From Clostridia bacterium (GTDB lineage Bacteria > Bacillota > Clostridia > TANB77 > CAG-508), in contig CAAECB010000034.1 of assembly GCA_900754285.1 (NCBI GenBank), forward strand, positions 3,458 through 67,457: a DNA stretch of 64,000 nucleotides, written 5' to 3'. Below the pieces are notes generated by a model that saw only the letters and a program-made list of their open reading frames with translations, was not told where the DNA came from and made no database searches. How positions within the stretch are numbered: the first letter of the stretch is position 1; the number at the start of each line of letters is the position of its first letter. Below, piece by piece: positions 1 to 64,000 of the stretch. The position numbers were made by a program, and so were the translations under genes.

Positions 1-10
1 TAACAAAAAC

Positions 11-934
11 CTATTTTTTAGCTTTAATATATTTTTTACCTGGTAACTCAATTATTTTATCTTCCAAAGTCAACATTGTTATTTCATAATTTACATCCTG
101 AATATTCATTTTTGCACATTCCATAAGTCCATCTACATCTATAGGCTTTTCTCCTATATATTTATATATTTTATAATCAACTTTTTCTTCATTTATTTTA
201 CCAAATTTTTTATAAAATTGTTCTTCTATGTCATATTCAAATTTTGTTTTAATTTCTTTTTGAATACATTTTACATTTTTAATTTTTTCTATAATATCAA
301 ATTCATTTGTTACAACATATCCTCCATTTTTCAAAAGTAAATTTGGTGCATATCCTTTTTTACTATCTAAATTACTTGGTATACAAAACACTGGTAAATC
401 AAGTTTTTTTGCAATTTTGGCTGTATTTCTAGTACCACTTCTATAATCACCTTCTACTACAAGAAGCCCTTTACTCAAACCTGCTACAATTCTATTTCTT
501 TCAGTAAATTTACTACTATCAGCTTCAATTTCTTGAGAATATTCTGTTATTACTAAGCCTCCATTATCTATAATTACTCTACACAATTTCTTATTTTCTT
601 TTGGATATATATTTTTTAATCCACAAGGTAGCACAGCTATTGTTTTTCCTTTTTCTATGATTGCACCAATATGAGAATAACTATCTATTCCATTTGCTAA
701 TCCACTAACAATAGTTACCCCTTTTTTACTTAACTTTTTAGAAAAATTTAATGCCATATTTTTTCCATACTCTGTATTTCTTCTTGTTCCAACAATTGCA
801 ACTCTAAAAACATTATTTTTTAACAAATCTATATTTCCAGCAGTATAAATTTTTTTAGGTGGATCTTTTAGTCTTTTCAGTTCAATTGGATATTCTTTAT
901 CTTCCAAATATATTACTTTTTCATTTTTCATCAT
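11..934 (-). CDS. dprA: DprA/Smf-family DNA-processing protein (paralog 1; Rossmann-like DprA core plus C-terminal winged-helix-like extension, no N-terminal SAM domain)
   Basis: Translation has the DprA core motifs (VAIVGTRR..YG, VSGLANGIDS, NRIVAGLS, DLPVFCIPS). It lies beside comM, as in many Firmicutes. Confidence 0.7.
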   Translation of the reverse strand: MMKNEKVIYLEDKEYPIELKRLKDPPKKIYTAGNIDLLKNNVFRVAIVGTRRNTEYGKNMALNFSKKLSKKGVTIVSGLANGIDSYSHIGAIIEKGKTIAVLPCGLKNIYPKENKKLCRVIIDNGGLVITEYSQEIEADSSKFTERNRIVAGLSKGLLVVEGDYRSGTRNTAKIAKKLDLPVFCIPSNLDSKKGYAPNLLLKNGGYVVTNEFDIIEKIKNVKCIQKEIKTKFEYDIEEQFYKKFGKINEEKVDYKIYKYIGEKPIDVDGLMECAKMNIQDVNYEITMLTLEDKIIELPGKKYIKAKK

Positions 935-998
935 ACCATCCTTTCTAAAATTTTAGCATAATATTCAATTTATAATAAACACTTATAGTACATTACAA

Positions 999-2517
999 CT
1001 AATTTACAAATCTATACTGAATTGCTTCTGCCACATTTTGTGCTGTAATATTTTCATTTTCTTCTAAATCTGCAATTGTCCTAGCCACTTTAAGTATTCT
1101 AGTATATGTTCTAGCTGTTAATCCATAATTTGTAAAAGCCTTTTCCATAATCATTTTTCCTGTATTATCCAATTTGCAAAATTCTTCTATTAATTTTGGA
1201 GTTAGTTCACTATTATACAAAATATTTAAACCTTTATATCTATCTCTTTGAATCTTTATTGCCTTTTCTACTCTAGCCTTTATATCCTTAGATTTTTCAG
1301 CTTTTTGCTTTAATTCTAAACTTTCATACTCAATAGGTTTAACATTTACATTTATATCAATTCTATCTAACAAAGGTCCACTTAATTTTGACAAATAATT
1401 TCTTATAGCTGTAGGAGTACATGTACACTCTCTTATACCACTACCATAATATCCACAAGGGCATGGATTCATACTAGCAATTAACATAAAATTGCATGGA
1501 TAAGTCAAACTTGCCCACAATCTAGAAATTGTTATCTCTTTATCCTCTAAAGGACCTCTAAGTGTTTCTAAAGTTTCTTTTCTAAATTCAAGTATTTCAT
1601 CCAAATACAAAACTCCATAATGTGCTAAACTTATTTCACCGTGGCTTTGGTATTCTTCCACCACCAACCATTGATGTTGTTGATATTGTATGATGCGGAG
1701 TTCTAAATGGCCTTGTTGTTATAATTCCTTTTTCACTTTTTAATATTCCAGCTATACTATGAATTTTAGTTATCTCTAATGCCTCTTCAAAGCTCAAATC
1801 TGGTAAAATAGTTGGTAATCTTTTAGCAAGCATTGTTTTACCTCCACCTGGACTTCCTGTAAGTAAACAATTATGCCATCCAGCAGCTACAATTTCTAAT
1901 GCTCTTTTGGCATTTTCTTGTCCTTTTACATCAGCAAAATCTATATCAAATAATTTGGAAATATTATTATCAAAATTTATATTTGAATCCACAACTTCTA
2001 TCTGTTTATTTTGATTTATATATTCAATAACTTCTACAAGTGTCTTTACTGGCAATATTTGCAGCCCTCCAATAATTGTTGCTTCTTTTTCATTTTCCTT
2101 TGGCACAAAAATCTTTTTTATTCCACATTTTTTTGCTTCTATACATATAGGCAAAATCCCAGGTATTTTGTTTATCTTTCCATCTAAAGCCAATTCTCCT
2201 ATAAATATTGTTGATTTTTCATCAAACTTACTTATTGCTCCAACTGCAGATAATATTCCTACAGCAATTGGCAAATCATATCCACTTCCTTCTTTTTTTA
2301 TATCTGATGGTGCCAAATTTATTAATATTTTTCTACTATTTAATTGAACACCAGAATTTTTTATTGCTGATTTTATTCTTTCTTTAGACTCTTTTACAGT
2401 AACATCTGGCAACCCCACTATTTCAAAGTTTGGAAGTCCTCCTGATATATCTGTTTGAACCTCAACCAATTTTCCATCTAATCCCATAAGTGAAATTGTT
2501 TGTATTATTGATAACAT
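999..2517 (-). pseudogene. comM: ComM/YifB Mg-chelatase-like AAA+ ATPase split into two overlapping ORFs (1636..2517 N-terminal Lon-like domain plus Walker A; 999..1667 remainder) by a frameshift near 1636-1667
   Basis: ORF1 ends ...LLTGSPGGGKTMLAKR...GGGRIPKPR. ORF2 continues with ...LAHYGVLYLDEILEF... in another frame. Together they span about 505 aa, typical of ComM. Confidence 0.6.
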
Positions 2518-2676
2518 TTTTTGCCTCCTTTTTTCATAAAATTATTGATTTTTAAGGTGTTTTATTATACAATATTTTTACACAAATTATTAACCCAATC
2601 AAAAGTGGAACGCAATTAACACTACTAAATTTTTACTTTACTATACTGCATTCCATAGAAAGGACTTAGATAAAAT

Positions 2677-4935
2677 ATGAAAAAAAATACAAGTAGAAAA
2701 GATAAAAAAGTTTTAAATATAAATAATGAATTCACTTCACAAAATTTTATACATACTAAAAAATTAAAAGTAATATTTCTAGTTTCAATTATTATTTTTG
2801 TTTTATTAGTTTCAAGACTTGCTGTAATCCAATTTGTTGATGGTACATATTTAAAAGAAAAAGCTTACTCACAACAAACAATTAACCAAATTATTAGCCC
2901 TAAACGTGGAAATATATATGATTCAACTGGAAAAGTTTTAGCAAGTAGTGTAGCAGTTGACACTATAACAATTAATCCTCAAAAAATAGTTGATGCTAAT
3001 GATGATAGCAAAACTAACGAACTTAAAGAAAAGGTAGCAAAAGGACTATCAGAAATATTTGAATTAGACTACAACGAAACATTAGAAAAAGTAAAAAGCA
3101 ATTCACAAGTTGAAACAATTGCTAAAAAAATAGACCAATCTAAAGTTGAAACTCTTCAAAAATGGATGAAAGAAAATAAAATATCTGTTGGAATAAACAT
3201 TGATGAAGATTCAAAACGTTATTACCCTTATGACACAGTTCTATCTAACGTATTAGGTTTTTGTGGAACAGACAATTCTGGAATAGTTGGACTAGAATCT
3301 ACATACAATTCTGTTTTACAAGGTACTCCAGGAAAAATTGTAAGTTCAAAAGGTAGTGACCAAGAAGAAATTCCAAATGCAGAAGAAACTTATATTTCTG
3401 CTGAAAACGGTAGTGACCTAACATTAACTATAGATTATAATATTCAAACAATTGTAGAAGAATATCTTTCTCAAGCTTGTGTCAACTTAAATGCCAAAGG
3501 TGGCGGTACTTGTATTGCAATGAATCCTAAAACAGGAAAAATTTTAGCAATGGCAGACTATCCGAACTACAATCTAAATACACCATTTACTCCAAATGAA
3601 TCACTTTCCTCTACATATGATTCACTTTCTACAGAAGAAAAAGGAAATGCTTTACATTCAATGTGGAGAAACAAATGTGTAGCAGATTTATATGAACCTG
3701 GTTCTGTATTCAAATTAATAACCGCATCAGTCGCATTAGAAGAGCACATTACAACACCAGATATTAGTGGGGATTTTAACTGTAAAGGATATGAACAAGT
3801 TGCAGATAAAAAAATCAGTTGTTGGAGTACTACTCCACATGGTTCTTTATCACTAAGACAAGCTCTAGAAAAATCTTGTAACCCTGCATTAATGCAATTA
3901 GGTAAAAGAATTGGTGTTTCTACATTATATAATTATTATAGAGCTTATGGATTATTTGAAACAACAGGCAGCAATTTATATGGAGAATCTAATTCCCTAT
4001 TTACTAAAGAATCTAGTGTAGCAGATGTTGAGCTTGCTACCATGTCTTTTGGGCAAAGGCTTAATATCACCCCTTTGCAGATGATTACAGCAATATCTGC
4101 AATTGCTAATGATGGTATCTTAATGAAACCAATGATTGTTGATAAAATTACTAATGCAGATACAGGTGCTGTTACTACTGTAGAACCAACTCAAGTTCGC
4201 CAAGTTCTTTCTAAAGAAACAGCAAGTACTATGAAAGATTTAATGAAATCTGTAGTTGTAGATGGTACTGGTTACCGTGGTGCTGTTACAGGATACTCTG
4301 TAGGTGGAAAAACTGGTACTTCTGAACCTCCAGATGGAAAAGAAAGTGAAGGTTATGTTGCATCATTTGCTGCAATATCACCTGTAGAAGATACTCAAAT
4401 CGTTTTACTTGTATGCTTCTATGGATTAAATAAGGGACAACAAGGTGGACAAGTTGCTGCTCCAGTTGCTTCACAAATGTTGACAAAAATCTTACCATAT
4501 ATGGGTGTTCCTTCTGACACAACAGATACAGGTTCATCTGATTTAACACAAATCTCTGATGTAAGAAACAAAACATTTACAGAAGCAGAAAAAGTACTAA
4601 CTGCTGCTGGATTTAAAGTAAAATCTGTAACTAGTCAAAATAAAAATACAACCACCGTTTCTGACCAAGTTCCTAAACCTGGTGTATCTTTATCCAAAAA
4701 TTCTATAGTTATGCTTTATGATAATACAACAACAGCAAGAACTTCAGTTACAGTTCCTGACTTAAATTTAAAAACTTCTGCACAAGCTATAAGTGCATTA
4801 CACAATTTAAATTTAAATGTTTCTATTGATGGTTCTGGTACTGTTGTCTCACAAGATCCTCCAGCAAATTCTAAAGTTGAAGAAGGTACTGTTATAAAAA
4901 TAACACTTAAAAACGGAAGTAAATCAGCACATTAA
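2677..4935 (+). CDS. Class B penicillin-binding protein / peptidoglycan D,D-transpeptidase with C-terminal PASTA domains (SpoVD/PBP2B-like)
   Basis: Has the SxxK (GSVFKLIT), SxN (EKSCNPA) and KTG (GGKTGTS) motifs. It also has an N-terminal TM anchor and a 752-aa length with a PASTA-like tail. Confidence 0.85.
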   Translation: MKKNTSRKDKKVLNINNEFTSQNFIHTKKLKVIFLVSIIIFVLLVSRLAVIQFVDGTYLKEKAYSQQTINQIISPKRGNIYDSTGKVLASSVAVDTITINPQKIVDANDDSKTNELKEKVAKGLSEIFELDYNETLEKVKSNSQVETIAKKIDQSKVETLQKWMKENKISVGINIDEDSKRYYPYDTVLSNVLGFCGTDNSGIVGLESTYNSVLQGTPGKIVSSKGSDQEEIPNAEETYISAENGSDLTLTIDYNIQTIVEEYLSQACVNLNAKGGGTCIAMNPKTGKILAMADYPNYNLNTPFTPNESLSSTYDSLSTEEKGNALHSMWRNKCVADLYEPGSVFKLITASVALEEHITTPDISGDFNCKGYEQVADKKISCWSTTPHGSLSLRQALEKSCNPALMQLGKRIGVSTLYNYYRAYGLFETTGSNLYGESNSLFTKESSVADVELATMSFGQRLNITPLQMITAISAIANDGILMKPMIVDKITNADTGAVTTVEPTQVRQVLSKETASTMKDLMKSVVVDGTGYRGAVTGYSVGGKTGTSEPPDGKESEGYVASFAAISPVEDTQIVLLVCFYGLNKGQQGGQVAAPVASQMLTKILPYMGVPSDTTDTGSSDLTQISDVRNKTFTEAEKVLTAAGFKVKSVTSQNKNTTTVSDQVPKPGVSLSKNSIVMLYDNTTTARTSVTVPDLNLKTSAQAISALHNLNLNVSIDGSGTVVSQDPPANSKVEEGTVIKITLKNGSKSAH

Positions 4936-4967
4936 AACCATTTTACAGATTCTATATTTTTACCTTT

Positions 4968-5010
4968 AGGAAATTGCACTAAAAATGCAATTTCCTACTT
5001 TTTTTCTTTT
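4968..5010 (+). terminator. Intrinsic terminator hairpin (11-bp stem AGGAAATTGCA/TGCAATTTCCT) followed by a T-run, downstream of the PBP gene
   Basis: Perfect inverted repeat with a 7-nt loop, then ACTTTTTTTCTTTTC. Confidence 0.6.
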
Positions 5011-5028
5011 CTTTTTTATTCTTTTTTT

Positions 5029-5856
5029 TCATTCTATTTTTTCTTTTTTCCAATATTCTTTCACTAGTTCATCTAAATATTTTATATAAATATTTTCCTC
5101 TTTTATCTTTTCCATTGTACTTATATCTACACCTTTAAAAAACGCAATCCATTGCTCTTTTTTTGACATTTCATTTTCATTATTCACTTTAAATTTGGGT
5201 AATTCTAAGATATGAGTTTCCGCTCTTTCTTCACTAAAATCTATTGATTTAAATTTATTTAAAATTTCTTTTCTATGATATTCTAAATTTTGATAATACG
5301 TAAAATCCAAAATATTGATAGTAATCGTCTTTGCAGTATTCCTATGGTCTTCATAATAAATTTGATTTGTATGAACAAATAAATAGTATAAAGCTATTTT
5401 TTTCTGAATATGTTTTCCATCTATAAACTGTATTCCTATATTAAATTCTTCTTCATTTTTAGTAGTCACTCTAACATCTACTACTCCCATTTTATGATAT
5501 GCCGGAATATATTTTTCAAGAGTATCGATATAAGTGTTCATCTTTATTTTTTGTATATCTATATTTAATATACTCTGTATAAAATCTTTTAAGATATTTG
5601 TATAATTTTCATTAGATAAAACCTTTTTTAAAACATAATTTCTATTACAAATTAAATCTTGATTCATTATTTTATAATTCCATTCCTCCTTTCGTACTAT
5701 AAAATATTTTCTTCTGTTTTTATGGGAAATTTTAGATATAAAAAATTGAAATAAAATTTTTGAATTATAATTCTTAAATCCAGTATACTTACTTTTATAT
5801 TCTTTGTCAATTACTTTTCTCTTTATTTTTCGAGTTTTCATCGCAAATTTCGACAA
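5029..5856 (-). CDS. PD-(D/E)XK nuclease-family protein (Rpn/YhgA-like putative transposase/nuclease)
   Basis: Has the D...E.Q core pattern (GVVDVRV...EEFNIGIQFIDGK) at about 275 aa, but the similarity is loose. Confidence 0.4.
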   Translation of the reverse strand: MSKFAMKTRKIKRKVIDKEYKSKYTGFKNYNSKILFQFFISKISHKNRRKYFIVRKEEWNYKIMNQDLICNRNYVLKKVLSNENYTNILKDFIQSILNIDIQKIKMNTYIDTLEKYIPAYHKMGVVDVRVTTKNEEEFNIGIQFIDGKHIQKKIALYYLFVHTNQIYYEDHRNTAKTITINILDFTYYQNLEYHRKEILNKFKSIDFSEERAETHILELPKFKVNNENEMSKKEQWIAFFKGVDISTMEKIKEENIYIKYLDELVKEYWKKEKIE

Positions 5857-5930
5857 TACAAAACCTATTATGTTTTAGTTTGTTATCTATATTTCAGTAC
5901 TTATTAATTTATATTACCTTAATTGTTATT

Positions 5931-5968
5931 AGTAATGTTTTTTGAGTCCAGCCCCAAAAACATCAATA
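5931..5968. repeat. Hairpin-repeat family copy 1 (stem ATGTTTTT/AAAAACAT, loop TGAGTCCAGCCCC)
   Basis: Inverted arms flank a 13-nt loop that is near-identical to the copies at 27920, 38450 and 50930. Confidence 0.7.
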
Positions 5969-6028
5969 AGAAAATTTAAACGTAAATAGGACCAAATCTA
6001 CTGCTTTCAATCTGGTCCTATTTTCAAC

Positions 6029-6298
6029 TTATTTGAGGTACAATAACTCACAAAGATATGGTATGGCTTGATATCTCTCTTTTGGTAAATAATAGCTTAA
6101 ATAATATTTTAAGTTACAAAAATCTTCATCACATTCATTAAAATTATTATTTTCAGCCCAAATATCCAAAGCTTTTGTTGAATTAATTTCAGTTGTTGCC
6201 ATCTTTGCTATGGCAAATTTCAAAACCTCTTTAAAATATTGCCATTTTCCCTTCTGTAGTCCTTCTACAAACAATTCCTTCATCATTCTTTCTGCCAT
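6029..6298 (-). CDS. Hypothetical protein (89 aa)
   Basis: ORF with an upstream AGAGAGG RBS-like sequence. No recognisable domain. Confidence 0.3.
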   Translation of the reverse strand: MAERMMKELFVEGLQKGKWQYFKEVLKFAIAKMATTEINSTKALDIWAENNNFNECDEDFCNLKYYLSYYLPKERYQAIPYLCELLYLK

Positions 6299-6323
6299 TT
6301 TTTATACCTCTCTTTCTTTTGTT

Positions 6324-6349
6324 TGACTCTTAAAATTATTTAAGAGTCA
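6324..6349. promoter_or_regulatory. Perfect palindrome TGACTCTTAAA-ATTA-TTTAAGAGTCA between the EndoQ-like gene end and the 89-aa ORF start (terminator or operator candidate)
   Basis: 11-bp arms are exactly complementary and there is no U-tract. Confidence 0.3.
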
Positions 6350-6469
6350 TAATATATCTGACTACAAATATATTATAACTCTTATTTTTGATATTGTCAA
6401 ATTCTGGTAATTTAGATAACATAATATAAAAATCACAGTAACAAACTACTAATGCTAATGCTTATCACT

Positions 6470-7705
6470 TTATTCTATTTTACCATAATTGCCTCCACCG
6501 CCTGCATGAACTATGCATTTACCTTTTCTAGCATCATCTATTTTATTAGCTATTTTTTCTCCTACCACCGCTTCTATATCATCTTTTGAAAGTTTGTGTA
6601 AAATATTCATTTCAGTTTCAAAAGTTTCTAAAAGTTTTTCTATTGTTTTACCTCCAACACCAGGCACAAAACCAAGTGGTACTTGATAAATATATTGAGG
6701 TCTGTTTGCTGGACTCTTACTTTCAGGCTTATCCTTTATTAATTCAATTCTATCAAAAACACCAAAAGTAACTTTATCACTATTGCAATATGGGCATTTG
6801 TCAACAGGTTCTTTTGTTTCTATTGTTTGCTCGCAATTATCACAATGTGTTCTATGGTATTTACCAAGTTTTGGATCTAATCCATAATTTGCTACAACTT
6901 TTCTACCATCTTCATTTTTTAATGCTTTTACAACTTCTTTAAAAGATATATCCTCAACTTGCATTTTATTATATTCTCTCGCTATTTTAGGTAATGAATG
7001 TGCATCTGAATTTGTAACAAAAGTCTTATTTTCTAATTCCGAAATCATATCTGCTAAATATGTATCAGAACTCAATCCTAATTCCACTGCAAAAATTTTA
7101 TCATATTTTTCCTTAAAAATGTCTTTCATTCTATCTGTACAATTTCCATAATAACTTTTAAATGGTGTAAATACATGTGCTGGAATCAATATTCCATTGT
7201 ATTTTTCTACAATATCTATTAAATCATATCCTGATAAATCTGAACGTTGTGTACTTAATGTTATATTTTTTATATGATGGCTCATTTCTTCGGAAAAGCC
7301 TTTTATATCCTTTAAATATGGAAAAAAGCAAACATTGTGTGCACTACCACATTTCCCGTTTCTACCTTTTTCAGAAGTTTCTACTTCACTTCCTAGTAAT
7401 ATACATACTTTATCTTTATAGATAATTCCACCATCTTTTAACTCATATGCATCCCCATTTTCCAAAAATTTTTCTATATCTTCTATTACATATGGTGAAG
7501 CACAATCTATTATTCCTACAACTTGTATTCCTTTTCTTGATTCACATTCTTTTGCTATATTAGCAAAATTTAAAGTTCTGGCTGCTGTTATTTTTATTGG
7601 CTTTCCTGATTCAGATCTTCCTATATGAACATGTAAATCTGCAAATATTTCATACATCTTACTCTCATTCCTCTCTAAAACTAATTTGAAAACTTCAAAA
7701 TTCAT
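6470..7705 (-). CDS. Endonuclease Q-like protein (TIGR00375-type; PHP-domain hydrolase with C-terminal zinc finger)
   Basis: N-terminus IFADLHVHIGRSESGKPIKITAARTLNFANIA...GIIDCASPYV matches the EndoQ/PHP signature. A CDNCEQ...CPYC zinc ribbon is present. Confidence 0.55.
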   Translation of the reverse strand: MNFEVFKLVLERNESKMYEIFADLHVHIGRSESGKPIKITAARTLNFANIAKECESRKGIQVVGIIDCASPYVIEDIEKFLENGDAYELKDGGIIYKDKVCILLGSEVETSEKGRNGKCGSAHNVCFFPYLKDIKGFSEEMSHHIKNITLSTQRSDLSGYDLIDIVEKYNGILIPAHVFTPFKSYYGNCTDRMKDIFKEKYDKIFAVELGLSSDTYLADMISELENKTFVTNSDAHSLPKIAREYNKMQVEDISFKEVVKALKNEDGRKVVANYGLDPKLGKYHRTHCDNCEQTIETKEPVDKCPYCNSDKVTFGVFDRIELIKDKPESKSPANRPQYIYQVPLGFVPGVGGKTIEKLLETFETEMNILHKLSKDDIEAVVGEKIANKIDDARKGKCIVHAGGGGNYGKIE

Positions 7706-7712
7706 TTACTTC

Positions 7713-8513
7713 CTAATTTTTTCTATTATCTACTAACTCTCCTATAACTTTTCTTGTTGTTTCTTCACTAAATAATGGTCTATTAGGATTTCCTACTTCT
7801 AATTTACTTAAATTTTTTCTAGCTTTAAAAAATTCTCCACATTGTTGTCTACATATTGCTTCATCAACTTTCATTTCATATTCATAAACAACTGCAGTGA
7901 TAAATTTTTTTACATCTTCTGCTTCTTTATAAGTATTTACTAACAAATTTAAAGGTGATATTTCTACTTTATCATTTACCTGAACCTTTTCCAATTTCTT
8001 AATAAAATCTACAAATACTTGCAAAAATTGATTATTAACATCTTTTAAATTTCTATACTCAAGTAATACTAAGGCTTCATCAACTTTCATTCCTATTCTT
8101 TCTGGTCTATCCAAAAGCATAGCACCAAATTGGTCTACTAATTCTAGTATATCACTTTCTTTAGCTCTATTTTTTTGAATTTTATATCTATTCATACCAG
8201 CACAAATATTACAAAACTCTTGTCCAAAACCAATTGTATACAAATAATCTGCACCCTCTTGTGCAAAAGCTTTTATTTTTTCTATATCATTTGCAACTTC
8301 AATTTTCTTACAACTTGCAAGTAATGATGCTGTTATTAATAAATTATGATCTACTTCTAAGTCTACATTATTTAAAAATAACCTCATTATCTCTGTTTTA
8401 AAAATTACTGATTTATCAAAAAATATATTTTCTTTTTTAGATAAATAATATGCTATCTCCATTTTAGAACCTGTATTTTTCTCATTTAATATATAATCTG
8501 CAAATGTCTCCAA
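7713..8513 (-). CDS. Hypothetical protein (266 aa) with two Cys pairs (CNICAG, CRQQCG), co-oriented and adjacent to the EndoQ-like gene
   Basis: ORF with an 8-bp gap to the downstream gene. No recognisable domain. Confidence 0.4.
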   Translation of the reverse strand: METFADYILNEKNTGSKMEIAYYLSKKENIFFDKSVIFKTEIMRLFLNNVDLEVDHNLLITASLLASCKKIEVANDIEKIKAFAQEGADYLYTIGFGQEFCNICAGMNRYKIQKNRAKESDILELVDQFGAMLLDRPERIGMKVDEALVLLEYRNLKDVNNQFLQVFVDFIKKLEKVQVNDKVEISPLNLLVNTYKEAEDVKKFITAVVYEYEMKVDEAICRQQCGEFFKARKNLSKLEVGNPNRPLFSEETTRKVIGELVDNRKN

Positions 8514-8618
8514 TCTTACTTCATCCCTTTCTTAAAATTCAAACACAGTTAGAAAAAAGTTAAATTTTATCAAAGCAAATTTTTAACAAAACTATAATCT
8601 TTTTCAACATTGTTCATT

Positions 8619-9062
8619 TTAGTTTAAATCTTTTATGGCATTTCTTGCCATCTCATCACAACGATTATTAAATTCATTATCACTATGTCCTTTAACCTTA
8701 ATAAATTTAATTTTATGCACTTTAGTCATTTGATATATTGCTTCCCAAATTTCTTTATTTTTAACTGGCTCTTTATTAGCTGTTTGCCAATTATTTTTTT
8801 GCCAATTATAAATCCAACCTTTATCAAAGCCATTTACCAAATAGGCACTATCACTATATAAATCAACTTCACAAGGAAATTTCAAAAGCTTTAATGCCTC
8901 TAAAGCTGCTGTTAATTCCATTACATTATTAGTTGTATCTTTTTTTCCTCCTGAAATCTCTTTTTTATTATCACCTGCCATTAAAATAGCTCCCCATCCA
9001 CCTGGACCAGGATTACCTGAGCAAGCTCCATCTGTATATATTACTACTTTTTGCATAATCAC
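8619..9062 (-). CDS. rnhA: Ribonuclease HI
   Basis: VVIYTDGACSGNPGPGGWGAIL... is the classic RNase H1 N-terminus, at 147 aa. Confidence 0.9.
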   Translation of the reverse strand: MIMQKVVIYTDGACSGNPGPGGWGAILMAGDNKKEISGGKKDTTNNVMELTAALEALKLLKFPCEVDLYSDSAYLVNGFDKGWIYNWQKNNWQTANKEPVKNKEIWEAIYQMTKVHKIKFIKVKGHSDNEFNNRCDEMARNAIKDLN

Positions 9063-9161
9063 AAACCTTTCTTTATAAGCAAATTAATTGTTTTTTTTCT
9101 TTTTATATGTTATCATTATAACAATAAAAAATAAATAAAACAATAGAGAGGACTAATATTT

Positions 9162-10412
9162 ATGGAAAAAGTTTTAGGAATAATTACAGAATATAATCCA
9201 TTCCACAATGGACATTTATATCACTTAAATGAAAGTAAAAAACAAACAAATTGCCAATACTCAATATGTGTTATGAGTGGCAATTTTACGCAAAGAGGAG
9301 CAACCTCAATAATAGACAAATGGTCAAAAGCAAAAATGGCAATTCAAAATGGTATAGATTTAATAATAGAATTACCTACTTTATATGCAATTTCAAGTGC
9401 CGAAAATTTTGCATATGGAGCAATTAAAATTCTAGATTCTTTAAATATTGTAACAGATATAAGTTTTGGAACAGAATCAAATAACATTGATTTATTAGAT
9501 AATATTGCTCATTTATTATTAACTGAACCTGAAGAATTTAAAACATTTCTTAATGAAGAATTAAACAAAGGTTCTTCTTTTCCTAAAGCACGTGAAATCG
9601 CTTGTGCAAAATACTTACAAAAAGACTCTCCAGAAAACCTTTTACTATATAATAATATTTTATCCTCACCAAATAATATTTTAGGAATTGAATACTTAAA
9701 AGCTTTAAAAAAGCTAAATAGCAATATTACTCCTCATGTAATTAATAGAATTGAATCTGAACATAATAGCCTAGATATAAAAAATAATATTGCAAGTAGC
9801 AGTGCTATTCGCAATATCATTTCTGAAAATCAAAACTTAGAAATATTAAAAAAACTGATGCCAGAAAACAGCTACACTATGCTTATGGAAAATTTTAAAA
9901 ATGGTCATTTTGTTCCAGATATTTCATGTTTTGAAAAGGAAATTTTTTATAGATTACGTCAAATGTCTACACAAGATATTGCTAATCTTGCAGAAGTAAA
10001 TGAGGGCTTAGAATACAAAATTAAAACTGCAGCTAATTCATGCAACAATTTAAATACATTTTTTGATATTGTAAAATCTAAACGTTTTACACGTACACGC
10101 CTACAACGAATACTACTTTACTCCCTTCTCAACATAACAAAAGAGGATATGCTTTTGTCTAAAAATGCTTCACCTTATATTCATGTATTAGGATTTAATA
10201 CTAATGGACAAAACCTATTATCTCAAATATCAAAAGCTAATCCTAAATTAAAAATTATAACTTCTGTTAAAAAATTCGAAAATACTTGCACAGACCTTAG
10301 CCTAAAAAACATTCTTGAAAAAGATATTTTAGCTACTAATGTATATACCCTTGCATATACTAAAAATTCTTTTGCTAATTTAGATTATACTACACATTTA
10401 ATTAATATATAA
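9162..10412 (+). CDS. tmcAL: tRNA(Met) cytidine acetate ligase TmcAL (YlbM/DUF795 nucleotidyltransferase)
   Basis: GIITEYNPFHNGHLYHL HIGH-like motif at about 416 aa. Confidence 0.7.
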   Translation: MEKVLGIITEYNPFHNGHLYHLNESKKQTNCQYSICVMSGNFTQRGATSIIDKWSKAKMAIQNGIDLIIELPTLYAISSAENFAYGAIKILDSLNIVTDISFGTESNNIDLLDNIAHLLLTEPEEFKTFLNEELNKGSSFPKAREIACAKYLQKDSPENLLLYNNILSSPNNILGIEYLKALKKLNSNITPHVINRIESEHNSLDIKNNIASSSAIRNIISENQNLEILKKLMPENSYTMLMENFKNGHFVPDISCFEKEIFYRLRQMSTQDIANLAEVNEGLEYKIKTAANSCNNLNTFFDIVKSKRFTRTRLQRILLYSLLNITKEDMLLSKNASPYIHVLGFNTNGQNLLSQISKANPKLKIITSVKKFENTCTDLSLKNILEKDILATNVYTLAYTKNSFANLDYTTHLINI

Positions 10413-10489
10413 AAAGATTAGTATATATATTTTTTGAAATATGAAAATGTGAATGAAATAACTTTAGAAAATCTAAATTAATTTTTTGA

Positions 10490-10538
10490 AAAAGTTCACG
10501 TCGAATGGCATCAGCCATGAGGACTAAGATGAACTTTT
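10490..10538. terminator. Compound hairpin (AAAAGTTCA ... TGAACTTTT arms enclosing an inner ATGGC-ATCA-GCCAT palindrome) in the convergent tmcAL/hlyIII intergenic region
   Basis: Nested inverted repeats. The element is locally GC-richer than its flanks. Confidence 0.35.
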
Positions 10539-10622
10539 AACAAAAATTAAGATAGATTTTCTTAGTTATGTAATAAACCTTTGAATACGAAAAAAAATAT
10601 ATATACTAATCTTTTATATTTA

Positions 10623-11297
10623 TCACATTACATATAATAAAATACAGAAAAATTGTAGCAAACTTCCAAGTAAAATAAATAAATGAAAAATAGAATGCAT
10701 CCATTTATGATTTTTACCCAAGCCATACAAAATAGCTCCCAAAGAATATATAACACCACCTGACACAAGAAAAACAGTACCACCTGCACCTAATAGCTTA
10801 GGAAATAAGTTAGCAGTAAAAATAATGCACCACCCCATGCCCAAATAGCAAATCATAGAAAAAACTTTATATCTCTTAATATCAATAGAATTTAGTACTA
10901 TACCTAAAATTGCTATAGCCCAAATTATGCCAAAAATAGACCACCCCAAAGCTGCATTATATTCTCTAAAAGTGCACAAACAAAAAGGTGTATAGCAACC
11001 TGCAATAAGCAAAAATATAGAGCAATGGTCTAAAACCTGAAATACCTTTTTAGAAAATTTTTCTGGTTTCAGTCCATGATAAATGCTAGACATTGTATAT
11101 AACAAAATCATTGTAACACCATAAATAGCACCACTAACAACACCATAACCATTATGATGAACTGCAGCAAAAACAACACATAAAACAAGTGCAACAATTC
11201 CTAAAACCCCACCCACAATGTGTGAAGTCATATTAAAAATTTCTTCTCCTTTGCTATAAACTGGTAAAATTCTATCTTTTAATTTTGTCCTTTTCAA
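10623..11297 (-). CDS. Hemolysin III / PAQR-family 7-TM channel protein
   Basis: Multi-TM 224-aa protein with a hemolysin-III-like arrangement. Confidence 0.65.
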   Translation of the reverse strand: MKRTKLKDRILPVYSKGEEIFNMTSHIVGGVLGIVALVLCVVFAAVHHNGYGVVSGAIYGVTMILLYTMSSIYHGLKPEKFSKKVFQVLDHCSIFLLIAGCYTPFCLCTFREYNAALGWSIFGIIWAIAILGIVLNSIDIKRYKVFSMICYLGMGWCIIFTANLFPKLLGAGGTVFLVSGGVIYSLGAILYGLGKNHKWMHSIFHLFILLGSLLQFFCILLYVM

Positions 11298-11393
11298 AAA
11301 ATCAACTCCTAACGTAATAAATTATTTTCTTATATATAGATAGAGGGCATGTTAAAAAACATAACCCCCTATTCTTCATATGTAAATCTTAAA

Positions 11394-13985
11394 TTATTCT
11401 TGTGTTATCCATTTAACTAAATTCATATTAGCAGAATCTAATAACATATCATTTTTTGGCATTACTCTAAAAGTATAACCATAATTCCCACCTGTTTTTA
11501 ATTCTATTTTTGTCTCATATTCAAAGATTTTAGAATTTTCAGTTTCCGCATTTTTTGATTTTGATTTAACTTGTTGCATAGGAATAATAGAAATATCTTC
11601 AACAACGCCATTTTCTAATATTTTTCCATAATAACATTCAACAGAAACAAATTCTGGTTTTATATTTGGCAATTCAACTTGGCATTTTACAGAAATACAA
11701 TTACCTGCATCAATTGAAATATTATTCAAATTATCTTCTTTTTGAGTAATTTTTATATCTTTCCAATTACGATACATATCAGTTTTCCAAGTATTAAACT
11801 GTGTAACATCACTTAAATCTTTATAATATTTATTATGCAAATTGCATAATGGAATATAGAATTTTGAAGTATAATCTGAAAGCATTCTTGAAGTACTATA
11901 TTTTCCTCCAGTTGAAACTATAGATTCTTTCATATAATCCATCCATTCTTTTGAAATTCCATTTTTATCTTTATTATAATATGCAGGAATAATTTTTTGT
12001 TCCAAAGTCTCATATATATTTTGACTATCTGTTACATCTTGAGCTTCATAAGACTCATAATCACTATTAAATCCTATTCTCCAACCATTTTTTTGATTGT
12101 AGCCTTCTGCCCACCATCCATCTAAAACACTAAAGTTAACAACTCCATTAACAGATGCTTTTTGTCCACTTGTACCTGAAGCTTCCATAGGTCTTCTCGG
12201 ATTATTTAGCCATACATCTACACCACTTATTAAATATCTTGACATAGCAATATTATAATTTTCTAATAAGAATATTTTACCTTTAAATTGTGGCATCATT
12301 GATACATCATGAATAAATTTAATTAAATCTTGTCCTTGTTTATCTGCTGGATGAGCTTTACCTGCAAAAATCAATTGAACTGGTCTATCAGCATTATTTA
12401 AGATTTGTGTAATTCTCTCCAAATCTTTAAAAATTAATGTTGCCCTTTTATATGTAGCAAATCTTCTAGCAAAGCCTATTGTTAAAGCATTTGGATTTAT
12501 TTTTGAAGTAATTGCATTTATATCTTCATAATTATATCCTGAACGTCTCAATCTTTCTGTAACATTATTTTTAACAATTGATAAAAGTTTTTCTTTTCTA
12601 GCTTGATGTACATTCCATAATTTATCATCTGGAATATTTCTTACTTTTTCCCATACATAATCATATTGAATTTTATCTTGCCAATATGGAATAAGATATT
12701 TATTATACAATTGTTTTAAACTTGGTGCTAACCATGAACAAGTATGAATACCATTTGTTACATAATCAATAGGTGATTCATTTGCAGCAATCTCTGGCCA
12801 TACATCTGCAAACAATTCTCTAGAAACTGCTCCATGTAATTTACTTACACCATTTTTCTTTCCTGCAACTTTTAATGCAAGAATTCCCATATTAAATCCA
12901 TTTTCTAATTCTTTACATGGTTTCATACCTAATTTCAAAAATTCTTCTCTTGAAATTGTAAGTCTAGGCCAAAAATCTTTAAAATATTTTTCTACTAAAG
13001 AAATTGGGAATATATCATTTCCAGCTGGAACTGGTGTATGTGTAGTAAACACTGTTTGTGATGATACTATATCTCTAGCTACATCAAATGAAACTTGTTT
13101 TTCTTTTATTACATTTTTTATTAGTTCTAAAATTAAGAAAGATGAATGCCCTTCATTCATATGATATACAGTTGGTTCTAGTTTTAATGCTCTTGTTAAA
13201 AGATTAACTCCACCCATACCTAAAACAATTTCTTGCCTTATACGCATTTCTTGGTCTCCACCATATAAACGTAAAGTAACATCTCTATCTTCTGGGTTGT
13301 TTTTTTCTATGTCTGAATCTAACAAATATAGCTTCACTCTACCTACATTTATTTGCCATACTTTTAAATATATTCTTCTCTTAGGAAATTTTAAATATAT
13401 TATTAAATCGTCTCCATTTTCATTTTTTACAGGATTGATTGGTAAATCATGCAAATCTATATCATGATACTCTGTTTCTTGTTCACCATTTCCATTTATT
13501 TTTTGATGAAAATATCCATTCTTATATAATAACCCTACCGCTACTAATGGTATTCCTAAATCACTTGCTGATTTTAAATGATCACCTGATAAAATACCTA
13601 ATCCCCCAGAATATATTGGAATAGTTTCATCTAATCCATATTCTGCTGAAAAATATGCTATTAAATCATCTTTATTATCTGGATATTTATTTGCAAACCA
13701 TGTATCTTTGCTGTTCATATAGTCTTCAAAATTTTCTACACATTTATCATATTCATGTAAAAATATTAAATCTTTTGATACTGCTTCTAGTCTATCTTGT
13801 GAAACTTGTTTTAAAAATTTTACTGGATTTTTTCCACATTTTTCCCACAAGTCGTTATCAATTTTTCTGAATAGTCTTAAAAATTCAGTATTCCATGACC
13901 ACCATAAGTTATTTGATATTTTTGATAATTTTTCTATTCTCTTTGGTAATTGTGGATTTACAGTAATCCTGTTAAATACGTACAT
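11394..13985 (-). CDS. glgP: Alpha-glucan (glycogen/maltodextrin) phosphorylase, GlgP family with DUF3417-type N-terminus
   Basis: EASGTSGQKASVNG PLP-lysine motif and GKAHPADKQGQ, at 863 aa. Confidence 0.85.
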   Translation of the reverse strand: MYVFNRITVNPQLPKRIEKLSKISNNLWWSWNTEFLRLFRKIDNDLWEKCGKNPVKFLKQVSQDRLEAVSKDLIFLHEYDKCVENFEDYMNSKDTWFANKYPDNKDDLIAYFSAEYGLDETIPIYSGGLGILSGDHLKSASDLGIPLVAVGLLYKNGYFHQKINGNGEQETEYHDIDLHDLPINPVKNENGDDLIIYLKFPKRRIYLKVWQINVGRVKLYLLDSDIEKNNPEDRDVTLRLYGGDQEMRIRQEIVLGMGGVNLLTRALKLEPTVYHMNEGHSSFLILELIKNVIKEKQVSFDVARDIVSSQTVFTTHTPVPAGNDIFPISLVEKYFKDFWPRLTISREEFLKLGMKPCKELENGFNMGILALKVAGKKNGVSKLHGAVSRELFADVWPEIAANESPIDYVTNGIHTCSWLAPSLKQLYNKYLIPYWQDKIQYDYVWEKVRNIPDDKLWNVHQARKEKLLSIVKNNVTERLRRSGYNYEDINAITSKINPNALTIGFARRFATYKRATLIFKDLERITQILNNADRPVQLIFAGKAHPADKQGQDLIKFIHDVSMMPQFKGKIFLLENYNIAMSRYLISGVDVWLNNPRRPMEASGTSGQKASVNGVVNFSVLDGWWAEGYNQKNGWRIGFNSDYESYEAQDVTDSQNIYETLEQKIIPAYYNKDKNGISKEWMDYMKESIVSTGGKYSTSRMLSDYTSKFYIPLCNLHNKYYKDLSDVTQFNTWKTDMYRNWKDIKITQKEDNLNNISIDAGNCISVKCQVELPNIKPEFVSVECYYGKILENGVVEDISIIPMQQVKSKSKNAETENSKIFEYETKIELKTGGNYGYTFRVMPKNDMLLDSANMNLVKWITQE

Positions 13986-14155
13986 TTTATATATTCCTCC
14001 TTCGTAACTTCATCTATCGTTTTCACACATATATTATCTATTAAATTATTATATTTGTCAAACCTTTTTTTAATATTTTTCAAAAAATTAACACAGACAA
14101 TTTCTATGCATTGTTATTTCTAATACTCTAGAAAATCTAAAAAATTCCTAAAATA

Positions 14156-15070
14156 TCAAAAACTTCTTGTGCTTCCTCCTCCTCCAGAAGAACCTCCTCC
14201 ACCATGGAAACCTCCTCCTGAAAAGCCACCGCTAGAAAATCCGCCAGATGAGCCACCCCAATGGCCACCTCCTTTATTTTTTAAAAAGCTAAAAAATAAT
14301 CCTAAGGCACTACACAATACACCATATGCAATTGCATATTTCAATTTAACAACAAACTGAAGCAAACATGATATTATCATAATTATACCCGAAAATATTG
14401 CCCTTTTTTTCCAAGTTCTAGTATGTTCTCCAATAAATGAAAGATATATATATGCTATAAATACAAAATCTTTAATATCATCACCATTAAACTCAAAGTG
14501 AAAAACTTGAGGAGTTTCTTGTTCATTTATTTGTACCCCATATTCATCACCAACTTCTTGTAAAACAGCACTAAACCCATTTTTTATTCCTTCATCATAA
14601 TTATTATATCTTAAATATGGAATTATATATTTATCTTGTATTCTCCCTGTTTTTCCATCTGTTAAAGTTCCCTCTAAACCATATCCAACTTCAATTCTAA
14701 AAAGTCTTTCTCCTGTTGAACATAATAAAAGTACTCCATTATTTTTTGATGCATCACCTATTCCAAATTTTCTAAATAATGTTGTTGCATATTCTTCAAT
14801 TGATTGACCGTCTAAACTTGTAACTGTTACAACAACTACCTGTGCCCCTGTTTTCTTCTGTAAATCTATATTTGCATTCATTATATAATTTTCTGTTTCT
14901 GTACTTAAAACATCTGCATAATCATTAACATAAAAATCACTTGTTGGAGATACAATTGCCAATGATTTTATTGTTAGCAACCCCATAAATATTATAACTA
15001 ATAAACAAACCCTTTTTAAAATTTTCATAAAAAATTTCGTTCCCTTCTCGCTTTGCTCAAAGGCACACAT
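14156..15070 (-). CDS. TPM-domain (TLP18.3/YgcG-like) membrane protein with Gly-rich C-terminal tail
   Basis: TPM core (YVNDYADVLS...VVVVTVTSLDG), a TM segment, then a GGGHWGGSSGGFSSGGFSGGGFHGGGG tail. The partner LemA gene is upstream. Confidence 0.75.
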   Translation of the reverse strand: MCAFEQSEKGTKFFMKILKRVCLLVIIFMGLLTIKSLAIVSPTSDFYVNDYADVLSTETENYIMNANIDLQKKTGAQVVVVTVTSLDGQSIEEYATTLFRKFGIGDASKNNGVLLLCSTGERLFRIEVGYGLEGTLTDGKTGRIQDKYIIPYLRYNNYDEGIKNGFSAVLQEVGDEYGVQINEQETPQVFHFEFNGDDIKDFVFIAYIYLSFIGEHTRTWKKRAIFSGIIMIISCLLQFVVKLKYAIAYGVLCSALGLFFSFLKNKGGGHWGGSSGGFSSGGFSGGGFHGGGGSSGGGGSTRSF

Positions 15071-15202
15071 AAGAATGAAAGTATTTTAATTCTTTCAAAC
15101 TAGTTCTCCCTCTTAATTTATTTTTTGCAAAAGCAATTTATTTTTATAAAATTTTAACCCAGCAAATTCTTGTTACAAAAATACTGGGTTATAAATAACA
15201 AT

Positions 15203-15772
15203 TTAAAATTCTACTTTTGGAACTTCTTTACTTCCTTCTGAAGCTTCAAAATAATCTTTTGCACCAAAACCAAACATATTAGCCATTATATTTGATGGAA
15301 ACTTTTTAATCTTTAAATTATAAGATTTTACCGCTTCATTGTAATCTCTTCTTGCTGTTGCTATACGATTTTCTGTTCCAGCTAATTCATCTGATAACTG
15401 TATAAAGTTTTGAGATGATTTCAAATCTGGATAATTCTCAACAATTACTAATAAACGACTTAACGCATTTGTTAATTCTTGGTCAGCTTCTGCTTTTGCT
15501 GAAACACTATTTGCTCCTACTAATTTTTCTCTTGCTGTTGTTACTGAATTAATTACATCTTTTTCCTGATCTGCAAATCCTTTTACTGTATTTACCAAAT
15601 TTGGTATTAAATCTGCTCTCCTTTGTAATTGTGTGTCTATTGTTGCAAATTTATTATCTACCTCCTCTGATGCTGATACTATACCATTATATCCAGCTAT
15701 TAATACCACTGCTATCACAATAATAATTGCCAACACTATTAATCCTATTTTTGAATTTTTCATTATACCCAC
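15203..15772 (-). CDS. lemA: LemA-family protein
   Basis: N-terminal TM plus LemA core (IPNLVNTVKGFADQEKDV...). Confidence 0.8.
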   Translation of the reverse strand: MGIMKNSKIGLIVLAIIIVIAVVLIAGYNGIVSASEEVDNKFATIDTQLQRRADLIPNLVNTVKGFADQEKDVINSVTTAREKLVGANSVSAKAEADQELTNALSRLLVIVENYPDLKSSQNFIQLSDELAGTENRIATARRDYNEAVKSYNLKIKKFPSNIMANMFGFGAKDYFEASEGSKEVPKVEF

Positions 15773-15918
15773 CCTTTCATTTTCCTTTGTGCATTTCTAT
15801 TGTCAAAATTACTATTTCCGTTATTTTAAAATATCTATTTCAATCAATACATATTTTTTCCTTGCACTTGATGTTTATATTGTACTATACTTTTTTCTTT
15901 TTGACAATACTTTTATTT

Positions 15919-18705
15919 TTACATTTTTCGACAATCATTATTACCATTAATTCTAAACAATTTAAATAATTCAACAATAACAATTGGAGCAAAAATTAAA
16001 CAAATAAGTTCAATAATATTTTGAGTAGGTAACAATGGAATACTAAAAATATTTCTCAACTCTGGTATTAAAAGTATTACAAAAACTAAAGCCGCAGAAA
16101 TCAAAACTGCCCCAATAAGTTTCATATTATTAAACACATTTGATTTAAATATTGATTTTTTATTATCTCTAACATTAAATACATGTGTTAATTCTGATAA
16201 AGCTAAAGTTACAAAAGCCATTGTTTGACCAACTTCAATTTTAGATTGTTCTAAAGTCAAATCACCAATTGGCTCTGTTGTAGTACCTAATCCAATCATA
16301 AATGCAGCCAATGTCAAGCCACCAATCATAATTCCTTGATAAACAACACGCCAAGTCATTCCCTTTGTAAATACACCTTTCTTAGTATCTCTAGGTTTTC
16401 TTTGCATAATATCAGAGTTTGCTGGATCAAATGCCAATGCTAATGCTGGTAAAGAATCTGTAACCAAATTAATCCACAAAATATGAATAGGTAACAAAAT
16501 TTCTAAATGATTTATATCTGATATTCCAAACCATTTTGCAAATAATGGTGTAAACAATGTGGCTAAAAACAATACTACTATTTCTCCTACATTACTTGAA
16601 AGTAAAAATTGAATTACTTTTAGTATATTATCATAAATTCTTCTACCTTCTTCAACAGCTGAAACAATAGTCGCAAAATTATCATCTGTTAAAATAACAT
16701 CTGCTGCTTCTTTTGCAACATCTGTACCTACCATTCCCATAGCACATCCAATATCAGCTGTTTTTAAAGCAGGGCTATCATTAACTCCATCACCTGTCAT
16801 AGCAACAATTTCGCCATTTTTTTGCCAAGCACGTACAATACGTACTTTATGTTCAGGAGAAACTCTTGCATATACAGAATATTTACGTACATTTTTTTCT
16901 AAATCTTCATCAGACATTTTTTCAAGTTCAACACCTGTTATTGCTTCATCTTCATTTTTCAAAATGCCCAAACTTTTTGCAATAGCTGTAGCTGTAACTT
17001 TGTGGTCACCTGTAATCATAACTGTCTTTATACCTGCTGTTTTACATTTTTCAACAGCAATTTTTGCTTCTTCTCTAGGTGGATCTATCATACCAACCAT
17101 ACCAAGAAAAACTAAATCATTCTCCATATTTTCCATTTCGTCTTTTGATGGTTCATGTTCCAAAACTTTATATGCACAACCTAATACACGTAAAGCATCT
17201 TTTGCCATCTTTTCATTTACATCTTCAATACTTGAAATATATTTATCAAAACTTTCTTTATCTCTTTTTATTTCTCCATTAAATTGATATCCTGAACATC
17301 TATCTAATAACTCATCAATTCCACCTTTTGTGTATACAATAAATTTATCATTTACTTTATTTACTGTAGTCATTAATTTTCTATCTGAATCAAAAGGAAT
17401 TTCTTGTACACGTGGCATTCTATCATATATACTAGGGTCAAAATTTAATTTAAAAGCCATGTCAACTAAAGCAGTCTCTGTTGGGTCACCTGTTAAATTT
17501 CCATCAACATCAACTTTTGTATCATTACACAACATATTAGCATAAATTAGCTCTGTTAATTCCTTATCTTTTAATTCTAGCCTATTAGTATTTTCTATCA
17601 CTTCTATTCCTTTTTCTAAGTCTTCCATACCATACAATTTACCATTAAAAAATACCTTTTGTACTGTCATTTTATTTTGAGTTAATGTTCCTGTTTTATC
17701 TGAACATATAACTGTACTACTTCCCAAAGTTTCAACTGCTGGCAATTTTTTTACTATAGCATGTTTTTTTACCATTTTTTGAACACCTATTGCAAGAACT
17801 ATTGTAGATACTGCAACTAATCCTTCTGGTATAGCTGCAACAGCTAATGAAACAGCTGTCATAAACATTTGTATTACTTCTTTTCCTTGTATTAGTCCTA
17901 CCACAAAAATAACAGCACATATTACTAATGCCGCAATTCCCAATGTTTTACCAAGTTGATTTAATTTTTGTTGTAAAGGTGTTTCTTGTTTTTCTGTTTG
18001 ATTCATCATTCCAGCAATTTTTCCTACCTCTGTAGTCATTCCAGTTTCTACAACAATTCCTTTTCCTCTTCCATAAGTCACCAAACTAGAAGAAAACAAC
18101 ATATTAGTACAATCACCAATTCCAATATCTGAATTTTCTATCTCAGCTATACCTTTTTCTACTGGTACTGATTCCCCTGTTAATGAACTCTCTTGTGCTT
18201 TTAAGTTTACAGCTTCTATTATTCTTAAATCTGCTGGTATATAATCACCTGTATCTAATACTACTACATCTCCTGGTACAAGTTCTTTTGATGGTATTAC
18301 TTGTATATTTCCATCTCTTATTACCTTTGCTGCATGGTCACTTAATTTTTGCAATGCTTCTAATGATTTTTCCGCCTTTGATTCTTGGGCCACTCCAATT
18401 ATTGCATTTACAATTACTACTATTAATATAATAATAGTGTCTGTAAATCCTTCTCCTTGTGATACTCCTACTATACCTGATACTATTGCTGCTATTATTA
18501 AAACTATTATTGAAAAATCTTTAAATTGGTCCAAAAATCTTTGTAGTAAAGTTTTCTTTTTTGCTGCTTGTAATTCATTATACCCATATTTTTCTTGCTT
18601 TTCTCTTACTTGCTCTTCTGATAAGCCATTTTCAATACTTGTTTCTAGCTTACTTTCTACTTCTTCTACTTTTTGTTTATACCACTTTTTTTCTTCCATT
18701 ATCAT
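15919..18705 (-). CDS. Calcium-translocating P-type ATPase (PMCA/SERCA-type)
   Basis: DKTGTLT phosphorylation motif, TGDGVNDSPALK motif and 10 TM helices, at 928 aa. Confidence 0.9.
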   Translation of the reverse strand: MIMEEKKWYKQKVEEVESKLETSIENGLSEEQVREKQEKYGYNELQAAKKKTLLQRFLDQFKDFSIIVLIIAAIVSGIVGVSQGEGFTDTIIILIVVIVNAIIGVAQESKAEKSLEALQKLSDHAAKVIRDGNIQVIPSKELVPGDVVVLDTGDYIPADLRIIEAVNLKAQESSLTGESVPVEKGIAEIENSDIGIGDCTNMLFSSSLVTYGRGKGIVVETGMTTEVGKIAGMMNQTEKQETPLQQKLNQLGKTLGIAALVICAVIFVVGLIQGKEVIQMFMTAVSLAVAAIPEGLVAVSTIVLAIGVQKMVKKHAIVKKLPAVETLGSSTVICSDKTGTLTQNKMTVQKVFFNGKLYGMEDLEKGIEVIENTNRLELKDKELTELIYANMLCNDTKVDVDGNLTGDPTETALVDMAFKLNFDPSIYDRMPRVQEIPFDSDRKLMTTVNKVNDKFIVYTKGGIDELLDRCSGYQFNGEIKRDKESFDKYISSIEDVNEKMAKDALRVLGCAYKVLEHEPSKDEMENMENDLVFLGMVGMIDPPREEAKIAVEKCKTAGIKTVMITGDHKVTATAIAKSLGILKNEDEAITGVELEKMSDEDLEKNVRKYSVYARVSPEHKVRIVRAWQKNGEIVAMTGDGVNDSPALKTADIGCAMGMVGTDVAKEAADVILTDDNFATIVSAVEEGRRIYDNILKVIQFLLSSNVGEIVVLFLATLFTPLFAKWFGISDINHLEILLPIHILWINLVTDSLPALALAFDPANSDIMQRKPRDTKKGVFTKGMTWRVVYQGIMIGGLTLAAFMIGLGTTTEPIGDLTLEQSKIEVGQTMAFVTLALSELTHVFNVRDNKKSIFKSNVFNNMKLIGAVLISAALVFVILLIPELRNIFSIPLLPTQNIIELICLIFAPIVIVELFKLFRINGNNDCRKM

Positions 18706-19003
18706 ACAATCCTTTCTTTTTATAATTTTTATTTTTTTTCATTTCTCTTTTTTATTTTGTATATTTTTCTTTTTTATATTCAAAAAAGACTCTTAAAAGA
18801 AATTTTGTTTTGCAAAATCTCTTTTAAAAGTCTCGCTTACTTTATTAAAGCTTACTAACCAGATACTATGTTATGTATCGCGACTGTTGATTAGTAATTA
18901 AAAGCTACTCCCTTTTAATATTTTAGTTTTAAAAAGTCATTAATTTTTTATTTAGAAAATTGTATTTAATGTATAACATTACAATTCCAACATTTTATAG
19001 CTT

Positions 19004-19078
19004 TGGTGACCCCTACGGGAATCGAACCCATGATTCCACCTTGAGAGGGTGGCGTCTTAGCCGCTTGACCAAGGGGCC
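19004..19078 (-). tRNA. tRNA-Glu (anticodon read as CUC; 3' CCA encoded)
   Basis: The reverse complement GGCCCCTTGGTCAAGCGGCTAAGACGCCACCCTCTCAAGGTGGAATCATGGGTTCGATTCCCGTAGGGGTCACCA folds as a cloverleaf. It resembles Bacillus tRNA-Glu. Confidence 0.8.
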
Positions 19079-19108
19079 ATAAATACTGTACACGCTGTGT
19101 ACTATGTA

Positions 19109-19137
19109 TTTATATCATGTTTTTATAAATTAGTCAA
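19109..19137 (-). promoter_or_regulatory. Putative sigma-A-type promoter for tRNA-Glu (-35 TTGACT, 17-bp spacer, -10 TATAAA), overlapping the mrnC stop
   Basis: Consensus-like hexamers with the right spacing about 30 nt upstream of the tRNA 5' end. Confidence 0.35.
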
Positions 19138-19528
19138 CACTAATCTTTAAAATTTCTTGTAATCTATCACTTTGTTCAGTTAAATATAAATATCCAAGAA
19201 GAGCCTCATATGCTGTAGCATACATATATTCTTGAACATTTGCATTTTTAGGCAAATGATGATTTTCAGCATTTCTACCTCTCCTTACCACATCTTTTTC
19301 TTCTTCTGTTAATTCATCATAAATACGTTTTAAAATTTCTGATTGAGCACCAGCTTTAACATATTTTATTGATTCAATATGTAATGCATGTGGTTTCATA
19401 TGTGTTTCATTTACCAATTTTGTTCTTATATATAATTCATATACACAATCACCAACATATGCCCATGTAAGTGGTGGCAATAATTTTACTTCTTGCATAC
19501 TACGCTTAATTTCTATAAATGATTCCAA
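19130..19528 (-). CDS. mrnC: Mini-ribonuclease 3
   Basis: LTWAYVGDCVYELYIR RNase-III-like signature, at 132 aa. Confidence 0.85.
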   Translation of the reverse strand: MESFIEIKRSMQEVKLLPPLTWAYVGDCVYELYIRTKLVNETHMKPHALHIESIKYVKAGAQSEILKRIYDELTEEEKDVVRRGRNAENHHLPKNANVQEYMYATAYEALLGYLYLTEQSDRLQEILKISVD

Positions 19529-19562
19529 TTTTTTTCCTCTTTTCTAAATAAATTGTATATTT

Positions 19563-20528
19563 TTAATTTTTACTATCTGCTTTTTCAATTGTAATTTTTC
19601 CTAATACTCCATTTTTAAATTCATCTAATAAGATTTTTGCTGTTTTTTCATCATCTATATTTCCACCTGAAATTATACACCCTCTTTTTCTTCCTATTTC
19701 TTGCATAATCTCATAAATGTTTTGATTTTCTGGTTGGAAATCTTGTCCCATAACTTCTTTTATGTATTCCTCTTTTAATTGATATCTTTGGCATATTTTT
19801 TCTGGATATTCTTCTAATAGATATTTTGTTAATTCATATGCTACTTCTATTCTATCTAATACATCTTCTTTTATAGAACCTGTAAACGCTAAATGCAACG
19901 CTACCTCATTGTTTTCAAATTTTGGCCATAATACACCTGGAGTATCTAATAATTCTACTTTTTCATTTATTCGTATCCATTGTTTTTGCTTTGTTACACC
20001 TGGTTTGTTCCCAACTCCTGCTAAAGTTCTTTTGCTTATTCTGTTTATAAAAGATGATTTTCCTACATTTGGTATTCCTAATATCATCGCTCTAATTTTT
20101 CTTCCTGTTCTTCCTTTTGAATCCATTTCTTCTTTTTTATCTTTCATGACCTCTTCTATTTTGCTTACTACTTGTCCTATTCCAGTTCCAGATTGCGAAT
20201 CTGTTAATACTGCTGGTATTCCTTTTTTTGCAAAATATGATAACCATCTTTGATTTTCTTTTTCTTCTGATAAATCACATTTGTTTAATATTACTATTTT
20301 TTTCTTTCCTTTTGTTATCTCCTCTATGTCTGGATTTCTACTTGCTATTGGTATCCTTGCATCTAATAATTCTATTACTATATCTATTAGTTTTAAGTCT
20401 TCTTTTATTTGCTTTCTTGTTTTCGCCATATGTCCTGGATACCAGTTAATTCCGACTGATGGAAAACTTTTTGTACTATCATCTTTTTTCTTTTCTGCTC
20501 TAATTTTTCTTTTTTGATACATATCCAT
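19563..20528 (-). CDS. rbgA: Ribosome biogenesis GTPase A (YlqF)
   Basis: Circularly permuted GTPase motifs (NKCDL, GIPNVGKSS, DTPG). Its first 87 bp are duplicated at 21589..21676. Confidence 0.85.
   Translation of the reverse strand: MDMYQKRKIRAEKKKDDSTKSFPSVGINWYPGHMAKTRKQIKEDLKLIDIVIELLDARIPIASRNPDIEEITKGKKKIVILNKCDLSEEKENQRWLSYFAKKGIPAVLTDSQSGTGIGQVVSKIEEVMKDKKEEMDSKGRTGRKIRAMILGIPNVGKSSFINRISKRTLAGVGNKPGVTKQKQWIRINEKVELLDTPGVLWPKFENNEVALHLAFTGSIKEDVLDRIEVAYELTKYLLEEYPEKICQRYQLKEEYIKEVMGQDFQPENQNIYEIMQEIGRKRGCIISGGNIDDEKTAKILLDEFKNGVLGKITIEKADSKN
20441..20527. repeat. 87-bp direct repeat copy A (5' end of rbgA; candidate att core)
   Basis: Identical except for 2 mismatches to 21589..21676. 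Confidence 0.85.
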
Positions 20529-20540
20529 TATTTATCACTT

Positions 20541-21586
20541 CCTTATTCATCACTATTATTTTCATTTAAATATTTATTATAAAATTCATCCATTGAAGAA
20601 ATATATTTTCGATCTTGTATAACTCTAAACTTTTCATACTCTTTTTCTGCTTTTTCTACTGCTTCTTTATGAGATATACTGCCACTATTATTTAATATTT
20701 TTTTCTTCTAAACTTTAATAAATCATCAGTTGCATCTATCCAATCCTTCATTGTCATTACATATCTTTGTTTTGCTTCATCCTCTGCAAATATCAAAAAT
20801 AAATTTGTTAAATTTTTTAGATTATTCATTTCTTCTTCGTTTAAATAATTTTTTGCAATAACTACATCATATTTATATATTAAACCATCAGGAGAATTTT
20901 TCCAATTAGTTAGTCCCACATGTTCTTTATCTGAGTTTGCTCTACTATATATTAATTCGGCAGCAGTAATGTCCACTTATAGCATAATGCAACTTATTTT
21001 GAACTATTTTAAAGAAGGTATAGGCGTCTTCTGATTTTGGATTGTAATCTGCTGCTGTTGCAATAAATAAATCAGTGATTTTTTGATATGCCATTCTTTC
21101 ACTTACTCTAATTGTTTTAATACGTTCTAATAATTCATCAAAATATTTTGCATCATATTTATTTCCACTTATAAAACGTTCGTCATTTAATGCAAAGCCC
21201 TTTGTCATATATTCTTTTAATATTTTTGTTGCCCATATTCTAAATTCTGTTGCTTTTTTAGAATTAATTCTATAACCCACAGCAATTATAGCATCTAAAC
21301 TATAAATAGTTGTGTTATAGTTTTTTCCGTCATCGGCAGTTAACGAGCATTTCTCGGTAACTGATTTTTTATCTAACTCATTATCTTCAAATATATGTTT
21401 CAAGTGTAAACTTATATTGTCTGTAGAACATTCAAAAACTTTTGACATTCCTTTTTGTGATAACCATAAAGTTTCATCTTTATAAATAGCATCTACTACA
21501 ATATTACCTGCACTATTTTTATATATAATTAATTTATTATCTTCCATCAATAATCTCCTTTCCTTTAGTTTTTCATGATTCCTCAC
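20541..21586 (-). pseudogene. RhuM-family (virulence protein RhuM / ORF6N-like) gene copy with at least two frameshifts
   Basis: ORFs 20945..21586 and 20692..20976 plus a third-frame C-terminus (..KFRVIQDRKYISSMDEF..) align colinearly to the intact paralog at 21712..22740. Confidence 0.65.
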
Positions 21587-21588
21587 TT

Positions 21589-21676
21589 ACCAGTTGATTC
21601 CGACTGATGGAAAACTTTTTGGACTATCATCTTTTTTCTTTTCTGCTCTAATTTTTCTTTTTTGATACATATCCAT
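21589..21676. repeat. 87-bp direct repeat copy B (truncated rbgA 5' fragment MDMYQKRKIRAEKKKDDSPKSFPSVGINW*)
   Basis: Near-identical to 20441..20527. Its reading frame stops immediately after the repeat. Confidence 0.85.
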
Positions 21677-21711
21677 ATTTTTCACTTTTTTTACAACTTG
21701 TAAGTTGTCGC

Positions 21712-22740
21712 TCAGTTGCTGTTAAGATTTTTTGTTTCTGTTACTAACTCATCAAAGTCTGAAATATAATTTTTGTCTTGTATAATTCTATATTTTTTGT
21801 ACTCATCTAAAGCCAATTTATCTGCTATTTCTCTTTTTATTTTGCCATTATCTTTTAAAATGTTATATTCATTTATTTTCAAAAATACTTCTAATTTTTC
21901 TTTCCACTCTTGCATTGAAATAATCTTACCTAGTTTTACTTGTCGTTCTGCATAATCAAGATACATCGATACTAAATTATTTAGCTCTATAATTTCTTCT
22001 TGTGAAAGATAGTTTTTAGCTATTGTTACATCTGTTTCAAGTATTTTTCCATCTGGTGCATTTTTCCAAGTTGTTAGTCCCATATTATCTTTTTTACTAT
22101 CTACTCTATTATAAATTATTTCAGGAGCAGTCATTCCAGTAATAGCAAAATGTAACTTGTTCTGAACATTTTTGTAAAATTCTTGTGTTGTTTCACTATT
22201 TTTATCATAATCATAGCTACATTCTTTGTATATATCAGTTATTTTTTGATAAAATCTTCTTTCACTTGCTCTAATTTCTTTTATCTTAACTAATAACTCA
22301 TCAAAGTAATCTTTTCCAAATTTAGGTCCATTTTTTAGCATTTCACTATTAACAATAAAACCTTTTTTTATGTATTCCTTCAATGTTTTGGTAGCCCAAA
22401 TTCTAAAATCTGTTGCTTCTTTTGAATTTACTCTATAACCAACTGCTATAATTGCATCTAAACTGTAAAAATTTGTGTTATATTTTTTTCCATCCGAAGC
22501 AGTTACTCTAATTTTTTGAGTAACTGAATCTTGATTTAATTCTTTTGTTTTAAAGATATTCTGTAAATGATATGTTATATTATTTTCTGCTACATTAAAT
22601 AATTTTGACATTGACTTTTGTGTTAACCAAAAATCTTCTTCATTATATAAAACTTCAACAGATATATTTTCGTTATTTTGGCTTTGATATATGATTAAAT
22701 CTTTTAAATTTTCTATATTATTCAATAATAAGCACCTCAC
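21712..22740 (-). CDS. RhuM-family virulence/anti-restriction-like protein (intact)
   Basis: WLTQKSMSKLF...LDAIIAVGYRVNSKEATDFRIWATKTLKEY is the RhuM/ORF6N signature. Confidence 0.8.
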   Translation of the reverse strand: MRCLLLNNIENLKDLIIYQSQNNENISVEVLYNEEDFWLTQKSMSKLFNVAENNITYHLQNIFKTKELNQDSVTQKIRVTASDGKKYNTNFYSLDAIIAVGYRVNSKEATDFRIWATKTLKEYIKKGFIVNSEMLKNGPKFGKDYFDELLVKIKEIRASERRFYQKITDIYKECSYDYDKNSETTQEFYKNVQNKLHFAITGMTAPEIIYNRVDSKKDNMGLTTWKNAPDGKILETDVTIAKNYLSQEEIIELNNLVSMYLDYAERQVKLGKIISMQEWKEKLEVFLKINEYNILKDNGKIKREIADKLALDEYKKYRIIQDKNYISDFDELVTETKNLNSN

Positions 22741-22810
22741 ATCTTTTTTTGAGAACTATTGTTTGTATTATATAATAAAATAATTACTATGTCAATATTT
22801 TTAGTTGATT

Positions 22811-23810
22811 TCACGTTATATATTTCCTATGTGAGTTTTTCACATTATTTTGATTTACCATTGCGTATTCCATCGTTGTATCTATTTTTATATGACCTAA
22901 TAACTTATGTACTTGTTCTATTGGCATCCCTTTATCAATAGCCATAGTCGCCATTGTTATTCTAAATTTATATGGATGTACTTTATTTATATTTGCTTTT
23001 TTTCCTAGATTTCTAATAGCAATCTCAATTCCTGATATTCCTAATCTGTTATATGGTTTTATTAATGATACAAATAATGCTTCATTATCATCTGTTCTAG
23101 TTTCCAAATATTTTTCTATATACATTTTGCTCTTTGCACTAAAATAAACTTCTCTTTCACTGTTTCCTTTATCCAAAACAATACAGCTTCTTTCTTGAAA
23201 ATTCATATCTGATATATTTAATCTCGTAATTTCTCCTACTCTCATACCAGTTGAAATTAATAGTTCTAATATTGCTAAATCCCTTACATTTGAACAAGTA
23301 TCTCTTAACTTTTCCAAATTTCCATCTGTTAATGTTTCTTTTACTCTTCTAGTAGTCTTTACTTTATGAATTCTTCTTACTGGACTTTTTACAATATAGT
23401 CCTCATTTTCCAACCAAGCAAAGAAACTTGATAAAGTTCTTCTCATATTATCTATCGTTACCATACCTGCATTTGAATTATTTTTATAATCTGCTAAATA
23501 GTTTCTTAATATTTCAGTAGTAATTTCATTTACTGGAAGATTGACAGCATCAAACATTTTATTTATATTATCTTTATAGTAATTTAAAGTTCTATTTGAG
23601 CAACCTTCAATTTCTTTAGATGATATAAATTTATTTTATATATTAGTATTATTCTTTAGTATTTCCTGTTTTTTAATTGGTTCTATCCTTTCAATTTGAT
23701 AATTTAAACATATTTCTGTAAGTATTTCTTTTAATTTTATTCTTTGGTTATTGTCTAAAAAATCTTCTGTTGTATCAATTACTTTTCCTACAAATAATTC
23801 TCTCATGACA
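22811..23810 (-). CDS. Tyrosine-type site-specific recombinase/integrase (phage integrase family), N-terminal region in a different frame (frameshift near 23620-23650 in an A/T run)
   Basis: Catalytic-domain ORF 22811..23557 (..HPYKFRITMATMAIDKG..LLGH...TMEY). The upstream frame encodes MRELFVGKVIDTTEDF...NKFISSKEIEGCSNRTLNYYKDNINK, contiguous with it. Confidence 0.7.
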
Positions 23811-24117
23811 ATTACCTCCTTACATTTTTATTTGATAATTTGCAATATATAGAACTCTATCTATATTATACAATATTTAATTGACATAATAAAAGATAAG
23901 CATATTCTATATACCCATCTAAATGTTTATATTTTCGTTCAAATTTCAAAATCAATCTCAGCACCAAATTACTATTTTATTTAAAATTTTATCATTTTTT
24001 GCCTGTAAAATGTAAAAAGAAATAAGATTGAAATTCTTATACATATTTTATCAAAATGTTGATATATAGTCAATATTTTGATAAAATCAAAACAAAAAGA
24101 TAAAAAGGAGACTTTAA

Positions 24118-25252
24118 ATGAAACTTAATATATTAAAAAATGAATACATATCTTCAATAAAGCCACTTGAACCAAATAAATTTCACTCTTCCATTACTGT
24201 ATCATCTGCTTTAAGAGCAAATTTTTCTGCTGGCTGGAATGACACCCCACCATATTGTAACGAAAACTCAGGTTATACACTAAATATACCAATCTTATAT
24301 AAAAACTCTTTTCCAATAAATGTAAAAATAGAAAAAATAAACGCACCTAAAATCATACTATCTAATAGTTATTCAGAAATTGAAATAACAAATATGTTAG
24401 AATTAATTAATTGCCAATCTCCAAACATTCCTTTTGCACTTCACAAATCTGCAATTTTAGCATCAGGACTTATACCTTTTAATCTTAACTTTAATTTACA
24501 ACATTTTTTCAAAAAAAATTCTGGATTTAAATTAAGTACCAATGTAATTAATATTCCCGTTGGTTCTCGGTCTTGGTACTAGTAGTATTTTACTATATTC
24601 TTGCCTAAAAGCAATTTTTATGTTTTGCGGTCAAAGCTATACTGATTTAGATTTATATCATATGACTACTTGTGCAGAACAAATTATGAATACTGGTGGA
24701 GGTTATCAAGATGCAATTGGTTCATCTAATAATGGATTTAAATTGATTCATTTTAGTCCTGGAATATTACCAGGAATTTATTGTGAATCTATTCATATAA
24801 AAAGTACTATTCAAAAAGAACTAAAAAATAAAATCATTTTTATCTATACAGGCAAAACTCGTCTAGCAAAAGATTTACTTTCTTCTATTATGGAAAATTA
24901 TGTTAATAATGATATAAATACAATACATACATTAAAAAATATTGGGCAAACCGCTATAGATATGAAAAATAATCTTGTTAATGAAGATTTAAAATCTTTT
25001 GGCTCAAACATGATAAAAAGTTTTGATTTAAACATAAAATTAAATAAAAACTTTACTAATAATACAATAAATAATATTATAAAATTTTCTGCTAATTATT
25101 TAGATGGTTACATGCTATCTGGTGCTGGAAATGGCGGCTTTCTTACTTTTTTATTAAATGACTCAATCTCAAAAGAAGCCTTTTCTAATATTTTTGTTTC
25201 AAAATTTAGTAATTCTGATATAAAAATCTATGATTTTAATATTAAGTTTTAA
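24118..25252 (+). pseudogene. L-fucokinase-type GHMP kinase domain (Fkp/FUK C-terminal half) with a frameshift splitting the P-x-GSGLGSS motif
   Basis: AGWNDTPPYCNENSGYTLNIPI is the fucokinase signature. The motif reads ..IPVGS|LGLGTSSILL.. across the frame change. SGAGNGGFLTF is the GHMP motif III. Confidence 0.55.
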
Positions 25253-25307
25253 TACTTATTAGAAAATAGATGTACTTATTTAAAAAGTACATCTATTGTT
25301 TACAAAA

Positions 25308-26199
25308 TTATATTTTCATTTTTGTTCTTTCTTTTGCTATTTTCAAAAACTCCTCTGTAGTTCCATAATGTATAAATTTTCCATCTTCCAGACTTTCTAT
25401 TTTTAAATTTTTATCATTCAACCTATTCCATATTTCAGTTCTTACCTTTAATAATTCTTTTGATATTTCCACTTCTGCCTTTTGGTACAAATACTTATTA
25501 AAATCAACTTCTAAACATAATGGATTTAATAAATCTGTATACAAGTTTATTATAACATCATTAGAAAATTCTATTTTTTTTAAATCTTTTAAAGTATTTT
25601 TATTAAAGTAAATCATGCCTGTATCTATATTAACTTGATTTTGTTCATTCACAGCTCTTTTTCTTTTTAATACTTCTTCTGTTTCTTTTTGTAACGCTTC
25701 TTTTAGAATTTTTTCTTTATTTGTAACAAATACACCATGTCTTTTTCCTAGTTCTACATCAGCTAAAACTGAAAACGCTGTATTTTCTTTAATCTCATTC
25801 TTATTTGTTTTTTTATACATAGTTGTACAATCTCCAGAAACAATCAATATACCTGGTAACATTCTTTTACCTATTGACATGGTCTCTTCAATTATTTCAT
25901 CAAACACTATTTTATTTCTTCCATTAAAAGTTGGTATACATATCTTTCCTTTTTTGGCATATAAAGGCATTCTCTGACACTTTCCTGCAGAATTTATTAA
26001 TAAAACTTTTTTATTTTCTATTTCTTTTTGTTTTATTATATTTAATAATGCTCCGTCCAGAACCTACTTTTTTCTTTTCTATTACTATTCTGTATTCTGT
26101 GTTTTCTTGTAAGTTTCGTTTATATAATTTATTTTTTAAATAATCTTTTTGAAATTGATCTGCTACTGTTATTATTATATAATCAAATACCTTTGGCAT
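25308..26199 (-). pseudogene. Fucokinase-family N-terminal (nucleotidyltransferase-like) domain, frameshifted, in opposite orientation to the GHMP half
   Basis: DYIIITVADQFQKDYLKNKL and MLPGILIVSGDCTTMY resemble the Fucokinase (PF07959-type) region. It is split between ORFs 26011..26199 and 25308..25970. Confidence 0.45.
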
Positions 26200-26264
26200 G
26201 TCCTTTACCTCTTTATTTACATCTTGCTATAAACATTTAGCTCTTAACCTTAAATGCAATTTTT

Positions 26265-26867
26265 TTAAACATGTTGAGCAATAAATTCAATAACATCATC
26301 TTCATTATCACTCATCTTTTCCTTATCCTTTTCAGTAATATCAGTAAAATACTTATTATTGCACTCATATTTAGAAATAGAATTCAAAGGATAACCAGGA
26401 TTTACTTTTCTAGAAGGTTTATCTACAAGATAAAAACCTTTTTTAGTCCATGTATACGTACTCTCTTCTCCATTCTCACCAACCACAGCTAGTCCATAAA
26501 TCCATTTTGCATTTAATTTTCCTCTTTTTCCATATTTTTTTACTAAAGAAATATAATGTTCTATCATTTCATCATCTTCTAAAACTTTTCCATCAACTCT
26601 TCTAACAAATAGCCCAGGTTGTTCATCTTCTGGAACATTTTCTAAATATAAAGAATCATCCATTCCAATTGCAATTTTCCCTGTAACATCATGGCATTCT
26701 CTTGCTTTTTTCAAAGCGTTTTCTACTACATCTTTTCCATCTTCTTTTATATTTATTTTTATCCCTATATCTCTCAAAGATATAACATTTATTTCTTTTT
26801 CTAACAAACTTTTAGAAAATCTTTTAGCCTTTGTTGGATTATTTGTTGCAAAAATAATCTGCTTCAC
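26265..26867 (-). CDS. Ham1/RdgB-like non-canonical purine NTP pyrophosphatase-family protein (tentative)
   Basis: IIFATNNPTKAKRF N-terminus and DDSLYLE motif resemble the ITPase fold. The match is weak. Confidence 0.4.
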   Translation of the reverse strand: MKQIIFATNNPTKAKRFSKSLLEKEINVISLRDIGIKINIKEDGKDVVENALKKARECHDVTGKIAIGMDDSLYLENVPEDEQPGLFVRRVDGKVLEDDEMIEHYISLVKKYGKRGKLNAKWIYGLAVVGENGEESTYTWTKKGFYLVDKPSRKVNPGYPLNSISKYECNNKYFTDITEKDKEKMSDNEDDVIEFIAQHV

Positions 26868-26913
26868 TTAAACCATTCCTTTCATAATTATATATTTTTA
26901 AAATTTATATATA

Positions 26914-27390
26914 TTATAATGTTCTATAATTATTTTTATCTGCCCTATCATCCATTTTTCTATCAAATTGTTCATTTTTATAAAACCAATCTGTTTTCTT
27001 ATCAACTGGATGAGCCATTCTTCCTTTGTCTAACAACAAATCCACAAGTACTGCTACTGGGATAATTATTCCTATTACTGAAAAAAATAAACTAGATGTT
27101 TGAGCCAAAGACAATATTTCATTATTTGCTAATAATCTTACTTTTTCAGTAATATCTGCTCCAAAATATACTCCATAAAAAGCTAAGTATAAAGCTGCTC
27201 CTAGAACTTTTCTTTTTACTACTAAAATTGCAAATAACAAAAATGCAAATAATAAAACTATTTCAAAATTCATATTAAGTGGTTGTACTACAAAATCTTT
27301 TCCCAATTGAGCCATCAAAACAACTACAACTCTAAAAATCCAATACATTATCATAAACATAACTACTAAATATGTAGATAATTTTTTCAT
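26914..27390 (-). CDS. Hypothetical membrane protein (4 TM)
   Basis: Hydrophobic segments. No known domain. Confidence 0.4.
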   Translation of the reverse strand: MKKLSTYLVVMFMIMYWIFRVVVVLMAQLGKDFVVQPLNMNFEIVLLFAFLLFAILVVKRKVLGAALYLAFYGVYFGADITEKVRLLANNEILSLAQTSSLFFSVIGIIIPVAVLVDLLLDKGRMAHPVDKKTDWFYKNEQFDRKMDDRADKNNYRTL

Positions 27391-27465
27391 ATTTTCACAT
27401 TCCCCTCTTATTTTTATTTAACGTCAAAAGGTGAAGCATAGCCTCCACCTCTCCTACTATTTTGA

Positions 27466-27768
27466 TTAATCTACAAAATCAAAATCATCTTTAAATCTTT
27501 CTTTAAAAATTTCAAATACTTTATTCAATATCTCTTCATCTTCAACACTTACATATGATTCTTCTTCAGAATCTTCATCTGTATCTTCAACTTTTAAAAT
27601 TACAACTTCTCCTTCTTCTTCAACTCCATCATCAACTACTGGTAATAAAATAACATATTCTTCATCATCTAATTCAACTAAATCCAAAAATTCGAATTTT
27701 ACTTCATTTCCATCTTCATCATTTAGTATTACTATATTATCTAAATCTTCTCCTTCACCCATGTTCAC
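27466..27768 (-). CDS. DUF1292 acidic protein (YrzB-like)
   Basis: Highly acidic 100-aa protein (..VILNDEDGNEVKFEFLDLVELDDEEYVILLP..) in the conserved position near ruvX/ireB. Confidence 0.8.
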   Translation of the reverse strand: MNMGEGEDLDNIVILNDEDGNEVKFEFLDLVELDDEEYVILLPVVDDGVEEEGEVVILKVEDTDEDSEEESYVSVEDEEILNKVFEIFKERFKDDFDFVD

Positions 27769-27919
27769 TTTCTCCTTTCAAATTTATATTATATAATATT
27801 AATATCTACAAAATTAAAAATTCTATACTAATATCATTCATATCATAACCTATTTTTTACTTTTTTGCAACAATTCTGAAAAAAAACTTTAATTTTTTCA
27901 ATAATCCAAATGTACTACT

Positions 27920-27950
27920 GGTGTTTTTTGAGTCCGTCCCCAAAAACACC
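27920..27950. repeat. Hairpin-repeat family copy 2 (stem GGTGTTTTT/AAAAACACC, loop TGAGTCCGTCCCC)
   Basis: Perfect 9-bp stem with the conserved loop. It is followed by a partial copy at 27957..27978 (CAGTTCCCCAAAAACGTC) that overlaps the ruvX stop. Confidence 0.75.
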
Positions 27951-27957
27951 CAAAACA

Positions 27958-28371
27958 TCAGTTCCCCAAAAACGTCTCCAATATATAAACAGCAGAAATT
28001 GTATCAACAATTGCTCTTTTCTTCTTTTTGTTTACATCTAAAAAATTCATTGTTTTATGTGCTGCAACAGTTGTAAGCCTTTCATCAACAGTTACTATTT
28101 TTTTATCTGGATATTTGCATTTTAATTTATGTATAAATTTTTCTGTAACTTCTGCTCTTTCTGTTTTTGTTCCATTCATGTTATAAGGCATTCCAACAAC
28201 AATTGTTTCTACTGGATATTGCTCAAAAATTTCATCTAATCTGCGTAAAACTATTTTATCAGAATTATTACGTTGTATTGTTTCTAATCCTTGTGCTGTT
28301 ATATTTAAAGCATCTGTTATTGCAATTCCAACTCTTGCATCACCATAATCTATACTTAATATTCTACTCAT
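27958..28371 (-). CDS. ruvX: Holliday junction resolvase-like RuvX/YqgF
   Basis: [18 protein letters not shown]-terminus, at 137 aa. Confidence 0.9.
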
Positions 28372-28630
28372 CTTCTAACCCTATATAGTTTTTTACCATT
28401 TTTTCCAACAATTCATCTCTTTCAATTGTTCTTATTTTATTTCTTGCATCATGATAACTTGTAATATATGTTGGATCTCCTGATAAAATATATCCTACTA
28501 ATTGATTTATTGGATTATATCCTTTTTCTTGCAAAGCTTCATATACTTCCTTTAATATTTCTTTAGTTCTAAGGTTTTCAATTTTTTCAACCTCAAAATG
28601 CATAGTTTTGTCAAATTCCATATCTCTCAC
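28364..28630 (-). CDS. ireB: IreB-family regulatory phosphoprotein (UPF0297/DUF965)
   Basis: [32 protein letters not shown] signature, at 88 aa. Confidence 0.85.
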
Positions 28631-28709
28631 TTTCCCTTCTTTTTATCTTTTATAATATTATATGTATTACATTTTTACTAAAATTTAATATAAACAAATT
28701 ATACTTTTT

Positions 28710-29819
28710 CTAAATTTTAGTAATATCACTTTCACTCTTATCAGCACTATCTATATATTCTTCCAATTTTTTCAATACTTCTTCTAATCCTGTACCTTTA
28801 TAATAAGTAGATAATGCAAAATTTAATCTTGGTGAAACTGTTATTTTTTCACTATCATCTTTTTTATTTTCATCATCATCATCATCTGGCAAAGATATTT
28901 TCATTTTTTCTAATGATATTTTTAAATCATTTAAGAAATCTGCTACACCACTAATTTCAACACCTGAAAATGCTATAACAAATTTAGGTCCCATATATCT
29001 TACAAAAACATAGTTATTTGCTATATTTTTTTGAACATATGCACTTACTTGTGTTACTACCTCATTTCCTAATTCTCTTGAATATACCTTATTTATTTCT
29101 TCAAGATTTGCAATTCTAAACATACATATTGTAGAAGTTGTATGTTGATCTATTTGTCTCTTACCTTCTCCATATAGATATTCTTCTGAATATAATCCAG
29201 TAAACAAATCTTTTCGTACAATACTTTCTAATGTTTTTTGATGTACTACTGTTTTTAATACAGAAACTATATTGTCTTTTATAACTTCTAAAACTGCTGT
29301 ATCAACATTGTCAAAATCATGCGGAGTTCCACTTTCTATAATCCAATACCCTATATAAACATTATCTATATACAATGGGAAAAATATTGCTGATTTTGCT
29401 CTACCAAATTCCATCTGTTGATATGGTAATCTTTCTCTTTCTTTATTAACTGTTACATATTTTGGAGTTGCAGTTGTTATACTATCTTTAAACATATCTA
29501 CATTTTGTAACATACTTAAAGATTTCCAATGTCTTTTATCTACATTTGAAGCTTTTACTACATATTCTGCCCCATCAAATACAACAATTGTGGAATATTT
29601 TATTTCATATTTTTCTATTAAAATATCATTTATTTTTTTTATTTTATCATCTACACTTGAAGTTTGACCTATTGCATTCATAAAATCTTGTACAACAGAT
29701 AAATTAGTTATTTTTTGATTAATATTACGAAATGTTTGTATCTTTTTATGTATTCTCAAATTGTAAATGATAAGTCCAATTACAACTATTATCAATACTC
29801 CAACTATTCCCATTAACAC
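28710..29819 (-). CDS. Membrane-anchored sensor-like protein with degenerate (catalytically inactive) GGDEF domain
   Basis: N-terminal TM. The C-terminus has RKDLFTGLYSEEYL (the D-LTGL-NRR-like motif) and MGPKF in place of GGDEF. Confidence 0.5.
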   Translation of the reverse strand: MLMGIVGVLIIVVIGLIIYNLRIHKKIQTFRNINQKITNLSVVQDFMNAIGQTSSVDDKIKKINDILIEKYEIKYSTIVVFDGAEYVVKASNVDKRHWKSLSMLQNVDMFKDSITTATPKYVTVNKERERLPYQQMEFGRAKSAIFFPLYIDNVYIGYWIIESGTPHDFDNVDTAVLEVIKDNIVSVLKTVVHQKTLESIVRKDLFTGLYSEEYLYGEGKRQIDQHTTSTICMFRIANLEEINKVYSRELGNEVVTQVSAYVQKNIANNYVFVRYMGPKFVIAFSGVEISGVADFLNDLKISLEKMKISLPDDDDDENKKDDSEKITVSPRLNFALSTYYKGTGLEEVLKKLEEYIDSADKSESDITKI

Positions 29820-29838
29820 AATATTTTCCTCCTTATTT

Positions 29839-32169
29839 TTAATATTTTCTCATTTGCTCTAAAGTTGAATTTATACTAGGTGTAAAACCATTACTATTAG
29901 CTGTAGGTGGCCTATATGTTGATTTTCCAGATCTATTTTTATATAACATATTAGCTAATTCTGTTAAAATTTGTACTATATTTTTAGGATATCCTCTCAA
30001 AGAAATCTCACAATCTATTAATCCCTCTAAATATTTAACATACACTTGTTCATCAAAAGGAATAGAAATATATTTTATAAGATTTTTATCAAATAATTCT
30101 ACCATATAAGTCATAGCTGGATCATTATATGAGGACATACCTCCAATAATAACTTTATCACTAATTTTTCTTAACTTTTCAGTTTTATTTAAAACTATTC
30201 TTAATTTTTTCTCATCTAACACATTTCTTGATTTTAAAACATTCAAAAAAGCTGTTAACGGTTGAATTGTCAAAACATCCATTGATTGAACCAAATAAAT
30301 TTCTTGTGCATATGAAAAATATGAAATAGGTGTAGAATAATCACAATCTATTAAAACAACTGAATAATTCTTTATTAAAGTTTGTAATATCTCCCCTGCA
30401 TTTTCTATATTATCATTATCATTTGGTAAAGCTGTGTATACTGTTAAATTTCTATTAGCTTGTATACCTTTTGCAACACCATCAATTAAATTTTGGAAAC
30501 AATTCATTGCAGTATTACGCAATTCTTCTTCATTATTTGTATAAATATAATATGCATTTCTATTTTGAGTCATATCTAAAATAGCAGTTGAAACACCTTG
30601 TGAAGCCAAAACTTGAGCAACATTATTTACTATAAATGATGTACCATTTTTACTTGTACCAATAAAACACGCAATTTTTTTATCAGGTGTCAATAAAGAA
30701 CTAATATCTACTTCTGTATTAACAACATTTTGTAAATTATTATTATACATGTTAGTCCCAATATAATTATTACTAATGTTATTATTTGTATATGTAACAT
30801 CACTATTTATTCCTGGCATAACTAAATCATCTTGTTCTTCGTCTTCTAAGCCTGGCATTGTTAGGTCATCATCTTCTACATTACTATTTAATTCTGTTGT
30901 CCCAGGCATTACTAAATCTTCATTGCTTTCAGCAATATCTTCTTTTTCTATATTTTCTTCTACTCCTGGCATAACAATATTTTCTTTTTCCTCTTCATCT
31001 AGTCCTGGCATAACTAAATCATCTTGACTCTCATCATTAGAAAATTCTAATTGGTTTGAAACTTCTACTTTCTTTTTTGGTCTGCCTCTCTTCTTTTTAG
31101 GTGCATCATCTGTATTTTCTGGTAGAGGATTTTTTCTAGGTCTGCCTCTTCTTTTTGGTGCTGGTTTTACTTCTTCTTTTTCAGGTTCTACATTTTCTAC
31201 TTCTTTTACATCATTTTCTTTTTCTTCAAAATTATTTTCATTTTGTACATATGCATTAATTTCACGTTCTATTTGTTTTATTGGATCTTCTTCCTCTTGT
31301 TTTACTGGCTTTGGTTTTGTTAATTTTTTAGTACTTTGTAAATTTACAGCATTTGGTATAACTACTGGTTTAGATAAAATTGTCTCTCTAGTATTTACTG
31401 TTTTCAATAGCATTTCGCTAGTGCCATCATCAACTTCATTTTTAGGTTTTCTTATTTTATCAGAAACCTTTGTATTAAATGCCATTAATTGTTGATATTT
31501 AGGTGATTTTTCTTCTAATACTGCTTTAACATTTAAAGGTAAAAATTTGCAAATTATTTTTAATTGTACATCATTATATTGTGAAGCAATATTATTAAAA
31601 CTTTCTAAATATTTATCTTCATTTTTTCCTAAACGTTTATAATGTGCTAAAATATTTTGAATTTCAACTTCACTTACATCATTTTCATTTTCTGGTCTAT
31701 AATTAACATCATCTGAATCTATTTTATAATAAATTTTAGCTTCTTTTTTAGAACGTGGCTTATTTATTAATTTGCACAATTCATCTATATTTCTGTCTGT
31801 TCCTAGTAATGCATCATATATGCTAATTCCAAATAATTTTACAAGCATTTGTTCAGATTTTATTCTTCTATCAGAACATATTAAAATAATTGGGATATTA
31901 TCTCCCTGATAGTTTGATGCCTCATCACTAATACTATCTAATTTTTCAAAGATAAATTTATCAATTTGGTCATATTGATTATTAGTAAAGCTCTCTAAGT
32001 CTTCACTAATAACAACTCTATCATATGTTTTATCTTTTTGTAATTCTTTTAAAATTGCATTAAAGTAATAAACATTTTTATATGAAATGATTTCTTTATA
32101 TTCTTTTTGATATTTTTTTACGATATTTTCTGAAATTTCTTCATTACTTACAGCAAATAATACTTTCAT
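29839..32169 (-). CDS. Large multidomain protein: REC-like N-terminus, two AT-hooks (RGRP), five tandem D-L-V-M-P-G repeats, C-terminal ParA/MinD/CpaE-like ATPase domain with degenerate Walker A
   Basis: PKRRGRPRKNP and KKKRGRPKKK are AT-hook motifs. DLVMPG, NIVMPG, DLVMPG, DLTMPG and DLVMPG recur with acidic linkers. The C-terminal ACFIGTSKNGTSF...VVLIDCDYS matches MinD-like topology. Confidence 0.75.
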   Translation of the reverse strand: MKVLFAVSNEEISENIVKKYQKEYKEIISYKNVYYFNAILKELQKDKTYDRVVISEDLESFTNNQYDQIDKFIFEKLDSISDEASNYQGDNIPIILICSDRRIKSEQMLVKLFGISIYDALLGTDRNIDELCKLINKPRSKKEAKIYYKIDSDDVNYRPENENDVSEVEIQNILAHYKRLGKNEDKYLESFNNIASQYNDVQLKIICKFLPLNVKAVLEEKSPKYQQLMAFNTKVSDKIRKPKNEVDDGTSEMLLKTVNTRETILSKPVVIPNAVNLQSTKKLTKPKPVKQEEEDPIKQIEREINAYVQNENNFEEKENDVKEVENVEPEKEEVKPAPKRRGRPRKNPLPENTDDAPKKKRGRPKKKVEVSNQLEFSNDESQDDLVMPGLDEEEKENIVMPGVEENIEKEDIAESNEDLVMPGTTELNSNVEDDDLTMPGLEDEEQDDLVMPGINSDVTYTNNNISNNYIGTNMYNNNLQNVVNTEVDISSLLTPDKKIACFIGTSKNGTSFIVNNVAQVLASQGVSTAILDMTQNRNAYYIYTNNEEELRNTAMNCFQNLIDGVAKGIQANRNLTVYTALPNDNDNIENAGEILQTLIKNYSVVLIDCDYSTPISYFSYAQEIYLVQSMDVLTIQPLTAFLNVLKSRNVLDEKKLRIVLNKTEKLRKISDKVIIGGMSSYNDPAMTYMVELFDKNLIKYISIPFDEQVYVKYLEGLIDCEISLRGYPKNIVQILTELANMLYKNRSGKSTYRPPTANSNGFTPSINSTLEQMRKY
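30770..31035. repeat. Intragenic tandem repeats encoding the (D/N)(L/I)(V/T)MPG motifs of the 776-aa protein
   Basis: Repeated cctggcat(t/a)ac... units. They produce the repetitive antisense shadow ORF 30776..31027. Confidence 0.7.
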
Positions 32170-32172
32170 TTG

Positions 32173-32616
32173 TTACCCCCTCCCAAATTTTATAAACACT
32201 GCAAATGCAAGTGGCAAAATTTGGCATATAATTAATAAAATAGTAAATGTAACCATTAGTCCCATACCTTTTTCCAATGTATCTAACTTACGGATACCTA
32301 TAACATATTTATGTATTGCACCAATAGCAAGTCCTAAAAAGCAAAATGGTATACTATATATTTGAACCAAATGCAAAATATATGCAACTGTCCCATATAC
32401 CTTAGAGCCGTACTTTTCTTGGTAATCTGCTAAATTTTTAGTTTCTGTTTCTTTTATTTCTACTATTTTGCTTTCTGTTTCGTTATCTATAACATTTTGC
32501 TGAGTTGCTTTTACTGTTACAGTATTAGTCCAAAACATAAAAACAAATAACATAGTAAGTATAATACTTGCTACTTTTTTCATTTTAATCCCATTCCTTT
32601 CTCTATAAAGGTACAA
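32173..32616 (-). CDS. Hypothetical membrane protein (147 aa)
   Basis: N-terminal signal/TM plus two C-terminal TM segments. Its stop abuts the upstream gene. Confidence 0.4.
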   Translation of the reverse strand: MYLYRERNGIKMKKVASIILTMLFVFMFWTNTVTVKATQQNVIDNETESKIVEIKETETKNLADYQEKYGSKVYGTVAYILHLVQIYSIPFCFLGLAIGAIHKYVIGIRKLDTLEKGMGLMVTFTILLIICQILPLAFAVFIKFGRG

Positions 32617-32740
32617 TTATAACTCAAAATTCAATATTCGTACCATTTAACTGCATTTATATTAACTCTAAATATTACCCTTATATCATACAATAACTTT
32701 AAAAAAATAGCAAGTAATATTAAAAAAAATTAGATAAAAA

Positions 32741-33751
32741 TTACAATTTTCCGTATAAATATTGCATATGTTTATAAACTGCATTAGCCCAATTTTTATC
32801 ACTAGCATATTTTTGATTAACACCAGACAACGTCGGACTAGAATAATAAGTTCCAACGGCTTTTTCATTACCATAAATGCTTGTACCCCTAGGGTTCAAA
32901 TAATATTTAACCAAAACCCTCGAAATCAAATCTATACTTTCTGAATAATTAGAAAATTTATATGCACCATTATATGGATTAGAATCATATGCACCATATC
33001 CAAAAAGATTTTTCTTATCTTTAGCAATCTTTGATGTTCCCCAATTGCTTTCATGTATACCTATGGCAGCAACAAAAATACCATTAATATTATATTGTTT
33101 TTCTACATAATAAAAATAATCTGCATTTTGTTCAAAAATCTTATTAACATCTTTACTATCTTTTAAAATCTTTTGGAATTGTTCCAAAGAAAGTCCACTT
33201 GGCTTATTTAACTGCATATCAAATGTAGAACTTTGAGTTGATTGAACTACTTTTGGTCTTTCTTTTGTTCCAACTTTTATAACTTTATTTAAAGCAGGTT
33301 TAACAACTGCAACTGAAATTTGTTCTTCTTTCTTAAATTCTCCATTTTCAAATATTTTTTTATATGTAATTCTTTGAGTTCCCTTTTTTCCATCTTCAAC
33401 AACAGCTGTTTCTCCTTTAAATAAATCATCTGATTGCACATATTCTGTCAAATATTCCAAAGTAACATCTTCATGTCTTAATTCTTCAGAAGTACTCTGA
33501 TTTGAATTTTGACTAATAACTGTATCAATATCTATTTTACTAGCTTCTGAATATTGCACTTCTTCATCTTCTTTGGTATTTTCATTTAAATTACTACTAA
33601 CAGCATAAGAAATATTTCCTTTTATATATAAGTTATAAAAAATAACTATATCGAATACAATAATAGTAAAAAGACATGCAAAAATAATATTTTTTAAATT
33701 CAACTTTAATTTAGTACTTTTTTTTACTTTTTCTTTAGATTTCATTAACAC
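32741..33751 (-). CDS. Membrane-anchored GH73 N-acetylglucosaminidase (mannosyl-glycoprotein endo-beta-N-acetylglucosaminidase domain)
   Basis: C-terminal FVAAIGIHESNWGTSKIA...LFGYGAYD matches the glucosaminidase active-site region. Confidence 0.7.
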   Translation of the reverse strand: MLMKSKEKVKKSTKLKLNLKNIIFACLFTIIVFDIVIFYNLYIKGNISYAVSSNLNENTKEDEEVQYSEASKIDIDTVISQNSNQSTSEELRHEDVTLEYLTEYVQSDDLFKGETAVVEDGKKGTQRITYKKIFENGEFKKEEQISVAVVKPALNKVIKVGTKERPKVVQSTQSSTFDMQLNKPSGLSLEQFQKILKDSKDVNKIFEQNADYFYYVEKQYNINGIFVAAIGIHESNWGTSKIAKDKKNLFGYGAYDSNPYNGAYKFSNYSESIDLISRVLVKYYLNPRGTSIYGNEKAVGTYYSSPTLSGVNQKYASDKNWANAVYKHMQYLYGKL

Positions 33752-33942
33752 ATTCCTCCTAAAGTTTTATTTTTAATATTTTTAAAACTTTATTTTGCAA
33801 AATTTTACATATTTATTTATTTGTCTCCAAAATTATTGTAACTTTTTAACTCTTTTTTGTCAATTCAAAATTTTGGAATTCTTCTTGATTTTATTTAAAA
33901 AATATTATATCATATTAATACAAAAAGAAAGGATTAAAACAA

Positions 33943-34785
33943 ATGAAAAGTTTTATATTAAAATATAAAAAGCTTTTAATACCTCTTATAATTTCAAGTA
34001 TTTTTGCTATAGTGTTATTAATTATAGTTATTTTTAACTACATACCAAACTTTATTGAGAAAAACAAATTTGAAAATCAAGTTTTAAAATTTGCAAACAA
34101 AAATGACAAAACAACATTTTCAATTAATGAAATAACACTATTTAGCAGTTGTGATGTAAAAAACAAACTAAGTGGAAAATCAAACTTTACAATTGAAAAT
34201 CTATTTGCATATACTGATATTGCGATTTTTATAAATAAAAATTCTTCAGAAAGTACTTTAGAAAACACACTAAAAGATGTGACTTTAAAAAATTTTTCTA
34301 TAGACCAAGCACCTCAAGACGGACAAGCAAAATTATATTATAAAAGTCTTAATCAGTTTGCAAAATCACTATTACCTAATCAATTAGAAAACTCTTCAGA
34401 AAATCTACAAAACATTGAAAACGAATTAGATTTTGAAACAATTTCTAAAGAAACGTCTGATTTTTCTAATCCAATTTTATATAATAATTGTGCAAATCCA
34501 ATTACACTTAGTTACCTTATAGAAAACATAAAAACAGATTACACAATATTGGACACATCAACACCTATAACTTATAATGGTTCACTATTAAAAAGATGTG
34601 CTGTGCCAATAAGCAATATCGAGTCAAAAATATCATTTGAAATTTATATCACAAATTATAAAGATGAAAAATTTAAAAGCAAAGTATTTATTACAATTCC
34701 ATTCAAAAATGATACAAATTCAATATATGATGGAAACATAACAATTAAACAAAATACAAATTTTGTTTTTTATAAATACGAATAA
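33943..34785 (+). CDS. Hypothetical N-terminally anchored protein (280 aa)
   Basis: N-terminal TM. The rest is Asn/Ile/Lys-rich with no recognisable domain. Confidence 0.4.
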   Translation: MKSFILKYKKLLIPLIISSIFAIVLLIIVIFNYIPNFIEKNKFENQVLKFANKNDKTTFSINEITLFSSCDVKNKLSGKSNFTIENLFAYTDIAIFINKNSSESTLENTLKDVTLKNFSIDQAPQDGQAKLYYKSLNQFAKSLLPNQLENSSENLQNIENELDFETISKETSDFSNPILYNNCANPITLSYLIENIKTDYTILDTSTPITYNGSLLKRCAVPISNIESKISFEIYITNYKDEKFKSKVFITIPFKNDTNSIYDGNITIKQNTNFVFYKYE

Positions 34786-34861
34786 AACATGGCATTAATA
34801 ACATTAGTACTTATAAAAATTCAGTATTAATAGCATTTAAAAAAATAAAGGAGTAATCAAA

Positions 34862-36649
34862 GTGAGTAAAAATTTAACAATAAAAGAGAAACTAGAAAAA
34901 AAATATCATAAATGTGAAGAAATATCAAATTTAAAAGAAATGTTATATCGTTCTAGCAACATTTATGGAAGCAGAATTGCATTCAAACTAAAAAATAATA
35001 AAGGCGAAATTTATCCTGTAAGCTATAAAGAATTTAAACAAGATATAGTACAACTTGGAACATACTTAATTCAATTAGGATTTTTAGGAAAAAGAATTGC
35101 AGTAATTGGAAAAAATTCATATCAATGGGCTGTTTCATATTTTGCAGCTACAATAGTTGGTATTGTGGTTCCTTTAGATAAAGAATTACACAATGATGAT
35201 GTTATAAACTTTTTAAATATTTCGGAAAGTGTTTGTATTCTTGGTGACACTAAAAATTTAAAAGGTGTTATAGAAAAAAAATCAGATTTAAAAAATCAAG
35301 ACCTTTGCATGATTTCTTTAGATTTAGAAAAAAAATCTAATTCTACAAAACTAGACTTAAAAGAACAATCTGAAATTTACGATATTAATGATTGTATAGC
35401 AAAAGGCAAAGAATTTCTAATTCAAGGAAATACAGAATTTGATAAAATAGAAATTGATCCAGATGAAATGCGTATTTTGTTATTTACATCAGGAACAACT
35501 GGTAATGCAAAAGGTGTATGCCTTTCTCACAGAAATATATGTTCAAATATTACCTCTATTTATGGAATTGTAAAAGTAAAAAGAAGTGATTTATTTTTCT
35601 CTATTCTTCCTATTCATCATACTTATGAATGTACTATAGGATTTCTATTACCACTATACAGTGGTGCCAGCATTTGCTACTGTGATGGACTAAGATATAT
35701 ATTAAAAAATATGGGAGAATATCATCCTTCTGTTATTTTATGTGTTCCTCTATTATTGGAAAATATGCATAAAAATATTATTAAAAATATGAACAAAACT
35801 TTACCAAAAAAATATGTCAAATCATCTAACGAAAATCCTTATGATAATTTACCTGGACCTATAAAACATGTAGTAAAAAGTAAAGTTAAAAATACTTTAG
35901 GTGGAAGGCTTCGTGTATTTATCGTTGGTGCCGCTGGAGTAAATCCAACAATTGCTGCAGATTTTGAAAAACTTGGTTTACTTACACTACAAGGTTATGG
36001 CTTAACAGAGTGTTCTCCTCTTGTTGCTGGTAACAACGACTTTTACCACAAAGACGATAGCTGTGGTTTACCTATTCCTAAAGTTACTTATAAAATTGAT
36101 AATCCTAATGAAAATGGTGAAGGCGAAATTTTAGTACAAGGTCCAAATGTAATGCTTGGATATTATAACATGCCTGAAGAAACTGCCAAAGCTCTTAAAG
36201 ATGGTTGGTTTCATACAGGTGATATTGGAAAAATTGATGAACAAGGTTATTTATATATTACTGGTAGATGTAAAAGTGTTATTGTTACTAAAAATGGTAA
36301 AAATATTTACCCTGAAGAAGTTGAATACTACTTGAACGATAATCCTCTTATTTCTGAATCTCTTGTTCTTGGTATTCAAAAAGATGATGATGACGAAACT
36401 TATATCAATGCTCAAATACTTCCTAATATAGAAGCAATTACAGAATATTTAAAAGGTTCTGTTCCTACTAAAGAGGAACTCAAAAAAATTATGAGTGATA
36501 TTGTTTCTAATGTTAATAGTAAATTGCCTAATTACAAACATATTAAAAGTTTTATTATTCGTGATAAGGAATTTGAAAAAACTACTACTCAAAAAATTAA
36601 GCGCTATGGTGATAATACTAAAATTGATGATAAAAAAAATAATGATTGA
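34862..36649 (+). CDS. Long-chain-fatty-acid--CoA ligase (AMP-binding superfamily)
   Basis: LFTSGTTGNAKGVCLSH AMP-binding motif and GYGLTE motif, at 595 aa. Confidence 0.85.
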   Translation: MSKNLTIKEKLEKKYHKCEEISNLKEMLYRSSNIYGSRIAFKLKNNKGEIYPVSYKEFKQDIVQLGTYLIQLGFLGKRIAVIGKNSYQWAVSYFAATIVGIVVPLDKELHNDDVINFLNISESVCILGDTKNLKGVIEKKSDLKNQDLCMISLDLEKKSNSTKLDLKEQSEIYDINDCIAKGKEFLIQGNTEFDKIEIDPDEMRILLFTSGTTGNAKGVCLSHRNICSNITSIYGIVKVKRSDLFFSILPIHHTYECTIGFLLPLYSGASICYCDGLRYILKNMGEYHPSVILCVPLLLENMHKNIIKNMNKTLPKKYVKSSNENPYDNLPGPIKHVVKSKVKNTLGGRLRVFIVGAAGVNPTIAADFEKLGLLTLQGYGLTECSPLVAGNNDFYHKDDSCGLPIPKVTYKIDNPNENGEGEILVQGPNVMLGYYNMPEETAKALKDGWFHTGDIGKIDEQGYLYITGRCKSVIVTKNGKNIYPEEVEYYLNDNPLISESLVLGIQKDDDDETYINAQILPNIEAITEYLKGSVPTKEELKKIMSDIVSNVNSKLPNYKHIKSFIIRDKEFEKTTTQKIKRYGDNTKIDDKKNND

Positions 36650-36667
36650 TAAAGATTTTTATTATTA

Positions 36668-36706
36668 AAGCCCAGAAATTTACTCTAGAAATTTCTGAGC
36701 TTTTTC
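36668..36706. terminator. Bidirectional intrinsic terminator hairpin (AAGCCCAGAAATTT / AAATTTCTGAGCTT) plus T-run between the acyl-CoA ligase and tRNA cluster
   Basis: 14-bp stem with 1 mismatch, then TTTTT. Confidence 0.5.
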
Positions 36707-36774
36707 CCCTATTTTAACAAAAAAAGCAACCAGATTTTTTCTGATTGATTTTTGCATCCATATATTCTATTAAA

Positions 36775-36850
<76 letters not shown>

Positions 36851-36859
36851 ATAAAAAAA

Positions 36860-36936
36860 TGGCGACCCGGAACGGGCTCGAACCGTCGACCTCTAGCGTG
36901 ACAGGCTAGCGTTCTAACCAACTGAACTACCGGGCC
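36860..36936 (-). tRNA. tRNA-Asp (GUC), CCA encoded
   Basis: Reverse complement GGCCCGGTAGTTCAGTTGGTTAGAACGCTAGCCTGTCACGCTAGAGGTCGACGGTTCGAGCCCGTTCCGGGTCGCCA. Confidence 0.85.
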
Positions 36937-36945
36937 GTAAAAACA

Positions 36946-37021
36946 TGGTGGTCGCTATAGGACTCGAACCTATGACCCTCTGCTTGTAAGGCAGATGCTC
37001 TCCCAGCTGAGCTAAGCGACC
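36946..37021 (-). tRNA. tRNA-Val (UAC), CCA encoded
   Basis: Reverse complement GGTCGCTTAGCTCAGCTGGGAGAGCATCTGCCTTACAAGCAGAGGGTCATAGGTTCGAGTCCTATAGCGACCACCA. Confidence 0.85.
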
Positions 37022-37040
37022 ATGTCTTTCGACAAGACTA

Positions 37041-37069
37041 AGTATACTAGATTTTATTAAACTTGTCAA
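37041..37069 (-). promoter_or_regulatory. Putative sigma-A promoter of the tRNA-Val-Asp-Phe operon (-35 TTGACA, 17-bp spacer, -10 TATACT)
   Basis: Perfect -35 and near-consensus -10 with the right spacing about 20 nt upstream of tRNA-Val. Confidence 0.45.
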
Positions 37070-37193
37070 TACTTTTTTTAAAATTTTTTAATTTTTTTGT
37101 GACCAAATATCTATAACCACCATAATATGTATTATACAAAGGAAAAACAAAAGAAAATCAATACATGTTTTGTTTTGAAAGGGGGTCTATTCT

Positions 37194-37310
37194 ATGCCAG
37201 AAAACAGAGGTTGTGGTGGTTTTGGTTTCGGTGACGACTGCTGCTGGATAATCATCCTTATATTATTAATTTGCTGCTGCTGTGGCGGTGGTAGAGGAGG
37301 TTGCTGCTAA
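37194..37310 (+). CDS. Unannotated 38-aa Cys/Gly-rich hydrophobic peptide, YjcZ-like sporulation-protein family (MPENRGCGGFGFGDDCCWIIILILLICCCCGGGRGGCC)
   Basis: Strong RBS (AAAGGGGG) 8 nt upstream of the ATG. GG-F-G plus hydrophobic core plus Cys cluster resembles YjcZ-type tiny sporulation proteins. A terminator hairpin overlaps its stop. Confidence 0.5.
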   Translation: MPENRGCGGFGFGDDCCWIIILILLICCCCGGGRGGCC

Positions 37311-37326
37311 TAGCAACCTTTTTTAT
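37298..37326 (+). terminator. Intrinsic terminator (AGGTTGCT-GCTAAT-AGCAACCT plus TTTTTT) at the end of the small Cys-rich ORF
   Basis: 8-bp stem followed by a T-tract. Confidence 0.5.
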
Positions 37327-37339
37327 GTTTTAATATGTG

Positions 37340-38335
37340 CTAAATATTATTAATATCAATTTTTCTTATATCCTTCCCCTTTTGTTCTTCAATTATATCT
37401 TCATAACAGTTCACTAATTTAGCACCTTCTTTAATGAGTCTATTAGTACCAACAGAAGTAGAAGAATTAATATTACCAGGAACAACAAAAACATCTCTCC
37501 CCTGTTCCAAAGCAAAATCCACAGTAATTAAAGTACCACTTTTTTCTTTAGCCTCTATAACTAAAACACCTGTACTCAAACCACTAACAATCCTATTTCT
37601 TGCAGGGAAATTCATTCTATCAGGCTTAGTACCTAACGGATATTCAGAAATTATCGTACCACCATTTTTCAAAATCAAACTTGCTAATTCCATATTTTCT
37701 TTAGGATAAATAGTATCAATACCATTACCTAAAACAGCTATAGTATTAACACAATTATTAATCTTATCGCCAAGATTTTCCAAACTCAAATTATCATTAA
37801 AATCATTATTCTTTTTTTCTAAGCTATAAGCTAAAGCTCCAATATGTGCATAACTATCAATTCCTTTAGCCAAACCACTAACAACACAAATATCATTTTT
37901 AGCCAAATTATATGCAAAATATTTAGCTGCCTTTACTCCATAATTTGACGCTTCTCTACACCCTACTATTGAAATACACTTTTTATTTAACAAACTTAAA
38001 TTTCCTTTCACATATAAACTAATTGGATAATCATAAATATTTTTTAGCATTTTGGGATATTCTTCATCTTCTATTGTAATTATCTCTATATTATTTTTTT
38101 GCAAATACTCTATATGTGTATTCAAAATTCGAATATTTTTAGATTCAAATATTTTTTTAACCGCATTATCACCTATTCCATTTACTTCTAATAATTCCAA
38201 TTCACTTGCATAAAATATTGCTTTTGGATTCTTAAATCTTTTTAATAAATGTTGCTTTTTTATACTCCCTAAATCTTTTATAAGGCTAAGCCATATCCAG
38301 TATTTATTTTCAGTTAATAATTTCATTTTTATCAT
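37340..38335 (-). CDS. dprA: DNA-processing protein DprA (paralog 2; N-terminal SAM-like domain plus Rossmann DprA core)
   Basis: IVGCREASNYG, VSGLAKGIDS, NRIVSGLS and DVFVVPG motifs, at 331 aa. Confidence 0.85.
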   Translation of the reverse strand: MIKMKLLTENKYWIWLSLIKDLGSIKKQHLLKRFKNPKAIFYASELELLEVNGIGDNAVKKIFESKNIRILNTHIEYLQKNNIEIITIEDEEYPKMLKNIYDYPISLYVKGNLSLLNKKCISIVGCREASNYGVKAAKYFAYNLAKNDICVVSGLAKGIDSYAHIGALAYSLEKKNNDFNDNLSLENLGDKINNCVNTIAVLGNGIDTIYPKENMELASLILKNGGTIISEYPLGTKPDRMNFPARNRIVSGLSTGVLVIEAKEKSGTLITVDFALEQGRDVFVVPGNINSSTSVGTNRLIKEGAKLVNCYEDIIEEQKGKDIRKIDINNI

Positions 38336-38413
38336 ACCCTTTCTACTGTATAAATTTCATAAGTTTTATTTCCATTCTAAAATCACAATTTATTTTTTCT
38401 AAAGACTTAATAA

Positions 38414-38438
38414 TTTTTGCTCCGTCCCCAAATCACTG
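38414..38438. repeat. Degenerate partial copy of the hairpin-repeat loop region (TTTTTGCTCCGTCCCCAAATCAC)
   Basis: Matches the TTTTTGAGTCCGTCCCCAAAAACAC core with small deletions and has no complementary arms. Confidence 0.5.
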
Positions 38439-38449
38439 CTTCAAAATAA

Positions 38450-38492
38450 TTAATGGGTGTTTTTTGAGTCCGTCCCCAAAAACACCCATTAA
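38450..38492. repeat. Hairpin-repeat family copy 3 (15-bp stem TTAATGGGTGTTTTT/AAAAACACCCATTAA, loop TGAGTCCGTCCCC)
   Basis: Perfect 15-bp inverted arms around the conserved loop. It lies between the folD stop and the dprA start. Confidence 0.8.
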
Positions 38493-38493
38493 A

Positions 38494-39363
38494 TTATTTT
38501 GATTGCTGTTTTGCAGCTTTTATTACATTATTTAAAAGCATAGCTATTGTCATAGGCCCTACTCCCCCTGGTACAGGCGTTATATAACTTGCTTTTTGTG
38601 ATACTTCTTCAAAGTCTACATCACCTACTATTTTTCCTGTTTTTAATCTATTTATTCCTACATCTATAACAACTACATCTTCTTTTACCATTTCAGCTTT
38701 AATAAATTCTGGTTTTCCTATTGCTGTTATTAATATATCCGCTTCTTTTGTTATTTTTTCTAATTCTTTTGTCTTTGAGTGGCACACTGTTACTGTTGCA
38801 TTTTTATTTATACAACATTGTATTAATGGCTTCCCTACAATATTGCTTCTTCCTAAAATCACAACATTTTTTCCACATAAGTCAATATTGTATTCTTCAA
38901 ATAACCTCATTATCCCATATGGTGTACATGATACAAATGTATCTTGCCCCAAAACTAATTTTCCTATATTCATTGGATGAAAGCCATCAACATCTTTTTT
39001 ATAATCTATCTTTTTTATTGCCTCATTTATATCTAAATTAGGTGGTAATGGACTTTGTAATAATATTCCATTAACTGTTTTATCATTGTTTAATTTTTCT
39101 ATTAATCTAGTTAATTCTTCTTGTTTTATATCTGCTCCTAATATATATTCTTCATATTTAACGCCAACTTCATCACATGCTTTGCTTTTATTTTTTATAT
39201 ATACTTTAGATGCTGCATTATCCCCAACCATTATTACTGATAATTTAGGATTTATACCATTTTCTTTTAGCTCTTCTACTTCCTTTTTTAAATATTCTCT
39301 TGTTTTCTTAGCAATTGCTTTTCCATCTATTATTACGGCCATAATTACATCCATTCCTTCCAA
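38494..39363 (-). CDS. folD: Bifunctional methylenetetrahydrofolate dehydrogenase/methenyl-THF cyclohydrolase
   Basis: Typical FolD N-terminus (IDGKAIAKK...), GRSNIVGKP and PGGVGPMTIAML motifs. Confidence 0.9.
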   Translation of the reverse strand: MEGMDVIMAVIIDGKAIAKKTREYLKKEVEELKENGINPKLSVIMVGDNAASKVYIKNKSKACDEVGVKYEEYILGADIKQEELTRLIEKLNNDKTVNGILLQSPLPPNLDINEAIKKIDYKKDVDGFHPMNIGKLVLGQDTFVSCTPYGIMRLFEEYNIDLCGKNVVILGRSNIVGKPLIQCCINKNATVTVCHSKTKELEKITKEADILITAIGKPEFIKAEMVKEDVVVIDVGINRLKTGKIVGDVDFEEVSQKASYITPVPGGVGPMTIAMLLNNVIKAAKQQSK

Positions 39364-39391
39364 ATTTGAACTATAATTAGTATCACATTTA

Positions 39392-40150
39392 TTATTGATA
39401 ATCTACTATATCTACCCATTTTTGTAACAATTCATGTTGCTCATCATTTTTTGTTAAACGTATTGCTGCTACAATAGGAATCCATCTTTGTATCAACTGT
39501 TTATCTGCATTAGCTTTTTTACAATACATATCTAAATATTTTTCTGCTAACTCCTCTTTTCCTTCCATAGCAAATATTAAAAAAGTTCTAGCTACATCTG
39601 CCGAAGCATTTCCTTGTGTTGCATGTGCCCAATCTATTATATAATGTTCTCCGTTTTCTTTTATAATTATATTGCTTGGATTAAAATCTCCATGACATAA
39701 TTTTTCATGATTTTTCATTCCTTGTAATCTTTGCAATAATTCATATTTTACATTTTCATTTAAATTGTTTGCTGCTTCTAATCTTCTCTTATATTTATCT
39801 TTTATTCTATTTAATGATGGAACTCTTTTAGACAAAACTTCTAATTGCATATCTATAAATACACCTAAATACTCCTCTTCTTGCTCTGGATTTTGTTCCA
39901 TTAAAACATCTAATGGTGTTCCATCTACATATTCTGTTACTAATGCCCATCTATTTTCAACCTTTGTTACCTCTAGTAATTTTGAGATTTTTAAATCTGT
40001 ATTTTCTTCTACTCTTGCTTGTATTAATGCTTCATTTAAAATTGCTGCTTTTGAATAATTTTCTACAAATAATTTTATTGTCTTATTTCCATCTTTATAT
40101 ACTGTTTTCGTTTTTCTCTCAGCAATAGGTTCATTCAAATTAAAATCCAT
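39392..40150 (-). CDS. Aminoglycoside/choline-kinase-like phosphotransferase (APH family)
   Basis: HGDFNPSNIII catalytic loop and IDWAHA motif. Confidence 0.7.
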   Translation of the reverse strand: MDFNLNEPIAERKTKTVYKDGNKTIKLFVENYSKAAILNEALIQARVEENTDLKISKLLEVTKVENRWALVTEYVDGTPLDVLMEQNPEQEEEYLGVFIDMQLEVLSKRVPSLNRIKDKYKRRLEAANNLNENVKYELLQRLQGMKNHEKLCHGDFNPSNIIIKENGEHYIIDWAHATQGNASADVARTFLIFAMEGKEELAEKYLDMYCKKANADKQLIQRWIPIVAAIRLTKNDEQHELLQKWVDIVDYQ

Positions 40151-40174
40151 AATAATTTTCTCCTTTCTTACTTT

Positions 40175-42784
40175 TTATCCATAATATGCTTTCAAATACA
40201 TATCTTTAATTTCACTAATTAAAGGATAACGTGGATTACTTCCTGTACATTGATCATCAAATGCCATCTCTGACATTTCGTCTAATGTAGCTAAAAATTT
40301 TTCTTCTTCCACTCCATAATCTCTAATAGTTTTCTTAATTCCTATTTTATCTTTTAATTCATCTATTTTTCTTATAAGATTTTCTAGTTTTTCTTCATCA
40401 CTATTTCCACCTAAATTCAAGCTTTCTGCTACTTCTGCATATCTTCTTAATGTATGTGGATGATCATATTGTGGAAATGTTCCCATTTTTGTTGGAACCT
40501 CTTTTGCATTAAAACGCAATACTTCATCTAATAATAATGCATTTGCTATTCCATGTGGAATATGATGATATGCTCCCAATTTATGTGCCATTGAATGACA
40601 AACTCCCAAAAACGCATTTGCAAAAGCCATTCCTGCCATTGTTGCTGCATTAGCCATTTTTTCTCTTGCTTCTGGATCATTTGCTCCATTTTCATACGCT
40701 CTTGGTAAATATTCAAATATATTTTTTAAAGCTTCTATTGCTAATCCATCTGTATATTCTGTTGCCATCATAGATGCATATGCTTCTAATGCATGTGTTG
40801 CCGCATCTATTCCTGTTGCTGATGTTAATCCTTTAGGTGCATTCATCATCATATTTGCATCTACAATTGCCATTTTAGGCAATAATTCATAATCTGCTAT
40901 TGGATATTTGATTCCAGTTTCATCATCTGTTATAACAGCAAATGGAGTTACCTCTGAACCAGTTCCTGCTGATGTTGGTACAGCTATAAAATATGCTTTT
41001 TCTCCCATCTTTGGAAATGTATATATTCTTTTTCTTATATCCATAAATCTCATTGCCATATCCATAAAATCTAATTCTGGATGTTCATACATTACCCACA
41101 TAATTTTTGCTGCATCCATTGCAGAACCACCACCAACTGCAATTATACAGTCTGGTTTAAATGCATTTATTAATTTTGCTCCTTCTTTTGCACATGCTAA
41201 ATCTGGATCTGGTGCTACATTAAAAAATGTCTCATGTACAATTTGCATCTCATCTAACTTATCTGTTATAACTTTTGTATATCCATTTTCATATAAGAAT
41301 GTATCTGTTACTATAAATACTCTCTTTTTACCCATCACATTTTTTAATTCTTCTAAGGCTACTGGTAAACAACCTCTTTTTATATATACCTTTTCAGGTG
41401 TTCTAAACCAAAGCATATTTTCTCTCCTCTCTGCAACAGTTTTTATATTTAATAAATGTTTTATTCCTACATTTTCAGAAACTGAGTTTCCTCCCCATGT
41501 TCCACATCCTAAAGTTAATGAAGGAGCTAATTTAAAATTATACAAATCTCCTATTCCACCTTGAGATGCTGGCGTATTTATTATTACTCTACATGTTTTC
41601 ATTGTATTATAAAATTCTTCAATCTTTTCTTTTTCTGTTACAGTATTTATATATAAAGATGATGTATGACCCAATCCTCCATCTTCTATTAATTTATATG
41701 CTTTTCTAAGTGAATCTTCAAAATTTTGTGATTTATACATAGCTAAAACTGGTGACAATTTCTCATGTGCAAATTCTTCTGATATATCAACACTATCTAC
41801 TTCACCTATTAAAATCTTTGTATCACCAGGTACATAAATATCTGCCAATTCTGCTATTTTCCATGCTGGTTGTCCAACAATTTTAGCATTTAAAGCCCCA
41901 TTTATTATTATAGTTTTTCTAACTTTTTCTAATTCTTCACCATTTAAAATATGGCAACCTCTTCTTATAAATTCTGATTTTACTTGCTCATAAATTTCTT
42001 GATCTACTATTACAGATTGTTCTGAAGCACAAATCATCCCATTATCAAATGTTTTAGAATGTATTATTGAATTTACCGCTAAAACTATATCAGCACTTTT
42101 ATCAATCACTGCTGGAGTATTTCCAGGTCCAACACCTAAAGCTGGCTTTCCACTTGAATAAGCAGCTTTTACCATACCAGGTCCTCCTGTAGCCAAAATG
42201 ATATCTGATGACTGCATTAGTAAATTACTTAATTCTAGTGATGGAACATCTATCCATGCAATTATTCCCTCTGGTGCGCCTGCTTCAACTGCCGCTGCTA
42301 ACACTATTTTTGCAGCCTTTATTGTACATTCTTTTGCCCTAGGATGTGGACTAATTATTATTCCATTTCTAGTTTTTAAAGCTAATAATGTTTTAAAAAT
42401 TGCCGTTGATGTCGGATTTGTAGTTGGTATAACTGCTGCTATAACACCAACTGGTTCAGCAATCTTTTTGATTCCATAATTTTCATCTTGTTCTATTACT
42501 CCACAAGTTTTTTCATATTTATATTTATTATACACATATTCTGCTGCATAATGATTTTTTATTACTTTATCTTCTAACACTCCCATGCCAGTTTCTTCAA
42601 CTGCCATTTTAGCTAATAGTATCCTCATTTCATTTGCTTTTATTGCTGCCTTTTGAAATATTTTATTTACTCGTTCTTGACTAAATTTAGCATACTCTTT
42701 TTGGGCATTTCTCACTTTTTCAAGCACCTTTTGTAATTTTTCTACACTGTCCACTTTTGATTCTTCTAAATTCATTTTATCCAT
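40175..42784 (-). CDS. adhE: Bifunctional acetaldehyde-CoA/alcohol dehydrogenase
   Basis: 869 aa with an N-terminal ALDH domain and a C-terminal iron-containing ADH domain (GGGSAMDAAK). Confidence 0.9.
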   Translation of the reverse strand: MDKMNLEESKVDSVEKLQKVLEKVRNAQKEYAKFSQERVNKIFQKAAIKANEMRILLAKMAVEETGMGVLEDKVIKNHYAAEYVYNKYKYEKTCGVIEQDENYGIKKIAEPVGVIAAVIPTTNPTSTAIFKTLLALKTRNGIIISPHPRAKECTIKAAKIVLAAAVEAGAPEGIIAWIDVPSLELSNLLMQSSDIILATGGPGMVKAAYSSGKPALGVGPGNTPAVIDKSADIVLAVNSIIHSKTFDNGMICASEQSVIVDQEIYEQVKSEFIRRGCHILNGEELEKVRKTIIINGALNAKIVGQPAWKIAELADIYVPGDTKILIGEVDSVDISEEFAHEKLSPVLAMYKSQNFEDSLRKAYKLIEDGGLGHTSSLYINTVTEKEKIEEFYNTMKTCRVIINTPASQGGIGDLYNFKLAPSLTLGCGTWGGNSVSENVGIKHLLNIKTVAERRENMLWFRTPEKVYIKRGCLPVALEELKNVMGKKRVFIVTDTFLYENGYTKVITDKLDEMQIVHETFFNVAPDPDLACAKEGAKLINAFKPDCIIAVGGGSAMDAAKIMWVMYEHPELDFMDMAMRFMDIRKRIYTFPKMGEKAYFIAVPTSAGTGSEVTPFAVITDDETGIKYPIADYELLPKMAIVDANMMMNAPKGLTSATGIDAATHALEAYASMMATEYTDGLAIEALKNIFEYLPRAYENGANDPEAREKMANAATMAGMAFANAFLGVCHSMAHKLGAYHHIPHGIANALLLDEVLRFNAKEVPTKMGTFPQYDHPHTLRRYAEVAESLNLGGNSDEEKLENLIRKIDELKDKIGIKKTIRDYGVEEEKFLATLDEMSEMAFDDQCTGSNPRYPLISEIKDMYLKAYYG

Positions 42785-42804
42785 CCTTTCTCATTTTCAC
42801 ATAA

Positions 42805-43905
42805 TCAGAATTCATTTATTTCATATTTTCCTGTTTTTTCATTTAATTCTAAAACAACCTTAGATGACAAGCAAACAACTGGTCTAAATGCTACAGTTTT
42901 ACCATCATAATAATGATGACGAACTCTACCATAATAATATACAGCCATAATATTTTCGTTATGTACTGCAGATGGTGATGAAACCCAATAAGCATATGCT
43001 TTTTGATGTTGTGGATCATCTGCTACATATAATCTATTTGTATCTGTTGCAAAACTATCTGTCCATTTTTGCCAAGTTGTACCTCCATCTACACTTAATA
43101 AATATCCTGCATATCCACTTCCAGTTGCACCTTCACTATTCACATCAGTATTTTCTCCAGTTACAGTATATTTTAACTTATCTTTTACCTTTGGATGTGT
43201 TTGAATATAACTTTCATACAACATTTCTAAAGTTGGACCCCCTATTGCATAATTAGCATATCCTTTATTATCTTTATATATTTTCCATGCCTCTATATCT
43301 TGCATATATGCCACAACCTTATTATTACTATATTTCTTTTTTGCATTTGGTACTATTCCGTCAGGAAACATCTCAAAATACTTCTTATTCATGTTTTTCA
43401 AACTTTTTTCATAAATATTATTTGATAATATTCTATCCATTCCACTATATGAATTTACTACTTGCACAAAATTTGCTTTATATTCTGCACCATATGGACA
43501 TTGTGAATCTTCTCCTATAACTTTATTAGGCAATTTATCTGTAACACTTATAGTTCCATCTTCATTTTTTTCTATTGCATATGGTAATGCTGTATTTTTT
43601 ACATAACTATTTGCTATTAAATATATATTTTCATCATCAGCATAAAATATTTGCCATTTCACATCTTTATCAGCTTGAATTTCCTTGTTTTTTGCATCTT
43701 TTACAACATAGTTAGATACTTCTTTTCCATAAGTTATTATAGCATTTTCTTTTATTTGTTTCGCATTACCTTTTTTATTATCTTCCTCTTTTTCTCCTAT
43801 TATATGATCTAATTCATTTTTCCACATTTCTAAAATATTATTTTCAATTTCTATATATTTACTCTTTGCTTCTTTTGCTTTTTTCAAAATTCCATTATCA
43901 GACAT
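42805..43905 (-). CDS. Hypothetical secreted/surface protein (366 aa). A candidate N-terminal signal/TM segment is encoded in another frame just upstream (43906..44010).
   Basis: The ORF has no hydrophobic N-terminus. The upstream overlapping frame reads MRKKLKKENAITIPALIITIILLLILARS..., which suggests a frameshift at the 5' end. Confidence 0.4.
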   Translation of the reverse strand: MSDNGILKKAKEAKSKYIEIENNILEMWKNELDHIIGEKEEDNKKGNAKQIKENAIITYGKEVSNYVVKDAKNKEIQADKDVKWQIFYADDENIYLIANSYVKNTALPYAIEKNEDGTISVTDKLPNKVIGEDSQCPYGAEYKANFVQVVNSYSGMDRILSNNIYEKSLKNMNKKYFEMFPDGIVPNAKKKYSNNKVVAYMQDIEAWKIYKDNKGYANYAIGGPTLEMLYESYIQTHPKVKDKLKYTVTGENTDVNSEGATGSGYAGYLLSVDGGTTWQKWTDSFATDTNRLYVADDPQHQKAYAYWVSSPSAVHNENIMAVYYYGRVRHHYYDGKTVAFRPVVCLSSKVVLELNEKTGKYEINEF

Positions 43906-44022
43906 AAGTCCATCTATTGATACTCCGAGCTAATATTAATAATAAAATAATTGTTATTATTAATGCAGGTATAGTAATAGCATTTTCTTTTTTTAATTTT
44001 TTTCTCATAGTCACTCCTGAAA

Positions 44023-44295
44023 TTATTTTTCTTCATATACTCCAACTTTATACTCTACATCTTCCATATCAGGAAACATCTCCCTAACCCTCTTCAAAGT
44101 CAACATAGACATTCTAGGTTGAGCATTTTTAGAATTGTTAGACAGCAACTTCTGAGTATAACAATTTTGAGCTGTTTTAAACAACAAATATCTATTTCTA
44201 ACATAAGTATAATGAATTTCATATCCATTATTCAAATCTTCCCACATCATTTCAAATGTATAATTTTTATCCATATCTACATTCAATCCCTTCAA
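44023..44295 (-). CDS. Hypothetical protein (90 aa)
   Basis: ORF only. Confidence 0.3.
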   Translation of the reverse strand: MKGLNVDMDKNYTFEMMWEDLNNGYEIHYTYVRNRYLLFKTAQNCYTQKLLSNNSKNAQPRMSMLTLKRVREMFPDMEDVEYKVGVYEEK

Positions 44296-44298
44296 TAA

Positions 44299-45108
44299 CT
44301 ATACTATAATATCTGTATCCAATGAAATAGGTTGTTCTTGTTCATTTTCACTAGAATATTCTTGTTTTTTCAAAAATTCAACAGAATTCTGTCTCTGCTT
44401 TTCTAAACTTGGAACACCGACATGCAAAGATTCTATAAAATCTTTTTCGCCGTTATTTTCGTTCTCTTCTTTAGTAATTGTACTCTGTTGAAATGCATCA
44501 TATTTTTCTAAAACTTTATCCAACAAGTTTTTATCAGATTGTTCCAAGCACTCAAATATCTCCTGTTCTTCCTTAGAAGATTGAATTTTAGCAATTAATT
44601 GTTTAATCTCAATTATTTGAGAATAAATAGTCTCATCTGAATAACCTCTCTGTTCCAACATATTTGATGCTCTACTAGAAACATCTCTAATATAATCAGA
44701 AAAATTTCCTATTATTTTATCTGTTATTGTAACATTTTTTCCAGTCACAATTTGATGAAATTCATCAATATCTTTTTGTTTATTATCTGATATTCCTTCT
44801 TCAATACTTTGTTCCATTTTTCTACATTTATGAATTATTTCACTAGCAATGTCATCTTTTTTATCATCTTGTAATTTTCCCAACATATTTTCAACATAAG
44901 TAAAGTTCAAATCTATATACTCAAAAACATTTTCAGGATTAGAATTATATCTAGCAACTATATCTTTAAGAACATTACAATAACTCTGTAATTTTTGTTT
45001 TATCTCCTCTGGCATTTCTGAAAATTCTATTAAACTTAATATATCTTTTTTCATATCTTCTAATAAATTAATTTTATTCATATAATCTTTCTTCCTTTCA
45101 AAAAACAT
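44299..45108 (-). CDS. Hypothetical acidic protein (269 aa)
   Basis: ORF only. There is a 3-nt gap to the downstream ORF. Confidence 0.35.
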   Translation of the reverse strand: MFFERKKDYMNKINLLEDMKKDILSLIEFSEMPEEIKQKLQSYCNVLKDIVARYNSNPENVFEYIDLNFTYVENMLGKLQDDKKDDIASEIIHKCRKMEQSIEEGISDNKQKDIDEFHQIVTGKNVTITDKIIGNFSDYIRDVSSRASNMLEQRGYSDETIYSQIIEIKQLIAKIQSSKEEQEIFECLEQSDKNLLDKVLEKYDAFQQSTITKEENENNGEKDFIESLHVGVPSLEKQRQNSVEFLKKQEYSSENEQEQPISLDTDIIV

Positions 45109-45246
45109 AACATTATATAATATTACTCATTAAATATCATTTAAGAACAAAAGCGGAAATTAATAACATTAACACTTGTTTAGGACATTTTCAGGTCTGT
45201 ATTTTTGTTTGCATATAAAATTTGCTTTGCAAATTTCTGTACATTA

Positions 45247-47262
<2,016 letters not shown>

Positions 47263-47453
47263 TTATTTATACTTATTTTCCTTTTTAGTATACCCATATT
47301 CTACTATATATAAAAAAAAATAGCAATGATTATCACATTATTTTTTTCGACATTTTTTGCTGTTTGTATCTCTAGTGGATACCAATATTTTCCATAATTG
47401 TTTAAAATATATGGTATATGAATAATCTATAGATTAAAAAGGAGATTTGTTAA

Positions 47454-47729
47454 ATGTATCAATGTACAAAATATAATAATCAATTAAATGTAACAGGAAA
47501 AAAAATTAAAGAATTACGTGTAAAAAACAACCTTTCATTATCTGGTTTATCAACAAAATTAGCATTAATGGGAATCGACATTTCTAAACCTTCACTTCAT
47601 AAACTAGAAACTGGTCATCGTATCTTAAAAGATTACGAATTATTTGGTATATCTATGGTATTTAAAGTTCCTATAGAAGATTTTATTTCAGATTTTATGG
47701 ATAATTTAAAAAAAGAAAATATTGTCTAA
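47454..47729 (+). CDS. XRE-family helix-turn-helix transcriptional regulator
   Basis: IKELRVKNNLSLSGLSTKLALMGIDISKPSLHKLETG is an HTH_XRE pattern. Confidence 0.6.
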   Translation: MYQCTKYNNQLNVTGKKIKELRVKNNLSLSGLSTKLALMGIDISKPSLHKLETGHRILKDYELFGISMVFKVPIEDFISDFMDNLKKENIV

Positions 47730-47756
47730 CTAGGAAGTTCAGAAAACTTTTCTAAA

Positions 47757-47812
47757 AAAATTAAAGGGTAGTATTAAGAATTTACTAATTCTTAATACTA
47801 CCCTTTAATTTT
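47757..47812. terminator. Long perfect palindrome (AAATTAAAGGGTAGTATTAAGAATT..AATTCTTAATACTACCCTTTAATTT) acting as a bidirectional terminator between convergent genes
   Basis: About 25-bp arms flanked by A-run and T-run. Confidence 0.65.
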
Positions 47813-47813
47813 T

Positions 47814-48521
47814 TTAATCATCTTGTCTTGCTAAGATTATCAATCTTCTATCATTACTTGCATCTGTACAAGTTGACAATGTAAGTTCTGCTTTTCCATT
47901 TGTTTCTCTTTGATAAAAAGATGTATCTTGGTCATTTGTTTCAAATTTATTATAAATTGTATATGAAATTCTAGTTCCTCTATAATCTTTTACATTAATT
48001 TTATCTCCAACTTTTAATTTTTTATTGTTTGAGAAAAATGCACCATTACGATAATTATGCCCTATTATTACTGTATTTCCAGGTTGATTTATTGATTCAC
48101 CACCTGATGGATATAGAACTGCTACAGAATTTTCTATAGCTGATTTACTTACAGAATCAATTATTGGATATGAGAAATTAATTGCTGGTATTTCCATTGT
48201 TCCAACTGTTGTAAATCCTTTAAAATTACCTTTTGTTGCAGTCTTTGTTGTTGAAGAACCATTGCTTGTTGAATTAAGTGAACTTGCTATTTCATTTATC
48301 TTATCTCCAGCTGAATTTGTATCTTCTTGTTGTTCGTCTCCATCACTTGAAGAAGTTCCTTCATTATAATTATCAACAAACTCAGATGCTTCTTTTACTT
48401 TTTTATTTTTATCATAAACTTGATATCCTAAAAATCCTAATAATCCTACAATAGCTATAACTACAATAACTAAAATAACAGTTAAAGTTTTACCGTATTT
48501 ACTATCAAACATAACTATCAC
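47814..48521 (-). CDS. Sortase-family transpeptidase (TLxTC active site)
   Basis: N-terminal TM, His in VIIGHNY, and catalytic Cys in ELTLSTCTD. Confidence 0.7.
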   Translation of the reverse strand: MIVMFDSKYGKTLTVILVIVVIAIVGLLGFLGYQVYDKNKKVKEASEFVDNYNEGTSSSDGDEQQEDTNSAGDKINEIASSLNSTSNGSSTTKTATKGNFKGFTTVGTMEIPAINFSYPIIDSVSKSAIENSVAVLYPSGGESINQPGNTVIIGHNYRNGAFFSNNKKLKVGDKINVKDYRGTRISYTIYNKFETNDQDTSFYQRETNGKAELTLSTCTDASNDRRLIILARQDD

Positions 48522-48618
48522 ATTCCTTTCTCAGGCATATAACCTTTGTTTATTTTTTGCATTTGTTCATAAAACTCTACTTTAATTATAACATACAAAA
48601 ATACAAGTTTCAATTAAT

Positions 48619-48972
48619 TTATATAATTTTTTCACCTAGTTTTTTTCCTGCTAATACATGGAAATGCAAATGAGCTACTTCTTGTCCACCATTTTCTCCA
48701 CAATTATTTATTACTCTATAACCCTCTTCTGCAAAGCCTTGTTCTTTAGCAATATTTTTTATAGTAAACATTATTTTACTAATTAAATTTTCATCTACAC
48801 TTTCTATTTCATTTAATGATTTAATATGTTTTTTAGGTATTACTAAAATATGAATTGGAGCTGCTGGTTGAATATCTCTAAAAGCTAAAACATCATCATC
48901 TTCATATACCTTATTTGAAGGAATTTCTCCTTTAACAATTTTACAAAAAACACAATCTTCCATATTAAACAA
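48619..48972 (-). CDS. HIT-family (histidine triad) hydrolase
   Basis: HLHFHVL histidine-triad motif, at 117 aa. Confidence 0.85.
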   Translation of the reverse strand: MFNMEDCVFCKIVKGEIPSNKVYEDDDVLAFRDIQPAAPIHILVIPKKHIKSLNEIESVDENLISKIMFTIKNIAKEQGFAEEGYRVINNCGENGGQEVAHLHFHVLAGKKLGEKII

Positions 48973-48992
48973 TTCCTTTCCACAGCAATATT

Positions 48993-50753
48993 TTATTCTT
49001 TTATCAAAACTGCCTTGATTCTACGAATACCAGAAGAACTAGACTCTTCTTTTTTAATTTTGAATCTTCCCATATCGCCTGTATGTGTTACATGAGGTCC
49101 ACCACAAATTTCTTTGCTAAAGTCACCTATTGTATAAACCTTTACTTTATCACCATATTTATCTGTAAATAACCCTATTGCACCAGATTTTTTAGCATCT
49201 TCATAACTCATTTCTTCACAAGTTACTGGCAAATCTCTTTTAATTTGTTCATTAACCAAATCTTCCACTTGTTGTATTTCTTCTTTAGTCATTTTTTGAG
49301 GATGTGTAAAGTCAAAACGTAATCTCTCCTCTGTAATATTTGAACCACTTTGTTTTACATGCTCACCCAAAACAGTTCTTAATGCTTGATGTAATAAATG
49401 AGTTGCTGTATGATATGCTATTGTTTTTTCATTTTGATCTGCTAATCCACCTTTAAATTTTTGTTCTGAACCTAATCTTGATTTTTCTTGATGTTCCTTA
49501 AATAATTTATTAAATTCCTCTAAATCAATTTCTATATTATTTTCTTTAGCTAGTTCTTGTGTCATTTCTGGTGGAAAACCATAGGTATCATATAAACGAA
49601 AAACAATTTTTCCATCTATTTTATTATTACCATTTTGCTTAGCATAATTCATAGCTTTAGCAAATTCTTTTTCTCCATGTGATAATGTTTTTACAAATTT
49701 ATCTTTTTCTTCTAATATTACATTTTTAATTGTTTCTCTATTCTTTTCTAAATCTGGATACATTTCCTTTAAATTGTCAACATTTATATCTATTAATGTT
49801 GATAACTCGTCCAAATTAATTTCAAGTTTATTCATATGGCGAATCATTCTTCTAATTAATCTTCTTAAAACATATCCTCTATCAATATTGCTTGGTCTAC
49901 CGCCATCACAAATAATCATCATACTAGAGCGTAAATGTTCTGCAATAATTCTTCTACTTTCTATAATATCTTTTTGTTGTAATTCTTCTAATTTTTGCAT
50001 AATTGGAGCAAATATTTCTGTGTCAAAAGGAGTTTCTTTTCCTTGTAATAACATTGTCATTCTTTCCAAACCTAAACCTGTATCAACATTTTTTTGTTCT
50101 AGTTTTGAATAATTACCTTTGCTATCTTTAAAATATTCCATAAAAACATTATTCCATATTTCTACATATTTTCCACAATCACATGATGGTTGGCAATCAT
50201 CTGAACATGCTGGTTTGCCTGTATCATAAAACATTTCTGTGTCAGGTCCACATGGTCCTTCTTCTCCTGCTATCCACCAGTTATCATCTTTTCCATAGAA
50301 ATATATATGGTCTTTTGCTATTCCTGCTTTTTCCCAACATGATGCTGATATTTCATCTCTTGAACAATCTTCATCTCCTGCAAAACATGTAACAGATAAT
50401 TTTTCTACTGGTATTCCTAATTCTTTAGTTAAAAATTCAAAACTCATTTGTATAGATTCCTCTTTAAAATAGTCTCCTAATGACCAGTTTCCTAACATTT
50501 CAAAATATGTCAAATGACGATTGTCTCCTACTTCGTCTATGTCATTTGTTCTTACACATTTTTGATAATCTGTTAGTCTTGTTCCTGCTGGATGCTTTTC
50601 CCCTAACAAATATGGTACTAATGGTTGCATTCCTGCTGTTGTGAATAATACTGATGGGTCATTTTCTGGTATTAATGGTGCTGATGGTATTACTGCATGT
50701 CCATGTTCTTTAAAAAAGTTTAAATATTTTTTTCTTATATCTATTGCTTTCAT
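48993..50753 (-). CDS. alaS: Alanine--tRNA ligase, compact form (catalytic, shortened tRNA-recognition and editing domains; no C-Ala/DHHA1-like C-terminal domain)
   Basis: FTTAGMQPLVPYLLG and FEMLGNWSLGDYFK class-II motifs. Editing-domain HxxxH (HTATHLLH) and CGGPHV are present. The protein ends about 20 aa after the editing core at 586 aa, against about 870 aa typical. Confidence 0.7.
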   Translation of the reverse strand: MKAIDIRKKYLNFFKEHGHAVIPSAPLIPENDPSVLFTTAGMQPLVPYLLGEKHPAGTRLTDYQKCVRTNDIDEVGDNRHLTYFEMLGNWSLGDYFKEESIQMSFEFLTKELGIPVEKLSVTCFAGDEDCSRDEISASCWEKAGIAKDHIYFYGKDDNWWIAGEEGPCGPDTEMFYDTGKPACSDDCQPSCDCGKYVEIWNNVFMEYFKDSKGNYSKLEQKNVDTGLGLERMTMLLQGKETPFDTEIFAPIMQKLEELQQKDIIESRRIIAEHLRSSMMIICDGGRPSNIDRGYVLRRLIRRMIRHMNKLEINLDELSTLIDINVDNLKEMYPDLEKNRETIKNVILEEKDKFVKTLSHGEKEFAKAMNYAKQNGNNKIDGKIVFRLYDTYGFPPEMTQELAKENNIEIDLEEFNKLFKEHQEKSRLGSEQKFKGGLADQNEKTIAYHTATHLLHQALRTVLGEHVKQSGSNITEERLRFDFTHPQKMTKEEIQQVEDLVNEQIKRDLPVTCEEMSYEDAKKSGAIGLFTDKYGDKVKVYTIGDFSKEICGGPHVTHTGDMGRFKIKKEESSSSGIRRIKAVLIKE

Positions 50754-50929
50754 TTATTTTTCTTCCTTTCTTTTTTGCTCTCTTAAAATTTTCTTTTTCA
50801 ATTATACTCTAAAAAGTCTGTATTTGTCAATGATTTTGAAAAGTTAAAAATACTTAATCAGAAACATTACTACATGTTTTTCTAACTAAGTATTTTGTAT
50901 TATATATTTATTTAGTTTCATATTTTAAC

Positions 50930-50962
50930 TGATGTTTTTTGAGTCCGTCCCCAAAAACATCA
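50930..50962. repeat. Hairpin-repeat family copy 4 (stem TGATGTTTTT/AAAAACATCA, loop TGAGTCCGTCCCC)
   Basis: Perfect 10-bp stem around the conserved loop. It abuts the gap stop codon. Confidence 0.8.
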
Positions 50963-50965
50963 ACA

Positions 50966-51973
<1,008 letters not shown>

Positions 51974-52125
51974 TTAAAATTCCTCCTTTTATAGATAAAA
52001 CTATCGTTTTTCTATTTTTAGTATTTCCCATTTCTTTTAAACAATACTCTTTATTTTTGTATTGTTCTATTACTTTGGTCATTCATATTTTATACCAATA
52101 ATATTTAAAATTCAAGTATTTTTTA

Positions 52126-54090
52126 TTATTTATATAACTTTTCAAGCACAATAACAAACATTGCATGTGCCCAACCTAATCCAATAACCCAATCAGGTTT
52201 TAAAGTATTATTATCAACTTGTTCACCTAAAAAATAATGCTTACCACAAGTTTTTACAACAAAATCAAAAGTTTCTTTTGCTTTTTTCTTTTCACCTGAT
52301 TCCAAATAGTATAATGTTAGCCATAAATTTGCAATTGGCCATGGATTTCCATTTCTATAATTGTCATCTTCAAAACGTCTGTATCCACCTGTATATGTTC
52401 TTAATGACAAATTGATTCTCTCTACAGTATTTAAAATTTTCTTTTCTTTAGGTTTATATACATTAAATGGTGTAACTGCACCCAATATACTTATATCCAT
52501 TTTTTTATCTTTTGTATTTCTTACATAAGATTTTTTACTATCATCATATAAATTCGTATCTATATATTTTTTTACACCTGCCATTAATCTTTCAATTTCT
52601 TTTTCATTTTTCTGTACTTTTTCTTCTTTTAATCTATTATTATCAAAATCAGATACATTTTTTCCTAGCACTTTATAAATTTTTAATATTGTTGCAAATG
52701 CTGAATAAATTGTTGCTAAAGAATATAAATGAATTCCCTCACACATTTCCCATAAATCATAACTTACATGTATTTTACGTTCTTTACCATTTTTTCGTAA
52801 TTGCTCTTCCATTTCTTCTTTAACTTTATCTTTGTTCAATATTTCCTCTGCATCTAAATCTAACCAATCTTTTACATAATGCTTTAAAAATGAAATTGCT
52901 TTTTCACACATTGGCAATGTATCTTTTAGAAATTTCTCATTTTTTGTTACTAAATAATGTTCATATACTCCATATATAACACTTGCTGTTTCATCTACTT
53001 GATACCCCCATGCTGGAGCTAATTTGCAATCTGTATAAAAACGTTGTTCCCACATACCATTTTTACTTTGAGTCTTTTTACAAAATATCTTATAAAATTT
53101 TTCCGTTTCTTTATCCATATTCAAAATGTCCATGGCTTTTGTTATAAAGACTGCATCTCGTGGCCAACAATACGCATATCTTCCACATTGTGTTCTTTCT
53201 TCATCAATTTCTGGAGATGCTATTACTCCACCAGTTTCAGAATTTGTTAATAATGGAAATAATAATATACTACGTTTATATATTTCATATATTTTTTCAT
53301 CATAACTACTTTGTGGTTCTTTTAGATTTAAACCATTATGTGTTTTTACATATTTTCTCCAATATGATTTTACACTTACATATTCTTTAGCAAAATCTAT
53401 TCTCTTTATTCTATCAATTTCATCCTCTAAATCAGACAAATTAGCATTTTCACCAACTAATACACAAATATAAATTTCTTTCTTTTCACCTGGTTTTATT
53501 ATACCTATATCATAACAAACACTACAATCAGCTGACATTCCTATATAATCTTTATCTTGAATTTCTCCTCTTTTTATAGTATTTTTACTACCATTAATTT
53601 GATGTTTTTCTATATCATATCCTTTAGCAAATGTTGAAACAGAAAAATCATGTGCATATTGTAACATACCACCATCAACTATTTTTGAACATACCATATT
53701 ATTTTGGTCTGTTAATAATCCTGAATGTATGTAAAATTTTGTATCTAAATCTATTGTTGATTCATTTATAAACAAATATTTTTTTACTAGCACATTTTCT
53801 TTCATCAAAATAAAGTCTGTTTGTAACATATGCAAATTAAAATATGTATTAACTACCTCTGTATTTAAAACATTAGTATCTGTATCATAATATTGTTTAT
53901 AAATATTGTTTATATCGTCATGTAAATAAATCAAATCTGATGTATTTATTTTTACTCCAGTATGAAAAAAATCTATATATTGCTTATGATCTTTACATGG
54001 AAAATATAATCTTTGCAACTCTCCTTTTTCAGTAAAAGTTGCCAACATATTTTTGTTACCAATTATTGCTTCATTTAAATATTTATTCAC
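52126..54090 (-). CDS. Glycoside hydrolase family 15 (glucoamylase/glucodextranase-like)
   Basis: YCWPRDAVF motif and (alpha/alpha)6-barrel-type C-terminal conservation, at 654 aa. Confidence 0.65.
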   Translation of the reverse strand: MNKYLNEAIIGNKNMLATFTEKGELQRLYFPCKDHKQYIDFFHTGVKINTSDLIYLHDDINNIYKQYYDTDTNVLNTEVVNTYFNLHMLQTDFILMKENVLVKKYLFINESTIDLDTKFYIHSGLLTDQNNMVCSKIVDGGMLQYAHDFSVSTFAKGYDIEKHQINGSKNTIKRGEIQDKDYIGMSADCSVCYDIGIIKPGEKKEIYICVLVGENANLSDLEDEIDRIKRIDFAKEYVSVKSYWRKYVKTHNGLNLKEPQSSYDEKIYEIYKRSILLFPLLTNSETGGVIASPEIDEERTQCGRYAYCWPRDAVFITKAMDILNMDKETEKFYKIFCKKTQSKNGMWEQRFYTDCKLAPAWGYQVDETASVIYGVYEHYLVTKNEKFLKDTLPMCEKAISFLKHYVKDWLDLDAEEILNKDKVKEEMEEQLRKNGKERKIHVSYDLWEMCEGIHLYSLATIYSAFATILKIYKVLGKNVSDFDNNRLKEEKVQKNEKEIERLMAGVKKYIDTNLYDDSKKSYVRNTKDKKMDISILGAVTPFNVYKPKEKKILNTVERINLSLRTYTGGYRRFEDDNYRNGNPWPIANLWLTLYYLESGEKKKAKETFDFVVKTCGKHYFLGEQVDNNTLKPDWVIGLGWAHAMFVIVLEKLYK

Positions 54091-54160
54091 TTTTTTATTT
54101 TTCCTCCTAACTGACGTTTAACGCAGCCAAAATTGTAATTATTTTTTATTTTTTTCCTTC

Positions 54161-55807
54161 CTAGCCTTCTATAACATCAAGAATTTGACGCTCAAGTTCC
54201 TTCATCTTCTCATTAATTCTAAAAATATCCTGATCATGTAACTCATGATTATTAACATCATCATTAACAGAAGTCTCCATATCTTTCAATTCTTCTTTCA
54301 ATTTTTCTAATCTCTTAACAACTTCTGTTCTAATATTAATAGGTAATTTTTTATCAAGAGTATGAACTAAATTGATATTATCTTTATCTAATTCATAAGT
54401 ATCACCAAAATCTGGAATTGTAACAGGAAGCTTAGTATCTGTAACTATTTTTTGTTCTAAAACTTCTTGAGATTCTTCCTCACCATGAATTAAAAAGATA
54501 TGTTTAGGTTTTTGTATAAAAGAATATATAAAATTCATTAAACCTTCTTGATCTGCATGCCCTGAATATCCTTCTATATACTCAATTCTAGCATTTACTG
54601 CAATTTCTTCTCCAAAAATTTTTACCTTTTTAGCACCATGAACAATGCTATATCCCAAAGTTCCAGGAGCTTGATAACCTACAAACAAAATTGTACTATT
54701 AGGATTCCACAAATTATGTTTTAAATGATGTTTTATTCTTCCAACTTCACACATACCACTTGCAGAAATAATTATACATGGTTCTTGGCTTTCATTTAAA
54801 GCTTTAGATTCATCTGTAGACATTGTAAATTTTAGTCCTGGAAATTCTAGTGGATTATCTCCATTCATTATTTCCTTTTGAGTTTCTTCATCAAATAAAT
54901 CCATATTTTCTCTAAAAACTTCTGTTGCAGAAATTGCCAATGGACTATCAACATAAACTGGTGCTCTCATTAATGTACGATATTTATGTCTAAATTCTTC
55001 ATCTGTTCTTATATCTTTTAACTTATTTAATTCATACAATATCTCCTGTGTTCTTCCTACAGCAAATGATGGAATTACAACAGTTCCATGATTATCTAAA
55101 GTTTCTGATACTATATCCAAAAACATTTCAGCTTTTTCATTATTACGTATATGTAATCTGCTTCCATATGTAGATTCCATAACCAAATAATCAGTATCTT
55201 CTATCATTGTTGGTGAACTCAAAAGCGGAATATCATTATTACCAATATCACCTGTAAATACTGTTTTTGTAGTCTTTCCATCTTCATCAACCCACAACTC
55301 TATAATACTTGAACCAAGCATATGTCCTGCATCATTAAAACGTACATGAATTTGATCTGTTATATCTATTATTTCATCATATTGTACAGCTTCAAATATT
55401 TGCAAACATTTTGCTGCTTCTTCTGCTGTATAAAGTGGATCTCTTGGTTTTTCACCTTTACGCATTCTTTTTCTATTTTTCCATTCAGATTCCATTTCTT
55501 GTATATGACCACTATCTGGAAGCATTAATGCACACAAATCACATGTTGCTTTATGAGCATAAATTTTATTTTTAAATCCTTCATTATACAATTTTGGTAT
55601 TCTACCAGAATGATCTATATGTGCATGTGTTAATAATACAAAATCTATTTCTTTAGGGTCAAATTCAAATTCTTGAAAGTTTTCTTCTTCCAATTCAGCC
55701 TTTCCTTGCCACATACCACAATCTACTAAAAACTTCTTTCCTGCTGCTTCTACTAAATAATTAGAACCAGTTACAGTTTTTGTTGCTCCTAAAAAAGTAA
55801 TTTTCAT
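54161..55807 (-). CDS. MBL-fold beta-CASP family ribonuclease (CPSF73/RNase J-like)
   Basis: LLTHAHIDHSG metallo-beta-lactamase motif, downstream beta-CASP His/Asp residues, at 548 aa. Confidence 0.65.
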   Translation of the reverse strand: MKITFLGATKTVTGSNYLVEAAGKKFLVDCGMWQGKAELEEENFQEFEFDPKEIDFVLLTHAHIDHSGRIPKLYNEGFKNKIYAHKATCDLCALMLPDSGHIQEMESEWKNRKRMRKGEKPRDPLYTAEEAAKCLQIFEAVQYDEIIDITDQIHVRFNDAGHMLGSSIIELWVDEDGKTTKTVFTGDIGNNDIPLLSSPTMIEDTDYLVMESTYGSRLHIRNNEKAEMFLDIVSETLDNHGTVVIPSFAVGRTQEILYELNKLKDIRTDEEFRHKYRTLMRAPVYVDSPLAISATEVFRENMDLFDEETQKEIMNGDNPLEFPGLKFTMSTDESKALNESQEPCIIISASGMCEVGRIKHHLKHNLWNPNSTILFVGYQAPGTLGYSIVHGAKKVKIFGEEIAVNARIEYIEGYSGHADQEGLMNFIYSFIQKPKHIFLIHGEEESQEVLEQKIVTDTKLPVTIPDFGDTYELDKDNINLVHTLDKKLPINIRTEVVKRLEKLKEELKDMETSVNDDVNNHELHDQDIFRINEKMKELERQILDVIEG

Positions 55808-55839
55808 AAAAACCTCACTTTCTTTTAACTTAAATTAAG

Positions 55840-57429
55840 TTATTCAAACAATTTAATTTTTTTATTAAATTTTATTTGCTTTTCATTTATTTTTTCATTT
55901 GTAAAAATTTGCATTTTTTCCTCAAATGCTCCTTCATCAAATATTTGCATAAAATATTTTTCTTTATCTTTTGTAATTTTCAATGACAAATCTTCTAATT
56001 TTATAACTCTTAACTGCAAAATATTTTTCCAAATTTCATATTCATATTCACCAGATTTAGTAATTTCTTGAATTGCCTTTGTTTCTTTAGCTTTTTCCAT
56101 TACAGTATTCAATATTTCTTTTAATAAATTTTTGCATTCTTCTATATTTTCAATTTTTTCAATCACATTATATTGACCATCAAATGGTAAAAGTACATAA
56201 TATCTAATTTGATATATTAATTCTATAACTTCTTGTTTATTAGATACTTTTTCTATTTTCATTTTTAAACATTTCAAAAATATTTTTTGAAAATCTAACA
56301 ATGTTTTTTCAGTCTCTTGATAAACATCTTCTATTTCCAAATATTTCAAATACTTATCTTTTTCTTCTAATTCTTGGACATGTTTTACAAAACTTTTTGG
56401 CTTCATTATATTATTTAACTCTTCAATTTTTTTATAAATTTCAGCTCTTTCTTTTAACATTGTATTTGATAATACACGCATACTAAATATTTTTTTATCT
56501 AAAGGCAATTCTTCATTTCTCTTAATATACTCTTTTTGTAACAAATCTTTATTATTCAATTTATTATCAATGTCTTTTATTTCTTCTAGTAAATTCATTT
56601 TTCTTTTTGTTATTTCGCTTACATATGATTGCTTATCATCCATAATTTGCAATTCATTTTCTATATTATCTTTATCATAAAAAAAGTTTTGCAAATTTTT
56701 CCTATTAAATCTCATATCTAATATAACAGCCAATTTAATAATTAATTCTACAAATTCATTAGCATTTTCTTTGCCATATTTATTTTGTAAATTAAATAAA
56801 AATTCTGAATAATAATCTTTTTGAGCATTTTTTAAATATACCCAATCTTCTAAAAAAGCATTACCAAGTAAAATTCGTAATATCTGATAAATTAAATTAT
56901 GTGCTGGACTTTCTATTTCTGTATTTAATGTTGTCCAAGAATAACCATTGAAATCACGTAAAGGTTCCACTTTTTGAATTGTATTTCCCGCACTTAATAA
57001 GTCTGATAATACTACATTTATTATATAATATTTTTCTTTTATTAAACTTTCTTTTTTACTTATTTTCCAAATAGTATACAAAAGTTTTCTTTCAATTGGA
57101 TAACATTCAATCTCTCCATTTTTTTTATCAACATAAAATGTAGTATTAGGATATATCTTACTCTTACTTGCTTCCATTCTAACTAATTTTATAGATTTAC
57201 AATCATTTTTTATGATATTTATAAACTCTTTTATATATTCCTCTTTTGTTTCCACATCTTTTTTTACTGTTTCATAATCTTTATATGAAGTCTCAATTTT
57301 ATATAATATACTAAGGAGCATACTTTGCACATTTTCTTCAAATTTTTTTTGTTCTAATACTAATTCTAATTCATTGTTATAATCTTTTTTTACAAACTTA
57401 TCCATTAGACTTTCTTTTTTCATTAGCAA
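55840..57429 (-). CDS. Hypothetical Lys/Glu-rich protein (529 aa)
   Basis: ORF between ftsK and the RNase gene. No recognisable domain. Confidence 0.4.
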   Translation of the reverse strand: MLMKKESLMDKFVKKDYNNELELVLEQKKFEENVQSMLLSILYKIETSYKDYETVKKDVETKEEYIKEFINIIKNDCKSIKLVRMEASKSKIYPNTTFYVDKKNGEIECYPIERKLLYTIWKISKKESLIKEKYYIINVVLSDLLSAGNTIQKVEPLRDFNGYSWTTLNTEIESPAHNLIYQILRILLGNAFLEDWVYLKNAQKDYYSEFLFNLQNKYGKENANEFVELIIKLAVILDMRFNRKNLQNFFYDKDNIENELQIMDDKQSYVSEITKRKMNLLEEIKDIDNKLNNKDLLQKEYIKRNEELPLDKKIFSMRVLSNTMLKERAEIYKKIEELNNIMKPKSFVKHVQELEEKDKYLKYLEIEDVYQETEKTLLDFQKIFLKCLKMKIEKVSNKQEVIELIYQIRYYVLLPFDGQYNVIEKIENIEECKNLLKEILNTVMEKAKETKAIQEITKSGEYEYEIWKNILQLRVIKLEDLSLKITKDKEKYFMQIFDEGAFEEKMQIFTNEKINEKQIKFNKKIKLFE

Positions 57430-57447
57430 AATATCTCCTTTCTTTAG

Positions 57448-59961
57448 TTATTCCTGTTCTTGATTAGCAAGTTCATTTTTTTCCATTTTTAACTCATTTA
57501 ATCTATCCAAAGTCATCAAAACTTCTCTAGGTTTACTTCCTTGGAAGCCAGATATAACTCCTCTTTCTTCCATTTGATCAATAATTCTACCTGCACGAGC
57601 ATATCCAACTTTAAATCTTCTTTGAATAAATGATGTTGATGCTTGACCTGTTTCTACTACAGTTTGAATTGCATCCATTAAAAATGGATCTGTTTCATCA
57701 TCTTCATCAGTTTGTGCTATTTCTTTTTCTGTTTTATTTCCATTTTCAATTGTTTCTAATATATCTTCACTATAATTTGCAGTTCCATTTTGTTTTACAA
57801 AATCAACAATCTTTTCAACTTCATCATCAGAAACAAATGCACCTTGTACTCTTACAGGTTTTGGTGCACCTGCTGGGAAAAATAGCATATCACCTTTTCC
57901 TAACAACTTTTCTGCACCAACACTATCTATAATAGTTCTAGAATCCACTTGAGAAGATACTGCAAATGCTATACGTGATGGAACATTTGCTTTAATTAAC
58001 CCTGTAATAACATCTACAGATGGTCTTTGTGTTGCAATTACTAAGTGCATTCCAGCAGCTCTAGCTTTTTGTGCCAAACGACAAATTGCCTCTTCAACAT
58101 CTTTTGCAGCAACCATCATTAAATCTGCCAACTCATCTACAATAATAACAATTTGTGGTAATTTCCCAGAACCTTCTTCTTTTTCTATTGCTTTATTATA
58201 GCCTTTTATATCTCTTACACCTTTTTGCGCAAATAAATTATATCTATTATCCATTTCTTGAACAGCCCAAGCTAATGCACCTGCTGCTTTTTTAGGATCT
58301 GTTACAACTGGAATTAATAAATGTGGTATTCCATTGTAAACAGAAAGTTCAACTACTTTTGGGTCAACCATTACCATTTTTACTTCACTAGGTTTACTTT
58401 TATAAATAATACTTGTAATAATTGTATTTATACAAACACTCTTACCAGAACCTGTAGAACCAGCAATTAACAGGTGAGGCATTTTTGCAATATCTGCTAA
58501 TTGAATATTTCCAGCAACATCTTTTCCTAAAGCTACTGTTAATTTTGAAGAACTTTCTCCAAATTCATCACTTTCTAATACTTCCCTTAAGTGAACAGCT
58601 TCTTTTTCTTTATTTGGTACCTCTATTCCAACAGCTTGTTTGCCTGGAATTGGTGCTTCTATACGAATAGTTTCTGCAGCTAAATTTAATGCAATATCAT
58701 CTGCAAGATTTGCAATTTTACTAACACGAACTCCTTCAGCAGGTTTTAACTCATATCTTGTAATTGCAGGACCAACAGAAACATTTTCTACTTTAGCAGA
58801 AACTCCAAAACTATACAAAGTTTTCTGTAATTTTGCTGCAGTATCTGTCAATGCTTTTGCTCCACCTTTTAATGTTTTCTTATTTGCTTTTGAAAGTAAC
58901 TCTACAGGTGGATATTCATAATGTTCATCTTCTACAATCATTGCATGTTCAAGTTGTAAAACCTCTTTTGTTTTATCTTGTTTTTGTTCTTCTTCTTGTT
59001 TAAACAAATTGCTTTCAATAACATCTGGTTGTATTTCTTGTTTTTTAGATTTTCTCATTCCTTTTGTCTCTTTTGTAAGTGGTGTAATATCATCTTTACT
59101 ATGATCATATTTTTTTAATTGTGGATTATCATTTTCGTCTAACATTCTTCCACCAAAATTAATCTTAATTTGATTTTCCATTTCATCTGGATATACATCA
59201 GGATGTGCTGCTGGTTTTATTTTTCTTTTTCCTTGATTAGATTCATTTGTTGGTTGCTCATATTGTTGTTCATATTGCTGATTCATTTGCATTTGTCTAT
59301 TTTGCATTCTTTCTTGTCTATTTTGCATTTCTTGCATACGAGCTTCTTTTCTTTCCTCTTTTCTCTGTTGTGATTTTTCAATACTTTGTTGCAAAATATC
59401 AGATGTGTGTATACCAAACATAAATACAATCATCAATATTGCTACACCAACACTAAAAATAACAGCTCCTACATTTCCTAACAAATTTGATAGAGGTACT
59501 GCAATTGCTGCTCCAATTGCTCCTCCTCCAACTCCTGATGTTCCAATACTATATGCATCTTTTACAACATTTGCTAATTCTTTATTAGCTAATAATTCTC
59601 CACTAACTATTTGGAATGTTGCCATTACTGTTGCAATTGTTATTAAAAATATTGTATATTGTCCTAATTTATACCACAATTCTTGCCTATCTTCATATAC
59701 AATTTTAATTGCTACTGCAAATATTCCTATAGGTAATACATATCTTATTATTCCTATTAATCCTCCTAAAATTTCAGTTAGTTTTACTCCTATAACTCCT
59801 GATTTACCATATATTAAAACAGCAGAAAGAACACTTAAAACAAACAAAACAACAATAGCTAAATCTAGCCTTGATGCTTGGTTTTTAGTACTTCTTTTTG
59901 CTGCTGTTTTTTTTCCTGTTTGCTTTTTATTATATGTACGTTTTTTTGCCATTTCTATCAT
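57448..59961 (-). CDS. ftsK: DNA translocase FtsK/SpoIIIE
   Basis: N-terminal TM segments, Gln/Pro-rich linker, Walker A GSTGSGKS and a C-terminal gamma domain. Confidence 0.9.
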
Positions 59962-60094
59962 CCTCCAAAAGTTGTATCAGTTTCCTATATTTATATTCTA
60001 GGAAGTTCGGAGAACTTTCCTACGATATAAAATAGGAAAAGAAACACATACTTTCTACTTCCTATTTATCTTTATAACCTTTATCTTTTGAGCT

Positions 60095-60625
60095 TTATTT
60101 TAATTCTTTTCTACTATTTTGAATTGTTTTTATTGTATCTTCCATAGAAATTTGCATTAAATTCAAAGCTTCACTCATATTTTTTTCTAATTTTGCCAAT
60201 GTATCAGTCAAAACATTTTCTGTTCCACCTAATAAATTGTCAGCATAATCTTTTGTACCTTTTGAAATTTCTCTAGACATTTCATTAGCAGTTTCAATAA
60301 TTTGTGCTTTTTGGTCATATGCTTTTTTAGTAATTTCATGTTCATCAATCATAGCAATAATTCTATTTTCAGCTTCTTTTACTATATCATCAGCTTCTTT
60401 TTGAGCCTCAACTAATATACGTTGTCTTTCTTCCTTTACCCATTTAGCTTGTTTCAATTCATCAGGAAGTTTCAAACGTATTTCTTTTAATAAATCTAAA
60501 ATTTCTTCTTTATTTACAACTGTTTTTGCTGAAAATGGTAAATTTCTGCTTCTATCTAGTATGTCCTCCAATTCATCCAATAATGTAAAAATTTCCATGG
60601 TTAATCTCATCCTTTCTAAACACAA
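60095..60625 (-). CDS. Hypothetical coiled-coil protein (176 aa)
   Basis: ORF only. Confidence 0.35.
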   Translation of the reverse strand: MCLERMRLTMEIFTLLDELEDILDRSRNLPFSAKTVVNKEEILDLLKEIRLKLPDELKQAKWVKEERQRILVEAQKEADDIVKEAENRIIAMIDEHEITKKAYDQKAQIIETANEMSREISKGTKDYADNLLGGTENVLTDTLAKLEKNMSEALNLMQISMEDTIKTIQNSRKELK

Positions 60626-60665
60626 ACCTAATTAGAAAATTTTTAAACTTCAGTATTTTCTAAAA

Positions 60666-61244
60666 TCAATTTGTCATCCTTGCAAAAATAATACTCGCTC
60701 TTCCATATTTTCTAATATCAAAAATTGATATATTATCTAACTGCTCTATTTCTTTTATTACATTCTCTCTATCTGTTTCTACAGCTAAAATAGTAGATGC
60801 TTTTAATAAATCTCTCTGCCTCAAAATTTTAATAGTATCTATTGCATATTTGGTTTTATATGGTGGGTCAATATATACAATATCTAGTTTTTCACTTATA
60901 TGATTTGATAACATTTTTTCAAAACTTTCTTCATATAAGACAATTTTTTCACTTAAATGTGTCTTTTCAATATTTTTATGAACAATTTGAATTGCATTTC
61001 TAGAATTTTCGCACATATAAACTTTTTTAGCTCCTCTACTTGCAGCCTCTAACCCTATAGCCCCACTTCCTGCAAACACATCTAAAAATACACAATTCTG
61101 AATTTCGTTTTGTAAAATATTAAATAATGATTCTTTTACTCTATCTAAGGTTGGTCTAGTATCCATTCCTTCTAATGTATATAATTTTGTCCCTCGAGCA
61201 CTTCCACTAATAATTCGCATAGTTGTAATCAATCCTTCCAGCAT
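60666..61244 (-). CDS. rsmD: 16S rRNA (guanine966-N2)-methyltransferase
   Basis: DVFAGSGAIGLEAASRGA SAM motif and DIVYIDPPY motif. Confidence 0.85.
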   Translation of the reverse strand: MLEGLITTMRIISGSARGTKLYTLEGMDTRPTLDRVKESLFNILQNEIQNCVFLDVFAGSGAIGLEAASRGAKKVYMCENSRNAIQIVHKNIEKTHLSEKIVLYEESFEKMLSNHISEKLDIVYIDPPYKTKYAIDTIKILRQRDLLKASTILAVETDRENVIKEIEQLDNISIFDIRKYGRASIIFARMTN

Positions 61245-61404
61245 AAATGTAATATTTTTCCTATGATACTATTTTATCTTTTTTTTTCATAATGTCAATA
61301 TAATTAACGCAATTGTAATATACATTTAACACTTTTGTAATATTTTACCTGTAAAGAGTCAAAAAAACAGCTAAAACTTCAAAATTTTGGCTGTTTTCAT
61401 TAGT

Positions 61405-61881
61405 TTAAACTGGATTATCTTCTTTATTAATATCTTTTATTAATTCTAATTGTGATATCAATAATGATTCCATTTTAGCTTTATATATGTCAAATTGTTT
61501 TTTTACATCATCTAATTCTTTTTGTTTCATAATTACTTGACTATTTAGCTCATCTACTTGCTTTTGAGCACTTGATTTTGCTTCATCAACTATTTGATCA
61601 GCTTTTTGTTTAGCAACATTTTTCACTTCTTCAGCTGTTGTTTGAGCCATTACAAGAGTACTTTGCAATGTTGATTCAATAGACTTATAATGAGCCAAGC
61701 TATTATTTAATTCATCAATTTTAGAACGTAATTCTGTTAACTCTTTATAATTTTTTGAATAGTCAACTGTCAATTCATCTAAAAAATCATCAACTTCTTC
61801 AACACTATAACCATTCATCATTTGTTTAGCAAATTTTTTATTTTCTATATCTAATGGTGTTATCATTACATTTACCTCCAA
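61405..61881 (-). CDS. divIVA: DivIVA-family cell-division protein
   Basis: MITPLDIENKKFAKQMMNGYSVEEVDDFLD N-terminal signature. Confidence 0.8.
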   Translation of the reverse strand: MEVNVMITPLDIENKKFAKQMMNGYSVEEVDDFLDELTVDYSKNYKELTELRSKIDELNNSLAHYKSIESTLQSTLVMAQTTAEEVKNVAKQKADQIVDEAKSSAQKQVDELNSQVIMKQKELDDVKKQFDIYKAKMESLLISQLELIKDINKEDNPV

Positions 61882-61890
61882 AAGTTCGAA

Positions 61891-62406
61891 CTAATTTAAG
61901 TTATTATTTTTTAACCAAGAAACAGAAAGTTTGTTTTTCATTTCTTCTCTTGCCATTTCATTTGTTATTTCATAATTTGATGGTGCAACTAAGAAGATAG
62001 AATTTGATACTTTTTGAATGTAACCATCTAAAGCATAAACTCCACCACTAATAAAGTCAACAATTCTTCTTGCAACATCTTTATTTACATATTCTAAATT
62101 AACTATAATTGATTTTCTTTCTTTCAAAAATGCACAGATTTCATCTGATTGTTCAAATGTAGTTGGTTGAGAAATAACCATCTTTATAGCTTGTCCACCT
62201 TGTTGTGGCATTGATACAACTTTATTATTTGTTCCATTTTTTCTTCCAAAACTTCTTTTATCTTCTATATCATTTTCTTCTATTTCATCTTGACCATAAT
62301 TTTGTGAGTATGGTTGATTGTACATATCATCCCCATCTAAATCCATATCAGATTCTGGTGTATCCATCCCAAAAAAATTCCATACTTTATTCATTAAAGC
62401 TGACAT
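61891..62406 (-). CDS. sepF: Cell division protein SepF
   Basis: C-terminal SepF domain (SIIVNLEYVNKDVARRIVDFISGGVYALDG). Confidence 0.85.
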   Translation of the reverse strand: MSALMNKVWNFFGMDTPESDMDLDGDDMYNQPYSQNYGQDEIEENDIEDKRSFGRKNGTNNKVVSMPQQGGQAIKMVISQPTTFEQSDEICAFLKERKSIIVNLEYVNKDVARRIVDFISGGVYALDGYIQKVSNSIFLVAPSNYEITNEMAREEMKNKLSVSWLKNNNLN

Positions 62407-62531
62407 AAAAAAACCTCCTAAATTACTTTCATACGTATTATTTGATACTAGTATCTACTTTTTTTACAATATTGTCAATAGTTTTTAAGAATGTAATAAT
62501 ATTTTAATATTATTGTAATATTATTGTAATA

Positions 62532-63762
62532 TTATTTTACTTTTGATAAATCTGGTTTTACTAATATTTCATCATACATACTAATATTCTTCATATTTGA
62601 AATCTCAGTACTATTAAAGCCTAATTCCTTTAATTCTTCTGATGTATAATTTGTAATAATTGAATATTTTTCATTTTGTTTTTTTACTTTCACAAGAATT
62701 TTACTAAGATATCCTGCCCTACTTCTAACAACATATTGCAAATTATTTTCTTCAACTACAGATTCATTTGGTACTTTCAAACCAGAATAATTCCACCAAA
62801 TTAAATCAAATGAAATTTTTCTATAATTTGATAATTCTGAAATTTCCTTGTTAATCTTCAACACTAATAATATTTCTTCATCACTTTCTTGAGAAATATA
62901 TGCTATTTCTGCATCTATTTCACTATTATTAGATAGTCGAACTTTTACTTTATCCCCTACTTTAGCTTCTTTCGCTTGACTAGAAGATGAAATTGTAGCT
63001 ATATATGCCTGAAAATTATCAATTATTTTTCCACATTCATCACTAGTCGCAATTAATTTACCAGTTTTTAAATTCAAATTTTCTAAATACTGTTTACTAA
63101 GAGAAGAAAAATTAGCAGGTGTTAGAGTTTCTTCTAAACCATCAACCTTATATGATAAAATTCCACTTTTAGTTGCTTTTATTGTTTCTGTTCCTTCATT
63201 CAATTCTTTTTCTAATTTTACCCTTTGACTATTTAATTGTTTCAAATATGAACCAGATGGACTTTTTTCTCCTATTATTTTAGCCTTTTTTGTAATCAAT
63301 TGATTAATCTTTTTTTCATATTCTGTCAATTTTGATATATCTGTAACTTTATTTAATTTTTCGATTTCTTCATCTATTTGGTTTTCAACCAATTTTACAT
63401 CTGAAGGATATAAATCAGTTTGTTTCTGCATAGTTTCTTGTATTTTATTATCTAATTCAGCAATTTGTTTCTTTAAGTTTTCCTCATTTTTACTATAATA
63501 TCTAAAAACATTTTCGTTTTTAGCTACCTTTTCACCTTCACTCTTTATTTGCTCCATTCCATTTTTATATTGATTACCTTTTACAACAACTTCATCACGA
63601 ATAATATATCCGCACATCTGACTCTTCTAAATACAGTTTTCCTTCTTCTACAGTAAAAATATCTGTTGGTTGCTTAACTAATAAATAAATAATATACATA
63701 AAATAGCACAAAATCACACATATTATTATCAAAACTATTATCTTATATATACTTTTTTTCAA
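62532..63762 (-). CDS. HlyD-like/coiled-coil periplasmic adaptor-type protein with apparent 5' frameshift. The N-terminal TM segment (TTG start 63762) is in a different frame from ORF 62532..63617.
   Basis: Upstream frame encodes LKKSIYKIIVLIIICVILCYFMYIIYLLVKQPTDIFTVEEGKLYLEESD, then a stop overlapping MCGYIIRDEV... The GGAGGG RBS precedes the TTG, and the TTG overlaps the miaA stop. Confidence 0.4.
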
Positions 63763-64000
63763 TTCATTCCCTCCAAAATAATGTCAATATTATTTTGTCT
63801 ATCATTTTCTGCATCAATCCATATTGTATGTTTATTTTTTCTAAACCAAGTCATTTGTCTTTTAGCATATCTTCTTGTTTCCTGTTTAATCTTCTCTATC
63901 ATTTCCTCTTTTGTTAATTCTCCATTCAAATACTGAACAACTTCTTTATATCCCAAGCCCTGCATAGCTGTAGGAAAAGTTTCATATTTTTTTAGTATTG
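63759..64000 (-). CDS. miaA: tRNA dimethylallyltransferase, C-terminal part (gene continues beyond window end)
   Basis: LQGLGYKEVVQYL...RRYAKRQMTWFRK is the MiaA C-terminal signature. The reading frame is open to the window edge. Confidence 0.7.
   Translation of the reverse strand, partial: ILKKYETFPTAMQGLGYKEVVQYLNGELTKEEMIEKIKQETRRYAKRQMTWFRKNKHTIWIDAENDRQNNIDIILEGMN

Follow-up and report, generated by a model that had tools for sequence, protein, structure and literature searches.

TIRtrons consist of TIRYT genes with inverted repeats that share the motif GGGGWSAS (Di Nocera et al. 2013, PMC3733652; PMC6006769), which is also the published consensus for the flanks of TIRYT genes. For the genes of subclass 2.1, Quentin et al. 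2018 reported no adjoining REP-like secondary structures (PMC6006769). Here, we describe a family of short hairpins in Clostridia, first noted in a 64-kb stretch of DNA (the window), that are likely to be REP-like non-autonomous ssDNA hairpin elements served by a domesticated RAYT of the TIRYT type. This reading comes from sequence comparison across related genomes, where a transposase-like gene probably spreads the hairpin repeat.

Hairpin copies in the window

The minus strand of the window carries four hairpins, at 5930-5968 (copy 1), 27916-27954 (copy 2), 38441-38502 (copy 3) and 50927-50965 (copy 4), with the gene-orientation consensus RTGTTTTT-GGGGACGGACTCA-AAAAACAY. Read on the plus strand, the core is TGAGTCCGTCCCC at 27929, 38465 and 50940, and it takes the variant form TGAGTCCAGCCCC at 5943. 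The four copies counted in a preliminary description of this DNA are far more than chance would supply: allowing up to two mismatches, the core motif has four matches in the window against 0.01 expected from shuffles, and the 22-mer TTTTTGAGTCCGTCCCCAAAAA leads to those four sites again (0.00 expected). Within the window, a covariance model (R1) of 96 distinct family members also finds exactly these four sites, each on the minus strand and scoring 41.7 to 57.2 bits. Its next-best match there, at 22 bits, is the opposite strand of one of the four hairpins.

Stems previously described as perfect and 8, 9, 15 and 10 bp long (copies 1 to 4) are indeed so in the sequence. Copy 1 (41.7 bits with R1, E=2.5e-6) presents the variant core GGGGCTGGACTCA on the 8-bp stem ATGTTTTT/AAAAACAT and folds as DNA at -5.6 kcal/mol (z=-3.65), while copies 2, 3 and 4 all have the core GGGGACGGACTCA. 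Copy 2 (51.8 bits), with the 9-bp stem GGTGTTTTT/AAAAACACC, recurs unchanged in a further metagenome contig of the same species. The 15-bp stem of copy 3 (57.2 bits) reaches 24 bp with one bulge when extended, and this hairpin folds at -20.3 kcal/mol as DNA (z=-8.65) and at -30.1 kcal/mol as RNA (z=-8.2). Copy 4 (53.1 bits) has the 10-bp stem TGATGTTTTT/AAAAACATCA. Two degenerate partial copies had also been reported, and both are present on the minus strand: a partial unit, ACGTTTTTGGGGAACTGA, at 27957-27975, overlapping the end of ruvX, and, at 38410-38436, a directly oriented unit 48 nt downstream of copy 3, GTGATTTGGGGACGGAGCAAAAATTAT, which belongs to a sister subfamily and has a decayed stem.

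The compensatory change described at the third stem pair is likewise real, with A-T in copies 1 and 4 and G-C in copies 2 and 3. Selection on structure, as had been proposed, is supported at the level of the family. Across 96 distinct copies, 84.1% of cells are paired, a value that none of 500 shuffles reached (73.0% in shuffles); covariation scores 0.290 versus 0.125, with every slid register lower. Pair 7:33 is UA in 50 copies and GC in 37; pair 9:31 is AU in 36, UA in 21 and CG in 13; and G-U pairs are tolerated within stems. As judged from this alignment, the stem covariation shows that the folded single strand matters. Both RNAfold and DNA folding additionally pair GGG with CUC in the apex to give a hexaloop, a pairing without covariation support in the 96-copy alignment.

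The hairpin family and its transposase-like gene

A scan of species-representative genomes places the hairpin family in at least 21 species-level MAGs of uncultured Clostridia, and the pattern TTTTGGGGNNGGACTCAAAA matches in more than 87 blocks of 8 kb each. Copies are sparse even in blocks with matches, at about 1 per 3-16 kb. In the MAG CAKPOI, a sister species with 80-92% nucleotide identity to the window, the 215 kb examined contain at least 40 exact and 78 loose-core copies. The G-rich core is nearly fixed across genomes, with 9-12 nt conserved across genera, and the stems differ by compensatory substitutions (RTGYTTTT versus GGGATTTT). The 13-nt loop, initially called invariant, is not so family-wide: core positions 5-6 may be AC, CC, TC or CT, and the 3' CTC becomes GCA, GGA or GAC in sister subfamilies. 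In a sister clade, the hairpin that contains this core has the stem AAAAAGGGATTTT/AAAATCCCTTTTT, with an A tract before it and a T tract after it, and looks like a bidirectional intrinsic terminator. Rfam, which had been suggested for comparison, has no family for the hairpin.

Copies occur mostly singly or in direct tandem, not as REPIN doublets, and in tandem and truncated arrays the commonest period of the hairpin units is 31 nt. The configurations of the ruvX and folD sites differ between the window and CAKPOI, and the gap site (copy 4) is polymorphic between strains (loci L001-L006). The ruvX site looked unchanged in the one other contig read, with 22 further contigs collapsed as similar. 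Strain and contig comparisons revealed no clean filled-versus-empty site polymorphism.

In all 10 related loci examined (L031; L083, L088, L093 and L021; L095 and L099; L103, L105 and L107), a Y1/HUH transposase gene has a (+) hairpin copy upstream and an inverted (-) copy downstream, at RAYT identities spanning 38% to 100%. Lineages differ in the stem of these bracketing copies and in the 3' portion of their core, and TTTTGGGGNCGGA is kept. The sister subfamily to which GTGATTTGGGGACGGAGCAAAAATTAT belongs flanks a RAYT paralogue, P0005, in L099-L101. In L031, the gene (6252-6995, minus strand) reaches 80.9 bits with the NCBIfam model REP_Tyr_transpos, just above the cutoff of 80, and matches Pfam Y1_Tnp at E=6.5e-14. 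A profile of 31 homologues matches only PDB 4ER8 (TnpA-REP) at E=2.5e-6, and 4ER8_A is also the top fold match (E=3e-7, TM 0.72) of an AF2 model of the protein (pLDDT 89). The HxH motif and Y---NP are invariant. The gene order ABC-F / RAYT / (DUF975) / Tex is retained from 51% to 100% RAYT identity, and the gene appears to behave as a vertically inherited, single-copy-like locus.

We compared this protein with the published alignment by BLASTP, which gave E=2e-21 to 3e-32 for TIRYTs and E=1.7e-4 to 6e-10 for GTAG-REP RAYTs. By this measure the gene belongs with the TIRYTs (Quentin subclass 2.1, Bertels group 1), to which it is much closer than to classical GTAG-REP RAYTs. The hairpin core, in turn, matches GGGGWSAS, known from the flanks of TIRYT genes in other phyla, at 7 of 8 positions. 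Among the plasmid TIRYT loci examined, five had flanking motifs, and in four of these GGGG[AT][CG]AG stands upstream (+) and downstream (-).

The REP/RAYT affinity, first of several options offered in the preliminary description, gains support from the bracketing in all 10 loci and from a family that is multi-copy, intergenic and biased to gene 3' ends. The search for a RAYT gene that it proposed succeeded in related genomes; tblastn detected none in the 64-kb window, and none of the closest 120 RAYT clusters lies on the 1-Mb contig of this species. We assume a cognate RAYT in this genome. The apical motif is probably what the RAYT protein recognises: the protein would bind the folded hairpin on single-stranded DNA, reading the apical GGGGWCGGA, and would cleave and rejoin near the core. 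If the protein reads the apex in this way, a fixed core on a stem that need only pair is what one would expect.

Position at gene ends and competing readings

All four window hairpins lie 3' of minus-strand genes (genetic code 11), 1-66 nt past stop codons, and next to the genes originally named. Copy 1 is 66 nt 3' of the 89-aa ORF (6029-6298), copy 2 follows the ruvX stop codon (27958-27960) by 7 nt, copy 3 begins 1 nt past the folD stop codon (38494-38496), which its outer stem covers, and copy 4 starts 3 nt beyond the stop codon of gap (50966-50968). The partial unit at 27957-27975 is the source of the final ruvX codons (T-F-L-G-N) and stop, and in CAKPOI the ruvX ORF runs directly into a full hairpin copy (L016). 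Across the family, 110 of 117 copies lie between genes, and the median distance from stop codon to TTGGGG is 14 nt. Among copies facing just one gene 3' end, 58 are sense and 14 antisense (about 80% sense). A sense ORF lies near 85 copies; in 59 of these its stop codon is within 20 nt, and in 12 of those 59 the ORF overlaps the element.

Sense bias and such tight proximity to stop codons are more than transposition alone predicts. They could stem from an RNA-level function or from a replication-strand bias, which are inseparable here because gene strand and GC skew are collinear. One alternative is that the hairpin is a host RNA element in the 3' UTR that stabilises the mRNA, terminates transcription or regulates in a translation-coupled manner, its G-rich loop being recognised by an RNA-binding protein or an RNA, with the RAYT incidental. 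Consistent with this are the predominance of sense copies, hairpins that begin a few nucleotides past the stop codon as intrinsic terminators do, stems that tolerate G-U pairs, and the A and T tracts of the terminator-like hairpin in the sister clade. E. coli REPs less than about 15 nt from a stop codon reportedly lower translation via ribosome stalling (Liang, Rudd and Deutscher 2015), which offers a further parallel.

We nevertheless regard a host RNA element as unlikely, because it leaves unexplained both the inverted copies on either side of the RAYT at all 10 loci, down to 38% protein identity, and the match of the core to the TIRYT flank motif. Tandem truncated arrays and copies within ORF ends resemble selfish proliferation, and the absence of an Rfam family also counts against it. 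The window copies, with A/T-rich stems and no T (U) tract, are not called by the terminator scan, in agreement with the initial judgement that they are not classical terminators, and a sequence-conserved apex of 12-13 nt is not a terminator feature. An RNA-level function is possible as a secondary, co-opted role of REP-like hairpins: a transcribed copy could serve secondarily as a 3' mRNA hairpin and, in the sister clade, a copy with a T tract behind it could act as a terminator. Copies would persist mainly just past stop codons because they do no harm there.

The HUH/Y1 catalytic fold and a presumed recognition of single-stranded hairpins are common to IS200/IS605 elements, and the next-best structural matches of the RAYT-family protein are IS608/ISDra2 TnpA. 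The hairpins might then be ends, or MITE/PATE-like derivatives, of an autonomous IS200/IS605-family IS outside a domesticated REP/RAYT system, and it fits that some plasmid TIRYT genes are multi-copy (three places on one P. aeruginosa plasmid) and that L107 has two Y1 genes 5 kb apart. This origin is very unlikely. The protein does not reach the NCBIfam IS200 model (25 bits versus a cutoff of 55) and passes the REP-transposase model; the gene is single-copy and holds one syntenic chromosomal position across 51-100% identity; no tnpB adjoins it in the related loci examined; both flanks are the same hairpin inverted, not separate left and right ends; and the hairpins are far more numerous than the gene.

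Least probable of all is a DNA-level signal without a link to transposition (an uptake sequence, for example, or a polar motif within palindromes that organises the chromosome or binds protein), which would suit the core shared across genera, the strong strand bias collinear with GC skew and the parallel with Neisseria uptake sequences, often located in terminator-like inverted repeats, but not a core almost never found inside genes, the low copy density, stem covariation that points to a folded single strand, or the RAYT association.

Comparison with TIRtrons and classical REP systems

As in TIRtrons, the gene here has a G-rich motif (GGGGACGG/GGGGTCGG/GGGGACAG; TIRtron consensus GGGGWSAS) on both sides in inverted copies, with the same polarity as at plasmid TIRYT loci. 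Like them, too, the RAYT-family protein has a helical C-terminal extension, as modelled, and the flanking repeat belongs to a dispersed family with dimers and clusters. Unlike in TIRtrons, the motif lies at the apex of a short hairpin whose A/T-rich stem covaries between genera, its position 7 is mostly G rather than A, copies directly follow stop codons, and the host is a clade of uncultured gut Clostridia.

The differences from the classical REP/REPIN-RAYT systems of Proteobacteria (E. coli REP/BIME, Pseudomonas REPINs) concern mainly the repeat itself. The hairpins do not have the conserved 5' GT[AG]G foot that is the hallmark of classical REPs, and the conserved determinant is apical instead; stems are A/T-rich rather than G/C-rich, and singlets and direct tandems predominate over doublets. 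In the protein, the GTAG-contact residues W94, Q95, E100 and H101 of E. coli TnpA-REP align to F, R, S and E, as read off the profile alignment. Shared with the classical systems are many short extragenic palindromes, mainly downstream of genes, that sometimes overlap ORF ends and form tandem or inverted clusters; a vertically inherited single-copy HUH/Y1 gene between inverted copies, as in a classical REPtron; and a separate repeat subfamily for each paralogue. This kind of element, a REP-like repeat with a RAYT, is already known; the form that it takes here is unusual.

Hairpin structure and distribution of the family

Four hairpin copies lie in the window (5930-5968, 27916-27954, 38441-38502, and 50927-50965), and a covariance model trained on 96 members of the family recovers these four and no others there, all on the minus strand (41.7 to 57.2 bits). 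On the plus strand, TGAGTCCGTCCCC is exact at 27929, 38465, and 50940, with a two-change variant, TGAGTCCAGCCCC, at 5943; four motif matches compare with 0.01 expected in the shuffled window, and a 22-mer that includes the T and A runs returns the identical four sites. The gene-orientation consensus of the window copies is (R)TGTTTTT-GGGGACGGACTCA-AAAAACA(Y). Their stems are perfect over 8, 9, 15, and 10 bp, as the preliminary description had read directly from the window sequence. Folded as DNA or as RNA, all four copies beat their shuffles in stability (z, -2.6 to -8.7), and the stem of the folD copy reaches 24 bp, stop codon included.

The copies had been placed immediately 3' of genes, which is where we find them, starting 66 nt after the stop codon of an 89-amino-acid (aa) open reading frame (ORF), 7 nt after that of ruvX, 1 nt after that of folD, and 3 nt after that of gap. 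The two partial copies reported alongside them are also present; one provides the final codons and stop codon of ruvX, and the other (38410-38436, GGGGACGGAGCAAAA) is a sister-subfamily member. The low GC content of the window (27.5%) prompted consideration of the Mollicute code (table 4), which was ruled out because the genes map compactly under the standard code (table 11), nearly all of them on the minus strand, and because ruvX stops ahead of the hairpin.

The same map includes a ComM/YifB-type Mg-chelatase-like gene (999-2541, minus strand) that is divided between two ORFs, which overlap and are read in different frames. The Mg_chelatase profile aligns with its positions 1-99 to 1636-2541 and with 97-206 to 999-1718; the split represents a frameshift, a pseudogene, or an error of assembly. 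At 19004-23635, a tRNA-Glu gene is followed by two RhuM-family ORFs, one of them truncated, and a Phage_integrase-family ORF (22811-23635), in what looks like an integrated-element remnant.

Selection on structure, first suggested from the window copies alone, is supported at the level of the family by an ungapped alignment of 96 distinct copies. Paired cells make up 84.1%, versus 73.0% after column shuffling, and none of 500 shuffles reached the observed level; the covariation score is 0.290 versus 0.125, with all slid registers far below. Pair 7:33 occurs as U-A (50 copies) and G-C (37), and pair 9:31 as A-U (36), U-A (21), and C-G (13). The stem type of the window genus is RTGYTTTT...AAAARCAY, and that of a more distant group is (A)nGGGATTTT...AAAATCCC(T)n, with the core GGGGACGGACTC unchanged. 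Conservation in the 96-copy alignment falls on the T run and on the apical core; a conserved 5' GT[AG]G foot, the mark of classical GTAG-REPs, is absent. An invariant 13-nt loop, as initially proposed, is too strict a description: core positions 5 and 6 are AC in 75 copies, CC in 17, TC in 3, and other bases in the rest, and sister subfamilies differ (GGGGACGGAGGA, GGGGTCGGAGAC). Fold programs add an apical GGG-CUC pairing, which we rejected as a conserved feature. Its pairs never vary within the subfamily and are missing from the sister subfamilies, so we treat the apex as a sequence motif rather than a proven mini-helix.

A scan of one genome per species with TTTTGGGGNNGGACTCAAAA gave, among the matches listed, at least 87 eight-kb blocks, mostly from uncultured Clostridia/Eubacteriales metagenome-assembled genomes (MAGs) of the human, chicken, and sheep gut. 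The pattern occurs in MAGs of at least 21 species. One of them, the sister-species MAG CAKPOI (80 to 92% nucleotide identity to the window), holds at least 40 exact and at least 78 loose-core copies in the 215 kb examined. Outside the Clostridia, the scan gave about 14 single matches in unrelated phyla, in line with chance (by our estimate, a pattern of 18 bases would match about 17 times over 1.2e12 positions), and the viral contigs searched gave one match, again at chance level. The repeat unit is 29 to 39 nt long, and 110 of 117 copies are intergenic, as expected of a REP in the broad sense (a short palindrome in many copies, nearly all extragenic). The Gap protein was found encoded on metagenome contigs only; contig ERZ1304717 NODE_797 is 100% identical to the window across 21 kb.

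The comparison with Rfam advised in the preliminary description gave no family for the hairpin. At gathering thresholds, tRNAs alone pass in the window, and a permissive E-value search around the hairpin returned only sub-threshold generic miRNA-precursor hairpin matches. In the searchable literature, the core sequence matches only an unrelated shRNA oligonucleotide; the repeat sequence is absent there and from Rfam. The copies make up a hairpin family with many members and a constrained structure.

Sister-clade MAGs (L045, L057, L069, L082, and L090) also contain a recurrent second repeat, TTGGGGACGTTTCTGTTTGGGACATT, which is short, often adjoins hairpin copies, and may be another family with a common GGGGACG start. 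An Anaerolinea MAG, from an unrelated phylum, contains a tandem unit of about 65 nt (L086, 1044-1130) with the 16-mer GGGGACGGACTCAAAA twice, which could be chance or a different element.

A RAYT gene bracketed by inverted copies

On CAKPOI contig 20 (locus L031), copies at 6147-6178 (plus strand) and 7127-7158 (minus strand) bracket a 247-aa ORF. Its match to the NCBIfam REP_Tyr_transpos model NF047646 is marginal (80.9 bits; cutoff, 80), its match to Pfam Y1_Tnp has an E value of 6.5e-14, and with the IS200 model NF033573 it scores 25.2 bits, under the cutoff of 55. A profile of 31 homologues has a sole PDB match, 4ER8 (E = 2.5e-6), the Escherichia coli REP-associated tyrosine transposase (RAYT) bound to REP; a single-sequence phmmer search of the PDB gave kinase matches that we rejected as spurious, 4ER8 being reached by the profile. 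The AlphaFold model of the homologue P0005 (pLDDT, 89) also has 4ER8_A as its best Foldseek match (E = 3e-7; TM, 0.72), followed by the TnpA proteins of IS608 and ISDra2. Among 31 homologues, and again among 40, there is no variation at H63, H65, Y123, N127, and P128, and hence none in the RAYT motifs HxH and Y---NP; HUH plus Y---NP is the signature of class 2 Y1 proteins (PMC6006769). By family model and by match to the 4ER8 fold, the protein is assigned to the RAYTs.

A tblastn search of all the collected loci with this protein identified homologues of 38 to 50% identity in four sister-clade loci, each directly adjoining hairpin copies; these loci had originally been picked by DNA motif alone, before the protein search. 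Further RAYT loci were reached through the protein homologues P0004 (75%), P0005 (69%), P0010 (57%), P0038 (51%), and P0086 (48%). In 10 of 10 related loci, a gene-sense copy lies upstream and an inverted copy downstream, the layout of a REPtron. With protein divergence, the stem varies, as does the core in its 3' part, and TTTTGGGGNCGGA inside an A/T stem is kept. Also kept, from 51% to 100% RAYT identity, is the neighborhood ABC-F ATPase/RAYT/(DUF975)/Tex, which matches the single-copy, vertical inheritance described for RAYTs (PMC5581495). The RAYT- or TnpA-like gene that the preliminary description had proposed to look for is found, bracketed, in the relatives; tblastn gave no RAYT homologue in the window, and none of the 120 closest RAYT clusters lies on the 1-Mb contig of the window species (ERZ28751309:contig_9377). 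The RAYT homologues number 1864 in all. The REPtron is therefore known from related genomes, and its cognate gene here is assumed.

One Clostridia contig (L107) has two different Y1_Tnp genes 5 kb apart (1-59 and 5001-5744), which means that some relatives have several RAYT paralogues. All contigs encoding P0005 (L099-L101) are shorter than 2 kb and end in flanking repeats, which suggests that the repeats break short-read metagenome assemblies.

As a reference for RAYT types, we used the published alignment of Di Nocera et al. 2013 (Additional file 5). By BLASTP, the L031 protein matches nine TIRYTs with E values of 2e-21 to 3e-32 (27 to 40% identity) and four GTAG-REP RAYTs with E values of 1.7e-4 to 6e-10; on this sequence comparison, it groups with the TIRYTs rather than with the GTAG-REP RAYTs. 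Subclass 2.1, to which TIRYTs belong, is the second-largest Y1 subclass and the largest within the TnpA-REP-like class 2. TIRYTs correspond to subclass 2.1 of Quentin et al. and group 1 of Bertels et al. (PMC6006769, PMC5581495). They are described as long, with an HTH-like extension at the C terminus, and as widespread among phyla, with Clostridia among their hosts (PMC5581495, PMC6006769, PMC3733652). The structural model has an all-helical C-terminal extension (about residues 145 to 247), in which some members give sub-threshold HTH matches alone (HTH_26, HTH_11, HTH_24). At the positions of W94, Q95, E100, and H101, listed as E. coli GTAG contacts (PMC6006769), the alignment of the L031-family profile with 4ER8, with positions counted by hand, has F, R, S, and E, consistent with the missing GTAG foot. 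TIRYT-flanking inverted repeats have GGGG[AT][CG]A[CG] in common (PMC3733652, PMC6006769); GGGGACGG and GGGGTCGG agree with this GGGGWSAS at 7 of 8 positions and the occasional GGGGACAG at all 8.

Position relative to genes and strain variation

TTGGGG lies a median of 14 nt beyond the upstream stop codon, compared with a median of 126 nt to the next gene. A sense ORF of at least 90 codons ends near 85 of 118 copies; the stop codon is at most 20 nt from the core in 59 of these 85 and inside the element in 12 of the 59. Copies faced by a single gene 3' end are in sense orientation in 58 cases and antisense in 14. Local GC skew failed as a means of separating transcription-sense from replication-strand bias, which are inseparable because, at these loci, the skew runs collinear with gene strand.

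The view that the window copies are unlike classical terminators stands when they are compared with an intrinsic terminator (G/C stem, short loop, and 3' U tract): a terminator scan calls no window copy, and no T run follows the copies. A T tract is present in sister-clade copies. The ordinary terminators of this genome are exemplified by a canonical bidirectional terminator at 47761-47808, where T runs border a perfect 20-bp palindrome on either side between the sortase and HTH genes, which converge on it.

Direct tandem arrays of copies occur in CAKPOI and its relatives, most often at a period of 31 nt (14 of 36 neighbor pairs), and truncated units of 15 to 23 nt lack the right arm. The 36 direct neighbor pairs compare with 13 inverted ones, all of "+-" polarity, and there are many singlets. 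A nested-insertion model for the truncated tandem arrays was rejected, as stacked right arms are absent after the arrays. Truncated-unit junctions fall at several points (after CGG, after the core plus A, and after AAA), which makes slippage or unequal exchange as likely as site-specific joining and maps no cleavage site.

Individual sites also vary. Compared with the window, CAKPOI ruvX runs into a full copy, and at the folD site CAKPOI has an extra unit within the sister-subfamily copy. Within the window species, a comparison for presence or absence of the repeat at ruvX gave an identical sequence in the one other contig read, the remaining places being grouped as similar. At the gap site, by contrast, strains of the species differ. 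Strain L003 has an additional 45-nt degenerate unit there, and in strain L004 the left arm is duplicated and leads into a 2.7-kb island of three genes (L004 11009-13850, corresponding to about 50830-50965 in the window) directly 3' of the gap hairpin, in place of about 100 bp of intergenic DNA. The island encodes an 88-aa ORF, a 104-aa HTH_3 regulator, and a 569-aa protein; these gave no transposase, integrase, or defense-family match, and the 569-aa protein is without a family match. Elsewhere in the window, about 43025-45232 is missing from strains L003 and L006 and is thus a strain-variable region, where ORFs 42805-43929 and 44299-45126 have no Pfam match.

The repeats can overlap the 3' end of a gene or even supply it, ruvX being an example, and the gap site is a marker of strain-level variation. 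Given these properties and the assembly breaks, annotators of gut Clostridia MAGs should know of the repeats.

A possible mechanism and comparison with known systems

The family combines a conserved apical motif and a post-stop position with a constant association, in constant polarity, with TIRYT-type RAYT genes. We propose that the RAYT binds the hairpin folded on single-stranded DNA, reads the apical GGGGWCGGA, and cuts and rejoins nearby, which would spread or homogenize the copies. Insertions would survive where they are harmless, just past a stop codon; once transcribed, copies may stabilize or end transcripts, and the sister-clade version, with its A and T tracts, resembles a terminator. 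We offer only tentatively, at less than even chances, the further proposal that the A/T-stem hairpin with apical GGGGWCGGA is the natural minimal substrate of TIRYT-type RAYTs, read at the loop and not, like GTAG, at the foot, and that in these Clostridia the host has co-opted copies as post-stop mRNA hairpins or terminators. Were this true, the clade would provide a defined pairing of protein and DNA through which the action of the orphan subclass 2.1 could be studied.

Three other explanations are improbable. The hairpins could be a pure RNA element, for which their placement after stop codons might speak, or a derivative of IS200/IS605, whose TnpA proteins are among the fold matches, or, least plausibly, a DNA uptake or polar motif. 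Each leaves the RAYT bracket or the structure unexplained.

Published searches reported no REP-like secondary structure beside subclass 2.1 genes (PMC6006769). Four of six plasmid TIRYT homologues (Iodobacter, Rhodospirillum, Pseudomonas, and Sporomusa; L110-L113) have GGGGTCAG or GGGGACAG upstream (plus) and downstream (minus), about 50 to 80 nt from the gene, and one further homologue has the upstream copy alone. Motif polarity in these four loci equals that of the Clostridia loci. In the plasmid loci, no A/T stem presents the motif at its apex. Unlike IS200/IS605, the Clostridia locus is syntenic, single, and without tnpB, and the IS200 model is not reached; unlike classical GTAG-REPs and REPINs, the Clostridia copies are without a conserved GT[AG]G foot. 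The element behaves like a REP/RAYT system in the broad sense of both terms and not in the classical GTAG-REP sense. To our knowledge, REP/RAYT systems have been worked out nearly all in Proteobacteria, with GTAG-footed, G/C-rich hairpins, and the literature on TIRYTs or subclass 2.1 that we know of has loosely defined terminal inverted repeats and no REP-like structure. No new kind of system is revealed here. The TIRYT/subclass 2.1 group gains a compact, abundant, structurally constrained Firmicutes repeat, a clear candidate recognition motif, and natural covariation data across genera. The best fit is the TIRYT/TIRtron description, and the addition to that picture is a defined, abundant hairpin with the motif at its apex, in a Firmicutes clade.

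What the first reader, a model, noticed from the sequence alone, without database searches (positions are those of the whole stretch)
20441..24117. Integrase/RhuM integrative element remnant inserted at the 5' end of rbgA with an 87-bp target duplication
The first 87 bp of rbgA (coding MDMYQKRKIRAEKKKDDS..GINW) occur twice as direct repeats (20441-20527 and 21589-21676, 2 mismatches). Copy B encodes a truncated N-terminus followed immediately by a stop. Between the repeats lies a multiply frameshifted RhuM-family gene. Beyond copy B lie an intact RhuM paralog and a tyrosine integrase whose N-terminal region is itself frameshifted. This looks like a reconstituted att site for an element that targets the rbgA 5' end. 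Either two tandem or nested insertions occurred, or one element carries an internal att scar. rbgA-5' targeting is unusual, since most integrases target tRNA/tmRNA 3' ends. No third copy of the repeat marks the distal end in this window.
Basis: seen in the sequence. Interest (0 to 1): 0.6.

Follow-up and report, generated by a model that had tools for sequence, protein, structure and literature searches.

The report
Mobile-element scars at rbgA start
The start of the essential ribosome-assembly gene rbgA is duplicated because small mobile DNA cassettes have inserted there one after another; this is a known kind of insertion site, it recurs across dozens of uncultured gut Clostridia, and the nearby integrase is probably not what caused the duplication.

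Summary
The first 89 nt of rbgA (20440-20528) recur at 21588-21676 with 87/89 identity. They flank a RhuM pseudogene with two frameshifts. An intact RhuM paralog and a tyrosine recombinase lie beyond; the recombinase carries an in-frame TAA, not a frameshift.

The repeats are att-type scars of site-specific insertion at the Trp codon of the conserved NW|YPGHM motif. This is the same position used by streptococcal Tn5253, so rbgA-5' targeting is already known.

In about 80 related species this interval is an insertion hotspot. Truncated 5' copies all end at TGG(TA). The 89-nt module is 92-99% identical between species whose rbgA bodies are 68-76% identical. The RhuM cassette is 89-96% identical across ten or more species.

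Large serine recombinases, or their C-terminal remnants, abut rbgA in 16 loci. The window's tyrosine integrase is absent from all the other species' loci.

That integrase belongs to a separate 2.28-kb element with terminal inverted repeats (21698-23974, Int+rhuM2). It sits 21 nt upstream of copy B's start codon. Near-identical elements occur at unrelated sites.

All conspecific assemblies retrieved carry the island, some with intact genes. It is an old, decaying tandem accretion. Interest is moderate.

The parts
19563..20528 (-). rbgA (ylqF), intact, 321 aa. Residues 1-26 are an N-terminal extension that lies outside the family model.
   Evidence: TIGR03596 348.5 bits against a cut-off of 208, with the match starting at residue 27. 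Pfam MMR_HSR1.
20440..20528 (-). Copy A: an 89-nt rbgA 5' module (ATG..AACTGGTA) fused in frame to the rbgA body. This is the gene-proximal att-type junction (attR-like).
   Evidence: It is 92-97% identical to modules in species whose next 300 nt of rbgA are only 68-76% identical.
20529..21587 (.). The 1059-bp segment between the repeats: a RhuM cassette with no recombinase gene (CIME-like).
   Evidence: Window 21595-20540 is 89-96% nt identical to rhuM cassettes next to rbgA in L005, L014, L020, L025, L034, L050, L056, L058, L067 and L076.
20543..21547 (-). rhuM1 pseudogene with two frameshifts. Its stop lies 14 nt before the rbgA ATG, and the rbgA RBS follows directly.
   Evidence: Pfam PF13310 on both fragments. 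Three-frame translation. Intact 334-aa allele in conspecific L097-L102 and L105.
21588..21676 (-). Copy B: a displaced rbgA 5' module of 29 codons, closed by a TAA created at the junction (TGG TAA). This is the distal att-type junction (attL-like).
   Evidence: It is 89/89 identical to L056:6224 and 88/89 to L025, L040 and L055.
21677..21697 (-). A 21-nt stretch, GTTGTAAAAAAAGTGAAAAAT: the decayed rbgA RBS region, and the right-hand flank of the Tyr-Int element insertion.
   Evidence: Homologous to GTTGTAAAAAGGAAGTGATTAAA found upstream of many rbgA copies.
21698..23974 (-). A 2277-bp tyrosine-recombinase element (Int + rhuM2) bounded by imperfect 18-bp terminal inverted repeats. Left end TAGTAATTTGGTGCTGAG at 23974-23957. 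Right end CTGAGCGACAACTTACAA at 21715-21698.
   Evidence: The same ends delimit 4.77-kb and 3.5-4.9-kb Int elements that are over 99.7% identical between loci with different flanks. The Int block itself is 90-95% identical to these.
21712..22740 (-). rhuM2, intact. It is 52% aa identical to rhuM1.
   Evidence: PF13310 E = 1.2e-102. PADLOC candidate PDC-S05 E = 1e-138. Identity.
22767..22795 (-). Consensus sigma-70-like promoter (TTGACA-17-TATAAT) in front of rhuM2.
   Evidence: 12/12 match. This is a consensus match only.
22811..23806 (-). XerA-type tyrosine recombinase gene, inactivated by an in-frame TAA at codon 57 (23636-23638).
   Evidence: Conspecific L097 has TTA and an intact 331-aa protein. 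The homolog P0004 scores 243 bits on NF040815 against a cut-off of 220.
23975..24038 (-). Left-end leader (hairpin plus T-run, then a TTTACA..TGATAAAAT promoter-like site). In other species this leader follows truncated rbgA copies.
   Evidence: 81-82% identical over 68 nt to L007:765-832 and L016:664-731. Alignment A1.
24046..24086 (.). A 41-bp palindrome, TTTTATCAAAATATTGA-CTATATA-TCAACATTTTGATAAAA, at the position where other loci have the att junction. It is either a degenerate distal att relic or simply two overlapping divergent promoters.
   Evidence: Alignment. Unique in the window and the loci. Promoter-like matches on both strands. Unresolved.

Best explanation
The two 89-nt repeats are the junctions left by site-specific insertion of a small, horizontally mobile RhuM cassette into the first codons of rbgA.

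The cassette carries its own ribosome-binding site, start codon and 29-codon N-terminal leader for rbgA. Recombination occurs at the Trp codon of the conserved ..INW|YPGHM.. motif (core AACTGG|TA). This fuses the cassette-borne leader (copy A) to the rbgA body. The previously resident leader (copy B) is pushed upstream, where it ends in a TAA created at the junction. The newest insert lies next to the gene, so repeated events build a tandem array (accretion).

The cassette has no recombinase. The enzyme was most likely a large serine recombinase, either supplied in trans or lost by deletion. Relatives of such enzymes sit immediately upstream of rbgA in many related species.

The tyrosine recombinase and rhuM2 form a second, independent element with terminal inverted repeats. 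It inserted 21 nt upstream of the start codon of what is now copy B.

The composite is old. It is present in every conspecific assembly retrieved and is decaying in this lineage: a nonsense codon in Int and two frameshifts in rhuM1. The order of events is not resolved, nor whether the copyB-rhuM1-copyA unit arrived as one piece. L056 carries the same unit.

Shown: the repeats, the exact junction, the horizontal transfer of the module and the cassette, the ends of the Int element, and the association of serine recombinases with rbgA in other species.
Inferred: which enzyme acted here, and the order of events.
For: 1. The junction is exact and recurrent.
   - Truncated leader copies upstream of rbgA, in the same orientation, occur in L007, L015, L016, L018, L023, L030, L051, L052, L056, L067, L068, L071 and L072. 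Nearly all end at or within a few bases of AACTGG(TA). L045, L048 and L072:1584 are shorter, further-truncated copies.
   - Flanking pairs are 98-100% identical in L030, L056, L067 and L072.
2. The identity breakpoint is sharp. The 89-nt module is 92-99% identical between species, against 68-76% for the next 300 nt of rbgA.
3. The process is site-specific, not homologous.
   - L038 and L076 share an LSR-c79-'MSNEKSCASTSINW' right end at 92.7% identity.
   - That homology stops exactly at AACTGGT.
   - In L076 it is followed by the rhuM cassette and an MDMYQ-type rbgA. Only about 11 nt are shared between the partners.
4. The RhuM cassette is a transferable unit: 89-96% nt identity in ten or more species whose RbgA is 56-72% identical.
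5. Serine recombinases associate with the site.
   - Resolvase+Recombinase+Zn_ribbon proteins, or their C-terminal remnants, end 21-167 bp before the rbgA ATG in 15 loci. A sixteenth (L038) has the gene 558 bp upstream, with c79 in between.
   - The same is seen in L113, L114 and L115.
   - L051 is a complete 3.5-kb unit: truncated leader, KilA-N, two ORFs, LSR, then rbgA with a new leader.
6. The reconstructed attP of the window's cassette has 16/25 dyad symmetry centred on T|GG, with shuffle p about 2e-4. Other end classes give 13-14/25.
7. The Int element has discrete ends that are shared with elements elsewhere.
8. Precedent: Tn5253 integrates at the same rbgA position with an 83-84-bp duplication that restores the CDS (PMC6079316, PMC8571831).
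Against: - No serine recombinase gene lies in this 64-kb window, and none is linked to a rhuM cassette in any locus seen. The trans-mobilisation step is therefore pure inference.
- No empty site or circular form was found. Every conspecific contig read across the site carries the island.
- The known rbgA-5' integrases (Tn5252/Tn5253) are tyrosine enzymes, and a tyrosine recombinase is present here.
- The dyad symmetry is modest. It is absent from the attR and attB reconstructions when scored without gaps (7/25).
- The data are almost all MAGs and metagenome contigs. Many of these break at this locus.
Confidence: 0.6

Rival explanations
1. The tyrosine integrase is an rbgA-5'-specific integrase of the Tn5253 type. 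It inserted an Int+RhuM element, once or twice, and produced the 89-bp att duplication.
For: Tyrosine integrases specific for the rbgA 5' end exist in streptococcal ICEs. They give an 83-84-bp duplication at the same codon position. An integrase lies 1.1 kb from copy B, on the same strand.
Against: - The integrase sits in an element with its own inverted-repeat ends. Its right end is 21 nt upstream of copy B's ATG, not at TGG.
- Elements with 89-97% identical integrases occupy unrelated sites, none next to rbgA.
- tblastn found no copy of it upstream of rbgA in any of the other species' loci L003-L082.
- No tyrosine-recombinase family ranks among the 25 commonest Pfam families in 150 ORFs upstream of rbgA.
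- There is no Xis gene.
- The rhuM1 cassette spreads without the integrase.
Confidence: 0.15
2. No site-specific enzyme is needed. The RhuM cassette, flanked by two copies of the conserved 89-nt module, circularises and re-enters genomes by RecA-dependent (Campbell-type) recombination within the module. The module acts as portable homology.
For: The cassette has no recombinase. The flanking modules are 89 nt long and over 90% identical between species. The island is fixed and shows no sign of ongoing excision.
Against: - In L076 the distal partner is a different leader (MSNEK..INW) that shares only about 11 nt with the cassette's module, yet the junction is at the same base.
- Four unrelated left-end classes all start right after TGG(TA).
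- The attP has dyad symmetry.
- Serine recombinases are adjacent to rbgA in other species.
Confidence: 0.15
3. A local tandem duplication of an [rbgA-5' + rhuM] unit by unequal crossing-over, followed by divergence.
For: The two units have similar lengths (start-to-start spacing 1148 and 1163 nt) and the same gene order.
Against: - The leader repeats are 98% identical, but the two rhuM genes are only about 74% nt and 52% aa identical.
- rhuM1 is 89-96% identical to cassettes in other species. rhuM2 is at best 73% identical to any of them.
- rhuM2 lies inside the Int element's inverted repeats.
Confidence: 0.03
4. An assembly artefact that duplicated the rbgA start.
For: Many MAG contigs break at this locus.
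Against: The same architecture, with both copies, appears in every conspecific contig that spans the site. These come from several studies and assemblers, and they carry allelic differences between the copies.
Confidence: 0.01

Closest known systems
Tn5253/Tn5252-family ICEs integrated in the 5' end of rbgA (Streptococcus, Enterococcus)
   Same: - Same target gene.
- Same position: Tn5253's attB contains only the first 20 nt of the CDS, so integration falls in the first few codons. I infer, rather than read from the paper, that this lies at the conserved ..QW|F.. motif, matching ..NW|Y.. here.
- The duplication is similar in size (83-84 bp against 89 bp) and restores the CDS.
- The gene-proximal copy is the element's own (attR = attTn).
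- The N-terminus can change, as in E. faecalis (PMC6079316, PMC8571831, PMC4701971).
   Different: [quoted passage not shown]
- Here the inserts are 1-3.5 kb and non-conjugative. The cassette has no recombinase, and related loci carry large serine recombinases.
- The duplicated stretch there is mostly non-coding (63 nt upstream plus 20 nt of CDS). Here it is 89 nt of coding leader that adds 26 residues to RbgA.
CIMEs and tandem accretion at att sites (for example ICESt1/ICESt3 in S. thermophilus). Recalled from my own knowledge; not read here.
   Same: Att-flanked segments that lack integration and conjugation genes lie in tandem with other elements at one att site, with the newest insert adjacent to the target gene.
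   Different: No autonomous partner element is present in this window. The target is a 5' end rather than a 3' end. The cis-mobilisation that defines a CIME was not tested.
SCC elements (CcrAB/CcrC large serine recombinases at rlmH/orfX). Biology recalled from my own knowledge.
   Same: Serine-recombinase islands insert at the end of a conserved housekeeping gene. They form tandem composites and leave recombinase-less pseudo-elements bounded by direct repeats.
   Different: They use the 3' end of rlmH, not a 5' end. The L054 recombinase scores far below the Ccr cut-offs (79 against 900 bits), so it is not a Ccr.
Integrons
   Same: A stack of single-gene cassettes in one orientation, each with a repeated boundary sequence. 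A tyrosine recombinase lies at the distal end in this window.
   Different: The recombinase fails the integron-integrase model (81 against 265 bits). Boundaries are either rbgA leader copies or 18-bp inverted repeats, not attC sites. Cassettes carry their own promoters.
Xer-like tyrosine-recombinase transposons such as TnPZ/XerT. Recalled from my own knowledge; relevant to the Int+rhuM2 element only.
   Same: A small Xer-family recombinase moves an element with short terminal repeats into varied AT-rich sites.
   Different: No relationship was tested. The ends here would form a 30-bp palindrome when joined, and the target preference is unknown.

Membership tests
rbgA-5'-specific integrative elements (Tn5253 type) | Insertion within the first codons of rbgA, downstream of a conserved core that ends at the Trp codon | tested here: met
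   The junction lies at AACTGG|TA in the window and in 13 or more other loci. The Tn5253 attB contains only the first 20 nt of the CDS.
rbgA-5'-specific integrative elements (Tn5253 type) | Direct repeats flank the insert and restore the rbgA CDS | tested here: met
   89-nt repeats, 87/89 identical, and rbgA is intact.
rbgA-5'-specific integrative elements (Tn5253 type) | Tyrosine Int plus Xis at the end of the element, acting on these att sites | tested here: not met
   No recombinase lies between the repeats. The nearby Int is inside its own inverted-repeat-bounded element, and its relatives are found elsewhere in genomes. No Xis is present.
rbgA-5'-specific integrative elements (Tn5253 type) | Conjugation module (ICE) | tested here: not met
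   ORFs between ham1 and rbgA are fkp-like and GHMP pseudogenes, Int and two rhuM genes.
rbgA-5'-specific integrative elements (Tn5253 type) | Excision to a circular form with restoration of attB | not testable with these tools
   Every conspecific contig read across the site is occupied. No reads are available.
Large-serine-recombinase integrative element | A Resolvase+Recombinase+Zn-ribbon gene next to the att site | tested here: not met
   Not met in this window: there is no tblastn hit. Met in related loci L032, L038, L051, L054, L077 and L113, and remnants are present in 10 more.
Large-serine-recombinase integrative element | An attP of about 50 bp with imperfect dyad symmetry around a central crossover dinucleotide | tested here: inconclusive
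   The reconstructed attP gives 16/25 symmetric positions centred on T|GG (p about 2e-4). attB and attR give 7/25 when scored without gaps.
Large-serine-recombinase integrative element | Recombinase-dependent attP x attB recombination | not testable with these tools
   This needs an assay.
CIME-like recombinase-less att-flanked element | Bounded by two att copies in direct orientation, with no integration or transfer genes | tested here: met
   The segment 20529-21587 holds only the rhuM pseudogene.
CIME-like recombinase-less att-flanked element | Mobilised by a related autonomous element that uses the same att | not testable with these tools
   Autonomous LSR elements use the same junction in other species. 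Mobilisation itself is untested.
Integron | IntI-type integrase (TIGR02249) | tested here: not met
   81 bits against a cut-off of 265. The best model is the XerA type, NF040815, at 243 against 220.
RhuM family (PF13310) | Match above the Pfam gathering score | tested here: met
   rhuM2 scores 343 bits against 33.7. The rhuM1 fragments score 180 and 95 bits.
RbgA/YlqF (TIGR03596) | Equivalog score above the cut-off | tested here: met
   348.5 against 208.2, covering residues 27-315.

The most novel reading that the evidence does not exclude
In this clade of small-genome gut Clostridia, the start of the essential gene rbgA may serve as a cassette-acquisition platform comparable to an integron.
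- It would be driven by large serine recombinases, with a second XerA-like tyrosine system acting 20 nt further upstream.
- Single-gene cassettes with their own promoters and defence-type or phage-type functions (RhuM, KilA-N, Bro-N/GNAT, NUDIX, UDG, Schlafen) are stacked in one orientation.
- Recombinase-less cassettes would be mobilised in trans.
- Each capture replaces the promoter, RBS and N-terminal 26-29 residues of RbgA.
- Because the cassette then supplies the start of an essential gene, imprecise loss would be lethal, and the cassette is protected from deletion.
Probability: 0.25. Interest if true: 0.7.

Novelty: new variant of a known kind. Interest (0 to 1): 0.42.

Why it matters
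Site-specific insertion into the 5' end of an essential gene obliges the element to supply that gene's promoter, start codon and N-terminus. Here this has gone as far as a portable 26-29-residue leader on RbgA that is exchanged between species.

If serine recombinases are responsible, they would form a family of integrases with a highly conserved, essential-gene attB that is present across Firmicutes. That could be useful as a genome-engineering landing site in uncultured gut Clostridia.

The locus is also a reservoir of candidate defence genes. In practice it is a recurrent cause of contig breaks and of mis-called rbgA starts in MAGs.

For this window itself the element is a fixed, decaying relic and has little consequence.

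Tried and rejected
- Third copy. Searches for each half of the repeat at up to 3 mismatches found only the two copies.
- The 24046-24086 palindrome as a distal att relic. It aligns positionally, but it is equally well explained as two overlapping divergent promoters. Left unresolved.
- An inversion splitting an fkp gene next to the integrase. Rejected: the GHMP-kinase part has its own RBS and start codon and is simply a convergent gene.
- Empty site within the species.
  - The 90% cluster of RbgA has only 2 members.
  - Look-ups of the conspecific variants P0123 and P0124 returned only occupied sites.
  - Look-ups of the 93-96% relatives mostly returned contigs that break at rbgA.
- attP in phages. 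A viral-contig scan for the leader found only two integrated right ends, with LSR genes or a remnant, and no free attP.
- Literature on serine recombinases that target rbgA. None was found in the held library.
- Tandem-duplication origin. Rejected on the identity contrast.
- Integron membership of the integrase. Rejected.
- Only the first 150 of 224 upstream ORFs were scanned against Pfam.

Full report
**What is in the window.** All features described here lie on the minus strand.
- rbgA (19563-20528) is intact. It scores 348 bits on TIGR03596, with the match starting at residue 27, so residues 1-26 are an extension.
- Its first 89 nt (20440-20528, copy A) recur at 21588-21676 (copy B) with 87/89 identity. 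Shuffled sequence gives no matches, and there is no third copy at up to 3 mismatches per half.
- Copy B encodes 29 residues and stops at a TAA formed at the junction (TGG TAA).
- Between the copies lies a RhuM gene with two frameshifts.
- Upstream of copy B lie an intact RhuM paralog (21712-22740) and a tyrosine recombinase (22811-23806). The recombinase is interrupted by one in-frame TAA at codon 57, not by a frameshift.
- The window matches GCA_902474675.1, an uncultured human-gut Clostridium sp.. The lesions recur in independent assemblies.

**The repeat is not a local duplication.** The leader copies are 98% identical, while rhuM1 and rhuM2 are about 74% nt and 52% aa identical.

**Comparative picture.** A scan of one genome per species with RbgA returned 80 loci from uncultured Clostridia, with RbgA 55-94% identical to the window's.
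- The backbone is GGDEF, IreB, RuvX, DUF1292, a 158-aa membrane protein, optionally Ham1, then rbgA and mrnC.
- The interval in front of rbgA ranges from about 100 bp to more than 8 kb, with unrelated content even between close relatives.
- Many contigs end within about 200 bp of the rbgA start, as expected for a repeat-rich site.
- The leader MDMYQKRK..INW is nearly invariant in species whose RbgA bodies are only 55-70% identical. About 20 species have short leaders such as MNINWFPGHM.
- At the nucleotide level the 89-nt module is 92-99% identical between species, against 68-76% for the next 300 nt. Copy B equals L056:6224 at 89/89.
- RbgA proteins 93-96% identical to the window's carry quite different leaders.
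- The leader is therefore exchanged horizontally, with a sharp breakpoint at the Trp codon.

**Arrays and the junction.**
- Truncated leader copies, all in the gene's orientation and nearly all ending at or within a few bases of AACTGG(TA), lie upstream of rbgA in 13 or more species. Some species have two.
- Where the proximal and distal copies belong to one event they are 98-100% identical (L030, L056, L067, L072).
- Four unrelated classes of sequence begin right after the core.
- The clearest case is L038 against L076. A serine-recombinase element whose right end encodes MSNEKSCASTSINW is 92.7% identical in both. The homology stops exactly at AACTGGT.
- L038 continues into rbgA. L076 continues into a rhuM cassette, followed by an MDMYQ-type rbgA. 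The two rbgA bodies are only 69.5% identical.
- Only about 11 nt are shared between the partners, so the insertion is site-specific rather than homologous. The newest insert lies next to the gene.

**The RhuM cassette.**
- Window 21595-20540 is 89-96% identical to rhuM cassettes adjacent to rbgA in ten or more species.
- None of them carries a recombinase.
- In the L076-type allele the rhuM stop and the rbgA start overlap (TAATG). In the window the rhuM1 stop is 14 nt from the rbgA ATG.
- The window's cassette lacks the roughly 130-nt leader that, in L056, L067 and L076, sits between two att-like half-sites.
- RhuM is a PADLOC defence candidate (PDC-S05). It has been proposed as a toxin domain in restriction-modification neighbourhoods (PMC3710099).

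**Which recombinase.**
- Proteins with Resolvase, Recombinase and Zn-ribbon domains, or their C-terminal remnants, end 21-167 bp before the rbgA ATG on the same strand in 15 loci. A sixteenth (L038) has the gene 558 bp upstream, with c79 in between.
- The same is seen in two IMG/VR contigs and in a relative whose RbgA is 93% identical (L115).
- L051 is a complete 3.5-kb unit: truncated leader, KilA-N, two ORFs, a 405-aa serine recombinase, then rbgA with a new leader.
- Among 150 ORFs upstream of rbgA, the commonest families are GNAT, RhuM, Resolvase/Recombinase, NUDIX, KilA-N, UDG and Bro-N. No tyrosine-recombinase family appears among the 25 listed.
- The reconstructed attP of the window's cassette shows 16/25 dyad symmetry centred on T|GG (p about 2e-4).
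- The window itself has no serine recombinase. Its role here is inferred.

**The tyrosine recombinase.**
- Intact 331-aa homologs, 89-97% identical, are abundant. None of those examined is near rbgA.
- They head blocks of 3.5-4.9 kb (Int-NUDIX-DegT-NDK, or Int-rSAM-TehB with or without cupin-DUF6512). These blocks are over 99.7% identical between loci with different flanks.
- The blocks are bounded by about 18-bp inverted repeats: TAGTAAGTTATCGCTGAG ... CTCAGCGACAACTTACAA.
- The window has the same ends at 23974-23957 and 21715-21698. They enclose Int and rhuM2 (2277 bp). The right end lies 21 nt upstream of copy B's ATG.
- Int-less cassettes with the same ends sit in front of rbgA in L007 and L056. 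Left-end motifs followed by a TTACAA-type right flank occur in L023, L033, L040 and L055.
- The enzyme is of the XerA type (243 bits against a cut-off of 220) and not an integron integrase (81 against 265).
- It is therefore a second, independent mobile system, and not the source of the 89-nt duplication.

**Age.**
- Every conspecific contig read across the site carries the same island. It is 98.4% identical over 3.8 kb in L097.
- Some strains have an intact Int (TTA at codon 57) and an intact 334-aa rhuM1.
- No empty site was seen. The window's lineage shows decay.

**Comparison with known systems.**
- Tn5253-family ICEs integrate at an 83-bp attB made of 63 nt upstream plus the first 20 nt of rbgA.
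- They duplicate it, restore the CDS, and can alter the N-terminus.
- The target and the logic are therefore known.
- What differs here: small non-conjugative inserts, recombinase-less cassettes, the association with serine recombinases, and a long portable coding leader.

**Verdict.** This is a new variant of a known kind, of moderate interest.

Noticed in passing
window 21698-23974; L083:7828-12597, L086:558-5327, L089:7830-11344, L056:8589-9977, L007:135-604: A family of small elements bounded by about 18-bp inverted repeats (TAGTAAGTT.TCGCTGAG ... CTCAGCGACAA.TTACAA). Some carry a XerA-type tyrosine recombinase plus 1-4 cargo genes on the same strand. Others carry no recombinase. Joined ends would form a 30-bp palindrome. 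The same element occurs at different sites at over 99.7% identity.
   Followed up: partly
L056:10085-10100, L060:~190-205, L062:~9990-10005, L082:~4085-4100: Four species share an extra C (TGGTA.CCACGG.CATATG in place of CCAGG.CATATG). It puts the leader out of frame with the rbgA body, which could then start only at the internal ATG of ..GHM.. and would lack the conserved W(Y/F)PGH. It may be a real variant, a recoding signal or a recurrent error.
   Followed up: no
L007:2040-2200 and L072:2551-2700: A leader copy is joined, right after AACTGGTACCA, to the interior of an amidase-like gene resembling gatA (..LGSDTGGSIREPAAFCG..). This could be a secondary insertion site or a deletion junction.
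   Followed up: no
window 24118-25252 (+) and 25308-26199 (-): Two convergent pseudogenes: a GHMP-kinase-like gene split into 154- and 230-aa ORFs, and a fucose-pyrophosphorylase-like gene split into 62- and 220-aa ORFs. The same splits occur in every conspecific contig read across this region. The genes are absent from the closest other species (L044).
   Followed up: partly
window 24046-24086: A near-perfect 17-7-17 palindrome between the GHMP gene and the integrase. It contains promoter-like TTGA..-17-TAAAAT sites on both strands and is unique in the window and in all fetched loci.
   Followed up: partly
L076:8815-8990, L056:6300-6440, L067:8020-8160, compared with window 21548-21587: In other species the rhuM cassette's left end holds two att-like half-sites (..TGGTAAGTGGGGAGTCATGAAAAAAC and ..TTGATAAGTGTATGACTTATGAAAAAC). 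They flank a roughly 130-nt leader with a hairpin and a promoter-like site. The window has a single half-site and no leader.
   Followed up: partly
L032:5921-9671; L113:2798-6053: Two or three serine recombinase genes lie in tandem immediately upstream of rbgA. This recalls the recombinase triplets described for some streptococcal ICEs (PMC4701971).
   Followed up: no
L083:6155-16232 and L092:9806-11726: An island that ends with a 518-aa serine recombinase next to a fragment of a ZIP-transporter gene, with the other ZIP part upstream in L083. This suggests a second gene-5'/3'-targeting serine integrase in the same community.
   Followed up: no
L003, L017, L021, L026, L059, L116-L120 (contig ends): Many MAG and metagenome contigs terminate within about 200 bp of the rbgA start. 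The repeated leader and the cassettes appear to break short-read assemblies at this locus.
   Followed up: partly
L027, L061, L082, L115 (upstream of rbgA): One island type carries a two-component system plus an ABC/FtsX transporter, followed by a serine-recombinase C-terminal remnant. It occurs in species with RbgA 58-93% identical to the window's.
   Followed up: no

Follow-up and report, generated by a model that had tools for sequence, protein, structure and literature searches.

Bacteria are known to position their chromosomes, division sites, and large machines mainly by means of ParA/MinD-type proteins. To our knowledge, the members of this group that have been studied all rely on a nucleotide cycle and on a deviant Walker A motif. 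Several described systems lie close to the protein considered here. TadZ, whose Walker-A-like motif is K/RGGXGXS/T, likewise does without the classical Walker lysine, and its receiver domain has been proposed to serve as an interaction module (bioRxiv 10.64898/2026.07.08.737194). In the BcsQ/BcsE/BcsF system, a MinD-like protein is bound by a degenerate GGDEF domain and is recruited to its site at the membrane with the help of a small membrane protein (PMC7439463). As regards DNA binding, multiple AT-hooks with a contiguous highly acidic region are the hallmarks of HMGA and of the C-terminal domain of CarD (PMC2919716). Nothing relevant was found in the literature on ParA/MinD proteins that carry AT-hooks, and a TadZ-like receiver domain in a paper on T7SS was set aside as a relative, because it belongs to the unrelated AAA+ protein TsfV.

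The stretch of DNA analyzed here (the window, 64 kb in all) encodes a protein of 776 amino acids that brings together elements of all of these. It consists, in order, of a pseudo-receiver (REC*) and helical bundle, a disordered linker, a ParA/MinD-like pseudo-ATPase, and a C-terminal helix. Its features are:

29839 to 32169, minus strand: complete coding sequence of 776 amino acids with an ATG start, from the open reading frame call
31720 to 32169, minus strand: pseudo-receiver (REC/CheY-like) domain, residues 1-150, from AlphaFold2, Foldseek, and column conservation
31465 to 31677, minus strand: conserved five-helix bundle joined to the REC-like domain, residues 165-235, from AlphaFold2 secondary structure
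31354 to 31377, minus strand: additional linker motif LSKPVVIP, residues 265-272, consensus L-x-[KR]-P-[VI]-[VI]-I-P
31126 to 31158, minus strand: AT-hook 1, PKRRGRPRKNP, residues 338-348, family consensus P-[PV]-K-[RK]-[GK]-RGRP-[RK]-K
31069 to 31098, minus strand: AT-hook 2, KKKRGRPKKK, residues 358-367
30790 to 31059, minus strand: acidic block, residues 371-460, net charge -28, with five Phi-[LIM]-P-G-Phi motifs
29929 to 30684, minus strand: ParA/MinD-fold domain, residues 496-747, AlphaFold2 pLDDT 89, pTM 0.85
30637 to 30660, minus strand: P-loop variant GTSKNGTS, residues 504-511, placed by hhalign register against E. coli MinD and by the CapB alignment
30568 to 30576, minus strand: D532-M-T534, where D532 corresponds to MinD D38 (kept) and T534 to the catalytic Asp, MinD D40 (Thr invariant)
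29842 to 29880, minus strand: conserved amphipathic C-terminal helix, residues 764-776, PSINSTLEQMRKY, an AlphaFold2 helix after a disordered stretch

The reading frame, the two RGRP AT-hooks, the five (D/N)(L/I)(V/T)MPG motifs, and the GTSKNGTS P-loop reported by a first-pass annotation were all located in the sequence. An open reading frame on the other strand (30776 to 31027, plus strand) was rejected as a gene, since it simply mirrors the repeats.

The protein has many relatives. Homologues with E at or below 1e-3 numbered 6670 among 8000 candidates scored, and clustering at 50% identity gives 568 groups. When the full protein was scanned against Pfam and NCBIfam, nothing came out above threshold (CbiA, with an E-value of 0.039, and Peptidase_S49 fell below it), a single-sequence search of PDB gave no meaningful match, and a search of a phage collection gave none at all. 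Nor was there a match to TadZ at the level of sequence in the Pfam/NCBIfam scans, the PDB search, or profile comparison. Going by these searches, the family is not part of any characterized one. It is unannotated and confined to uncultured, AT-rich gut Clostridia, with remote plasmid homologues lying outside the lineage. The gene is single-copy and syntenic in at least several hundred species of these abundant, uncultured bacteria of humans and animals. Within the family, the most conserved parts are REC*, the ParA-like domain, and the C-terminal tail.

The AlphaFold2 model of the N-terminal domain (pLDDT 88) was matched by Foldseek to the receiver domain of ComE (E = 8e-4), to CpaE (4n0p), and to TadZ (4lda and 4dad), the CpaE/TadZ receivers being among the best fold matches, with rmsd of 3.3-4.0 Å. 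A PDB search using the N-domain profile gave no match. A profile alignment with the single sequence of CheY was uninformative, and residue positions were taken from the fold and the ends of the AlphaFold2 strands. By this placement, residues 1-150 have none of the marks of a working receiver: the acidic pair after beta1 is replaced by S8-N9-E10, the phospho-acceptor Asp that should end beta3 is an invariant Glu (E56, in VVIS-E56), and the Lys after beta5 is missing. Y118 is invariant. The pseudo-receiver, to judge from these residues, cannot be phosphorylated. The first-pass annotation, too, had seen a REC-like N-terminus with no obvious phospho-acceptor context. An atypical N-terminal receiver of this sort is what characterizes TadZ/CpaE. 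The five-helix bundle that follows is 92% identical among orthologues that are 74% identical overall, and it is found also in a plasmid homologue.

The C-terminal domain is predicted to have the three-dimensional fold of ParA/MinD. Foldseek returned 237 PDB matches at E of 1e-3 or less, including ParA (8ray, 1e-8), 3ea0, MinD, FleN, BcsQ, and Soj; matches to ParA, MinD, Soj, FleN, and BcsQ range in E-value from 1e-8 to 1e-6, with TM scores of 0.6-0.73 on the target. A profile match to CapB has an E-value of 2e-3. The Walker A motif of ParA/MinD is absent. In the register given by hhalign against E. coli MinD (an alignment of only 20 residues, used solely for register), T505 lies at the position of K11, T510 at that of K16, and S511 at that of T17, so that Thr takes the place of both lysines. 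Throughout the family, the variant G-[TSA]-x-K-[NSA]-G-[TV]-[ST]-F hardly varies, and it is hence evidently selected. Calling the P-loop degenerate, as had been done, is therefore misleading, though it is indeed non-canonical. With the equivalent of D40 also replaced, the domain is probably non-hydrolyzing, so the earlier assignment of a MinD/CpaE-type fold with a probably non-hydrolyzing site stands. In sum, by the aligned sequences, nearly all members of the family have other residues at the catalytic positions: Thr510 for the Walker Lys, Thr534 for the equivalent of MinD D40, and Glu56 for the receiver Asp. By the predicted models, the architecture of the protein is of the TadZ/CpaE type, an N-terminal pseudo-receiver and helical bundle with a C-terminal ParA/MinD-fold domain.

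Perhaps, despite these losses, the protein is a working switch of the ParA/MinD type, in which a relocated lysine, K507, binds ATP or another nucleotide together with S511, D532, and D608/D610, and which dimerizes, cycles on the nucleoid or membrane, and positions its cargo dynamically. K507 is retained in 32 of 34 aligned members, and column conservation shows G504, G509, S511, D532, D608, and D610 to be invariant, which would put the pocket under selection. Nucleotide binding may accordingly have been retained. Some ParA/MinD members have their key lysines elsewhere in the sequence (PMC11407121), and TadZ too is without the classical one (bioRxiv 10.64898/2026.07.08.737194). Such a switch is nonetheless rather unlikely. 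The positions of K11 and K16 are both Thr, and so, invariably, is that of D40, the Asp that activates water. Neither minC or minE nor parB or parS is adjacent to the gene, and no MinE- or ParB-type partner is encoded nearby. Finally, GTS represents a derived loss, since the plasmid homologues keep GKS.

The neighborhood of the gene offers other clues. The adjacent genes discussed here are:

32741 to 33751, minus strand: membrane-anchored G5 and GH73 glucosaminidase (Pfam G5, Glucosaminidase), first gene of an apparent operon
32173 to 32583, minus strand: small membrane protein of 136 amino acids with a signal-peptide-like N-terminus and two TM helices, upstream of the 776-amino-acid gene
28710 to 29819, minus strand: membrane protein with a degenerate GGDEF domain (GGDEF-TM; Pfam GGDEF, 3e-7), downstream of the 776-amino-acid gene

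The order had at first been given the wrong way round. As the 776-amino-acid gene lies on the minus strand, the glucosaminidase and the small membrane protein are upstream, and GGDEF-TM, ireB, and ruvX are downstream; DUF1292 is a further neighbor. A promoter-like site (33863-33835, 11/12 match) precedes the glucosaminidase gene. The Shine-Dalgarno sequence of the 776-amino-acid gene (GGGAGGGGG) lies within the last codons of the small two-TM gene, an arrangement by which the two are, on the sequence, translationally coupled. The small protein has no Pfam or named relatives, and a small protein homologous to it lies upstream of a distant member of the family (P0237). In GGDEF-TM, the signature GGDEF/GGEEF is replaced by RYMGPKF. 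Across 80 loci from as many genomes, the neighbors match those in the window and are housekeeping and cell-wall genes: GGDEF-TM was found in 79, the small two-TM gene in 77, and the glucosaminidase in 68. GGDEF-TM does not lie beside the distant family members. The synteny with ireB-ruvX-DUF1292 may reflect inherited gene order rather than functional linkage.

Outside the lineage, the only homologues are on plasmids. Two hypothetical proteins of 543-546 amino acids from megaplasmids of C. botulinum and C. beijerinckii (WP_017826339 and WP_264647532) are full-length remote homologues, with E-values of 3e-19 for the N-domain and 5e-7 for the C-domain. These homologues stand at the head of a cluster that encodes a CpaB-like SAF protein and an ATPase of the T2SS/T4P/T4SS family, though these assignments are weak (TIGR03177, E = 1.5e-3; TIGR03819, E = 8e-3). 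The cluster also encodes a protein with an intact GGEEF that is a full-length homologue of GGDEF-TM (E = 1e-18). By sequence comparison, then, the pair formed by the REC*-ParA-like protein and GGDEF-TM is homologous to an intact pair (GKS, GGEEF) in the plasmid cluster. The first-pass annotation had suggested that the protein might act in cell division, chromosome organization, or sporulation rather than in secretion; the exclusion of secretion finds no support here, given that the sole relatives beyond the lineage sit in a pilus- or secretion-like cluster.

One might therefore take the protein for a bona fide localization factor of the TadZ/CpaE type, its pilus or secretion machine being encoded elsewhere in these genomes. 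The two-domain architecture is identical, the best fold matches include TadZ/CpaE receivers, and the company kept by the plasmid homologues fits. We consider this decidedly unlikely. There are no pilus or secretion (tad/cpa) genes within the 64-kb window, where the plasmid cluster is represented by homologues of just two of its genes, REC*-ParA and GGDEF, and the adjacent genes in the 80 genomes are of the housekeeping and cell-wall kinds just described. The Walker-like motif of TadZ is not found in the protein, nothing in TadZ corresponds to the AT-hooks and acidic repeats seen here, and the argument from the plasmid cluster leans on weak assignments.

It is the linker that most sets the protein apart. 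The RGRP cores of its two AT-hooks begin at residues 341 and 361, and RGRP occurs nowhere else when the whole window is translated in all six frames (about 128,000 residues). Exactly two hooks are present in 75 of 76 intact orthologues, each from the genome of a different species, and the distance between hooks is 17-28 residues in 45 of 49 family representatives. The additional motif L-x-[KR]-P-[VI]-[VI]-I-P is retained in members down to about 52% identity. Hooks flanked by Lys or Arg and by Pro, two in number, and next to them a contiguous highly acidic region make up what can be called an HMGA-like module. The deepest branches of the family have neither AT-hooks nor LPG motifs, which means that the core function of the ancestor cannot have been to bind the nucleoid. 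Their linkers are very different, rich in ER or in S/G/Y, and across the family linkers range in length from about 70 to 870 residues. The idea that genomes with hooks are more AT-rich than those without was rejected, as all are 24-31% GC.

The acidic block carries the (D/N)(L/I)(V/T)MPG motifs, at residues 384, 397, 418, 435, and 448. The repetition noted at first pass is real, and the spacing (13, 21, 17, and 13 residues) is roughly rather than strictly even. In 100,000 shuffles of the linker that preserved composition, there were at most two Phi-[LIM]-P-G-Phi motifs, compared with the five observed, which excludes chance. Over the linkers of the family, 121 motifs were observed and 0.8 expected from composition, an excess of 150-fold. 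At least two Phi-L-P-G-Phi motifs are found in 75 of the 76 intact orthologues; the copy number in orthologues runs from 1 to 8. Close species share only 26% identity over the acidic block, and the motifs are nonetheless kept. They thus behave as selected short linear motifs, as had been proposed, albeit MPG is the local form of a motif that reads Phi-L-P-G-Phi-[DE] across the family, with consensus EDDxILPGFDDEE (an example peptide, as a 12-15-mer, is SQDDLVMPGLDEEE). Recent duplication of the repeats was rejected as an explanation: the one repeat reported by TRF is weak (39 bp, 2.3 copies, 77% matches), and the motif copies differ at synonymous sites and in their spacers. The motif bears a likeness to the beta-clamp motif (QLxLF), to the C-terminal peptide of FtsZ (D-I-P-x-F), and to the tip of SSB (DDDIPF), which may serve as leads.

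Could the hooks and MPG repeats be neutral, low-complexity sequence inserted where a linker merely tethers two domains? Variation in linker length, the different character of the deep branches, and the low identity of the acidic block would all be expected in that case. A neutral origin does not account for a hook number held at exactly two in 75 of the 76 species, with extended consensus and spacing conserved, or for a motif at 150 times the level set by composition that is kept through turnover in copy number and synonymous divergence. On these patterns, the hooks and repeats are not random insertions, and a neutral linker is scarcely credible, indeed already largely refuted. Nor did the protein turn out to belong to a known family in which such elements are unconserved, the outcome that would have undone the first-pass proposal: hooks and motifs are kept in at least 75 species.

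Alternatively, the protein might be a DNA-binding regulator, akin to a response regulator, whose AT-hooks remodel promoters in the manner of CarD/HMGA and whose acidic repeats serve as an activation or interaction region. A REC-like domain joined to canonical AT-hooks and a contiguous acidic region does fit the hallmarks of HMGA and the CarD C-terminal domain (PMC2919716), and the N-domain model weakly matches RcsB-type regulators over their whole length. Those matches, however, have an rmsd of about 13 Å, the receiver is not phosphorylatable, and AT-hooks confer little sequence specificity in a genome of 27% GC. Conservation is moreover highest outside the linker, and distant members lack the hooks. 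We think such a regulator very unlikely.

Orthologues with an overall identity of 74% share the C-terminal helix at 100% identity. The helix has a hydrophobic moment of 0.53, compared with 0.38 for the membrane-targeting sequence (MTS) of E. coli MinD, and distant members end in KKGLF or FKRKFKLFGK, resembling that sequence. It is thus a candidate membrane-targeting or partner-binding peptide. Its complete conservation, more than a plain membrane anchor needs, also fits the latter.

The reading we prefer, at a probability of about 0.4, is that the protein is a chromosomal, catalytically dead, TadZ-like organizer or scaffold with an HMGA-like module, whose function, we infer, is to link the nucleoid, the membrane, and partners in the envelope. 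The AT-hooks would bind the AT-rich nucleoid non-specifically, while the C-terminal helix, the two membrane partners, or both would keep the ParA-like domain at the membrane, for which BcsQ/BcsE/BcsF offers a precedent. The pseudo-receiver might make protein-protein contacts, as proposed for the receiver domains of TadZ, and the multivalent acidic motifs might recruit a partner or else fold back onto the basic hooks and so regulate them. The outcome would be a hub between nucleoid and membrane that positions or regulates some process of the cell envelope, perhaps the activity of a wall hydrolase or PBP, or perhaps division.

A bolder version, which we deem unlikely, holds that this is a new kind of nucleoid-membrane tether: a pseudo-ATPase in which AT-hooks replace ATP-dependent DNA binding, and in which the acidic Phi-L-P-G-Phi array recruits a core factor of division, replication, or wall synthesis, for example by mimicking the C-terminal tails of FtsZ or SSB. 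If so, a major uncultured lineage of gut Clostridia would possess a means of its own to keep chromosome position in step with septum or wall remodeling, and a plasmid-borne organizer of secretion, with its GGDEF partner, would have been domesticated into a catalytically dead chromosomal module.

Even the organizer that we favor would matter beyond this lineage. The family has kept the ParA/MinD fold, has given up all of the canonical catalytic residues, with conserved replacements, and has gained a eukaryote-style HMGA module and a multivalent array of motifs. If it is a nucleoid-membrane hub, it would represent a nucleotide-independent route to spatial organization and, after CarD, a second and far more widespread prokaryotic architecture that combines AT-hooks with an acidic region. 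Its motif would also offer a well-defined peptide bait for partners in bacteria that cannot so far be cultivated. And the ParA-like and GGDEF proteins, degenerate as a pair where their plasmid homologues are intact, would make a clear case of pseudo-enzyme co-domestication.

How, then, does the protein compare with its closest counterparts? The plasmid homologues, as uncharacterized as the family itself, share the Glu at the phospho-acceptor position. They differ in keeping the Walker Lys (SGKS, TGKS) and passing the Pfam threshold for CbiA, in having a short linker of the KEVPVE type with no hooks or LPG motifs, and in their setting among genes of secretion or pilus type. With TadZ/CpaE, the protein shares an atypical, non-phosphorylatable N-terminal receiver followed by a ParA/MinD-fold domain without the classical Walker Lys. 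Here, however, TSKNGTS stands in place of K/RGGXGXS/T (the lost classical Lys and the final S/T are what they have in common), tad genes are not nearby, the short connector of TadZ becomes a disordered linker of 260 residues with AT-hooks and acidic motifs, and the protein has in addition a helical bundle behind its receiver as well as a conserved helix at the C-terminus.

MinD, FlhG, and FleN resemble the protein in fold (Foldseek E-values near 1e-7 and, on the target, TM scores of up to 0.72), and MinD and FlhG also in an amphipathic C-terminal helix behind a flexible segment, which serves them as membrane-targeting sequence. Unlike MinD, the protein is missing the deviant Walker A KGGxxK[ST], has D40 replaced, is not adjacent to MinC/MinE, and carries N-terminal domains and a linker with no MinD counterpart. 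The BcsQ-BcsE-BcsF system of enterobacterial cellulose secretion likewise assembles a MinD-like protein, a degenerate receiver and GGDEF, and a small membrane protein, and BcsQ is among the fold matches of the C-domain; the likeness is offered as an analogy. In the present protein, REC* and the MinD-like domain form one chain and the degenerate GGDEF is on a separate membrane protein, cellulose synthase is absent, and no I-site or other c-di-GMP-binding motif was seen. Lastly, the HMGA-like domain of Myxococcus CarD and eukaryotic HMGA have, like this protein, multiple canonical AT-hooks (of the P-K-R-G-RGRP-R-K type) and a contiguous acidic region. In the present case there are two hooks, not three or four, the acidic region is C-terminal to them and contains structured repeats of a hydrophobic motif, and the module, rather than being joined to an RNAP-binding domain, lies between the two globular domains of a ParA-type protein.

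An ORF of 776 codons, beginning with ATG, lies on the minus strand of this AT-rich window (24-32% GC), and its translation contains all the motifs that a first-pass annotation had claimed for it. The ORF, its neighbors and the motifs are as follows:

33751..32741, minus strand: G5+GH73 glucosaminidase, first in transcription order
32583..32173, minus strand: small membrane protein, between the glucosaminidase and the 776-aa gene
29839..32169, minus strand: 776-aa protein
29819..28710, minus strand: GGDEF-like membrane protein, directly downstream of the 776-aa gene
downstream of the latter, minus strand: ireB, ruvX and DUF1292, in that order
aa 341 (in PKRRGRPRKNP) and aa 361 (in KKKRGRPKKK) of the 776-aa protein: RGRP, the core of two AT-hooks
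aa 384, 397, 418, 435 and 448: (D/N)(L/I)(V/T)MPG
aa 504: GTSKNGTS

The MPG motifs had been called evenly spaced, which is true only approximately, since the intervals are 13, 21, 17 and 13 residues. The small membrane protein and the glucosaminidase had been said to follow the gene; as transcription runs along the minus strand, the order is the reverse and both lie upstream.

The small-protein gene ends with GGG AGG GGG TAA, 3 nt ahead of the ATG of the 776-aa gene, so the SD of the latter lies within the upstream gene, and the two are translationally coupled. No terminator-like site was found in the 27-35 kb region of the window, whose best promoter-like site is upstream of the glucosaminidase gene. 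The neighbors are kept in most of 80 species genomes, all fairly close relatives: the small membrane protein in 77, the GGDEF-like protein in 79, ireB in 78, ruvX in 76, DUF1292 in 71, and G5-GH73 in 68. In two distant members, the locus runs from a PBP5-type carboxypeptidase through homologues of the small membrane protein and the 776-aa protein to ireB, ruvX and DUF1292, with no GGDEF-like membrane protein. Together with ireB, the wall enzymes flanking the gene (GH73 or PBP5) hint at the cell envelope; the same synteny may be inherited gene order.

The N-terminus of the small membrane protein resembles a signal peptide, and a short basic loop joins the protein's two TM helices. No Pfam model matches the protein, and its relatives are all unnamed, the nearest carrying any label being 'unknown [Clostridium sp. 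CAG:470]'. The mechanical ORF (32173-32616, minus) begins at TTG; homologues of 135-136 aa point to the ATG at 32583 (MKKVAS...) as the probable true start. In the GGDEF-like protein, RYMGPKF (28980-29000) occupies the GG[DE]EF site, with no RxxD I-site near it, and the protein is 69-88% conserved between species, above the ParA-like domain of its neighbor. A divergent 280-aa ORF (33943-34785, plus) with an N-terminal TM segment and no Pfam or NCBIfam match stands beside the operon in 54 of the 80 genomes.

Elsewhere in the window, overlapping plus-strand ORFs (24118-24582 and 24560-25252), a 220-aa fragment (25308-25970, minus) whose match covers no more than positions 33-261 of the 418 in the Fucose_pyrophosphorylase profile, and a 62-aa ORF just upstream of it (26011-26199, minus) suggest that 24118-26199 is a disrupted region of frameshifted or split fucokinase/pyrophosphorylase-type genes. 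Between adhE and ligA, two minus-strand ORFs (42805-43905, 366 aa; 44299-45108, 269 aa) match nothing in Pfam at E<=1e-3.

The N-terminus had been read as receiver-like without an obvious phospho-acceptor context, and its modeled structure agrees. AlphaFold2, given 33 family sequences, models residues 1-235 (pLDDT 88) as a five-stranded alpha/beta domain ending near residue 150 and a five-helix bundle (167-233). Foldseek matches this model to receiver domains in PDB (REC of ComE, E 8e-4), with the lowest rmsd (3.3-4.1 A over ~137 columns) given by the atypical receivers of CpaE (4n0p), TadZ (4lda) and a pilus-assembly-related protein (4dad). Because alignment of the family profile with CheY found nothing, receiver positions were inferred from the fold and assigned through the strand ends of the model. 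So mapped, the acidic-pair site is occupied by S8-N9-E10, an invariant E56 takes the place of the phospho-acceptor Asp (VVIS-E, where CheY has FVIS-D), C98/S99 follow beta4, Y118 is invariant, and the lysine after beta5 is absent. The domain is, on this model, a pseudo-receiver. No other part of the protein is as well conserved: against orthologues with 74% overall identity, it reaches 92%.

The C-terminal region, aa 488-776 (pLDDT 89, pTM 0.85), is modeled with the ParA/MinD fold, as its MinD/CpaE-like appearance had led one to expect. Foldseek gives 237 matches at E<=1e-3, including ParA (8ray, 1e-8), a Chlorobium ParA-family ATPase (3ea0), MinD, Soj, FleN/FlhG, BcsQ, ParF and NifH. The family profile matches the BY-kinase CapB weakly (E 2e-3), with nGTS aligned to aGKS. 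The hhalign register against E. coli MinD (query sequence matching 3q9l at E 1e-164), in which domain residue 28 falls on MinD 21, gives these correspondences:

T505: position of MinD K11, the signature lysine
T510: position of MinD K16, the Walker lysine
S511: position of MinD T17
D532: position of MinD D38
T534: position of MinD D40

Among 34 diverse members, G504, G509, D532, T534, D608 and D610 are invariant, and 75 of 76 species orthologues have GT[SGT]KNGT[ST]F as P-loop. Register and conservation together therefore place the protein outside both the ParA/MinD hallmark, KGGxxK[S/T] (PMC11407121), and the Walker-like motif of TadZ, K/RGGXGXS/T (bioRxiv 10.64898/2026.07.08.737194). The loss of catalytic residues is conserved in the family, and the P-loop variant is selected rather than decayed. 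Hydrolysis is unlikely, because both lysines and the D40 equivalent are lost, in keeping with the first-pass remark on a non-consensus Walker A. Nucleotide may still be bound, and perhaps a nucleotide switch is retained through K507, which is present in 32 of the 34 members; with those residues gone, we consider this doubtful.

After a disordered stretch, the C-domain model ends in a helix (aa 764-775) that is unchanged (100% identity) in orthologues of 74% identity and follows F-x3-[MI]-[ND]-x-[TS]-L-x2-M-[KR]-x2-Y in most members; the tail is under selection. On the same scale, the hydrophobic moment is 0.53 for this helix and 0.38 for the membrane-targeting sequence of E. coli MinD, and the last residues of distant members, KKGLF or FKRKFKLFGK, resemble MinD tails. 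Membrane targeting by the tail is plausible on these grounds.

The linker carries a hook block (aa 331-370, net charge +10) and, after it, an acidic block (aa 371-460, -28). Six-frame translation of the whole 64-kb window gives no further RGRP. Two or more RGRP occur in 49 of 74 full-length 50%-cluster representatives, and 31 of the 74 have at least one motif of the form Phi-L-P-G-Phi, of which MPG is the local variant in the window's species; the most distant members have neither, their linkers being ER-rich and coiled-coil-like, KEVPVE-repeat, or S/G/Y-rich. A few members carry (I/V)(N/D)LF(D/A)L or LLDLDDD instead. Hooks and repeats are universal in the clade closest to the window: of 76 intact orthologues, each from the genome of a different species, 75 have exactly two hooks, and Phi-L-P-G-Phi occurs at least once in all 76 and at least twice in 75 (range 1-8). 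Also conserved, and absent from the first-pass annotation, is L-x-[KR]-P-[VI]-[VI]-I-P (here LSKPVVIP, aa 265-272, 31354-31377, minus), kept in members down to ~52% identity. An 83-aa antisense ORF (30776-31027, plus) with repeated PGITKSS units mirrors the acidic repeats on the reverse strand and is almost certainly not a gene.

Hooks and repeats might be neutral insertions in a linker whose length is highly variable and whose acidic block shares just 26% identity with that of close orthologues. The motifs are kept there, however, while copy number turns over, and the counts largely exclude the idea: 100,000 linker shuffles gave at most 2 Phi-[LIM]-P-G-Phi motifs against the 5 observed, and family linkers hold 121 Phi-L-P-G-Phi where composition predicts 0.8. 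The hooks share a consensus, P-[PV]-K-[RK]-[GK]-R-G-R-P-[RK]-K, lie 17-28 residues apart in 45 of the 49 representatives, and number two in nearly every orthologue. Neutral insertion is thus very improbable, and hooks and repeats are under selection. The repeats (consensus [DE]3-x-Phi-L-P-G-[FLM]-[DE]3) bear the marks of a selected array of short linear motifs; the five copies differ at synonymous sites and in spacers, and TRF finds only one weak 39-bp repeat in the region. HMGA and the CarD C-terminal domain likewise have, as their hallmarks, hooks with a contiguous acidic region after them; according to a 2010 statement, CarD and its ortholog were the sole prokaryotic examples (PMC2919716). 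That the 776-aa protein is a regulator of that kind seems improbable, since it would rest on a module that the most distant members lack.

The family is narrow. No Pfam or NCBIfam model scores above cut-off (CbiA, E 0.039, 14 bits), and a PDB sequence search was empty. Of 8000 scored candidates, 6670 pass E 1e-3, all unnamed or 'hypothetical', the nearest named homologue among them being from Clostridium sp. 27_14. When 1.84 billion cluster representatives were scanned exhaustively with HMMER, only 568 clusters were found and no canonical MinD/ParA protein was reached. Representatives of the family have the two terminal domains in common. With GTDB scanned at one genome per species, the family is present in at least 567 genomes, and the 80 loci listed are all titled uncultured Clostridia, Clostridium, Eubacteriales, Ruminococcaceae or Bacillota, from human, rabbit, chicken or mouse gut: an unannotated family, widespread in uncultured gut Clostridia. 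The phage collection gave no match.

Plasmids did, by tblastn against PLSDB: hypothetical proteins on C. botulinum plasmids (134-143 kb) and a C. beijerinckii plasmid (169 kb) are full-length homologues (N-domain E 3e-19, C-domain E 5e-7). They too have Glu at the phospho-acceptor position, with a short KEVPVE-type linker, and they retain the Walker lysine (SGKS or TGKS) and score above the CbiA threshold. The megaplasmids are labeled 'non-mobilizable'. The cluster comprises:

NZ_KT897275 (C. botulinum), 10-52 kb, also NZ_CP107023 (C. beijerinckii): plasmid cluster
neighbor: 1927-aa amidase
neighbor: SAF/CpaB-like protein (weak, E 1.5e-3)
neighbor: 277-aa protein with P-loop-like HGRGNTS and a KKKFIFFNI tail
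neighbor: ATPase annotated T2SS/T4P/T4SS family (weak TadA-family match)
neighbors: 669-aa protein; cell-wall hydrolases
farther: DUF87 ATPase, C39 peptidase, signal peptidase I
farther: 349-aa GGDEF protein with intact GGEEF

The cluster has the look of an apparatus for pili, secretion or conjugation that is as yet undescribed. Its GGDEF protein is a full-length homologue of the one in the window (23% identity over 351 aa, E 1e-18), and the chromosomal pair is homologous, by sequence, to the plasmid pair. Since these two are the only ones of 30 plasmid-cluster proteins with homologues in the window, where they are adjacent, the chromosomal pair seems to have arisen by catalytic degeneration from a pair belonging to an envelope-spanning apparatus of pilus-like or secretion-like type. 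The 776-aa protein might even be a true pilus organizer acting in trans, given such relatives, but its locus context is not that of TadZ, and we regard this as unlikely.

The reading we prefer, at a probability of roughly 0.4, is a non-hydrolyzing TadZ-like organizer. Such a protein would bind the AT-rich nucleoid through its AT-hooks and be kept at the membrane by its tail and/or its membrane partners; its pseudo-receiver would contact other proteins, a role proposed for the receiver domains of TadZ (bioRxiv 10.64898/2026.07.08.737194), and the acidic repeats would recruit a partner or mask the hooks. There is precedent in BcsQ/BcsE/BcsF, where a degenerate GGDEF domain binds a MinD-like protein and a small membrane protein brings it to the membrane (PMC7439463).

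Membership in ParA/MinD fails on the defining Walker motif, and membership in TadZ fails on Walker motif and locus context, yet the modeled folds and the architecture would give it the mode of action of a TadZ-type organizer, in an unusual combination of a ParA/MinD-fold pseudo-ATPase with a multivalent motif array and a module that, like HMGA and the CarD C-terminal domain, sets hooks before acidic residues.
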